Origin: Azolla caroliniana
Lineage: Eukaryota > Plantae > Polypodiophyta
Length of the DNA: 64,000 bases
Assembly (NCBI GenBank): GCA_043228905.1
Contig: JBHGNT010000008.1
Span: 16,554,001 to 16,618,000 of the forward strand
Direction: 5' to 3'
Shown here: positions 1 through 64,000 of the stretch, piece after piece
Layout of the letters: the number at the start of each line of letters is the position of its first letter
How positions within the stretch are numbered: position 1 is the first letter of the stretch
Notes under the pieces: model-generated
What the model saw: the letters and a program-made list of their open reading frames with translations, nothing else
Database searches by the model: none
Told to the model about the DNA's origin: nothing
Made by a program: the position numbers and the translations under genes

Positions 1-431
1 TCCCTTTATATAATTTTTATTTTGTATTTTTAAAAATATTTTTAGAAAAAAATAAAAAATATGTTTTTGGACATGGTGCTTATTATAGAACCAAGCTTGT
101 GCCTATTTTGGACATTGTTGTTGTTACTTAGCCTTGAGCAAAATGTCCTCAAAGTCAAGTGAAAATTCTTTGTTTTCTATTGAGCCTGTTATATTATCTG
201 ATAACTCCTTATTCTCAATAGAGGAATATAGTCATGTTAATAATAAAAGGTGCCATGTTAAGACCAACGACGATCAAGAGTGAAGTTCGACGTCAATTTT
301 TCGATCGAGCCATTAAACTTAGGTAAAATAAGTTATATTAAAGTAGATACAACTCATGTCGAGTCTAGTTTATCGAATGCTAACGAAGATTGTGTCAATA
401 AGCCTCTAATTTTCAAAGAGTTCCTCGACAA

Positions 432-2566
432 GTGAGTGTTAAAAGATATAATTTTTTGTGTTCGGATCGACAAATTTCAATTGACATATGCAAGGTATGT
501 TGTGGGAGCCTTTGTCTATCAAAATTTGGAAAGGCAAACTTGCGGGGGTTGCGACAAAAGTATTTGTCTCTCAATGGGGATGAACAAGATACATTCTTGA
601 TTGCCAATATGCAACTTGTTAAGGACCATCTGGTAGTGTCGTGTTCTCAGCAGGTGTAATATTACCTTTCACTTACTACGAAGAGTTGTCGAGTTGCTTT
701 TAAAATTGCTTATAGCATCAGGAACATGAGGCTACAGAGAATTCAACATCGATTACTGAAAGGGTGGTGGGTGCCTTTCAACAATACAAAATTTTCATGT
801 AAGGGCTTGATTGAGCAACATGTTGTTAGATGGTTGAAGATTTATTTCTCAAAGCAATGTGATGTTATGCCCACCACTGAAAGGTTACATTTGTCAGATA
901 ACTTAACTCGTCGTGAGGTATACCAAGGCTATAAGGATGACATGTTATTGGAAAGTGTACATTATATACAATATCAGCATTTTAATCGTTTATGGCGATT
1001 GAAGTTTAACAATGTGCTCATACCCCGCAAGGTTTGCATGGGTGTTTGTTCGATCTGCACGAGTTTAAAAAGATTGGCAAAGAGTGGGACAATAGATGAA
1101 GAAATAACAAAATATAAGACTTTATTGAGAGAGCCTCGAGAAAGCCATGCGTTGGAAAGATCTAAAGCTATGCACCATCGTCAAAAAGTGCTTCAATTGC
1201 GAGAAAACAACATGTGCTTGATTATAAATGGGATGGATCAAATGAAAACTTGTTTGCCACATTTTTGAAGGTTGCCCAAGGATATTGGAGATGAATGCCT
1301 AGTGCAGATGCACTTAGTAGGATGTCTTTTGTATTGTTAGACAATAAGGCCTCAAGTGTTCTTAACTTATCCAAATATCCACAACGACCCTAATCTTACA
1401 GTTACAGTCATGCAAAGAGTTCTGCAGAGTTGAGAATAAGTGCTCTTAACTTATCCAAATATCCACAACGACCCTAATCTTATAGTTACAGTCATGCAAA
1501 GAGTTCTGCAGAGTTCTACAAAGATGAATGCCTAGTGCAGATGCACTTAGTAGGATGTATTTTGTATTGTCGGACAATAAGGCCGCAAGTGTTCTTAACT
1601 TATCCAAATATCCACAACGACCCTAATCTTACAGTTACAGTCATGCAAAGAGTTCTGCAGAGTTGAGAAGGTTTACTCCCACCAGTACTATAAGTGCAAC
1701 TTAACATCACGGCGAGAGAAAACAAGAATTGAACTGTGTTTAGTTACCTGAGCATGTTAGTAGAAAAGGGTATTTCCAAAAAGATTAAGGTCAACTTCTG
1801 GCTAGTTGGTCATACACATGATCACATTGATCAAATGTTTAGTAGGTTCTCCAAGAAATTAGCGAGGTGAGATACTTTCACACTTCCTGTGCTATCAAGG
1901 TTGATCGCTGAAGCTTATACCCCCAACCCAGATGTGCAACATTTAGATGAAGTATATGATTTCAAGCACATTTGTTTGGATGGTGATGGGATTGCATGTA
2001 GGGTTTTAATCACGTCTTCCTCATCCAAAAAAGTGTGCTCGGTCACAATTAGACCATGCGGTATGCCAAACAATACTCATCTAGTTCGCAATGGGAGCCA
2101 CAAGACGTATGTAGGCTCTTATTGTATTTCCCAGATGCAACAATCTACGGTGTTGAGCAAATGCCCTATGAAGACCATAAAAGATTGGCTGTTGGTAGTT
2201 CAATTGAAGAGCAAAAGATATATTGGATGTGGTGCCTTGAGGAAAAATAGAAAAATATTGAGCAAACCAAAAATTACGTTGGTGATCAAGATTTGGATTG
2301 GTGGAATGTCTTCTTTAATCATCAACATACAATATTAAATAACCACTTTACAGGGTACCGACCACTACAAAATCAATTCAAATGGGAGCTTGGTGGCCCA
2401 TCAATGTCAAACACGACTCCTTTACAACCACTAGATAATCTTGAATTGAATAATCTAGTTTGTCCATGACCAAGAGATATTTACACGGGAGCAAGATTAT
2501 CACATGCTGTAGAGTCCGGGTGGCAAGGACATCTACATGATCTACAAGTTCGGATGTTGAACGCAC
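432..2566 (+). pseudogene. Decayed DNA-transposon transposase (DUF7869/Sola-like DDD type), with stops and frameshifts
   Basis: Fragments read C..CCGSLC, CxxC (GVCSICTSL), IINGMDQMKTCLP, and at 1682-1866 PVL*VQLNITARENKN*TVFSYLSMLVEKG..KIKVNFWLVGHTHDHIDQMFSRFSKKL. This fits the recalled family motif LxLQLDNxxRENKN...VGHTHxDIDQxFS. The family name is from memory, not from a search. Confidence 0.7.
1290..1668 (+). repeat. Local duplication inside the transposase pseudogene: ~148 bp x2 plus a third ~75-bp partial copy
   Basis: agatgaatgcctagtgcagatgcac...gttctgcagagttgagaa at ~1290 and ~1522; cttaacttatccaaatatccacaacgacc occurs three times. Confidence 0.9.
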
Positions 2567-2584
2567 CATTAGAGTTGATGACGT
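2567..2584 (+). repeat. Left stub of the tRNA-Met array (start of a B subunit, split by LTR element A)
   Basis: cattagagttgatgacg matches the array consensus and resumes as acgcaagttccttgcgcatag at 13783. Confidence 0.75.
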
Positions 2585-3645
2585 TGTCACGAAAATACGA
2601 CGAGGACACATGAACTTGAGGCAGGACCCCGGGGCCTACTACTAGAGGATATCAAATTCGTGCGTTTTTGTATTAAGAATTAATTAATATGACAAAGTTT
2701 GATCAATTTTATTAGTAAAGAAAGAGAAAAATTACAATATGTCCCAAGATTGGGATTCAGAAGTTTAAGGTTTACTAAGATTAATAGAAAAGAAAAATTA
2801 GGGGTTTTGAGAGATATGGCTTCCGTAGGTAAAATTAGGGTTTTTGAGTCTTATGGCTTCCGTAGGGAAAATTAGGGTTTTTGAATCTTATGGCTTCGTA
2901 AGATGAGGGAGAGAAGGAAAAAAAAAAAACATGAAGAGCGCCCGAGTGTTGGAAAAAAATGGAAATTTATATGGGTTTCTTTGTTGATCCCTCCCTTTCA
3001 TGTTCCTTTCCCTCCCCCACTTTTAGTTGCATAGCCTCCATTTTTAGTTGCTTCGCCTCCATTTTTTGTTGCTTTGCCTTTACTTTTAGTTGCATGCGAT
3101 CATTTTGTATAATTCGGCCACATGATCCAAAAATCATCCATAAAGTTCAACCAGTGCGTAATCCGTACGTGCGTTGCAACCAAACCATAGACGCGGCCGC
3201 GGGCGCTCGACCCGACCGCGCCATGTACGTGTCCCGACTTCGTCGTGTACGCATCCGCGCGCTCATTCGCAAACATGCGCGCGTCCCGATCGGGCCGTAC
3301 GCAGTGACTCAAAATCATTTGAGCCATTCATCCACATAGTTTAGCCCAAGTCACCTTGAACATTTTGTGCTTCAGACATAGACATAAAGTAATAGGTTCT
3401 GACTCTCCTTATATAATATGGGATCCAATGTTGTCCTATCTATGTGGGATATCTCATAGTTTTGTTTTTCCCAATCTTCTCAAACTTCACTCTCACATAA
3501 CTTGATACTTATTTATCTGTTTCATACGTAGAAAAATGCATTATAAAGCTCTTGAAGATATCTATCTTCCTATATCAATCCATAAAGCTAATCTTAGATA
3601 CTTATTTTACTAGTTTTCATATCGTGTGTGAAAAACCACACGACA
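2585..3645 (-). repeat. 3' LTR of element A
   Basis: tgtcacgaaaatacg...aaaaccacacgaca, similar to 12732-13782. Confidence 0.9.
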
Positions 3646-3826
3646 TTCACCCCCACCAAACCTGCACATCCACCGATATGTGCCAATTGTATTGAGGTTC
3701 CTCTTTTGATTATTCTACTTCATCGATGTTTCTTCTTTATACCCAAACCGTTGTTTTCCATCCGATCTACCATATTCTTCGCTCACTCTTTGCATTTCCG
3801 TGGCTGGTTTCCATGGCTCCCTTTTC

Positions 3827-5400
3827 TCATGTAGAACATAATGCTTCATGCTTTGTGCATGTGCCACCTTCATCTCGACCATCTCCTTGGTCATCTAACT
3901 TTCTTTTATCATCCTTTCTTGTTCCATGCATGCCTTTCAAAGGATTTATCCAAATAGTATTGTTGAGTACTCTTAGTGGTTCATTCTTCAACTGCATGCA
4001 CATCTCGAGGTCCTTAAGTGAACACATTTCATGCATCTCACTTTTTCTACTTTCGTGGTATACTTTGGAGTTGACCATGCCTTGTTGCACGCACTAGCTT
4101 CAACCGTTGCTTCCTCGCCGCCACTGTCCTTCTCTTGAGTCTTACATCGGTTAATGCCCAAGTCTCTCGAACGAGTGTGGAGGGATCCATACGTTTTCAT
4201 AGTTTGTCTTTGTTGTGCTACCCTTAGCCGCTTCCACCTTATGGTTGTCCGCATTGGGTTTGACCTTTGTTTCTTCGTCGCCACCTTCCATCTTTTGGGT
4301 TTTACATCGGTTAATGCCCAAGTCTCAAGAACTTTTGTGGGGAAAGTCTCTTCATGATCATCGTCTACCCTCTTCATTTTCACGTCTCTCTCTTCTTCGC
4401 ACATGTTAGCTTCGGCCTTCACTTACTCGTCGCCACCTTCCGTCTCTTGGGTCTCACGTTTGCTTTCCGACGCATCTGCCCAAGTTTCTAGAACAAGTGT
4501 GGAAAAAGTCTTGACATGGCCATCCACCATTGACTCGTCCATAACCACCTCTGACTCGATGTCATTTTTCGTGGCTATCTCCTCAATCATGTCGGCCTCA
4601 CACTTTTTATCTCCCTTGATCATGTAAGCTTTGCTCATGCTTGCACCTTTATCAATTGATGTTTCAGACACGATACGTGTTCCAAAATATTTGTCCTCGC
4701 TTGAAGTGGCATTCGCCACCCTCGATTCATTAGTTTCATTCTTCATCATTGTTTCTTTGCAAGACGAGAAGGCGTCTTGTTCCACACCTTTTCCCATGGT
4801 GCTGTTGTACCGAACTTGGGCCTGTGTATTGGCAGTATCATTACTCCACCTTTGTTGGGAAGTCTCTTCTTCCTTGATAACCATTGTAATCGGTTTTGGT
4901 TCCATAATAATATTCTCTTTGGCCTCGAGTTGCACCATTACATTCTAATATGCCTCGTTTATGAAGGCCTATATGTCGAGTACCATCGAACCTTCCCTCT
5001 TCAAGCTCTCTTCTTTAGGTGGTAGTTTGTAGTTGCTTCCTGTCCTCCTTTCACCATCCCTCATGGGTTGTGTTGTTGTTGATGAGAATCTTGTCTTCCT
5101 CTTATCGTGTAGTTGACATATTGTTTCCACTTTCATCTAATCCTCTGTGAGGTCATTTGCACCATCATCATCCTCAAGTCGGATTCCAATGGCCTTCCTT
5201 TCCTTCTGATCGATTGACTTCACAAACATTAGAACTTTATCCACCCCCACCAATCTTTGATCCTGCTCCAAGAGTTGTGCAAAGCGACACTCGAACTCAA
5301 TGAAAGCATGCATGGCTCTCTAGTGGGTCTTCATAGATAAGACCCATTGGTAGAACATGTATAGGTTGCATCTCTTACCTCTTTCTATCTATATGCCTCC
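3827..5400 (-). pseudogene. Degenerate gag-like region and charged low-complexity ORF of element A
   Basis: Minus-strand translation near 5120-5360 (FIEFECRFAQLLEQDQRLVGVDKVLMFVKSIDQKERKAIGIRLED) aligns by eye with gag of B (FESRFRGLSARDQAILAPYKVIMFLRAVDVRDRKDLRVLLED); ORFs 4423-4938 and 3988-4422 follow. Confidence 0.65.
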
Positions 5401-6225
5401 ATGAGATATCCTCCTGCCGCCTCCTCACTTGTGTTGTGTCTCTTGGCGCCGGATCGTTACGTGAGTCGGGTGGGAACCGCTAGGGATTTGGACTAGGAGA
5501 AAGGAGATCGTGAGATAGAGATCAATTATGAGTAAATAGCAAAGAGAAAGATAAGAAAATTGTGAATCACACGAGTATACTATATTAATTGGTACTTAGG
5601 TTGTTAAGAGAGAAGTAGATGCATAAATCGTGAATCCCACGAATAATTTTTGTATTGATCAATACTTAATCCAAAATAACCAACCCTTATACATCTTTCT
5701 CTCCTCCTTATATAAGGACGGAAGAGGCTAAGCATAGCTTCTTGCTTCTCTAAAGTGTTCATGCTCTCTAAATTTGCATGCTTTTCTTTTCCCACTATGA
5801 TTTCCTGAATTTAGCATTCATGCCTGCTAGATGTGCATGCGTAATTTTATTAGTATACATATAAAGTTTTCACGGACTCTAAAAATGCATGACTTACCTT
5901 TTAATAAAGGTAGGCGAAAATAAAGGTTTTATACATATTAAATCTATATTTGAAACACTTAGAATAAGTTAGTATAAGGGTAAGGTTGGAGTTTGTCTAC
6001 GTGGAGGTGCAGGGTTAGAATCCTGCCCTATGCATGTAATAGAAAATTTAATGTTTCTTTTATTTACAATTGTGTCTCTTCATCCCGTAAGAGACTCTCA
6101 CCAGCCTTCTTCATCCAGCTCTTCCTTGCCGATTCCTCCTTGCCGGTTCCTCTTCGTCCGGTTCTCACCGGGTATTTCCTTCTCTATCCGGATGGACAAA
6201 ATGCAATTTCCACGTAGTGTGTAAA

Positions 6226-9200
6226 TTACACTACGACACTCACCCCCTCTAAACCCACACATCCTCCGGTATGTGCCGAAGTTCCCGATGTTCCATATTT
6301 GCCTCCATCCGTATCGCTCTTCGAATCTTCCCTTATGTCGACTACGAGTTGAAGTCCACTTTCTTCGCTATCCGCATCACCGCGATCTTTGTCCGGTTGC
6401 TCCTCATTGTTGGTCTCGTCTATGGCTACATAAGTTTTGTTGTTAGTTTGCTTCTTGAAGATCTTCACCCATTTCCCTGCTATAGGCACTCGTAGTATCG
6501 TTCCATCCAACTCACTTAGTCGGTAAGTTCCGTTGTCGAAAACTTTCTGAACCTCATATGGGCCGAACCACCTTTTTGTGAACTTCCGTACCGTTGTATG
6601 TTGATGATCCAAACTACTGTCATAGAAAATCACCCAATCTCCTTCTTCAATCTTCCGTGGTCGTAGTCAGTGCTTGGTGTCGAACTGGCTTTTGTTCTGG
6701 AGTCGCACTTCTTGTTGTCAGCGTGACGCTTCCGCTACATCTTCTGGTCTTCCCTCCAGTTGTCATATCTAGACCGCTAGTAGTTCTTCCCAGCTCATCT
6801 CTTCCTTCCATGGTAGCATTGTCCATGTCGCGATTGCGGTTTCCGTTGGCATTACCGGTGCTTGTTCGGTCATAAATTCTGCCGACATATAACCGGTTAC
6901 GGAGCTATGCGTCGTCCGATCTGCCCATAGTGCATATGGGAGCATCTGCAGCCAATCCGTCACCCTTCCGTCGCATGCTTTGGCCAGTGCTTTGACGATC
7001 GGACTATGTCCTCGCTCGACCTTCCCGTTGGCTTCCGGATTGTATGCCGTTGTTAGTGTTAACCGAACTCCATGTTTGGCGAAGAATCCCCTAGCTTTAT
7101 CAAAGTCAAGTTCTCCCCGATCCGCAATCACTTGTCCTACGCACCCGTACCTGCAAAACACTTCTTCTAAAAGAAATTGACATACTGCAGAACACGTTTT
7201 TCTTCGTAGCGCCCAACCTTCTACTTGATTTGTGAGATCTTCCTGAGTTAACACCAAGTACTTCTTTTGTCCGATCCCGGTTAGCATGGCTACAATGTCG
7301 ACCATCCATTTGAAGTTGATTGTCGGTGAGAATGTCGGATGGAACTCATCTCGGTGTCGAACTCCGGAGTAGATTTGACACTTCTTGCAGCTTTCCGTGA
7401 ACTCCGCGACATCTTTGTACATATTCTTCCACCAATATCTTTGCTTGATCTTCCCAAATGTTGCCCATGTTCCCCGATGTCCAGTCCAATCAGATTCGTG
7501 AAATTCGGACATTACCTGGTTTCGTTGCTCTTTTGTCCAGACTACTCAAAGTGGTATGCCACCCGGTCTTTTCGGCTCCTTCCATAAAAATCCATTTTTC
7601 AAGAAGAACTTTCAAACTTGCCGTTTCTTACTTCAGATCTCGGCTCTCTTCTCTTTATTGTCCGATGATTCCTCGATTTCTCGTAGTATTTTCCCGATCA
7701 ACAAGCTTTTTCCCTCGTATTCTTCTTCCCGGAATTCTTGGTTTACGTCCACTCGGCATATGTGCTCCAAAGCAAAGTAGTCTTCGGAAACTTCTTCATT
7801 ATCGGATTCGGTTATGTCATCTGCGAACCACGCCCTTGATAGCTTGTCCGCTACAACGTTGTCTTTTCCGGAGATGTGTCTTACCTCTGGATTAAGTGAC
7901 TTAACATACGCAATCCACCTTAGCATAGCCACATCCGGTATAGTACAACACCGCATCATCCCGAGTATCGGAAGACAATCCGTTTCGATCACTACTTCGG
8001 CTCCGATCAAATAATCTCGATCCGATTTTATTGCCGACACGACTCCCCATAATTCTCTTTTGACTTGCACATACCCGCATTGCCTTTCGTTGAGAACCTT
8101 TGCTCCGAATCGGATCGGATATCGCGAACCATCCGAGTCGAGTTGATTGATGACCCATCCGATTCCTGTTGGACTTGTATCAACCGTTACTATAATCGGT
8201 TGGTCATAGTTCGGCTTCTTTAGAGCTTCAGCCCTCTGCAGTGTTTTCTTGAGCTTCCTCATGGCTTCGGTGTGTTCCGGTTTCCATTCGAACTTCTTCC
8301 CCTTCCGCAACAAGTGATAGAGTGGGTCCGCAATATGTGCGTAGTGCGGAATCCATATGTGATAGAATGCACATGCTCCAAGAAACCTTCGGACTTCGGA
8401 TTGTGACTCGCATACTTCTTTCATAGCTTGAATCGCATCAATCTTGGTTGGTGACGGTCTTCGGCCGTAGGGCCCACATAGATGTCCGACTACCAATATT
8501 TCTTCTTGTCCGAATGCCGATTTCTCCCCGGAAAGTGTTAGATGCACATCTTCTAACTTCCGTAACCCTTTCTCACAATCACGGATATGGTTCACTACGA
8601 ACCTTCGGCATCCCCGTTCATCCATAGCTTCATCTATTTCTTCCACTGCACACCCTTTTATCAGAATGTCATCTAGGAACGGCATCGTTATCTCCGGTAT
8701 GCAATCCCGGAGCACCTTGTTCATCGCATTCATCATATGTGCGACTGAGTTCGTCGCGCCTTGTGGTAGCATACACATCCGGACTAATCCTATCGGTGAC
8801 CGCATGGTAGTGATGTCTCGGCTCTCCACGGCTAGTTGGAATTGGTCATATCCGGAGTATAGGTCTCCGATGGAGTATATCGTGCGACCGACAAATGCTT
8901 CCGCAAATTCATCTACTATCGGACCGACTCCGGAATTCCGAATCGTGACCTTGTTCATCGGTTGCAAGTTTTGGATAAATCGGAGTGACCCATTCTTCTT
9001 CGGAACCGTAAACCATCGATTTGAGTACAGAGCGTTTGATGGCTCTAGAATCCCCATCGCCACCTTCTCCTTGAGCAAGTCGATGACTTTCGGAATATGC
9101 GCCCGCGGCACTGGAATCGGCTTCAGGCTCCACGGCACATGGTGAATCGTGAAGATCACCATCGGCTCCACTATCTTCGGATCAACGCACCCTATCTCCT

Positions 9201-11888
9201 TCGATGTGAATGCAAATGCTTTTCCATGTTGTTCCAGCATCTCACGAAACCGTTCTTCTCCTTTTTGTGAGAGGAAACCACCTCCACCGATCCGAAGTTT
9301 CTTCCGGGTCTCATCCAAGAAGGCATGTCCGATATCCACAGACTTTCGAAGTGTTGGATCTCCCGAGACTTCTTTCCTCTTTTGTTTGCTATCGGCGGGT
9401 AGCGGTCCTGCGGCCGGTTTCACTTTCTTCTCCACGGTCTTGTACTTCGTACTTACCATTACTTCTTCTTTGCGGAACTCATTTGGCCCCATTTTCGCAA
9501 TGATCTCGTACATCTCGACCGATTCCACCGGGACTACTTGGTCTTCTTGGTTTTTACACTCCACAAGCTCTTCAAGCCGTTGTAGCGTGCTCCCATAGAA
9601 CACTTCTTTGACTACACCCACGATTTCTTCATCTTCTTTTATTATTGATGCCGACCATAACTTACTCTTTACCTTTCAGTATTCTTTCTTCATTCCTCCG
9701 GCTACGGCTACGTACGTTGAATCCCCATCCGGACCGATTTGTACTTGTTTTGTTCCGAGAGTCTTCTTCCTGTGTGGGGTATCAGGACTTCTCGGACTAT
9801 CACTTCCCCACTCCGCAATAGTCCGATCTAAAAATCCATCTTCATTTGGGACAAGAGCTCCCTCTTGTTCCTTTCATGATTTGCTGGCACCATTAGGAAT
9901 TGGACGGATTTCCCTCCGTTTTGGCTCCGAATTCGCGCAAAAGCCGCACCGCTATCGAGCACCTTCGTCTCCATCTGTGATGCCGTGATAAAGGGTTGCC
10001 CGAGGATCACGGAGTGTGAGATCTCATCTTGCACGAAGAAATTTTGGTCTATCTCCACATCCCCGATCTTCACCACAACATCCGGACAAGCCGCAAATAG
10101 TTCTTCCGTTGCTTTAGTTGCTGCCCGGATCTTCCACCCATGATTCGTGTTAATAGGCCACTTACCCTTCCGGTAGAACTCCTTGGACATCAAGTTGATC
10201 TCCGATCCATGATCAATCAATGCTAGCACGGGCTCTTTGATGTTACCGATTCGGACCGGAGTCTCCGTAGTTGCGCGTGCCTATTGTGGCTTTCTGTAGT
10301 GAGAATTCGGTATTTCGTCCTCCAATTCGGTGTCATTCATTAGAATGGTATTTGCATTCACCCTTGGAGCATTCTCCACCGTACTTTGCCTTTTTCTCTT
10401 CACGAGATCCACAAGAAGATCGTGGAACTCCTTCTTCGTTATTCCAAGTAATTCTCGAAGCGAAAAATCTACCCGGTTATCGAGGATTCTCTCCTCGAAC
10501 ACCTTTTTCAAGTCCATTTGTTGTTCAATGTCCGAGGCGAGCTTGAATGCCGGAATCATCTTTTCTTTTCCCTTACCTCCAGAGTTCTAGCTTTCCGGTG
10601 TCTTCGATGGACCGGCCGCCTCATTCGTGCGCCGTCGCTTCTCATTTACATACACTTCATGCAATTGGCATAAAGCAAACACGCTATTCTTATCCACGGG
10701 GCACTCCCATCCTGTAGCTTCACAGATGCTTTCCGCGGTGCTTCGGATCTCATTGGAGTCGGTTTTCTTGGGGTTTCCTAGCATATCCGGCCAAATAGAC
10801 GCCTTTGCTCCCGACGACTCACCCACACTTATTCCCGTGGTTGTCGCATAATTACCTTTTTCCGCTATTTCCTCCTCTAGAACATTCTTCATGCCACCTT
10901 TCCTGAAGTTCGGTCGGAGTGGCTTCCGAGAGTCCATCGATTGAATCTGATTTCCCTCGTAGTAGATAAGATCCCATCGTAACGCCTCCTTGTGCTCGTT
11001 GCAATCCCTCCGATCGTATTCAGTACTGTCACACCATATACATCGACGGTCCATATACTTGGAGTTTGTGGGACGGTTTCCCGACTTCTTCACCATCGCG
11101 ATTTTCAGATTCTCCATATCTTTAAGCAACTGCTCCACCGTGGTTGCATCAATCCCCTTCTCGGTCGTAGTCTCTCGAGCCCGCAGTTGATGGTCCTCCA
11201 CTCCAGATTTCAGTTTCGGAATCGGCTCCAAAACCCTCTTCTCTTCGTTAGCCAACCACTATCCCCTCTTTGTGTATCGCGCAACGATATCCCGCACGCT
11301 TTCCCACGTTTCGGTGAGGCCGCTTTCGGTGGTCGTGTCCTCCAGAAGCACTCTGAGATCTTTCCGGTCCCGGACGTCTACGGCTCGTAAGAACATGATA
11401 ACTTTGTACGGTGCAAGGATAGCTTGATCTCTCGCGGACAGCCCCCGGAACCGACTTTCGAATGACGAAAACACTTCGAGGACCTTCAGCCCCTTACCTG
11501 GCGTTTCCACCCAATCTTCGAATCCCCTCCGCGTTGGCTTGGAGGAGTCCTTGATGGCGAATGTGGTCTTTAACGCTTCTTTAAATGCTTCCCACGTCGG
11601 ATTTTGTTGTTGTAACCCGTGCATACTCCCTTGAAGCCCATCGGTCGCCACCTGATTGAAGGATGTCACTTCCAGTCCTTCTGAAATCCGACATCGGAGC
11701 ATCTTTGCCTTGTCGTCCTTCAAATATCGCGACACATCCTTATTGTTGAATTGCCCGTTGCGTTGCCCGAGCCGCTCTACTGCTACTGAAATCTCCGACA
11801 TCGCGTGTTGTTCTTGTAGCATCCGCTCGAACATTGCCATCATATTGTTAGCTTGTTGATTCTCCATCTCCTTACCACCCGTATTCAC
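6226..11888 (-). pseudogene. gag-pol of element B, interrupted by stops and frameshifts
   Basis: gag 11888-10587 (CIWCDSTEYDRRDC knuckle-like); protease LIDHGSEIN (9828-10229); RT LPQGATNS...FLDD and RNase H VDTS...ETDC (7633-9621); integrase H-H-C-C, IADRG, NGKVE (6769-7512); GPY motif (6226-6633). Confidence 0.92.
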
Positions 11889-11901
11889 GTCGGGTTCACC
11901 A
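11884..11901 (-). promoter_or_regulatory. Primer-binding site for tRNA-Trp
   Basis: Plus strand ttcacgtcgggttcacca equals the 3' 18 nt of plant cytosolic tRNA-Trp including CCA; the same motif is at 20330-20347 and 48943-48960. Confidence 0.85.
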
Positions 11902-12731
11902 CTTGTGTCGTGCCTCTCGGCGCTGGTTCGTTACGTGAGTCGGGTGGGAACCGCTAGGGTTTTGGACTAGGAGAAAGGAGATCGTGAGATAGAGATCAAT
12001 TATGAGTAAATAACAAAGAGAAAGATAAGAAAATTGTGAATCACACGAGTATACTATATTAATTGGTACTTAGGTTGTTAAGAGAGAAGTAGATGCATAA
12101 ATCGTGAACCCCACGAATAATTTTTATATTGATCAATACTTAATCCAAAATAACCAACCCTTATACATCTTTCTCTCCTCCTTATATAAGGACGGAAGAG
12201 GCTAAGCATAGCTTCTTGCTTCTCTAAAGTGTTCATGCTCTCTAAATTTGCATGCTTTTCTTTTCCCACTATGATTTCCTGAATTTAGCATTCATGCCTG
12301 CTAGATGTGCATGCGTAATTTTATTAGTATACATATAAAGTTTTCACGGACTCTAAAAATGCATGACTTACCTTTTAATAAAGGTAGGCGAAAATAAAGG
12401 TTTTATACATATTAAATCTATATTTAAAACACTTAGAATAAGTTAGTATAATGGTGAGGTTAGAGTTTGTCTACGTGGAGGTGCAAGGTTCAAATCTTGT
12501 CCTATGCACGTAACAGAAAATTTAATGTTTCTTTTATTTACAATTGTGTCTCTTCATCCCGTAAGAGACTCTCACCGGCCTTCTTCATCCAGCTCTTCCT
12601 TGCCGATTCCTCCTTGCCGGTTCCTCTTCGTCTGGTTCTCATCGGGTATTTCATTCTCTATCCGGATGGACAAAATGCAATTTCCACGTAGTGTGTAAAT
12701 TACACTACGAGAACGTCGGGTTCACCAAAGA

Positions 12732-13782
12732 TGTCGCAAAAATACGACAAGGACACGTGAACTTGAGGCAGGGCCCCGGGGCCTACTACTAGTGGATATC
12801 AAATTCGTGTGTTTTTGTATTATGAATTAATTGATATGACAAAGTTTGATCATTTTTATTAGTCAAGAAAGAGAAAAATTACAATATGTCTGAAGATTGG
12901 GATTCAGAAGTTTTAGGTTTACTAAGATTAATAGAAAAGAAAAAATAGGGGTTTTGAGAGATATGACTTCCGTAGGGAAATTTAGGGTTTTTGAGTCTTA
13001 TGGCTTCTGTAGCGAAACTTAGCGTTTTTGAGCCTTATGGCTTCATAAGATAAGGGAGAGAAGGAACAAAAAAAAATGAAGAGCGCTCGAGTGTTGTAAA
13101 AAAAATGGAAATTTATATGGGTTTCTTTGTTGATCCCTCCTTTCATGTTCCTTTCCCTCCCCCACTTTTAGTTGCATGGCTTTTAGTTGGATGGACTCCA
13201 TTTTTAGTTGCTTGGCCTCCTTTTTTAGTTGCTTCGCCTTTACTTTTAGTTTCATGCGACCGTTTTGTATAATTTCGCCACATGATCCACAATCATCCAT
13301 AAAGTTCAGCCACTGCGTAATCCGTACGTGCGTCACAACCAAACCATAGACGCGTCCGCGTGCGCGCATCTTGACCGCCCCATGTACGCGTCCACGCGCT
13401 CGTCGACACAAACACGCGCGTCTCGATCGGGCCGTATGTCGTGACCCAAAATCGTTTGAGCCATTTATCCACACAATTTAGCCCAAGTCACCTTGAACAT
13501 TCTGTGCTTCACACATAGACATAAAGTAATAGGTTATGGCTCTCCTTATATAATATGGGATCCAATGTTGTCCTATCTATGTGGGATATCTCACAGTTTT
13601 GCTTTTCCCAATCTTCTCAAACTTCACTCTCACATAACTTGATACTTATTTATCTATTTCATGCGTAGAAAAATGCATTATGAAGCTCTTGAAGATATCT
13701 ATCTTCCTATATCAATCCATTAAGCTAATCTTAAATACTTATTTTACTAGTTTTCATATCGTGTGTGAAAAACCATACGAGA
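12732..13782 (-). repeat. 5' LTR of element A
   Basis: tgtcgcaaaaatacg...aaaaccatacgaga; preceded by the PBS remnant. Confidence 0.9.
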
Positions 13783-14228
13783 ACGCAAGTTCCTTGCGCA
13801 TAGAACATATACCTCTTGACGTATCCTCACGTGGAGAATTCAAGCCCCTCCCACGCCATCCTCAAAAGCCCAATCTCCCCAATCCCTAGCTCCTATTATT
13901 TCGATTGTAGTTCTTTGTTGTTCTCCCCTTATGATCTTGAATGTCATGGGAACAAAACATATGCTACCTTGCATTTTATCCGCCCTCAAGGGTGAACCTA
14001 TATTCACTAATACACGACTTTCTACAAATCTCTACAATTTAATCTCACATGACTTTGTAAATATTTTCCCTGGGTCTAGGTCTAATCTATGGATGGACTC
14101 TTACTATCTAATCCATTGGAATCATTGCTTTTTAGGCATCCTAGATTAGAAATTTTGAGTTTCTCTCAGTTATTTTTCATCACAATTTTAGATAAAATAG
14201 GTATTTCTCTAAGTAGAGCTACATATCA

Positions 14229-14315
14229 CGGGTGATGGCATAGTTCTCTAGTGCGTAAGTCTCATAAGTCTTGAGATATATTCAGAGGTCGAGAAATGAA
14301 GGCTCTGTCACCCCA
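14229..14315 (+). pseudogene. tRNA-Met(CAT) pseudogene
   Basis: cgggtgatggcatagttctctagtgcgtaagtctcata...tcacccca; D loop and B box mutated. Confidence 0.75.
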
Positions 14316-14683
14316 TCCACGTAACCATGATCTCTTCAATCATTAATTCATATCATGTCGATTGTTGATGATCCCTAATTTTCTTCAATGTCATGGGAAC
14401 ACACCACATGCTACATGGCATTTTATCCACCTTATCAGTATATCCACATGCTATATTCAGTAATACACCACTTTATGCAAATCACTCCCAATTTAAATTC
14501 GCATAATCTTGTGAATATTCTCTATGGGTTTAGAACTAAAATTTGGATGGACTCTTACTACTTAATACATAGGTATCATTGCTTTGTAGGCATGCTAGCT
14601 TTGAAATTTTGAGCCTCTCTCAGGTGTCTTTCATCACAATCTCAGATAAAATAGGTCTTTCTCCGATGTAAAGCTACATATTA

Positions 14684-14768
14684 GGGGTGGTGGCGTAGTT
14701 GGCTAGCATGTAGGTCTCATAGTTCATGACATATCCTCAAGTGGAGACTTAAAGCCTCTCTCACCCCA
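14684..14768 (+). pseudogene. tRNA-Met(CAT) pseudogene, intermediate between A and B types
   Basis: 5' end ggggtggtgg as in the canonical plant gene; 3' half tcctcaagtggagacttaaagcc resembles the B subunit. Confidence 0.75.
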
Positions 14769-15628
14769 TCCACGACATCTTGGTCTCTAGAATCATTAAT
14801 TCCTTTCATGTTGAGTTGTGTTCTTCTCTAATTTTCTCTGATTTCCTTTCATGTTGAGTACTGTTCTTCTCTAATTTATTTCAATGTCATGGGAACACAA
14901 CACATGCTACATGGCTTTTTATCCACCCTATCAGTATATCTATATTCAGTACCGCAACTACTTTTGCAAACCATTCCGAATTTCAGCTCGCATGACTATG
15001 TGAATATTCTCGGTCGCAATATGCCTATCCTGAGGGTAGTCTCTTAATTAAGTCATCTATACCTATCATTCGTGTAAAGGTATCGTAAATTTGAAATTTA
15101 GTGATGGCCTCACCTATTATCTATTATCATGGGTATAAGGTAAAATTAGGATGTTCCTAGATCTACGCATTAGAGTTGATGATGCAGGTTCCTTGCACAT
15201 AGATTTGATAGCTCTTGACGTATCCTCACGTGGAGAATTAAAGCCCCTCTCACGCCATCCTCGTAATCCCTATCTCACCAATCCTTACCTCTTATCATGT
15301 CGATTATCGTGGTTTTGTGTTCTCCGCTTATGATCTTACATGTCATGGGAACACAACACATGCTACATGGCATTTTACCCACCCTCAAGTGTTGACCTAT
15401 ATTCAGTAATAGAGCAGTTTCTGCAAATCACTCCCAATTTAGATTCACATGACCAAGTGAATATTCTCTCTCGATCTCGGTCTAAGATGTGGATGGACTC
15501 TTACTATCTAATCCAGAGGTATCACTGCGTTTTAGGCATCCTAGGTTAGAAATTTTGATATTCCCTCGGGTATCTTTCATCTCTATCTCGGGTAAACTAG
15601 GTTTTTCTCCATGTAGAGCTACATATCA

Positions 15629-15713
15629 GGGGTGATGGCACAGTTGGCTACTGCGTAGGTCTCATAGCTCTTGAGATATCCTGAGGTCGAGAGTTCAAGC
15701 ATTTCTCATCCCA
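15629..15713 (+). pseudogene. tRNA-Met(CAT) pseudogene
   Basis: Intron and anticodon retained; mismatches in D, T and acceptor stems. Confidence 0.8.
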
Positions 15714-15809
15714 TCCATGACATCATGGTCTCTGCAATCATTAATTCCTATCATGTGAATTTCTGTTCTTCTCTAATTTTCTTCAATGTCATGGGAACAT
15801 AACACATAC

Positions 15810-16987
15810 GAACTAATCCTATCGGTATTCGCATGGTAGTGATGTCTCGGTTCTCCACGGCTAGTTGGAATTGGTCATAACCGGAGTATAGGTCTCTGAT
15901 GGAGTATATCACACATCCGGCAAATGCTTCTGCAAATTCGTCCACTATCGGATCGACGCGAAAGTTCCAAATCGTGACCTTGTTCACTAGTTGCAAGTCT
16001 TGAATAAACCAGAGTGACCCATTCTTCTTCGGAACCGTAAAGCATTGATTTGAGTACGGAGCGTTTGATGGCTCTAGAATCCCCATCGCCACCTTCTCCT
16101 TGAGCAAGTCGATGATTTTTGGAATATGCACCCGTGGCACCGGAATCGGCTTCAGGTTCCACGGCACATGATCAATCGTGAAGATCACCATTGGATCCAC
16201 TATCTTCGGAATAACCTACCCTATCTCCTTCGATGTGAATGCAAATGCTTTTCCATGTTGTTCCAACATCTCACGAAACTGTTCTTCTTCTTTTTGTAAG
16301 AGGAAACCACCTCCACCAATCCGATGTTTTTTCCGGGTCTCATCCATGAAGGCATGTCTGATATCCACGGACTTTCAAAGTGTCATATCGGCGGGTAGCA
16401 GTCCCGCGGCCGGTTTCACGTTCTTCTCCACGGTCTTGTATTTCATACTTACCATTGCTTCTTCTTTGAGGAGCGCATCCGGCCCCATTTTCGCAATGGT
16501 CTCATACATCTCGACCGATTCCACTGGAACTACCCCGTCTCCCTGGCTATTTTCTTTCGTAAGCTCTTCAATCCCTTGTAGCTTGCTCCCATAAAACACT
16601 TCTTCGACTACTCCCACGATTTCTTCATCTTCTTTTATTATCGATGCCGACCGTAACTTATCCTCTACTTTTCGAGATTCTTTCTTCATTCCTCCAGTTA
16701 TGGGCGTGTACGTAGATGCCCCATCAGGACCAATTCGTACTTGTTTTGCTCCGAGATTTTTCTTCCTCTGTGGGGTATTAGGGCTTCCTGGACTATCACT
16801 TCCCCACTCCGCACCGGTCCACTCTAAAAATCCATCTTTGTTTGGGACAAGAGCTCCCTCTTGTTTGGGACAGTTAGAAATTGGACGGATTTCCCTCCGC
16901 TTTGACTCCGAATTTGTGCAAAAGCCGCACCGCTATCGAGCACCTCCGTCTCCATCCATGATGTTGTGATAAAGGGTTGCCCGAGGA
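15810..16987 (-). mobile_element. Element C, fragment 1: B-family Gypsy PR/RT fragment
   Basis: ORF 15751-16200 (PWNLKPIPVPR...LYSGYDQFQL) is closely similar to RT of B. Confidence 0.9.
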
Positions 16988-17714
16988 ACATAACACATAC
17001 TCATGGCATTTTATCCACCCTGTGAGTCAATCTATATTCAGTACCACAGCTGATTTTGCAAACCAGTCCGAATTTAAGCTTGCATGACTATGTGAATATT
17101 CTCGGTCGCAATATTCGTACCATAAGGGTGGTATCTTACTTAAGTAATCTATACTTATCACTGGTGTAACATCGTCATAAATTTGAAATTTAGTGATGGT
17201 CTCACCGATTTTCTATTATCACAGGTATAAGGTAAAATTAGGATGTTCCTCAATATACGCATTAGTGTTGATGACGCAAGTTCCTTGAGCATAGATCTGA
17301 TAGCTCTTGACGTATCCTCACACGGAGAATTAAAGCCCCTCGCACACCATCCTCGTAATCCCAATCTCCACAATTCGTAACTCTTATCATGTTGATTGTC
17401 ATTGTTTTGTGTTCTCCGCCTATGATCTTCCATGTCATGGGAACACAACACATGCTAAATACCATTTTATCCACCCTCAAGTGTCGACCTATATTCACTA
17501 ATACACCACTTTCTGCAAATCACTCCCAATTTAAATTTGCATGACCCTATGAATAATCTCCCTCAGTCTCAGCCTAATATGTGGATGGACTCTTACTATC
17601 TATTCCATACGTATTATTGCTTTTTAGGCATCCTAGGTTAGAAATTTTGAGCTTCCCTTAGACATCTTTCATCACTATCTGTGGTAAAATTGGTGTTTCT
17701 CCGTGTACAACTAC
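16985..17714 (+). repeat. tRNA-Met array, segment 2, sitting inside element C
   Basis: Array consensus with a B head at 17265; stops just before the next A head. Confidence 0.9.
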
Positions 17715-20700
17715 GAATTTGTGCAAAAGCCGCACCGCTATCGAGCACCTCCGTCTCCATCCATGATGTTTTGATAAAAGGTTGCCCGAGGATCATGGAG
17801 TGTGAGACCTCATTTGAATAAAGAAATTTTGGGTTATCTCCAAATCTCCGATCTTCACCGTGACATCCGGACAAGGCGCAAATAGGTCTTCTATTGCTTT
17901 AGTGGTTGCCCGAATCTTCCATCCATGATTAGTATTAATAGGCGACTTCCCCTTCTAGTAGAACTCCTTGGACATCAAGTTGATCTCCGATCCGTGATCA
18001 ATCAATGCTAGCACGGGCTCTTTGATGTTGCCGATTCGGACCGGAGTCTCCGTAGTTGCACGTGCCCAATGTGGCCTTGTGTAGTGGGAGTTCAGAATTC
18101 CGTCCTCCAATTTGGTGTCATTCATTAAAACGGTATTTGCATTCACCCTTGGAGCATTTTCCTCCGTACTTTGTCTTTTTCTCTTTACGAGATCCACAAG
18201 AAGATCGTGGAACTCCTTCTTCGCTATTCCAAGTAATTCCCGAAGCGAAAATTCTACCCGGTTATCGAGGATTCTCTCCTTGAACACCTTTTTCAAGTCC
18301 GTTTGTTGTTCGATGTCCGAGGTGAGCTTGAATGCCGAAATCATCTTTTCTTTTCCCTTCCCTCCGGAGTTCCAGCTTTCCGGTGTCTTTGATTGTCCGG
18401 TTGCATGCGCCGTCGTTTCTCGTCTATATACACTTCATGCAATTGACATAAGGTGTACACGCTATTCTTATCGACGGGGCACTCCCATCCCGTAGCTTCA
18501 CGGATATTTTCCGTGGTGCTTTGGATCTCATTGGAGTTGGTTTTCTTGGGGTTTTCCGGCCAAAAAGACACCTTTGCTCCTGATGACTCACCCACACTTA
18601 TTCCCGCGGTTGTCGCATAATTACCTTTTGCTGATATTTCCTCCTCTAGGACCTTCATGCCGCCTTTCAGGAAGTTCAATCGGAGTTGCTTCTGAGAGTC
18701 CATTGAATGAATCTGATTTCCCTTGTAGTAGATAAGAGCTCGTCGTAATGCCTCCTTGTGCTCGTCGCAATCCCTTCGATCATGTTCGGTGCTATCACAC
18801 CATATACACCATATACTTGGGACTTGTGGAACGGTCATTCGACTTCTTCACCATCACGATTTTTAGATTCTCCATCTCCTTCAGCAACTGCTCCACCGTG
18901 GTTGCGTCGATTCCCTTCTCGATCGTAGTCTCCCGAGCCTGCGATTGCTGGTCTTCCAATCCGGATCTCGGTTTCGGAATCAGTTCCGAAACCCTCTTTT
19001 CTTTGTTAGCAAGCTATTACCCCCTCGTTGTGTATTGTGCGATGATATCTCGCACATTATCCCATGTATCGGTGAGGCCACTCTCGGTGGTCGTGTCCTC
19101 CAAAAGCACTTCAAGGTCTTTCCAGTCAGGGACGTCCACGGCTCGTAGGAACATGATCACTTTGTCCGGTGCGAGGATAGCTTGATCTCTCGCGGACAAC
19201 CTCCCGAACCGAATTTCGAATGCCGAAAACACATCGAGGACCATCGAATCTTCGGCATTTCCACCCAATCTTCGAGCCCTCTCCTCGTTGCCTTGGAGGA
19301 GTCCTCGATGGCGAACGTGTTCTTTAGGGCCTCTTCAAATGGTTCCCATGTCGGATTTTGTTGTCGTATTACATGGATACTCCCTTGAAGACTGTCGGTC
19401 GCCACCCAGTTAAAGGATGTCACTTGTAATCCTTCCAAAATTCCACATCGTAGCATTTCCGCCTTGTAATCTCGCAAATACCGCAACACATCTTTCCCAT
19501 TGAATTGCCCGTTCTGTTGCACGAGCCGCTCTTCTACCGCCTCAATCTCCAACATTGCGCTGTCGTAGTGTATTCCACACACTACGTGAAAACCATAAAA
19601 TAATATGTCCGATTTTAGATACATATAAATAAATAAATAATATATCAAAAGAATTTATCACGTGCATAGGGCAAGATTCGAACCATGCACCTCCACGTAG
19701 ATAAACCCCAACTTTACCATTGTAATAACTTATCTTTAGTGTTATAAATATAGATTTAATACGTATAAGACCTTTATTTTCACATACCTTTATTAAAAGG
19801 TAAAAATCATGTATTCTTTAGAGTGTGAATATTTTATTTACACGTGACATTAAAAGTGACTCATGCACATCTAGCATGCATGAGCCCTATATTTAGGAAA
19901 TGACAAAGCATCACATGCACATTTAGTGTGCATGGACACTTTAGGTGAAAAAGCATGAAGCCATGCTTAACCTCTTCCATCTTTATATAAGGAGGAGAGA
20001 AATATGTATAAGGTTGTTGATTAATATACAAGGTTGGATCAATCTAATATATTCGTGGGATTCACGAATTTTGCCATCTAATTGCTCTAATAATCTAAAT
20101 ATTGTTTTAATTACACTAAACTCGTGGGATTCACGAGATTGCTATCTTACTTCTCTTTCCACTATTCATAACTAGCCTTAAGTTGTATTCCTCTTCCTCC
20201 TAGTCTAAAACCTTGGCGGTTCCCACCCGACTCACGCAACGATCTGGAGCCGATGGGCACGACAGCCGCTCGAACATCACCATCATGTTGTTAGCCTCTG
20301 GTTGAATTTCCATCTCCTTGCCACCCGGTTTCACGTCGGGTTCACCACTTGTGTCGCGCCTTTCGGCTCCGGATCGTTGCGTGAGTTGGGTGGGAACCAT
20401 TGAGGTTTTTGACTAGGAGAAAGAAGAATATGGGATAAGGCTAGTAATGAATAGGTAAAAAGAGAGGTAACTTATGAATCTCGTGAATCCCACAAGTTTA
20501 GTGTGTTTAATCAATATTTAGATAGTAAGAGACAATATAGATGACAAATTCGTGAATCCCACGAATATATTATATTGGTCAATCCTTACAAAATAATCAA
20601 CAACCATATACATCTTTCTCTCCTCCTTATATAAGGATGGGAGAGACTAAGCATAACTTCCTACTTTTTCTAAAGTGCGTGACATGCTTTTTCTACTATG

Positions 20701-21054
20701 CTTTTATTCCTAAATATAGTGCCAATGCACTCTAGATGTGCACAACTATTTTTTTATTGGTTTATATTTCTCTTGTAAATAAAGTATTCACGCCCTCTAA
20801 AAATGCATGATTTACCTTTTAATAAAGGTAGGCATAAATAAAAGTCTTATAGCTATTAAATGTATATTTATAATAGTTATGACAAGTTAATACAATGGTA
20901 AAGTTTTGGTTTATTTACATAGACGTATAGGGTTCGAATCTTACACTCTACATGTAATAAATATTTTAATATTTACTTTTATTTATATATATGTACTTAA
21001 ATCGAATATATTATTTTTACATTTTTCACATAGTGTGCGGACTACACTACAACA
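17715..21054 (-). mobile_element. Element C, fragment 2: truncated B-family Gypsy (PR, gag, PBS, 5' LTR at 20352-21054)
   Basis: gag and PR ORFs similar to B; tRNA-Trp PBS; LTR tgtcgcg...tacaaca followed by acgc inside a B-subunit tRNA copy. Confidence 0.9.
19561..20264 (+). mobile_element. Solo LTR of the B family, inserted antisense into gag of element C
   Basis: tgtcgtagtg...gcacgaca; TSD gcgc/gcgc intact in the duplicate (48151-48154 and 48859-48862). Confidence 0.9.
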
Positions 21055-21454
21055 ACGCGGAGAATTAAAGCCCCTCTCACGCCATCGTCGTAATCCCAAT
21101 CTCCCCACGCCTTAGCTCTTATAATGTCGATTGTCGTTGTTTTGTGTTCTCCGCTTGTGATCTTCCATATCATGGGAACACAACACATTCTAAATGGCAT
21201 TTTATCTGCCCTCGAGTGTCGACCTATATTCACTAATACACCACTTTCTACAAAACACTCCCAATTGAAATTGGCATGACCCTGTGAATATTCTCCATCG
21301 GTCTCGGTCTACTATGTCGATGGACTCTTACTATCTAATCCAAGGTATCATTTCTTTTTAGGCATCCAAGGTTAGAAATTTTAACCTTCCCTCACGTATC
21401 TTTCATCACTATCTATGGTAAAATAGGTGTTTCTCCGTGTAGAGTTACATATAA

Positions 21455-21539
21455 GGGGTGATGGCGCAGTTGGCTAGCGCGTAGGTCTCATAGCTCTTGA
21501 GATATCCTGAGGTCGAGAGTTCAAGCCTCTCTCACCCCA
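21455..21539 (+). tRNA. Elongator tRNA-Met(CAT) gene with 11-nt intron, structurally intact
   Basis: GGGGTGATGGCGCAGTTGGCTAGCGCGTAGGTCTCATA-gctcttgagat-ATCCTGAGGTCGAGAGTTCAAGCCTCTCTCACCCCA. Acceptor GGGGTGA/TCACCCC, D stem GCGC/GCGC, T stem GAGAG/CTCTC, A and B boxes present. Matches the recalled plant tRNA-Met(e) except G7A and a G-to-A change in the T loop. Confidence 0.9.
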
Positions 21540-22354
21540 TCCACGACATCATGGCCTCTGCAATTATTAATTCCTATCATGTAAATTTGTGTTCTTCTCT
21601 AATTTTCTTCAATGTCATGGGAACATAACACATACTCATGGCATTTTATCCTCTCTGTGAGTCAATCTATATTCAGTACCACAACTGCCTTTGGAAACCA
21701 TTCCGAATTTCAGCTCGCATGACTATGTGAATATTCTCAATCGCAATATGCCTATCATGAGGGTGGTCTCTTACTTAAGTAATCTATACTTATCATTGGT
21801 GTAAAGTCATCATAAATTTGAAATTGAGTGATGGTCTCACCTATTTTCTATTATCACAGGTATAAGGTAAAATTAAGATGTTGCTAGATATACGCATTAG
21901 AGTTGATCATGCAAGTTCCTTGCGCATAGATCTGATAGCTCTTGACGTATCCTCACGTGGAGATTAAAAGCCCCTCTCACGCCATCATCCTAATACCAAT
22001 CTCCCCAATCCTTAGCTCTTATCATGTCGATTGTCGTTGCTTTGTATTATCCACTTATGATCTTCCATGACATTGGAACACAACACTTGCTAAATAAAAT
22101 TTTATCCACACTCAAGTGTCGACCTATATTCACTAATACACAACTTTCTGCAAATCACTCCCAATTTAAATTCGCATGGCCTAGTGAATATTCCCCTCGG
22201 TCTCGGTCTAATATATGGATGGACTCTTACTATCTAATCCATAGGTATCATTGCTTTTCAGGAATCCTAGGTTAGAAAGTTTGAGCTTCCCTCTGGCATC
22301 TTTTATTACTATCTATGGTAAAATTGATCTTTCTTTGTGTAGAGTTACATATGA

Positions 22355-22439
22355 GGGGTGATGGTGCAGTTGGCTATCGCGTAGGTCTCATAGCTCTTGA
22401 GATATCCTGAGGTCGAGAGTTCAAGCCTCTCTCACCCCA
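22355..22439 (+). pseudogene. tRNA-Met(CAT) copy with D-stem mismatches
   Basis: D stem gtgc...tcgc; the rest matches 21455. Confidence 0.8.
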
Positions 22440-23240
22440 TCCATGACAACATAGTCTCTACAATCATTAACTCCTATCCTATAGATTTGTGTTCTTCTCT
22501 CATTTACTTCAATGTCATGGGAACATAACACATGCTGATGGCATTTTATCCACCGTGGGAGTCAATCTATATTCAGTATCACAACTAATTTTGCAAACCA
22601 TTCCGAATTTAAGCTCGCATGACTATGTGAATATTCTTGGTTGCAATATGCTTACCATGAGGGCGGTCTCTTACTTAAGTAATCTATACTTATCATTGGT
22701 GTAAAGTCATCATAAATTTGAAATTTAGTGATGGTCCCACCTATTTTCTGTTATCACGGGTATAAGGTAAAATTAAGATGTTCCTAGATATACGCATTAG
22801 CATTGATGACATAGATGTGAGAGCGCTTGATGTAGACTCACGTGGAGATTTAAAGCCCCTCTCACGCCGTCATTGTAATCCTAATCTCCTCAATCCTTAG
22901 CTCTTATCATGTCGATTGTCGTTGTTTTGTGTTCTCCACTTATGATCTTTCATGTCTTGGGAAAACAACACATGCTAAATGGCATTTTATCCACACTCAA
23001 GTGTCGACCTATATTCACTAATACACCACTTTCTACAAATCAGTCCCAATTCAATTTCGCATGACCATGTGAATATTCTCACTCGGTCTCGGTCTAATAT
23101 GTGGATGGACTCTTACTATCTAATCTATAGGTATCATTGCTTTTTCGGAATCCAAGGTTAGAAAGTTTGAGCTTCCCTCATGCATCTTTTATTATTATCT
23201 ATGGTAAAATAGGTGTTTCTTTGTGAAGAGCTACATATGA

Positions 23241-23325
23241 GGGGTGATGGCACAGTTGGCTAGCCCGTAGGTCTCATAGCTCTTGAGATATCCTGAGGTC
23301 GAGAGTTCAAGCCTCTCTCACCCCA
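23241..23325 (+). pseudogene. tRNA-Met(CAT) copy with D-stem mismatches
   Basis: D stem gcac...gccc; the rest matches 21455. Confidence 0.8.
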
Positions 23326-23686
23326 TCCACGACATCATGGTCTCTGCAATCATTAATTCCTATCATGTCAATTTCTGTTCTTCTCTAAGTTTCTTCAATG
23401 TCATCGGAACATAACACATAATGATGACATTTTATCCTCTCTATGAGTCAATCTATATTCAGTACCACAACTGCCTTTGGAAACCATTCCGAGTTTAAGC
23501 TCGCATGACTATGTTAATATTCTCGGTTGCAATATGGCTACCATGAGGGGTGGTCTCTTACTTAAGTAATCTATACTTATCATTGGTGTAAAGTCATCAT
23601 AAATTTGAAATTTAGTGAGGGTCTCACCTATTTTCTATTATCATAGGTATAAGGTAAAATTAGGACGTTCCTACATATACGCATTA

Positions 23687-23771
23687 GAGTTTATGACGCA
23701 GGTTCCTTGCGCATAGATCTGATAGCTCTTGACGTATCCTCACGCGGAGAATTAAAGCCCCTCTCACGCCG
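23687..23771 (+). pseudogene. Representative B-type degenerate tRNA-Met copy (others at 15173, 17265, 21900, 22800, 44067, 44957, 45859, 50501, 51910, 52810)
   Basis: gagtt(g)atgacgcaggttccttgcgcatagatctgatagctcttgacgtatcctcacgcggagaattaaagcccctctcacgcc aligns without gaps to the 85-nt A copy; anticodon position reads GAT; acceptor stem, A-box GG and B box are lost. Confidence 0.8.
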
Positions 23772-24142
23772 TCCTCGTAATCCCAATCTTCGCAATCCTT
23801 AGCCCTTATAATGTCGATTGTCGTTGTTTTGTGTTCTCCGCTTATGATCTTCCATGTCATTGGTACACAACACATGCTAACTGGCATTTTATCCAACCTC
23901 AAGTGTCGACCTATATTCACGAATACACCACTTTCTGGAAATCACTCACAATTCAAATTCGTATGACCCTGTGAATAATCTCCCTCAATGTTGGTCTAAT
24001 ATGTGGATGGAGGGTTACTATCTAATCCATAGGTATCATTGCTTTTTAGGCATGCTAGGTTAGAAATTTTGAGCTTCCCTCAGGCATCTTTCATCACTGT
24101 CTATGGTAAAATTGATATTTCTCCGTTTTGAGCTACATATAA

Positions 24143-24227
24143 GGGGTGATGGTGCAGTTGGCTAGCACGTAGGTCTCATAGCTCTTGAGATATCCTGAGG
24201 TCGAGAGTTCAAGCCTCTCTCACCCCA
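24143..24227 (+). tRNA. tRNA-Met(CAT) gene with intron; D stem carries a compensatory T11:A24 pair
   Basis: GTGC agttggcta GCAC still pairs fully; other stems intact. Confidence 0.75.
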
Positions 24228-25180
24228 TTCATGGCATCATGGTCTCTACAATCATTAATTCCTATCATCTCGATTTGTGTTCTTCCCTAATTTTCTTCAA
24301 TGTCGTGGGAACATAATACATACTGACGACATTTTATCCTCTCTATGAGTCAATCTATATTAAGTACCACAACTGCCTTTGGAAACCATTCCGAATTTAA
24401 GCTCGCATGACTATGTGAATATTCTTGGTTGCAATATGCTTACCATGAGGGCGGTCTCTTACTTAAGTAATCTATACTTATCATTGGTGAAAACTCATCA
24501 TAAATTTGAAATTTAGTGATGGTGTCACCTATTCTCTATTATCACAGGTATAAGGTAAAAGCACGGGGAGTCCACTATATATAAGACGATTGTATCACGT
24601 GCGTTCATGACATGATTTATAAACCTGTGATATGTATGGTTTTTACTATTTTAGTGACCCTTTTGTAGAAAAAAGATTAATAAAGATACCCCTTACTACC
24701 AATATATTTTTTGATAACCACCCATTTTAAATACCCTTACGTATAAAATATATATGCACACATAGTTTCCAATCCTAGAAGGGATCAATGACCGCCTTTA
24801 CGATTGATGACTCACAAAATTATGAATGAACATTAAACATCATATGCAATTCCTAGAAATGCTTCATCAAGTGCTACATAGATTGAAAACACAATGTGTA
24901 AAGTACAAAGTAATGCTGACACAATTAGGAAACATTACGCAAAACAGTAGAGGTATAACATATATAAGCCACATATAAGTTTTTTTTTTAGTTTATTGAG
25001 ACATATGAAGAATATAGCGTGATAAAAAAAAATGTAATTTACAATAAAACAATCTTTAACTTAATATATATATCGCAAAGAGAAGACGTGGAACAATCCA
25101 AAATGCATATCAATAATGAAATTACTAACAAACTAACCTTATGTTTAGTTTTATGGATAGACTCATATGAAGCCGTAACA

Positions 25181-25384
25181 TTATTTTTTCTCTTCTTGTT
25201 TCCCATTCAAAATATTATTTTTTGTGTACACAAAGGAAAATGGTTCATAAAATATACCGTCCTCAATTATTTCAACTCGGATCTTTGCATATGTAAGAGT
25301 TCCTCTCACACTTACAACGCCCAAAGGTTTATCTTCATCATCCCTCTCATGTTCAAACACTTCAATAATAGATTCTTCATCCAT
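25181..25384 (-). pseudogene. Short protein-like ORF fragment of unknown function inside the DNA element
   Basis: MDEESIIEVFEHERDDEDKPLGVVSVRGTLTYAKIRVEIIEDGIFYEPFSFV...KQEEKK has globular-domain-like composition amid simple repeats. Confidence 0.35.
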
Positions 25385-25429
25385 TATCTACAAATAGAAT
25401 GACCCACCTATCACTTTTCATATAACCAT

Positions 25430-25689
25430 ACATCATATATATGTGTGTATGTGGTATTCATGTCTGATTTGTGTGTATGTATGTTCCATACATCGTATAT
25501 GTTTGTATGTGGTATGCATGTGTGTTGTTTGTTATGTTTGTGTGTGCGTATGTATGTATGTTCCATACATCATATATGTTTGTACGTGGTATGCATGTTT
25601 GTTGTGTTTTATGTTTGTGTGTGTGTGTATGTTCCATACATCGTATATGTTTGTATGTGGTATGCATGTGTGTTGTGTGTGTATGTATG

Positions 25690-25755
<66 letters not shown>

Positions 25756-25850
25756 TGTATATAGGTATTGTATGGATTGTATTGCATGTGTATATAGGTA
25801 TGTGTGTAATATGTATGTACATATTGTATTGTGTTGTATTTAATTATATT
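25430..25850. repeat. TG-rich simple repeat with three ~78-bp units and a (TG)n run
   Basis: gtatgttccatacatc(g)tatatgtttgta occurs three times; (TG)n at ~25692-25752. Confidence 0.9.
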
Positions 25851-26616
25851 TATTGTAAACTGGTTATAAACTATTTGCTAAGTTGCTTAGTTCTCGGTTA
25901 TAAGAGGTATTACCAAAGATAATTCATGTATCGCAAACTGGTTTTATGAGGGAAAGGAGTATTATGGATAATGTTTTTACATTTTGGGAGGCTACTACAA
26001 TAGCGGTAAAAAACAAACAAAACCTAGCCGTGTTGCTTTTAGATTTTGAGAAAGCGTATGATAAGGTTGACTGGAATTTTTTGGAAGGTACTATGGATCA
26101 CTTGGGCTTCAACACGGCATGGATTAAGGGTGTTTCTTGTATTTATAGAAATGCACATAGTCAGGTGTTGTTGGCAGGTGGAGTAGGACCTCGGTTTAAC
26201 ATTACTCGATCCGTCTGCCAAGGATGTCCACTCGCACCATTTTTGTTCCTTTTGTCTGCGGAAGCAATGTGTGTATTTATATCATCACAATCTATAGGCT
26301 TGTGTTGTTTGGCAATGCCAATCCATGGACAAGATATATTGGACTTAGAATTTGCAAATGATACTACATTATATGTGGGTGGGACTCTAACGAATTTGCA
26401 ACAAGTACAAGGGGCTTTGTCACAGTTTTGTATAGCATCTGGAGCTAAGTTAAATTGGGAGAAAACTGTTGCGCTTTGGGTGAGCAAGGAACCGCCGCCT
26501 TGTTGGGCACCGCATCATACTTTCCAATGGACTCAAAGAGGAGTTGCGGTTCGATATCTTGGAGTGCAGGTTGGGATTGATTTGGTTCCAGAATTACATG
26601 CTACACCAATACTATT

Positions 26617-32411
<5,795 letters not shown>

Positions 32412-34539
32412 CTATTAACTTTGAGGAAAAAGTTATTCTTGTGGAGCCATGCTAAACTATCTTTGGCCGGTAGAGTGATAGTTGCCAACCATGTGCTACT
32501 ATCTACGGTGTGGTATATAGCCTCATCTTGGATCTTTTCAAAATTGTGCATTGGACAAATTCAAAGGCTGGTTAGGAATTTTATATGGGCTAGGGAGGAT
32601 AAGAGTCATGTAAGAGTGAAGGTGTCTTGGAGTACACTGATAACCCCGAAGCAATATGGTGGTCTGGGGATTATAGATCCATTACACCAATGCATGGCCT
32701 TGTTAGCAAAGCTAATAGCTCGTGGCCTTTTACCAGGACATGCTCCTTGGAAGCAATTGCTTATGCAAAGATTGTATTGTTGTGCTCCACTGTTGGGTGG
32801 ATTATGGGCTGATAACATAAGGTGGATCTTTATACCAGACAAGAAACATGTTATGACTAGGAATTGGGAAGACAATTTTTTTAATGGTCTTCTACGAGCA
32901 TGGGAGCATGTACATAAAGGGTTAGAACATGGTGTACCAACATGTGAGGAGGAATACTTGAGACAAAACTTAGTGTGGAATCCGAATATACGTTTGCCCC
33001 CAGGGCACATGTTGGGGTCCCGTACACGATTGGATTGGGCCAAGCTCGATGTAGGTCCAGGAGCGTCCGTTGATGCATGGAAATCATTTCATACTCTAAA
33101 TATAAATGACAAATCAGAATTATTGTCTTCCTTGAGAGGGGGGCTGATTATGTGGGACCAGGTACAGTCGGTTTTGGGGCACTCAGCCTCTACGGTATGG
33201 TCCTTTAATCCTCCCAATTGGGAAGGAGCATTTACGAGGCTTCAAGTGCTAGTGGGGGTAAGGAGACATTTGTCTTGTGGACAATATCAAGACTATGATG
33301 TGGAGGAAGATGGCAGTATATGTAGAGCAACGATACAAACAGAGATATTGCAATATGCTACATTTTCTAAAATAAGGGTCCTGGCTTATGACGGATCTAA
33401 GTGGATCATCGACCCACAAGTTGAGGCAGTCAAGGAGCATTGGAAACTGAGAGTTTTTGAAAAGAAACCTTTGATAAGGTTGCAATGGGATCCGGGAGAA
33501 TTTTGGTGGAAAGATCCATTTGATCATGCGGGAAAAAGGTGTTGTTTTTTTCAATACTCAATTAAGATTGGACGACACATTTTGGTAGCTCAACGTAGGA
33601 CTACACCAAGAGCTAGTCAATTTTGGACCCACCAAGGGATCACATCCGAATTCCTAACAATGTTTTGGACAACATTATGGAAAAGGAAGCAAGATATGAA
33701 AATAAATGTCTTCCAATGGCTAGTAATACATAGAGCATTACTAGTTGGCCAATGGTTGCAACAATCAGCTGCACCAACCGCATGCATCTATTGAAGTTGT
33801 CAGATGGAGATATTGAAACATTGCTTGTGGGAATGTCATGTTGCACAACAAGTTTGGAGACGAGTGTTCCGAGTTCTTGCCTGTATGTTTAGGGATTGCA
33901 ATTTTTCATGGGGTATGGTAGTATGGGCTACAGTGGCACAAGTGATGTGGCCATATGAGGCATGCCCAAATGACACGATTATTACAATTCAAAGAGGAAT
34001 GATAATGGTGGTGCAACGAAGTCAAACGGAGGCTCCTATATGTTAGAGACAATGCAAGAAGTATGGGAGCTACTATGCACCGCCACAATGTGGTTTATTT
34101 GGACTGCTAGGTGTTCTATGGTCTTTGGTAATACTATTGTTCATCTAGTGGAAAGTGTACGGAATGTCTGGATGGAGATGGTACATACCTTGAAAGGGCG
34201 GTATGAGGATATTAAAGGTGTCGCAGATGTTGCAGTGCTACAACGTCTCGAATTTATTGCCTATTGGAAGAAGCCCCCTTTTCTCATAATACAAAATTCA
34301 AGACCTATATGGTGCTTAGCACCACCAGTATGGTTGTTCCCACCACCAATCACATAACTTGGTTAAGGAGTGGTGGAGTGTTCATACTATTTATCCTTGA
34401 GGGATGGGACCTAAGGAAGAATGCACCAGATCAATGGTAGCTTGATGGTAGGTCAGTTTTTATTGTAATAATTGTTCATAACTAATGAAAGGATATTTTT
34501 CGGGAAATTTTAAAATTTTAAAAAAATTGCATTTATTGT

Positions 34540-35932
34540 ATATATAGCTTATGTGATGTGTGTTATGTTTGTGTGTGTGTGTGTATGTTCCATACAACAT
34601 ATATGTGTCCATATGTGTATGTATATTCTACACACACACACATGTGTGTGTGTGTGTGTACATATTGTATTGTATGTATGTGTTATGTGTAAATGTGTAT
34701 ATATGTCAGTGTATATAGGTATGTGTGTATGTATGTACACATTGTATTGTATTGTATTAATTTCATTTATTGTATATATTGTATGTATGGTATGTATGGT
34801 ATGTGTGTATGATTGTATACGTTATGTGTGTGTGTGTGTGTGTGTGTGTGTTTATGTATGTATGTATGTATGTATGTACGTGAGTGTGTGTAAGTCTAAG
34901 AATTTATGTGTTGGTTTATGTATGATGTTTGTACTTATGTGTACCTGTAAAATATTTGTAGAGTAGTTGTGGCAGCCCCGACAAAGAATAATGGTGAGCA
35001 TACATTACGTGCACATACATACATACATTCATACTAAACATAACATTCAAACATTCATGTACGAATGTACATATGTGTATGCATATGTCATGTATGTAAT
35101 GTATGAGTATGTATGTCCATGTACGAATGTACATATGTGTATGCATATATGTAATGTATGTATGTATGTGTATGCATATGTAAATGTACATGATTCAATG
35201 TATATGGATCTATGATTGTAATATGTACATAATATCTATGTATATGTAGCAATGTATAAATGAATATATGTATGTCCATGTACGAATGTACATATGTGTA
35301 TGCATGTATCCATATGTAATTTATCTGTGTATGTATGTGTATTCATATATCCATATGACAATGTACATGATTCAAAGTGTATGGATGTGTGATTGTAATA
35401 TGTGCATAATATTTATGTATATATCTAATGTATGTATATGTAGCAATGTATAAATGAATATATGTATGTCCATGTACGAATGTACATATGTGTATGCATG
35501 TATCCATATGTAATTTATCTGTGTATGTATGTGTATTCATATATCCATATGACAATGTACATGATTCAATGTGTATGGATGTGTGATTGTAATATGTGCA
35601 TAATATTTATGTATATATCTAATGTATGTATATGTAGGAATGTATAAATGAATATAGGTATGTCTATGTACAAATGTACATATGTGTATGCATATATCCA
35701 TATGTAATGTATGTTGTGTATGCATATATCCATATGACAATGTACATGATTCAATGTGTATGGATGTGTGATTGTAATATGTGCATAATATTTATGTATA
35801 TATCTAATGTATGTATATGTAGGAATGTATAAATGAATATAGGTATGTCTATGTACAAATGTACATATGTGTATGCATATATCCATATGTAATGTATGTT
35901 GTTTATGCATATATCCATATGTAATGTATGTA

Positions 35933-36011
<79 letters not shown>

Positions 36012-37200
36012 CTGTGTGTGTGTGTAGGTGTGTAGGTGTATGCATATATCCATATGTCAATGTACATAACTCAATGTATATGAATGTGTGATTGTAATAT
36101 ATGCACATGCAATGTATGTATGTACATGCATGAATGTACATATGTGTATTATGTATATATGTAATATGTAATGTATGTATGTTTGTATGTGTATAGTGTA
36201 TGGCATATGCATATATGCATACATGAGTGTGTAGATGTTTGTTCGTAATATTTATGTATATATGTATGTATTGTAGTTTGTGATGATATGTATGTACATA
36301 TGTAACGTACGTATGTATGTGTATGCATGTATGTAATGTATGTAATGTATGTATATATGTGTATGGATGTATGCTTGTAAAACTTATAACATTGTAGGCA
36401 TATGTACGTATATATATGGTGATATGTGGAATATGTATGTATGTATGTGTATGCATATATGTATCTGTCAATATACATGATTCAATGAGTACGAAGGTGT
36501 TTGTAATAATATGTGCATAATATGTATGTATATATCCAATGTATGTATGTGTATGTATATGTATGTGTGTATGTGGTCATATGTATGTAAATGTATGAAT
36601 GTATGTATGCGTATATATGTAATGTATTTATGTATGTATATTTTTGGGATATTTTCATGTTTAGTATGTATATGGTTCGTATATGGATGTATGTTTGTAA
36701 TATGTACGTAATATGCATGTATATATCCAATGTATGTGTAAGTATACATATACCTAATGTGTGTGTGTTTGTAAGTATTGTGGTTTGTATGGTTCAGTAT
36801 AATCTATATATATGGTGATATGTGGAATATATATTTACATATGTAATATATCTATATATGTATTATGTATATATGTAATTTATATATGTGTAAAATTGTA
36901 TATTGTGTAATAGGTATGGATTATATGCTATGTAATATCTAATTTATTTATGTGTGTGTGCACGTGTATATATATGTAATATATGTAACTTGTTTGTAAG
37001 TATGAAGATTTGTATACATATATGATATAATATGTAGTCTTAGGTATTAATATGTATGTGTATGTGTATATATATAATATGTAATTTATTTTTCTGTGTT
37101 TTGTATGTATATATGCATTTGTGTATGTATGTATGTCATATGTAATTTTATTGTATGTATTATGTTACATGTATATATGTATGTCAATATATATGGTTGA
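34540..37200. repeat. TG/TA simple-sequence tract with ~180-194-bp higher-order tandem units (~35100-35930) and a (TG)n run
   Basis: Near-identical ORFs at offset 194 (35268/35462, 35343/35537); strong T+G strand bias. Confidence 0.9.
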
Positions 37201-37206
37201 AACTTG

Positions 37207-37875
37207 TCGGCAACGGTTCGGTTTAGGCTTAGCCGGTTTGGCCAGATCCAAGCCAAACCGGCTAAGCCTAAACCATTTACGGGATCTCAAACCTGAGCCG
37301 AACTGAGCCAAGCCGGTTCACAAACCGGTTTAGGCTAAACCGGTTTATCCTATACTGGTTTGTGAACCGGTTTGGTAAACGGCTTGTAAACCGGCTTGGA
37401 AACCGGTTTAGAAACCTCCCTCTCTCTCTCTCTCCCTACCTCCCTCTCTCTCAAATGATCCACTATATACTATATACTATATACTATACATTGTACAAGC
37501 TCTCCCTCCCACTTTCTCTCACGTTTGTGGTCTCGACTCTCTCCCCTCTACGTAGTCTCTCTCTCTCTCTCTCTCCTTATATGTTGTCTCCCTCCCTCTC
37601 TCTCTCTCCACGTCTGTGTAGTTCTCCCTCCCTCACACTCTCTCTCTCTTTCTTTCTCTTTCCCCTTGTCTGTTGTCTCTCTCCCCCTCTCTCTAAAGTT
37701 TATAAACGGCTTAAACGGTTTAGCTGGCTTGAGCTGGTTTGGCGAGGCTCAAGCCAAGCCGAGCCGAGCTCAAACCGTTAAGGCAAGTTCAAGCCTAAAC
37801 CGAGCCGAGCCGCCAAGCCGCCAAGCCGGCTAAGCCAAATGGTTTAGGCTTGAGCCGAGCCGTTGCCGATCCCTA
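37207..37875. mobile_element. Non-autonomous hAT (Ac/Ds-like) MITE with a damaged left terminus
   Basis: Right end ccgttgccgatcccta (TIR TAGGGATCGGCAACGG); left end tcggcaacgg; dense aaaccg/cggttt and gagccg subterminal repeats. Confidence 0.75.
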
Positions 37876-38086
37876 ATTCTAATATGTATGCAATATGTAA
37901 TGCATGTATGTATGTGTATGTACATATTTACATATGGTAATATATATTTGTACATATATTTATGTTTAGTGAAGATGCATGTATAAATGGGTGTAATGTA
38001 TGTATATACATATTCATGGATGAAATGTTTAAATGTACAGATATATACGCATGTGTGATGTATGATATATGAATGTAGGTATATAT

Positions 38087-41000
38087 TGTTAAGAAAACGT
38101 GAAGAAGGCACTCAGGCTCTTCTTATGTGCGCGGCGGATCGTGGTGTGCTGGATCGTTTGGTGCTCAAACACAAAAGGGAAGGGGGAAGGAGACTTACCG
38201 CTGTAGCAGCCAAAAACTTCTTCTATTTCACTACACGCAGAGCTCTACTTGCTCTCGTCTGTTTCTCTCTTTTGCTCTCACTCTCTGAGTTCTTCCTCTC
38301 TTTCCTCACTCTCTCTCTCTCAGAGTTCTACTTCTTGTGTTTCTTCCTTAGCTACTCTCTTACTTTTTACCTAAGTAATAAGTTACTTACGTATGCAGCT
38401 AATTAGCTGTCAGTCGCTAAATAGCTATCAGTAGCTAATTAGCTGTCAGTCGCTGAATAGCTGTCAGTAGCTAATTAGCTGTCAGTCGCTAAATAGCTGT
38501 CAGTAGCTAAATAGCTGTCAGTCGCTAAATAGCTGTCAGTAGCTAATTAGCTGTCAGTCGCTAAATAGCTGTCAGTAGCTAAATAGCTATCAGTCGCTAA
38601 ATAGCTGTCAGTAGCTAATTAGCTGTCAGTAGCTAATTAGTTGTTTCTCCTTTATGTTCACAAGTAGCTAAATAGCTACTATAGCTTATTTCCCAATAAG
38701 CATCACATACCATGTTGAGCTTGCTTCTCAACACTCCCCCTCAAGCTCAACTTATCCTTTCTTGGGGTTATCTACAACTTCTTTTCCATGATGCTTTTTA
38801 GCCATCATATCAGTGTCTACAACTCCCATCATGTTCCGAAACTGTGTATGCTTTTCCACACTCAATCCCTTTGTGAGAATATCAGCAACCTGCTGATTTG
38901 TATTCACATACACCAAATCAACTTCTCCTTCGATCACTTTTTCTCTAACAAAGTGATAATGCACTTCAATGTGCTTTGTTCTTGCATGGAACACTGGGTT
39001 TTTTGCAAGCTGAATGTTGCTGATGTTGTCACACCAGATTGTGACAATACCGTCTATATATTGTCCCAAATCAGCAAGCAATCTTCTGATCCATACCTCT
39101 TCACAAGTGGCTATGGCAGCTCCTCTGTACTCAGCTTCAGTACTAGACAATGCAACAGTAGCTTATTTCTTGCTACTCCATGAAATACCTGCACTTCCCA
39201 ATGTAAACATGTATCCACTTGTGGATCTTCTATCTGTTTGGCTTCCAACCCAATCAACATTTGTATATCCTTCCAGATTTATGTCCAAAATCAGCCCTGT
39301 AAAACAATCCATAGTTCTGACTAGCTTTTACATACCTCAGAATTCTTCTAATGCAGTCCAAATGCGGCTTTGTTGGCTATTGCATAAATTGGCTGACTAA
39401 TCCAAGTGCATAACTCAAATCAGGTCTTGTTATGGTCAAATAAATAAGGCTGCCCACCATAGACCTGTACATGTTTACATCTTCTATTTTGGCTCCCAAA
39501 TCAGCCCTCAATTTGTAGTTTTTATCTAGTGGTACTCCAATAGGTTTGCATCCAAGCATACCATACTTTTTCAACATAGTTGTTGCATATTGTCTTTGCA
39601 ACACACATATACCACTTTCAGATCTGATGATTTCAATACCCAAAAAATATCTCAGATCTCCCATATCTTTCATATGAAATTTCATTTCCAAATTTCTTTT
39701 CAGCTTACTTATTTCATCCATGAAATCACCTCCAATGATGAGATCATCAACATAAATCAGAATCACAACAATACAATCATCTTTCCTTTTAACATACAAT
39801 GATGAATCAACCTTTGACATTTTGAAGTCAAGTTTTTTCAGATAATCTGAAAGTTCTCTATGTCATGCTCTTGGTGCCTGTTTCAGTCCATAGAGAGCCT
39901 TTTTCAGCTTACATATAATCTGGATGCTTCCTATCTTCAAAACCTGGTGGTTGACACATATACACTTCTTCTTCCAAGTTACCATGTAAAAAGGCATTTT
40001 TTACATCTTCTCCTTCAATGCTTTTTCCATACCAGGGATTTTCAATCCTCTTATACCAAGAAGATCATCCAATGACATATCTGAATCCTCATCTTCCATG
40101 TTTTTAGACAAGTCATCCAACATTTCATACTCTAGCATTTTCTGTTTTCCTTTTTTATCATCACATTTTTTGTGTCCTCCACTTTTTCCACTCCAAGAAT
40201 TCGAATCAGATTTACCATCTGAGCTTTTTGATGGCCCAGAACATTCTGTTGATGTTGGACTTTGTTGTCCAACCTTGCTTCCATCTCTATGGCAGTCTTC
40301 TACATTTTCAGATTTGTCTTTGTCTTCAATCTCATTGTCTTCATCAGTCTCTGGATTCTATTTTGGACTGTACCAGTTGGCTAACTCATCAAAGATTACA
40401 TCCCTACTTGTCACAATCTTCTTTGTTACAAGGTTATAGCATCTATACCCTTTTTGTTCTTCTGAATAGCCAACAAAAATGCATTTTTCTGCTTTTGGAT
40501 CCAGTTTACTTCTTACTTCTACAGGCACGTGTACATATGCAAGGCATCCAAACACTTTTAAGTGTTCTAAACTAGGTTTCCTTCCATAGAAGCACTCTTC
40601 AGGCGTTGCTTCATGTACTCCCGATGTTATACATCTATTTAGAATATAATTTGTTGTATTCACAGCTTCTGCCCAATAGTACAATGGCATATTCTTCTCT
40701 GTCATCAAAGCCCTTGCAATGTTCACCAATGTTCTGTTTTTCCTCTCAGCAACTCCATTTTGTTGTGGAGTATATCTACATGTGAACTGTCTTCTTATTC
40801 CCTGATTGCATAGAAAATCAGAAAATTCATTGGAGAAGTACTCTCCTCCTCCATTAGATCTTAAACATTTTATTCTTGTACCTGCCTGCTTTTCTACCAT
40901 GCATTTAAACTTACGAAAACATTCAAACACTTCACTTTTCTCTTTCATGAAATACACCCATGTTTTCCTTGAGCAATCATCAATAAAAGTTACATAAAAT

Positions 41001-43268
41001 CTGCAGCCACCGATAGATGCATTCTTAGTTGGTTCCCATACATCCGTATGTACCAAATCCAACAAATTTTTACTTACATGTCATTCATGAGGGAATGGCA
41101 ACCTATTTTGCTTTCCATATTGACATGCTTCACATATCTTTCCCATTTCACAATTTTTCAGTTTTGGCAGTCCAGCAGCCACTGCATCTTTTCTCAACAT
41201 ATTCTTTAGGGTTTGCATACTTATATGGCCAATCCTTTTATGCCACATTTCCACATCTGAGACTACACTCATTCCATTTGCAAACATAGCTGAAATCTGT
41301 CTAGGCATGTCAACATCCAAAATAAACATTCTTCCTTGTCATTTTCCTTTTGCAATGAACTTCCCATTCTTTTCTATATAGCATCCACTTTGCTTAAACT
41401 CTACTTGCATACCTTGCTCTACTATCTGTCCAACAGAAATCAGATTCTTAGCAAGATTTGGAACATGCATTACATTCAACATATACTTAGTCTTTCCTTT
41501 TTCTTCCCACAATGGGATATCTCCAACATGTTCTATTTGGTGTGTACTATTATCACCCGTCTGTACATAGCCAGGAATATCTGGTTCTCTTAACCTTTCA
41601 AACCAGTTTGCATGTCCAATCATATGGTTAGATGCCCCCAAGTCTACGTACCATGTAAACTCTTCATTACATTTCTGTGAGCTTTCAGCCACTGCTGCTA
41701 TCTCATGTTGTACCACAAATGCACCATCTTTTTCACAATCTTCACTAGTTTGGGCATAATTATTCTGCTGTCTCTTTCCTCTTTGCTCATCATTTTGCTT
41801 CTTGTAACATTCAGCCTGTGTGTGGCCTGGTTTTCCACAATACCAACAACCATCATCATTTACATATGTTTGCTTACCTCTACCTTGGTTGCTCCCCCTG
41901 CCTCTGTTGTTGTTTCTTCCTCTAATGGTTTGTTGTCCTCTTCCTTGATAACCATCATTGTTGGTTCTTGCTGAGCCAAATCTTCCATGGCCTCTTCCTC
42001 GGCCTCTTCCAGCACTATTATATAGGGCTTGCCCCTCATTCTCAAGATTTCCTTTATTTACATCATCCATCTGATTCCTTTCTTCTACTACAAGCATTGA
42101 AACCAGATCTGGAAAGCTTGGGATACTATCCCTTGTAAGCATAGAGGTTTTAAAGCTTTTGTATTGAGGTCCTAAGCCTCTCAAGCATATTTCTATCTTA
42201 TCATCATCTTCTATCTTTACATTGATAGAAGCAAGTGATTCACATATGCTCTTTATTTTCAAGGCATACTCATTTATTGACATCTTACCTTTTTCTAAGG
42301 TATTTAGCTCAGTCTTCAATTGTAGCTTTCTAGCTTTTGTGTTTACTACAAACAGTTTTACCAAACTGTCCCAAGCTTCTTTTGGGAGCATAGCATCCTG
42401 TATGTGCCCAAGCATCGAATCTGAGATGCTAAGTGAGAGCCAATGCATTACCTTCCTTGCCCCTTGATTCCAGTCTTTTAATGCTTTAATCTGTGCTGTT
42501 GTGGCATTTTCTTCTGGGATCTCAAGAGCCTCTTCTAGGTCTCCTTCAATGTAATCCCAGTATCCTTTCCCCATTAGGAAATTTGTCATTCTAAATTTCC
42601 ACGCCGGGAAATTGTTTTTATCTAGTTTCTCTGTAACTATTTGGCCCGCATTCTCTGCAGCCATTATCTCTTCCAAACTAGGGTTTCTGCTACGATTACT
42701 TCAACAAGTAACTTTCTAATTCAGATCAGCAAATAGAGAAATACCGTTCTCAGATCTATGCACTTCTGTACTCTTCTTTATGAGCAACTCTGCTCTGATA
42801 CCATGTTAAGAAAACGTGAAGAAGGCACTCAGGCTCTTCTTATGTGCGCTGCGGATCGTGGTGTGCTGGATCGTTTGGTGCTCAAACACAAAAGGGAAGG
42901 GGGAAGGAGACTTACCTTTGTAGCAGCCAAAAACTTCTTCTATTTCATTACACGCAGAGCTCTACTTGCTCTCGTCTGTTTCTCTCTTTTGCTCTCACTC
43001 TCTGAGTTCTTCCTCTCTTTCCTCACTCTCTCTCTCAGAGTTCTACTTCCTGTGTTTCTTCCTTACCTACTCTCTTACTTTTTACCTAAGTAATAAGTTA
43101 CTTACGTATGCAGCTAATTAGCTGTCAGTCGCTAAATAGTTGTCAGTAGCTAATTAGCTGTGAATAGCTAATTAGTTGTTTCTCCTTTATGTTCACAAGT
43201 AGTTAAATAGCTACTATAGCTTATTTCCCAATAAGCATCACATACCATGTTGAGCTTGCTTCTCAACA
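38087..43268 (-). mobile_element. Element E: Ty1/Copia LTR retrotransposon with an internal deletion
   Basis: TSD tatat/tatat; LTRs 38087-38733 and 42804-43268; PBS gctctgatacca (tRNA-iMet); PPT ctccccct; gag-PR 41339-42676 (CWYCGKPGHTQAEC); INT 40358-41065; RT YVDD 39377-39820; RNase H 38752-39150; N-terminal RT deleted near 40008. Confidence 0.95.
38395..38645. repeat. 20-bp minisatellite in the 3' LTR of E
   Basis: About 12 copies of tagctgtcagt(a/c)gctaa(a/t), versus about 2-3 in the other LTR. Confidence 0.9.
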
Positions 43269-44522
43269 TATATGCATGTATGTGGTATGCATGTGTGACG
43301 TGTGTTATGTTCGTGTGTGTAAGTATGTATGCATATATTGTATTGTATTGTACATATGGAAGGTGTGTATATGTGTATATATATAATATGTACTTTATTT
43401 TTTTGTGTTTGGTTTGTATATTTGCATTTGTATACAATTGTGTGTATAATACTATATGTGTGTAATATGTAATATATAAAATATGTTTGTGAGAATGTCT
43501 ATGTATATATGTAATATGTCTTTTCTATGTATGTATTATGTATACTCCTTGTCAATATATATGGCCAATTCTAATATGTATGTAGTCATCCATATATGTA
43601 TGTGTATGTACATATTTACATATGGTAATACATATTTCTACATATATTTATGTTTAGTCAGTATGCATGTATAAATGGGTGTAATGTATGTATATACATA
43701 TTCATGAATGTAATGTTTGAATGTAGGTATATGCATGCATGTATATGTATGTATGTATGTATATGTATGTATGTATGTATAAATGCTACTTCAAATTTGA
43801 GTACTATTTGTATAATATATTCTTTACTATCTCATTGAAATATCTATTATTTCATGGGCTTATGTAATTCTTTTTTCTAACATAATTGATAATACCCTTA
43901 TGTAAATATAATCTCAAATCTTTATTAATACCTTTATATATATATATATATTCTATATCTCACTTATTAATTTAAACCCCTTTTGATGAACTCACGTGCT
44001 ATCATACAAGTTTTGACAGTGAAGCCCCCAGGGGTAAAATGAGGACGTTCCTAGACATACGCATTAGAGTTGATGACGTAGGTTCCTTGCGCATAGATCT
44101 GATTGCTCTTGAAATATCCTAACGCGGATAATTAAAGCCCCTCGCACGCCATCCTCGTAATCCCAATCTCCCCAATCCTTAGCTCTTATCATTTCCATTG
44201 TCGTTGTTTTGTGTTCTCTGCTTATGATCATCCATGTTGTGGGATCACAACACATGCTAAATGGCATTTTATCCATCCTCAAGTGTCGACCTATATTCAC
44301 TAATACACCACTTTCTGCAAATCCCAACCAATTTAAATTTGCATGACCCTATGAATATTCTCCCTCGGTCTCAATCTAATATGTGGATGGACTCTTACTA
44401 TCTAATTCATAGGTATCATTGCTATTTAGGAATCCTAGGTTAGAAAATTTGAGCTTCCCTCAGGCATCTTTCATCACTATCTATGGTAAAATAGGTGTTT
44501 CTCTGTGTAGAGCTACATATAA

Positions 44523-44607
44523 GGGTTGATGGCGCAGTTGGCTAGCGCGTAGGTCTCATAGCTCTTGAGATATCCTGAAGTCAAGAGTTCAAGCCTCTCT
44601 CACCCCA
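44523..44607 (+). pseudogene. tRNA-Met(CAT) copy with acceptor and T-stem mismatches
   Basis: gggttgat... and aagag/ctctc. Confidence 0.8.
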
Positions 44608-45413
44608 TCAACAACATCATGGTCTCTACAATCATTAATTCCTTTCATGTCAATTTGTGTTCTTCTCTAATATTCTTCAATGTCATGGGATAATAACACA
44701 TACTCATGTCATTTTATCCTCTCTATGAGACAATCTATATTTAGTACCACAACTGCATTCCTAATTTAAGCTCGCATGACTATGTGAATATTCTCGGTCG
44801 CAATATTCGTACCATAAGGGTGGTATCTTACTTAAGTAATCTATACTTATTACTGGTGTAACGTCATCATAAATTTGAAATTTAGTGATGGTCTCACCGA
44901 TTTTCTATTACCACGTGTATAAGGTAAAATTAGGATGCTCCTAGATATACACATTAGAGTTGATGACGCTGATTCCTTGCGCATAGATTTGATTTCTCTT
45001 GACGTATCCTCACGCGGAGAATTAAAGCCCCACTCACGCCATCCTTGTAATCCCAATCTCCCCAATCCTTAGCTCTTATCATGTCGATTGTCGTTGTTTT
45101 GTGTTCTCCCCTTATGATCTCTCCATTGCATGGGAACACAACACATGCTAAATGGCATTTTATCCACCCTCAAGTGTTGAGCTATATTCACTAATACACC
45201 ACTCCCTGCAAATCACTCCCAATTTAAATTTGCATGACCCTATGAATATTCTCCCTCAGTCTCGGTCTAATATGTGGATGGACTCTTACTATCTAATCCA
45301 TAGGTATTATTGCTTTTAAGGCATCCTAGGTTAGAAATTTTGAGCTTCCTTCAGACATCATTCATCACTATCTAGGGTAAAATAGGTATTCCTCCTTGTA
45401 GAGCTCGATATGA

Positions 45414-45498
45414 GGGGTTATGGCGTAGTTGGCTAGCGCGTAGGTCTCATAGCTCTCGAGATATCCTAAGGTCGAGAGTTCATTCCTCTCTCAACCCA
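45414..45498 (+). pseudogene. tRNA-Met(CAT) pseudogene
   Basis: Acceptor ggggtta/tcaaccc is broken; T loop mutated. Confidence 0.8.
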
Positions 45499-46308
45499 TC
45501 CACGAAATCATGGTTTCTACAATCATTAATTCCTATCATGTCAATTTGTGTTCTTCTCTAATTTTCCTCAATGTCACGGGAACATAACACATACTCATGG
45601 CATTTTATCCACCCTGTGAGTCAATCTATATTCAGTACCACAGCTGATTTTGCAAACCAGTCCGAATTTAAGCTTGCATGACTATGTGAATATTCTCGGT
45701 CGCAATATTCGTACCATAAGGGTGGTATCTTACTTAAGTAATCTATACTTATCACTGGTGTAACATCATCATAAATTTGAAATTTAGTGATGGTCTCACC
45801 GATTTTCTATTATCACAGGTATAAGGTAAAATTAGGATGTTCCTCAATATACGCATTAGTGTTGATGACGCAAGTTCCTTGAGCATAGATCTGATAGCTC
45901 TTGACGTATCCTCACACGGAGAATTAAAGCCCCTCGCACACCATCCTCGTAATCCCAATCTCCACAATTCGTAACTCTTATCATGTTGATTGTCATTGTT
46001 TTGTGTTCTCCGCCTATGATCTTCCATGTCATGGGAACACAACACATGCTAAATACCATTTTATCCACCCTCAAGTGTCGACCTATATTCACTAATACAC
46101 CACTTTCTGCAAATCACTCCCAATTTAAATTTGCATGACCCTATGAATAATCTCCCTCAGTCTCAGCCTAATATGTGGATGGACTCTTACTATCTATTCC
46201 ATACGTATTATTGCTTTTTAGGCATCCTAGGTTAGAAATTTTGAGCTTCCCTTAGACATCTTTCATCACTATCTGTGGTAAAATTGGTGTTTCTCCGTGT
46301 ACAACTAC

Positions 46309-49300
46309 GAATTTGTGCAAAAGCCGCACCGTTATCGAGCACCTCCGTCTCCATCCATGATGTTTTGATAAAGGGTTGCCCGAGGATCATGGAGTGTGAG
46401 ACCTCATTTGAATAAAGAAATTTTGGGTTATCTCCAAATCTCCGATCTTCACCGTGACATCCGGACAAGGCGCAAATAGGTCTTCTATTGCTTTAGTGGT
46501 TGCCCGAATCTTCCATCCATGATTAGTATTAATAGGCGACTTCCCCTTCTAGTAGAACTCCTTGGACATCAAGTTGATCTCCGATCCGTGATCAATCAAT
46601 GCTAGCACGGGCTCTTTGATGTTGCCGATTCGGACCGGAGTCTCCGTAGTTGCACGTGCCCAATGTGGCCTTGTGTAGTGGGAGTTAAGAATTCTGTCCT
46701 CCAAGTTGGTGTCATTCATTAAAACGGTATTTGCATTCACCCTTGGAGCATTTTCCTCCGTACTTTGTCTTTTTCTCTTTACGAGATCCACAAGAAGATC
46801 GTGGAACTCCTTCTTCGCTATTCCAAGTAATTCCCGAAGCGAAAATTCTACCCGGTTATCGAGGATTCTCTCCTTGAACACCTTTTTCAAGTCCGTTTGT
46901 TGTTCGATGTCCGAGGTGAGCTTGAATGCCGAAATCATCTTTTCTTTTCCCTTCCCTCCGGAGTTCCAGCTTTCCGGTGTCTTTGATTGTCCGGTTGCAT
47001 GCGCCGTCGTTTCTCGTCTATATACACTTCATGCAATTGACATAAGGCGTACACGCTATTCTTATCGACGGGGCACTCCCATCCCGTAGCTTCACGGATG
47101 TTTTCCGTGGTGCTTTGGATCTCATTGGAGTTGGTTTTCTCGGGGTTTTCCGGCCAAAAAGACACCTTTGCTCCTGATGACTCACCCACACTTATTCCCG
47201 CGGTTGTCGCATAATTACCTTTTGCTGATATTTCCTCCTCTAAGACCTTCATGCCGCCTTTCAGGAAGTTCAATCGGAGTTGCTTCTGAGAGTCCATTGA
47301 ATGAATCTGATTTCCCTTGTAGTAGATAAGAGCTCGTCGTAACGCCTCCTTGTGCTCGTCGCAATCCCTTCGATCATGTTCGGTGCTATCACACCATATA
47401 CACCATATACTTGGGACTTGTGGAACGGTCATTCGACTTCTTCACCATCACGATTTTTAGATTCTCCATCTCCTTCAGCAACTGCTCCACCGTGGTTGCG
47501 TCGATTCCCTTCTCGATCGTAGTCTCCCGAGCCTGCGATTGATGGTCTTCCAATCCGGATCTCGGTTTCGGAATCAGTTCCGAAACCCTCTTTTCTTTGT
47601 TAGCAAGCTATTACCCCCTCATTGTGTATTGTGCGATGATATCTCGCACATTATCCCATGTATCGGTGAGGCCACTCTCGGTGGTCGTGTCCTCCAAAAG
47701 CACTTCAAGGTCTTTCCAGTCAGGGACGTCCACGGCTCGTAGGAACATGATCACTTTGTCCGGTGCGACGATAGCTTGATCTCTCGCGGACAACCTCCCG
47801 AACCGAATTTCGAATGCCGAAAACACATCGAGGACCATCGAATCTTCGGCATTTCCACCCAATCTTCGAGCCCTCTCCTCGTTGCCTTGGAGGAGTCCTC
47901 GATGGCGAACGTGTTCTTTAGGGCCTCTTCAAATGGTTCCCATGTCGGATTTTGTTGTCGTATTACATGGATACTCCCTTGAAGACTGTTGGTCGCCACC
48001 CAGTTAAAGGATGTCACTTGTAATCCTTCCAAAATTCCACATCGTAGCATTTCCGCCTTGTAATCTCGCAAATACCGCAACACATCTTTCCCATTGAATT
48101 GCCCGTTCTGTTGCACGAGCCGCTCTTCTACCGCCGCAATCTCCAACATTGCGCTGTCGTAGTGTATTCCACACACTACGTGAAAACCATAAAATAATAT
48201 GTCCGATTTTAGATACATATAAATAAATAAATAATATATCAAAAGAATTTATCACGTGCATATGGCAGGATTCAAACCATGCACCTCCACGTAGATAAAC
48301 CCCAACTTTACCATTGTAATAACTTATCTTTAATGTTATAAATATAGATTTAATACGTATAAGACCTTTATTTACACATACCTTTATTAAAAGGTAAAAA
48401 TCATGTATTCTTTAGAGTGTGAATATTTTATTTACACGTGACATTAAAAGTGACTCATGCACATCTAGCGTGCATGAGCCCTATATTTAGGAAATGACAA
48501 AGAATCACATGCACATTTAGTGTGCATGGACACTTTAGGTGAAAAAGCATGAAGCCATGCTTAGCCTCTTCCATCTTTATATAAGGAGGAGAGAAATATG
48601 TGTAAGGTTGTTGATTAATATACAAGTTTGGATCAATTTAATATATTCGTGGGATTCACAAATTTTGCCATCTAATTGCTCTAATAATCTAAATATTGTT
48701 TTAATTACACTAAACTCGTGGGATTCACGAGATTGCTATCTTACTTCTCTTTCCACTATTCATAACTAGCCTTAAGTTGTATTCCTCTTCCTCCTAGTCA
48801 AAAACCTCGACGGTTCCCACCCGACTCACGCAACGATCTGGAGCCGAAGGGCACGACAGCGCGTTGTTCTTGTAGCATCCGCTCGAACATCACCATCATG
48901 TTGTTAACCTCTGGTTGAATTTCCATCTCCTTGCCACCCGGTTTCACGTCGGGTTCACCACTTGTGTCGCGCCTTTCGGCTCCGGATCGTTGCGTGAGTT
49001 GGGTGGGAACCATTGAGGTTTTTGACTAGGAGAAAGAAGAATATGGGATAAGGCTAGTAATGAATAGGTAAAAAGAGAGGTAACTTATGAATCTCGTGAA
49101 TCCCACAAGTTTAGTGTGTTTAATCAATATTTAGATAGTAAGAGACAATATAGATGACAAATTCGTGAATCCCACGAATATATTATATTGGTCAATCCTT
49201 ACAAAATAATCAACAACCATATACATCTTTCTCTCCTCCTTATATAAGGATGGGAGAGACTAAGCATAACTTCCTGCTTTTTCTAGAGTGCGTGACATGC

Positions 49301-49667
49301 TTTTTCTACTGTGCTTTTATTCCTAAATATAGTGCCAATGCACTCTAGATGTGCACAACTATTTTTTTATTGGTTTATATTTCTCTTGTAAATAAAGTAT
49401 TCACGCCCTCTAAAAATGCATGATTTACCTTTTAATAAAGGTAGGCATAAATAAAAGTCTTATAGCTATTAAATGTATATTTATAACAGTTATGACAAGT
49501 TAATACAATGGTAAAGTTTTGGTTTATTTACATAGACGTATAGGGTTCGAATCTTGCACTCTACATGTAATAAATATTTTAATATTTACTTTTATTTATA
49601 TATATGTACTTAAATCGAATATATTATTTTTACATTTTTCACATAGTGTGCGGACTACACTACAACA
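46309..49667 (-). mobile_element. Duplicate of element C fragment 2 (antisense solo LTR 48155-48858; 5' LTR 48965-49667)
   Basis: Near-identical to 17715-21054. Confidence 0.93.
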
Positions 49668-50067
49668 ACGCGGAGAATTAAAGCCCCTCTCACGCCATCG
49701 TCATAATCCCAATCTCCCCACGCCTTAGCTCTTATAATGTCGATTGTCGTTGTTTTGTGTTCTCCGCTTGTGATCTTCCATATCATGGGAACACAACACA
49801 TTCTAAATGGCATTTTATCTGCCCTCGAGTGTCGACCTATATTCACTAATACACCACTTTCTACAAATCACTCCCAATTGAAATTGGCATGACCCTGTGA
49901 ATATTCTCCATCGGTCTCGGTCTACTATGTCGATGGACTCTTACTATCTAATCCAAGGTATCATTTCTTTTTAGGCATCCAAGGTTAGAAATTTTAACCT
50001 TCCCTCACGTATCTTTCATCACTATCTATGGTAAAATAGGTGTTTCTCCATGTAGAGTTACATATAA

Positions 50068-50152
50068 GGGGTGATGGCGCAGTTGGCTAGCGCGTAGGTC
50101 TCATAGCTCTTGAGATATCCTGAGGTCGAGAGTTCAAGCCTCTCTCACCCCA
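50068..50152 (+). tRNA. Elongator tRNA-Met(CAT) gene with 11-nt intron, structurally intact
   Basis: Identical to 21455-21539. Confidence 0.9.
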
Positions 50153-50929
50153 TCCACGACATCATGGTCTCTGCAATCATTAATTCCTATCATGTAAATT
50201 TGTGTTCTTCTCTAATTTTCTTCAATGTCATGGGAACCATTGCATTTTATCTACCATGTGAGTCAATCTAGATTCAGTACCACAACTACCTTTGGAAACC
50301 ATTCCTAATTAAAGCTCGCATGACTATGTGAATATTCTCGGTCGCAATATTTGTACCATGAGGGTGGTCCCTTTCTTAAGTAATCTATACTTATGACATG
50401 TGTAACGTCATCATAAATTTGAAATTTAGTGATGGTCTCACCGAATTTCTATTATCACAAATATAAGGTAAAATTCAGATGTTCCTAGATATACGCATTA
50501 GAGTTGATGACGTTGATTCGTTGCGCATAGATCTGATTGCCCTTGAGATATCCTCACGTGGAGAATTAAATCCCCGCTCATGCCATCCTCATAATCCCAA
50601 TCTCCCCAATCCTTAGCTCTTATCATGTCGAGTGTCGTTGTTTTGTGTTCTGCCCTTACGATCTTCCATTGCATGGGAACACAACACATGCTAAATGGCA
50701 TTTTATCCACCCTCAAGTGTCGACCTATATTCAGTAATACACCACTTTCTGCAAATCACTCCCAATTTAAATTCGCATGACCTTGTAAATATTCACCCTC
50801 GGTCTCGGTCTAATATCTGGATGGACTATTACTATCTAATCGATAGGTATCATTGCTTTTTAGGTATCCAAGGTTAGAAATTTTGAGCTTCCTTGAGGCA
50901 TCATTCATCACTATCACTATCACATATGA

Positions 50930-51014
50930 GGGGTGATGGCGCAGTTGGATAGCGCGTAGGTCTCATAGCTCTTGAGATATCCTGAGGTCGAGAGTTCAAG
51001 CCTCTCTCACCCCA
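50930..51014 (+). tRNA. tRNA-Met(CAT) gene with intron; one D-loop substitution, all stems intact
   Basis: ggggtgatggcgcagttggatagcgcgtaggtctcata-gctcttgagat-atcctgaggtcgagagttcaagcctctctcacccca. Confidence 0.85.
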
Positions 51015-51288
51015 TCCATGACATCATGGTCTCTACAATCATTAATTCCTATCATGTCCATTTGTGTTTTTCTCTAATTTTCTTCAATGTCATGGGAACA
51101 TAACACATACTCATGGCATTTTATCTACCCTATGAGTCAATCTATATTCAATACCACAACTGCCTTTGGAAACCATTCCGAATTTAAGCTTGCATGACTA
51201 TGTGAATATTCTCGGTCACAATATGCCTACAATAAGGGTGGTCTCTTACTTAAGTAATCTATAGTTATCATTGGTGTAAATTCATCAT

Positions 51289-51823
51289 TTTTTATTTGTG
51301 ATGTGTTGGTGTAATGGTAATGGGGGGACACTCCAACCGCTGGAGGCTCGAGTCTCCTCACACCAACATACAAGTGGTACCTGAAAAGGGCGGTTTGTGC
51401 CCGTAAGTGACGGCGACACAAATGGTGACAGTGAAGGGTGGTTTGTGCCCGTAAGTGACGACGACGCATATGGTGATGGTGAAGGGCGGTTTGTGCCCGG
51501 TTTCGGCCTGTAAGTGGCGACGACGCAGATGGTGACGGTGAAGGGCGGTTTGTGCCCGTAAGTGACGGTGACAACAATGACAGTTTCGACGATAAAGATG
51601 GTAAAATGTAGCCTGTCTACAAGTTGCATGATGGAACGTGATGGCGTGAGTCTCATCACATCTCCTAGAGGTTATCTTGTGCATGTATCACACTCGTACC
51701 ATGCGGTACACCCCCTGATGGACTATGTACTGCTAATAAGACATGACTTCGTGTGAGTTGTAGCCTTTGGGCGAGCCAAAGAAAAAAAAATACAAAGTAC
51801 TATCTCCAAATGGGGGAAAAAAA
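51289..51823. mobile_element. Unclassified ~535-bp GC-rich insertion with four ~48-bp tandem repeats
   Basis: Interrupts the array at gtcatcat|aaatttgaaa; unit gaagggcggtttgtgcccgtaagtgacg.cgac.ca.atggtga.ggt; T-run at the left end, A-run at the right end. Confidence 0.7.
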
Positions 51824-52364
51824 TAAATTGAAATTTAGTGATGGTCTCACCTATTTTCTATTATCACAGGTATAAGGTAAAATTAGGACGTTCCTAGATA
51901 TACGGCTTAGAGTTGATGACGCGGATACCTTGCGCATAGATCTGATTGCTCTTGACGTATCCTCACGCGGAGAATTAAAGCCCCTCTCACACCATCCTTA
52001 TAATCCCAATCTCCCCAATCCTTAGCTCTTATCATGTCAATTGTCGTTGTTTTGTGGTCTCCGTTTCTGATCGTCCATGTCATGGGTACACAACACATGC
52101 TAAATGGCATTTTATCCACCCTCAAGTGTCGACCTATATTCACTAATACACCACTTTCTGCAAATCAGTCCCAATTTAAAATTGCATGACCCTGTGAATA
52201 TTCTCCCTCCGTCGGGGTGTAATATGTGGATGGACTCTTACTATCTAATCCATAGGTATCATTGTTTTTTAGGCATCCTAGCTTAGAAATTTTGAGCTTC
52301 CCTGAGGCATCTTTCTTCACTATCATGGTAAAATAGGTGTTTCTCCGGGTAGAGCTACATATAA

Positions 52365-52449
52365 GGGGTGATGGCGCAATTGGCTAGCACGGAGATCTAT
52401 TAACTCTTGAGATATCCTGAGGTTGAGATTTCAAGCCTCTCTCACCCCA
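52365..52449 (+). pseudogene. tRNA-Met pseudogene with anticodon destroyed
   Basis: ggagatctatta replaces gtaggtctcata. Confidence 0.8.
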
Positions 52450-53346
52450 TCCACGAAATCATGGTCTCTACAATCATTAATTCCTATCACGTTGATTTGA
52501 GTTCTTCTTTAATTTTCGTCAATGTCATGGGAACATAACACATACTCGTGGCATTTTATCCACCGTCTGAGTCAATCTATATTTAGTATTATAGCTGCTT
52601 TTGCAAACCATTCCGAATTTAAGCTCGCATGACTATGTGAATATTCTCGGTCGCAATATGCCTATCATGAGGGTAGTCTGTTACTTATGTAATGTATACT
52701 TATCATTGGTGTAAAGTCATGATAAATTTGAAATTTAGTGATGGTCTCACTTATTTTCTATTATCACAAGTATAAGGTAAAATTAGGATGTTCCTAGATA
52801 TACGCATTAGAGTTGATCATGCAAGTTCTTTGCGCATAGATCTGATTGCCCTTGACGTATCTTCACACGAAGAATTAAAGCCCCTCTTAGGCCATTGTCC
52901 TAATCCCAATTTCCCCAATCCTTAGCTCTTATCATGTCGATTGTCGTTGTTTTGTGTTCTCCCCTTATGATCTTCCATGTCATGGGTACACAACACATGC
53001 TAAATGGCATTTTATCCACCCTCAAGTGTCAACCTATATTCACTAATACACCACTTTCTACAAATCACTCCCAATTTAAATTCGCATGACCCTGTGAATA
53101 TTCTCCCTCGGTCTCGGTCTAATATGTGGATGGACTGTTACTATCTAATCCATAGGTATCATTGCTTTTTAGGCAACCTAGGTAAGAAATTTTGAGCTTC
53201 CCTGAGGCATCTTTCATCATTATCTATGGTAAAATAGGTGTTTGTCCGTGTAGAACGACATATAAGGGGTGATGGCGCAGTTCGCTAGCGCATAGGTCTC
53301 ATAGCCATGGGAACATAACACATGATACATGGCATTTTATCCACCC

Positions 53347-53939
53347 TTTCTGGAACATTACTAAGACAAGGAGGAAATTAGTAGTACAAGATCTGAATTA
53401 GTACTAAGAGAGAGAAGAGAGTGTAGAACTCATGAGAGAAGGCGAGAGAGAGAGAAAGATGATACTAAAAGATATATTATATTATATTATATTAAGAGTA
53501 AGTACAAGCTAAACGATGAGGCTTAAGACTAGAGTTGAACCGATTTGGTTCGAAATAATGCCTTGTGCGCCCTTGTATAGTGTTTTCAGGAGTACTCCTA
53601 AAGTTTCTAGAATTTTCTAGAGAAATTTGGATATATATATCATATTTCTAAAGTTAAATAATAAATGAAAATAATATTTTAATGGCAAGGGCTCAACCCA
53701 TGTAATATAAGGTCATGGGTTCGAATCTTGCCATATCATGTTCCGCGTCATTTTGGATTGAGGACCCAGTTTTTCTGGATATTGATGATGGAAGTCTTCA
53801 AGAAGAGCACTACCATTGGTCACATTCTCTATTGATTCCCAAGTACACTAACTAGGGCTATATCCTAGCCAATTGACCAAACAATAGAGCTTGTTGTGAA
53901 CAATCTTGGAATATAGGATGGTGGAAATCTCATACTCAA
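53347..53939 (-). mobile_element. Element G, 3' piece: chromovirus LTR remnant plus chromodomain
   Basis: EYEISTILYSKIVHNKLYCLVNWLGYSPS; ttctaga-rich LTR; joins 63154 as GPE|YE once H is removed. Confidence 0.75.
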
Positions 53940-54091
53940 TGTTGCTCGTAACAGTATACGGGGCGGCGTAATGGTTGAACATAATAATGTGGTTAATGTG
54001 TATGTGTAATGTATATGAGTGTGTGAGGATGAGTATTTCTAAGCACTTGCACAATTATGTGCATTGACAAGTGACAAGAATGTAACAATAT

Positions 54092-54129
<38 letters not shown>

Positions 54130-54218
54130 TGCAACCCCCTTGGGAGGGGGGGTGGAGCCATTCTAGGCTTCACCTCCCCCACCCATTAACACTTTTGGCA
54201 CGCCTGAACAACCGAACT

Positions 54219-57200
54219 TGTCAGAACAAAGTAAGAGATTGAACGATTTAAGGAAGGTATAAGAGAATAGAAGAAGAGAGGAGAATGGATTGATAAGAGA
54301 AGAGTGGGTTTATTAGAATAGAATGATTACAAGGATGAGTTGGATACAAGGTGGGCTTGGAGCTAAAGACTGGTGTTGATTCGAATTGATTTGAGGATAC
54401 ATGTATGACCTTATTTATAGGTTCCTATAGAATAGCTTAGAGATATCTATAATGTTCTAGAATGTTCTAGGACATTCTAGAACATTCTAGAATGATCTAG
54501 AGTTTTTACAATAATCAATGTAATATAAAAAGTAGCTTTTATCTTTTCATATGACAATAATCTATCTTAATGGTTGAGGTTTTCAACTATGGATTACAAG
54601 GTTTGAGGTTCAAGTCTGGGTGACGCCATAATTGTTATGTGTTCATGACACAGTCTTGGGTTCAAGTCTAGGTGAAGCATAATGTTCACGTATTCATGAC
54701 ACTATCTCTCCTCTTAAACGACGAGTGGAAGGAGTTGTTAACAATGCAGGGCCGAGTTTGTTGGGATAACGGCGATGGAAGTCATTGATAAGAGCTTCAG
54801 CATTACAAACATTATCGACGGGAGTGTGATCACTCGGGGTATAGCCTAGCCAATCAACTAGATAATACAACTTATTGCGCACAATCTTAGAATTGAGAAT
54901 GGCGGCTACCTCGTAGTCTGGGCAATCAACAAGTTGGAGAGGAGGCGGTGGGAGCACGACATGATTGGGAATCGAGCTAGTGTGGCAAGGTTCCAAAAGA
55001 GAGTTGTGAAAGACTGGATGAAGCCGCAAATTTTCAGGAAGATCAAGACGGAATGTTGCATCATTAATCCGCTTCGTGATGACAAAAGGACCCAAGCATT
55101 TATAATCTAGCTTATCACACAGTCAAGTAGTCTTTATGTGATGGCGTAACAACCATACCCGATCACCAACCTTGAATGGAGACGAAAGACGATGTCGATC
55201 TACGTGGGCCTTATGTTGGGCTTGAGCTTTTTGAAGATGTGAAGACAACTCAGACTGGAGGTTTTGGAGTCGGTGGAGGTGCTTCACTACACTAGGGTTT
55301 GGTGAGATCACTAGAATGTCCAAGAGACACCATCGAGGATGATTGCCAGTATAGGCATAGAAAGGTGTGACCTTGGTAGAAGAGTGTATGGTGTTATTGT
55401 ATGCAAACTCTACGAGATGCAATATATGACTCCAATCATCTTGTTGATAACTGATGAAACATCGAAGATACTGCTCAAGTGTTTGATTTGTGTGCTCTGT
55501 TTGGCCATCAGTTTCGGGATGATATGCTGAAGAGAGTTTGCAAGAGATTTGAAGCCCGTCACATAGGTGCTTCCAAAACGGAGATATAAATGGCGGACCA
55601 CGATCACTAATTATGTTGTTTGAAAGACCATGATGACGAAATACTTCACTCATAATGATATTTGTTGTTTCTTGACTACTGATGCTTTTTATGCAGGGCA
55701 AGAAATGTGCCATCTTGGTAAATCGATCCACTACGGTTAAAATAGCATCAAAACCCTATGAAGGTGGCAAATCTCCATGGCTTGCTCGGAGTCGGCAATG
55801 GTTGTACCAACCCATAAGGATGATGCCTAGGCATTTTAGCTTGACAACATGTGTCACATGTGCGAACGTAATCTTCAACAAATTGTTGTAAATGAGGCCA
55901 CCAAAATGATCACTAGCTACATGGTCTTAGCAATACCAAAGTGTCCAGCGATACGGTCATCATGACAATGCTCCAATACTCGAAGGCGTGGTGATCCATC
56001 AGGGAAATAAAGGAGATTCTTGTAGAAAAGTAAGTTATCTTGCCACTTGAACTCCTTATAACGTCGAGATGTCCCTGGCAATGTGCAGCAAAATGCATGT
56101 TTTGGACCAAGGTGGGCAAAGACATCCTTAGCAAAATCATCCGAGTGAAGTTGATGTTGAATAGTATCAAGAAGACTTGAATCCAGTGGTGTGGCATAAA
56201 CCGTGGTTGCTTGTAGTTTTGCTGGAACAAGGAGAACTTGCCTTTGATTGTCGAAAGTTGGATCTCTAGGGCGAAGTGCCAAATATAAGCGTCGAGATAG
56301 AACATATGCTTGCCCTTGTTGTTTCCCTAGCCGGAAAATGATCTTGAAATCAAAATGAGTTAAAAATTGCGCCCATCGAGCTTGTCGCCTATTTAGCACT
56401 CGAGCCGTCTGAAAATATGTAAGATTTTTGTGGCCATTGTAAATGATGATTTGATGAGGCGAACCTTCCAAGAAATGTCGCCATTGTGCAAAAGAGTCGA
56501 CCACAGCTAGTAACTCTTTGTCATGCACCTTGTTGTTGATCTCCGCAACATTAAATTTTCTTGAGTGAAATGCGACTGGATGCAACTGCCCATCTTCACT
56601 TGGCTGTAATAGGATGCTCCCCAATGCAAAGTTAGATGTATCTGCCTCAATGATAAATGGCTTTTTTGGATCAACATGAGCTAAGACAGGAGCTGATGTG
56701 AATGCCTCTTTCAACTTAGTGAAGGCTTTGTCTGCTTTAGGTGTCCAAAAAAATGTTGGATTTCTCTTGGTGAGTTGATTGAGCGGCAATACAATCTTCG
56801 AATAATTCCATAGGAATTTGCGGTAGAAGTTGGCAAATCCAAGGAAACACTAGACATCGCGGACGGAACTTGGAGTATGCCATTCCAATATTGTTTCAAC
56901 TTTCACTGGATTCATGAAGATACCTTTGGATGAAATGGTATAGGCCAAGAACTCAACTTCTTTGCAATCAAAACTGCACTTCTCCAGTTAGGCATAAAGA
57001 CCATACTCTCTTAAGCGTTGGAGTACCGTCCGCACATGTATATCATGATCCGCCTGTGTTCTAGAGTAAATCAATAGATCATTTAAATAGACTATGAGAA
57101 AGATATCTAGAAAATCTCGGAAAATGTCATTTGCCATATCTTGAAACGCGACGGTAGCATCTGTGAGCCCAAAAGACATGACTATATATTCGAAATTACC

Positions 57201-60200
57201 ATATCGAGTGCGAAATGCAATCTTCCATTCATCTCCCCGTCGAATACGGACAAGATTATATGCACCCCTTAGATAAATCTTGGTAAAATGCTTTGCCCCA
57301 CCAATGCGCTCTAAAAGACTGGAAATTAAAGGTACAGCACACCTATTTCTTATTGTGACTTTATTTAATCCACGATAATTCATGACGAAACAAACTGAAC
57401 CGTTCTTTTTCTTCACGAAAAAGATAGGAGCACCAGTTGGAGACTTTGAATGTCGAATAAATCCACTTGCAAGATTCTCATCAATGTATGCTTGAAGAAC
57501 CTCAAGCTCCGTTGGTGACAAATTGTAGATCGGACCCCATGGTGGCTCTTTTCCTGGTTGTAGATCAATGGGACAATCGTATGGCTGATTCTTTGGAAGT
57601 ACACTAGCTTTGACTTTGTCAAAGACATTAGCAAATTCTTGATACTTTTTAGGAATGTAGCCCTCTAACTTCCCTTGAGTGTCACTAGAAGGTGCAACTG
57701 ATATGGCAAATAAGAATAAATCTTCTTTTGCTCCTTCTTGGCATAATTGTTGTATTGAAATCTGATGAAGAGGAACAACATGCTTGGTAGAGGGTGAATT
57801 GGTAACACTATGTTTTTCAAGGGGGGGATCCTGGATTCGACCCTTGATTACTATGTTTCCTTTTGAAGGGCACCTAATTTCTCGTCGTCTCCAATCAATT
57901 ATTGGGTTGTGTAGCTCGAACCATGGCAAACCAAGGACTATTGGATGCTCAGGGCTACGGATTATATTAAAGGAAACTACACATCCTAAATCACCTAAGA
58001 GTATGTGTATCGGCTCAGACTCCTCGAATATCTATCCAGAAGCTATGGGATGACCATCAATCACTACTACGGAAACTAGGCAAGGAAGTTTATGCAAGGG
58101 TATTTGATGTTTTCGGGCAAAATCTCTATCCATGAAACAAGAATTGGCTCTGGTATCTAAGACAGTTGGGACATGAAGTTGACAACTTGGTGTCCTAACT
58201 TTTACTTGGGTTGAGAAAACTCTACTAACATGCTTGGAAGTGATGGAACCCAAACTAGCCTATACAGATCTAGGACTGTCCAACCAAACAGCTCCGATTT
58301 TGGCCGTACTTATTCGTTTGACTCCTCCTCTAATTGTCTTAGGACCTCAAACTTATTGGATAGAGTTGGATTACTAGAAACACTAGTTCGCACAGTTTCA
58401 ACAATACTAGACTCATTTCTATTATCATACTTAATGTGATGTACCTGACGTCTCGGTCTATGCAGGTAGTGAATGACAATATGTCTTGGACCTTTACAAT
58501 ATATAAGCATAGTCAATTTTCTCGACGACGTTGTTTCTTTTCATCCAATAGAGGTTCTCGTCGTCGGGTCATATCAATCTCCATTGCTGTTGGACTATGT
58601 GCTTGCCATGGAGTTGGGACGGGGCTATATTGTTGCCTTGGAGATTGTGCCGTCACTAATGCATAAGTTGGCATAAATCATGATCTTGTTTGTTGTTGTT
58701 GTCGCTCAAACCGATGCTACAAAGTTGATTATCACACTGTACAACTCAGGTAATAGCTTCTGTAAGGGATTTTGGATCCTAAGGGAAGGTAAGAAGTAAA
58801 ACTTTTACATCTCCAAGGAGGCCCGAACGAAACTACTCCATTAGGTCTTGTTTGTCCCAAGGAATATCACTTGCAATGAGACAAAAATTGGTTGCATACG
58901 TTGATGCTGGTTGATCCCCTTGCCGTAATGTGCGAATCTTGTTGATTGTCGTTCTTACACTATCTATGTCTCCGAAGCAAGGCTTAAACTCTTTGATAAA
59001 TTCTTCAAAGTTGTTGAGTAGGGGAGAATTTTCTTCTAGCAATGGAGCAAACCATGACAATGTCGTCCCAAGGAATATCACTTGCAATGAGACAAAAATT
59101 GGTTGCATACGTTGATGTTGGTTGATCCCCTTGCCGTAATGTGCGAATCTTGTTGATTGCCATTCTTACATTATCTATATCTCTGAAGCAAGGCTTAAAC
59201 TCTTTGATAAATTCTTCAAAGTTGTTGAGTAGGGGAGAATTTGCTTCTAGCAATGGAGAAAACCATGACAATTTCGTCCCAAGGAATATCACTTGCAATG
59301 AGACAAAAATTGGATGCATACGTTGATGTTGGTTGATCCCCTTGCCGTAATGTGCGAATCTTGTTGATTGCCGTTCTTACACTATCTATGTCTCTGAAGC
59401 AAGGCTTAAACTCTTTGATAAATTCTTCAAAGTTGTTGAGTAGGGGAGAATTTGCTTCTAACAATGGAGCAAACCATGACAATGTCGTGCCAGTCAATAA
59501 AGTTCCCACTAACCCAACTCGAGATGAATCAGTCGAATAATGCGTGGGATGCATCTGAATTACCAACCGCACTTGATTTATAAAACCCCAAAAATGTGCT
59601 CTCGAACCATCGAATTTAGCTAGGAGGCTGATTTTGGGCTCCTTAAGAACTCCTTGATCGTCGACTTTAAGTTGTTGTAAAACTACTATTGCCGACTCTA
59701 GTTGTTGAACCCTTTGTGTAAACTCGTCGTGTATCTGTTGCTTCTCTACAGAAACCTTATGTAAATCTTCAAGCAATCGTTGATTCTCTAGCTCTAGTGA
59801 TGCAAACTTGCTTTTGAGATTCTCCATTTCCGCAACAAGGGCAAGGTATTCTTGTGGGTTGCTAGTAGCCATGGGTACTTACTAGTGTTTGTGGAAGAGG
59901 GTAAAGGAGAAAAATTCGAATCAAACTGTCAGAACAAAGTAAGAGATTGAATGATTGAAGGAAATAAGAGAATAGAAGAAGAGAGGAGAATGGATTCATA
60001 AGAGAAGAGTGGGTTTATTAGAATAGAATGGTTACAAGGATGAGTTGGATACAAGATGGGCTTGGCGCTAAAGACTGGTCTTGAATCGAATTGATTTGAG
60101 GATACATGTATGCCCTTATTTATAGGTTCCTATAGAATAGCTTAGAGATATCTAGAATGTTCGAGAATGTTCTAGGACATTCTAGAACATTCTAGAATGA

Positions 60201-60365
60201 TCTAGAGTTTTTACAATAATCAATGTAATATAGAAAGTAGCTTTTATCTTCTCACATGGCAATTAATGGTTGAGGTTTTCAACTATGGATTACAAGATTA
60301 GAGGTTCAAGTCCGGGTGACGCCATAATGGTCATGTGTTCATTACATAGTCTTGGGTTCATGACA
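54219..60365 (-). mobile_element. Element F: Tcn1-type chromovirus, decayed
   Basis: LTRs 54219-54701 and 59927-60365; TSD gaact/gacct; gag 59872-; PR; RT 56988-57929; RNase H 55917-56789; INT 55123-55731; chromodomain 54694-55095. Confidence 0.93.
58853..59486 (-). repeat. 211-bp tandem triplication in gag of F
   Basis: Matching ORFs at 58930, 59141 and 59352 (offset 211). Confidence 0.95.
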
Positions 60366-62404
60366 GACCTCCCTTGAGATGAAGTCATTGTTCTCTCTCT
60401 CTCTCCATCACTAATCTCTCTATCTCCCTCTTTGCATGTGTGTTTCTCTTTGTGTTAGAGAGTGTGGCTTTATGCGTAGAAACTCTATATGGTGATCCGT
60501 TTCTTATTAGAGGTTTAGGCAGGCAGGCTCAAGGAAAGTACCTAAGCTCATTGACAAAGTTTTCACAAAAGAAGCTCAAAATGGAAGCCAGATGTCATGA
60601 AAGAACACAAATGTTAGTGTCTCACTTCTTCGAGGGGAACTAAGCTTAACATGGAAGTTAGTGATCAGACGAGATCACAAGATCCCCATAGAGTTCCTCA
60701 TTGAGATCTCAGCTATGTCGGTCTCTGTCCACTTTGGGAAATAATATGAGATCTCATCTCTACCATTCACAGTCTTGCAAAAGAGAACATTGTGAGAGTT
60801 CTCAATTGCCCCAATCTCGATCTTCTGGGAGAAGTCATTTTGAGAAGTCTCAACTTTAAGAGGTCTCTTGAGAGAGATCATTTTAAGAGGTGTCAATTCT
60901 CCCCATCCCACTTCGAGTGTAGGGAAAAGAAGAGAAAGAGTAATAGAAAGAGGGATAGAAAGAAAAGGGAGAGAGAGAGAGAGAACAAAAACAATTATAT
61001 TATTACGCCCTAACTATTACATCATTGGTGGTGGTTTTATAAGCCCACCACCGATACAGTATGGGAAGGAAACCGTATTCCTAAGATTAATAACTTTTTA
61101 TTTTTATTTTTTTTCTTATAATTATTATTATTTTCCACACTCCCCCTAAACGAAATTTCTAGACGTGTAGATTTTCATCTTTGTCTTTGATTACATCAAT
61201 TAATCCAACTTGCTTGCAACAAATAATGTGCTTAGAATGTTGAAAAGGTTTCGTTAGAAAATCAGCCCACATTTGATGAGTGGGAGCAAACTTTAATTCT
61301 ATCTTCTTTGTTTCAATGAAATCGCAAAGAAAATGATGTTTTAAGTCCACATGATGTATATTGTTGCTCATCTTTGAATTGTTGGTTAACTTGATGCAAG
61401 ATTGATTATTGCAAAACAAAGTCAGTGTTGGAATAGTAAATAGTTTAAATTCTTCAAGCATAGCTTTAATCCATATGAACTCTTTAGCCGCTAAAGTCGC
61501 GACAACATATTCAGCTTCAGTGGATGACAATGCTACAGTAGTTTGTTTCTTCGACTTCCACGAAATTGCAACGCCAGCGAGTGTGTAAACATAGCCACCT
61601 GTTGACTTGCGATTGTCCACATCTCCCCCCCAATCTGAGTCTGACCAACCAATTTGTTGGCTAGTGGGATTTGTCCATCCTTGCACAAGTGTGGTTGACT
61701 CAAATTGTGTGGCCAAGTAAGTCAACGCATAATGTTGAGTATGCTTCAAGTATCGTAGTAATCTTTTGAGCGTGATCCAATGCTTTGGTCCTAGATTAGC
61801 CATGAAACGAGAAAGAAATCTAGCAGCAAAGCAAATATCGGGACGTGTGCAACTTACTAGATATCTTATACACCCAAGCATTTGTTCATAGGATACATCC
61901 TTCATTTCGGAAATTTCTCGTTCATTTTGGGGAGAATCATCATTTGAAAGTTTACATGGAGAGGTACGAGGAGTACTAATAGGTTTACTATGAAGCATAT
62001 CAAATCTTTGGAGAATAGAATTAATATAGTTTGATTGTGATAATGAGATAATATGATTTGTTCTATTTTGAGTTACTTTGATGCCTAGAAAATGTGTCAT
62101 AGGGCCTAAATCGGTGATAGGAAAGACATATGCGAGTTCCTTCTTTGCAATAGGTAGATAAGATTTAGAATTAGAGATCAAGGGCAAATCATCAACATAG
62201 ACACCTATGATAACAAAATTGGATTTGGTTTTTCTAACATTCATATTTGGCTCATTGTTTAGACGATGATATCCAACTTTTATAAGAAAAGAGTGTAGTT
62301 TGTGATACCATATGTGTGGAGATTGCTTAAGGCCGTAAATAGATTTACGAATTCAACAAACATGTGTTGGATGACTTGGATCTTCAAAAAATTGTGGTTA
62401 TTGC

Positions 62405-63036
62405 AAAAAATTGTTGGATGACTTGGATGCAAGATATAGAAAAATGGTTTGGTAGATGGGATGCGAGACACTTGCTTCATGATACATCATTAGATTCCTC
62501 TGTAAATGAGGCCTTTTTGCAACGCCAATGTATCATTACATGGGACAAATGTGGAGGCTCGCGCTTCACACATTATACTACACATGTTGCACCTAACTAC
62601 AAAACCATATTCTTTGTGGAACGGGGAAATCATACACATCGATACATGTTAGAGCCCATACCGTTATCTGCCATTCGAACCATTGCTTCCATGCGACTTA
62701 GCTCACATGCATTGCGATGTCAAATAGGGCGTTGGGGCACAAGTGATGAGAGTGGTCGGCTATGCACAATTTTCCCTAAACAAGTTCACGAGTCTGAGTA
62801 TCACACTTTGATACAATGCTCTGCCTTTGATCATATTCAACCATGCTTTCCACATCTCTTCGACCGAGCCCAATCTTTGCATGAATTCCTCTCACAACCA
62901 CAATGTGCACTCTCGATTGCAACATTCATTGGTAAAGTTCTTGAACATCAAGAGTCACTACTCACTTTGACACGTATCACGTGAAATGTAATATTTTTGG
63001 TCTCATAGGTCATATTTGACCTCCGAAGACGATAAT

Positions 63037-63089
<53 letters not shown>
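62405..63089 (+). mobile_element. 3' end of an RTEX-like LINE ending in (TC)n
   Basis: MRLSSHALRCQIGRW...RLCTI...ESEYHTLIQC C-terminal Cys/His motif; short 3' UTR; (TC)n at 63041-63089. Confidence 0.7.
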
Positions 63090-63091
<2 letters not shown>

Positions 63092-63153
63092 TGTAAACCC
63101 CTTCGGAGGGGGGGTGGAGACATTCTAGGCTTCACCTCCCCCACCCATTAACA

Positions 63154-64000
63154 CTCAGGTCCATCTTCAAGTTCGATCGGAGGTGGAGGTGGTGTGATAC
63201 GACCCGGGATAGTGCTATCCTGATAGGGTTCTAGAAGAGAACTATGAAATACCGGTTGCATCCATAGTTGCGGAGGTAGATCGAGACAAAAAGCAACATC
63301 ATTAATTTTTCCGATAATACGGAAAGGACCCAATCACCGATAATCCAATTTATCACATCGGCGAGTAGTTTTGATGTGACATCGTAATAGCCATACCCAA
63401 TCTCCAATGTTAAAACTAGATGGAAGTCGATGACGATCCGCATAATCCTTGTGTGTTTGTTGAGTTTGTTGTAAATGAGTAGATAAATCTGTGGGTATCA
63501 TGCGTAACCACTGCAAACGATCCTCTGCACAAGGATTTGTGGGTAACTTCGGAGTTTCGAATACACACCACCAGGGATGATAGCCCGTATAAGCATAAAA
63601 TGGTGTAACCTTAGTCGATGAGTGGACAGAGTTATTATACGCAAATTTGGCGAAGTGGAGAATATCTGCCCAGTCATTTTGGTGATAGCTTAGAAAACAC
63701 CAACGATATTGTTCCAGCGTTTGATATGTTAGTCCTGCTTGTCTGTTTGTTTGTGGGTGGTAGCCGAAGGAGAGGTTTAAAGTGACCTTGAGCATTTTGA
63801 AGAGTTGCTTCTAGAATTTCGAGACGAACTGGGGTCCACAATCACTGATGATACTATCGAGGAGGCCATGATCCTGACATACCTCACGCATGATAGTTTT
63901 GGCGGTTTCTTCACTAGTGATTTCCTTAGTGCATGGTAGGAAATGGGCCATCTTCGTATATCGATCTACTACTGTTAAGATCGCATCGAATCCCTTAGAA
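63154..64000 (-). mobile_element. Element G, upstream piece: chromovirus integrase, runs off the window
   Basis: GYHPQT..., GPFRI..., PPPPIELEDGPE. Confidence 0.88.

What the first reader, a model, noticed from the sequence alone, without database searches (positions are those of the whole stretch)
2567..53347. Tandem array built from intron-containing tRNA-Met genes, with a 900-bp intact-plus-dead dimer unit
Seen: what looks like anonymous satellite carries a full 85-nt elongator tRNA-Met(CAT) gene with an 11-nt intron every ~900 bp. At least four copies (21455, 24143, 50068, 50930) fold into complete cloverleafs with A and B boxes. Halfway between them is a gap-free but consistently degenerate copy. 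About 27 heads span ~11.6 kb of array once insertions are removed. Established: plant elongator tRNA-Met genes have introns; tRNA clusters are known (Arabidopsis Pro and Tyr/Ser clusters, Entamoeba arrays); tRNA genes act as chromatin boundaries at S. pombe centromeres. Inference: intron retention argues for DNA-level amplification rather than retroposition of mature tRNA. This could be a tRNA-derived higher-order satellite with a structural role (centromeric or a TFIIIC-binding array), or a tRNA/tRF source. I do not know of a described plant tRNA-Met satellite, but I cannot search to confirm that.
Basis: partly seen in the sequence, partly recalled or inferred. Interest (0 to 1): 0.85.

Follow-up and report, generated by a model that had tools for sequence, protein, structure and literature searches.

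The report
Nested tRNA-Met array: one intact, fossils
About 13 tandem repeats in a plant genome (likely a moss or other seed-free plant) each carry one methionine tRNA gene plus at least three decayed copies of it, and a second array with unrelated spacers has the same design, so this is likely a tRNA gene cluster that was copied in nested rounds and is now decaying into satellite-like DNA, not a centromere repeat.

Summary
In detail: 27 tRNA-Met heads (13 A, 14 B) lie in 11.7 kb of array, and exactly the four named copies are intact cloverleafs. The 900-bp unit is deeper than reported. It holds four sure tRNA-derived heads and possibly six (about 150 → 450 → 900 bp). The A lineage took 0 exon changes since the dimer formed; B took 18 of 74. 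That points to a working gene at amplification. Units now differ by 7-15%, C>T is about fourfold higher at CG/CHG, retrotransposons split the array, and 7 of 11 A heads are damaged. Contig depth in three runs suggests tens of units, not a large satellite, so a centromeric role is unsupported. A second array (L007: 1.2-kb unit, one intact plus three dead tRNA-Met heads, unrelated spacers) turned up, and its family is in two runs that also hold this array. Both arrays have a late terminator (about +64). Verdict: a new variant of plant tRNA gene clusters; expression untested. The scan had not noted this on other DNA.

The parts
2567..2584 (+). Left stub of the array: 5' end of a B head, cut by LTR element X
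   Evidence: Continues at 13781 with a 4-bp near-duplication ACGT/ACGC
2585..13780 (.). LTR element X (LTRs about 2585-3649 and 12732-13780, K2P 0.086) with nested Ty3/gypsy element Y (5430-12710, LTR K2P 0.031)
   Evidence: Self-BLAST, Pfam RT/RNaseH/integrase in Y, LTR distances
13781..15809 (+). Array block 1, the most diverged units: B 13774, A-like 14230, A/B mosaic head 14684, B 15173, A 15629
   Evidence: 11-20% from other units; 14230-14683 is A-like over its first ~150 bp and B-like from ~200 on
16985..17714 (+). Array block 2 (D, B 17265, E, C) between two fragments of a Y-like retroelement
21055..24560 (+). Array block 3: four A heads (21455, 22355, 23241, 24143), period 886-902 bp
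21455..21539 (+). Reference A head: intact elongator tRNA-Met(CAT) gene with 11-nt intron (21493-21503); first TTTT 64 nt downstream
   Evidence: Rfam 52 bits; pair check; fold; terminator distance
21315..21399 (+). C head (decayed tRNA-Met, 140 bp upstream of A); 15 copies in the window
   Evidence: Consensus 46/85 gap-free, p = 0.0005, the floor of 2000 shuffles
21760..21844 (+). D head (decayed tRNA-Met, 140 bp upstream of B; sister of C); 10 full copies
   Evidence: Consensus 43/85 gap-free, p = 0.0005
21900..21984 (+). B head (dead tRNA-Met: A box, B box, stems and anticodon broken); 14 copies or parts
   Evidence: Consensus 65/85; 8 broken pairs beyond the shared 31-39 and 7 lost invariant bases
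22059..22143 (+). E slot (B+159): possible fifth head; its homologue F in the other half would be the sixth
   Evidence: Marginal: 35/85, p = 0.008; 3' 50 nt p = 0.009, whole head p = 0.13; F not significant alone
24143..24227 (+). Intact A head with a compensated D-stem pair (C11T with G24A)
24561..44032 (.). 19.5-kb insertion flanked by a GGTAAAA direct repeat, with degenerate inverted ends and nested LINE-like, gypsy and copia pieces
   Evidence: Junctions; Pfam; DNA-transposon reading is inference
44033..46308 (+). Array block 4 (A 44523 and 45414, both damaged)
45579..50238 (+). Recent ~4.6-kb duplicate of 16985-~21620, including the 3.3-kb retroelement fragment, about 1% diverged
   Evidence: Sliding identity
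49668..51288 (+). Array block 5 with intact A heads 50068 and 50930
51823..53347 (+). Array block 6 (A 52365 dead, A 53266 cut after 40 nt); ends against repeat-like DNA, so the array may resume beyond the window

Best explanation
This is a local tandem cluster of an intron-containing elongator tRNA-Met gene with a nested higher-order unit, likely built by rounds of unequal crossing-over in which one copy per unit likely stayed functional while its neighbours decayed, and it is now likely methylated, mostly silent and decaying. Steps: (1) a gene with its flank was duplicated in tandem (shown for C and D; inferred for E and F, which would make the monomer about 150 bp); (2) the extra copies died and the 450-bp block doubled; (3) one of the two live genes (B) died while A stayed unchanged (shown by relative rates); (4) the 900-bp unit was amplified in a burst to about 13 units here and likely tens per genome (star-like distances shown; copy number rough); (5) transposons broke the array and CG/CHG C>T changes now erode the heads (shown; methylation inferred). 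The three independent intact A genes could still be read by RNA polymerase III into a precursor of about 140-150 nt with a 53-64-nt trailer (predicted, untested).
For: A consensus differs from a singleton gene (L005) at 2 of 74 exon sites, both shared with B; B differs at 20, C at 33, D at 34; the two halves' spacers differ at 93 of 353. P(0 changes | 13%) = 3e-5, Fisher 2e-6. After amplification, A heads carry 34 changes against 63.8 expected by context (31 against 45 counting each allele once, P = 0.016), the lowest 85-nt window of the unit. C>T rates are 0.146 (CG), 0.140 (CHG) and 0.038 (CHH). Units are 7-15% apart, left-edge units up to 20%. An A/B mosaic unit and a 4.6-kb duplicate show crossing-over. 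Contigs of four runs from four studies lie on the unit. L007 repeats the design with unrelated spacers. Arabidopsis clusters are CG-methylated and silent (PMC7544208, passages) and grew by unequal crossing-over with diverged ends (PMC2886086, passages).
Against: No expression or chromatin data. Gene conversion among A heads or from unseen donor genes could mimic selection. Copies share ancestry, so the P values are optimistic. All 11 A heads checked lack a T-run within 50 nt, whereas 22 of 23 fetched loci have one at +2 to +19, which may mean poor transcription even when young. The 150-bp layer is marginal: F fails alone and the flanks upstream of A and C are not detectably homologous (p = 0.19). 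No whole genome was available, so locus number and position are unknown.
Confidence: 0.68

Rival explanations
1. A maintained, conditionally expressed tRNA-Met reservoir, like the Arabidopsis Ser-Tyr-Tyr cluster: silent in most cells, switched on in some, with dead heads as spacers.
For: A heads stay more conserved than the rest of the unit after amplification; 4 of 11 are intact, one by a compensated pair; a second family with an unchanged head (0 of 49 against 94 of 1036) is in two of the same runs; the SYY cluster is reactivated in root cap cells despite methylation (PMC12308677, abstract).
Against: 7 of 11 A heads are damaged; the array is broken by at least five insertions; terminators are late.
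Confidence: 0.17
2. A structural satellite (centromeric, or a TFIIIC-binding boundary array).
For: Real higher-order structure with sub-repeats near nucleosome length; transposon-dense setting; intact A and B boxes every 900 bp in some units.
Against: Depth suggests tens of units; no ongoing homogenisation; B, C and D have lost both boxes; plant tRNA genes are reported as excluded from centromeres and a barrier role as not described in plants (PMC13578239, section 21).
Confidence: 0.07
3. A wholly neutral amplification of already dead genes; A heads look conserved only through gene conversion from working genes elsewhere.
For: Late terminators; most heads damaged; tRNA-Met heads with other flanks are plentiful in the runs and could be donors (loose ends).
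Against: A carries its own intron, A7 and A57; none of the 23 fetched loci has A7 or this intron, and B shares A7 and A57, so the variants are older than the dimer and were not overwritten by standard genes.
Confidence: 0.06
4. A tandem array of a tRNA-derived mobile element (SINE or TRIM-like).
For: tRNA head, 64-nt tail and T-run resemble a short SINE.
Against: The intron is kept, the head is a near-perfect gene, all copies are tandem on one strand with none dispersed in 64 kb, and no target-site duplications flank units.
Confidence: 0.02

Closest known systems
Arabidopsis Ser-Tyr-Tyr (SYY) array of 27 triplet units (PMC2886086, PMC7544208: passages; PMC12308677: abstract)
   Same: Tandem tRNA genes amplified at DNA level as a multi-gene unit by unequal crossing-over; diverged ends; some pseudogenes; heterochromatic and CG-methylated.
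   Different: SYY units hold three recognisable genes. Here each unit holds one near-intact gene and three to five fossils of the same gene in fixed slots, graded in age; the isotype is elongator Met; transposons split the array.
Plant tRNA homoclusters: Pro, Cys (Arabidopsis), Ile and Ala (maize), Gln, and the Ile/Cys and mixed repeats reported for the bryophyte 'Cpu' (PMC12652284, PMC11700998, PMC13437025: passages and section 10)
   Same: Single-isotype local arrays of tens of copies, also in a bryophyte.
   Different: No Met array is named in the passages read. Two of these surveys state that pseudogenes were removed, so fossil heads would be invisible to them. The supplement of PMC12652284 could not be read and may list Met pairs.
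5S gene-plus-pseudogene repeat units of amphibians (newt: PMC2111863, abstract; Xenopus oocyte 5S DNA: recalled)
   Same: A polymerase III gene and a dead copy are amplified together as one tandem unit.
   Different: 5S not tRNA; one pseudogene per unit; those arrays are transcribed, here unknown.
Proposed tRNA origin of small plant tandem repeats (Benslimane et al. 1986; title seen in the reference list of PMC4411372, paper not held)
   Same: Satellite-like monomers derived from a tRNA gene.
   Different: Here the intact ancestor and a graded series of decayed monomers lie in the same unit, so the origin can be read directly; copy number is small.
Entamoeba tRNA arrays (PMC2652664, abstract in search listing)
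   Same: tRNA genes in tandem array units.
   Different: Those hold most of the genome's tRNA genes, over 10% of the genome, with short tandem repeats as spacers; this is a small local array whose spacers are partly dead tRNA genes.

Membership tests
Plant elongator tRNA-Met gene | Cloverleaf passing the tRNA covariance model, CAT anticodon | tested here: met
   7 heads at 35-52 bits; 4 of 11 fully paired
Plant elongator tRNA-Met gene | Intron at 37/38 and G1:C72 (initiator has A1:U72 and no intron; recalled) | tested here: met
   11-nt intron, exons 72 of 74 identical to singleton L005; splice-substrate fold
Plant elongator tRNA-Met gene | T-run terminator close behind the gene | tested here: not met
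   First TTTT at +64 (7), +105 (3), +53 (1) of 11 heads; +2 to +19 in 22 of 23 fetched loci. A late terminator exists, so this lowers but does not exclude activity.
Plant elongator tRNA-Met gene | Transcribed and spliced in vivo | not testable with these tools
   No raw RNA reads were offered
Plant tDNA homocluster | Same-isotype genes within 1 kb of each other (PMC12652284) | tested here: met
   21455-22355-23241-24143 and 50068-50930
Plant tDNA homocluster | At least 5 genes within 5 kb (PMC13437025) | tested here: not met
   At most 4 Rfam-passing heads in any 5 kb, because insertions split the array
Higher-order repeat | Sub-repeats within a unit differ more than whole units from each other | tested here: met
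   Halves differ at 93 of 353 spacer sites; units differ by 7-15%
Centromeric satellite | Very high copy number in long homogenised arrays | tested here: not met
   Depth ratio about 20-28 (rough); star-like 7-15% divergence
Centromeric satellite | CENH3 binding, centromeric position | not testable with these tools
   No genome or ChIP data
tRNA-derived SINE | Dispersed copies with target-site duplications, intron-less head | tested here: not met
   No dispersed or minus-strand copy in the window; intron kept; genome-wide not tested
Dicistronic tRNA-snoRNA gene (recalled for plant tRNA-Met) | A C/D snoRNA between the tRNA and the T-run | tested here: not met
   No + strand snoRNA match up to E = 10; trailers fold no better than shuffles, z 0.11 and 0.28

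The most novel reading that the evidence does not exclude
In this plant lineage elongator tRNA-Met genes repeatedly seed higher-order arrays in which selection keeps exactly one live gene per unit while its fossils serve as spacer, and the live genes share a late terminator at about +64 that gives a long-trailer precursor. The arrays would be a regulated, normally silent tRNA-Met or TFIIIC-binding module and a direct record of how a tRNA gene becomes satellite DNA.
Probability: 0.2. Interest if true: 0.75.

Novelty: new variant of a known kind. Interest (0 to 1): 0.5.

Why it matters
The idea that plant satellite monomers come from tRNA genes dates from 1986 but usually rests on weak likeness. 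Here the intact gene and fossils with 20, 33, 34 and possibly 44 of 74 exon changes sit in one unit, so each step from gene to satellite-like DNA can be ordered. The same one-live-plus-fossils design in a second family suggests a repeatable route that surveys filtering out pseudogenes would miss. The A7, A57 and intron variants make expression directly testable. If the array is silent it is an instructive case of gene birth and death, not new biology.

Tried and rejected
No whole genome is held, so genome-wide copy number and position were not measured. No RNA holder was listed, and two guessed-RNA contig sets laid nothing on L007; neither blank is evidence on expression. tRNA-snoRNA dicistron: rejected. 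14230-14683 as a surviving ancestral 450-bp monomer: it is A-like then B-like, so a recombinant fits better. A 1.8-kb higher unit suggested by autocorrelation is not borne out by unit distances. Homology of the flanks upstream of A/B and C/D: not detected (p 0.19-0.72). Common origin of window and L007 spacers: not detected (p 0.30-0.73 in 4 of 4 comparisons). Literature: ten searches found no description of a plant tRNA-Met array with fossil heads; the library lacks most subscription papers, Benslimane 1986 was not held, and the supplement of PMC12652284 was unreadable. The moss satellite survey PMC6302065 has no mention of tRNA. Earlier scan notes: nothing by sequence, place or exact words; only prokaryotic cases by looser words.
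Full report
Observation. The window holds six blocks of one tandem repeat, 11,685 bp in all, all on the + strand. ARAGORN finds 8 tRNA genes in them and Rfam passes 7 at 35-52 bits. Of 11 full-length gap-free A heads, 4 keep every stem pair and invariant base (21455, 24143, 50068, 50930); 7 do not. The heads at 14230 (small insertion) and 53266 (cut after 40 nt) were not in that check. 21455 and 50068 belong to one 4.6-kb duplication about 1% diverged, so there are three independent intact genes. The start at 2567 is a stub of a B head split by an LTR element.

Identity of the gene. A scan of metagenome contigs with a pattern for this intron type returned 23 loci. 22 are single tRNA-Met genes with no further head nearby, apart from one next to a tRNA-Val. 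The array's A consensus differs from one of them, L005, at 2 of 74 exon positions, G7A and G57A. G7A turns a G-U pair into A-U, and A57 also occurs in L019. The precursor folds with the anticodon paired to the intron and a 3-nt bulge at the 3' splice site. Introns in land plants are confined to elongator Met and Tyr (PMC13578239, passages). One thing is unusual: the first run of four T lies at +64 in 7, +105 in 3 and +53 in 1 of 11 heads, against +2 to +19 in the 22 singletons (16 distinct 3' flanks among the 23 loci). The trailer is no known snoRNA and is not structured.

The unit is deeper than a dimer. 140 bp upstream of the A and B positions lie further gap-free heads, C (15 copies) and D (10 copies), at 39-47 of 85; background outside the array has mean 20.8 and maximum 40. 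Single copies touch that maximum, but the consensus heads score 46 and 43 of 85 with p = 0.0005, the floor of 2000 shuffles. A fifth slot, E, at B+159 gives spacings of 159, 157 and 140. It is marginal: p = 0.008 gap-free, p = 0.009 for its 3' 50 nt, 0.13 for the whole head, 0.018 for block against block. F, its partner in the other half, is homologous to E (z = 19) but not significant alone, and flanks upstream of A/B and C/D show no detectable homology. So four heads are shown and six are possible. The hierarchy 450 → 900 is shown; 150 → 450 is likely.

Selection or conversion on the A lineage. Both A variants are shared with B, so A has had 0 exon changes since the halves split and B 18 of 74, while the halves' spacers differ at 93 of 353 sites. 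The chance of 0 at the spacer rate is 3e-5. After the 900-bp unit was amplified, A heads still changed less: 34 against 63.8 expected from context-specific rates, or 31 against 45 when each allele is counted once (P = 0.016). These counts drop the mosaic head 14684 and one member of each duplicated pair; with 14684 the count is 46 against 71. B, C, D and E heads show no significant deficit (P 0.10-0.48). Copies share ancestry, so the P values are optimistic, and conversion among A heads cannot be told from selection here.

Present state. Units are 7-15% apart with no closer neighbours except the duplicate; left-edge units reach 19-20%, as at the ends of the Arabidopsis array (PMC2886086, passages). 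C>T changes run at 0.146 in CG, 0.140 in CHG and 0.038 in CHH, the pattern expected of methylated plant DNA (inference). At least five insertions break the array. The LTRs of the element that splits the leftmost head differ by 8.6%, so that end is older still: several million years at recalled plant rates. The right end meets repeat-like DNA and the array may resume beyond the window.

Other genomes. 10 of 13 listed runs, from 5 studies, hold part of the array, under two organism labels and one leaf metagenome; the best holds 0.46 of the words and one may be the window's source. I laid 4 of the 10. Contigs cover 28-30 of 30 bins of the unit. Most long variant contigs sit near one depth per run (medians 44, 9.6 and 20), and summed depth over the spacers is 28, 22 and 20 times that. 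The tool warns that summed depth is no copy number, and overlaps inflate it. I use it only for order of magnitude: tens of units, not thousands. The closest named relatives of the nested retrotransposon are from Riccia (65%) and Adiantum (63%); unnamed ones reach 93%. The host is thus likely a seed-free plant. I lean to a bryophyte; an earlier scan note on this genome says likely a fern.

A second array. L007, the 23rd locus, has a 1,212-bp unit (two copies 89% alike) with one intact tRNA-Met head (Rfam 51.4 bits), three decayed heads and homologous spacers between them. Its intron is 10 nt, its spacers are unrelated to the window's, its head is unchanged between units at 0 of 49 sites against 94 of 1036 elsewhere, and its first T-run is at +65. 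Contigs of runs X1 and X3 cover 27 and 29 of 30 bins of this unit, and in X1 two contigs join the end of the laid stretch back to the head. So the genomes behind both runs likely carry both families. The matching terminator distance may be chance; there are only two cases.

Mechanism. Tandem duplication of a working gene makes redundant copies that decay. A longer block with one live gene becomes the new unit of unequal crossing-over, and the cycle repeats. The mosaic unit at 14230, the mosaic head at 14684 and the 4.6-kb duplicate show such exchange. Methylation and transposon insertion now erode the array. Arabidopsis clusters are silenced by DNA methylation (PMC7544208, passages), and one is reactivated in root cap cells (PMC12308677, abstract), so a conditional role stays open at about 17%. 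A centromeric role is unlikely: low copy number, no homogenisation, and plant tRNA genes are reported as absent from centromeres (PMC13578239, section 21).

Known and new. tRNA clusters in plants, including a bryophyte, are known (PMC12652284, PMC11700998, passages; PMC13437025, passages and section 10). Gene-plus-pseudogene units are known for amphibian 5S DNA (PMC2111863, abstract). A tRNA origin of plant tandem repeats was proposed in 1986 (title only, in PMC4411372). Ten searches found no plant tRNA-Met array with graded fossil heads, but the supplement of PMC12652284 could not be read and may list Met pairs. I rate it a new variant of a known kind, interest 0.5.

Noticed in passing
L007:2616-4923: A second tRNA-Met higher-order array: 1,212-bp unit, one intact and three decayed heads, 10-nt intron, spacers unrelated to the window's; its family is in runs X1 and X3.
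   Followed up: yes
loose ends on window 21455-21543 and L007 3663-3747: Many contigs carry tRNA-Met heads with yet other flanks, several without a nearby T-run, and depth over the head is several times that over the spacers: more tRNA-Met families or arrays may exist in these genomes.
   Followed up: no
window 660-2560: Broken gene with a DUF7869 domain (E = 8e-16), likely a transposase relic, with an internal 84-bp tandem duplication; it abuts the left end of the array.
   Followed up: partly
window 15810-21054 and 46309-49667: Rearranged relatives of element Y: internal pieces followed by an inverted and then a direct LTR-like copy (about 78% alike), with 730 bp of array between two adjoining internal pieces in the first copy.
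   Followed up: partly
window 24561-44032: 19.5-kb insertion with a GGTAAAA direct repeat and degenerate inverted ends (likely a DNA transposon) holding LINE-like, gypsy and copia pieces and long TATG-rich tracts with a 194-bp period.
   Followed up: partly
window 51289-51822: 534-bp insertion in a D head with 48- and 59-bp internal repeats and no Pfam match.
   Followed up: no
L016:1401-1562: A tRNA-Val(TAC) gene ends 4 nt before a tRNA-Met gene, a possible dicistronic tRNA pair.
   Followed up: no
window 58854-59492: Three copies of a 211-bp repeat at 96% inside a gypsy gag region.
   Followed up: no
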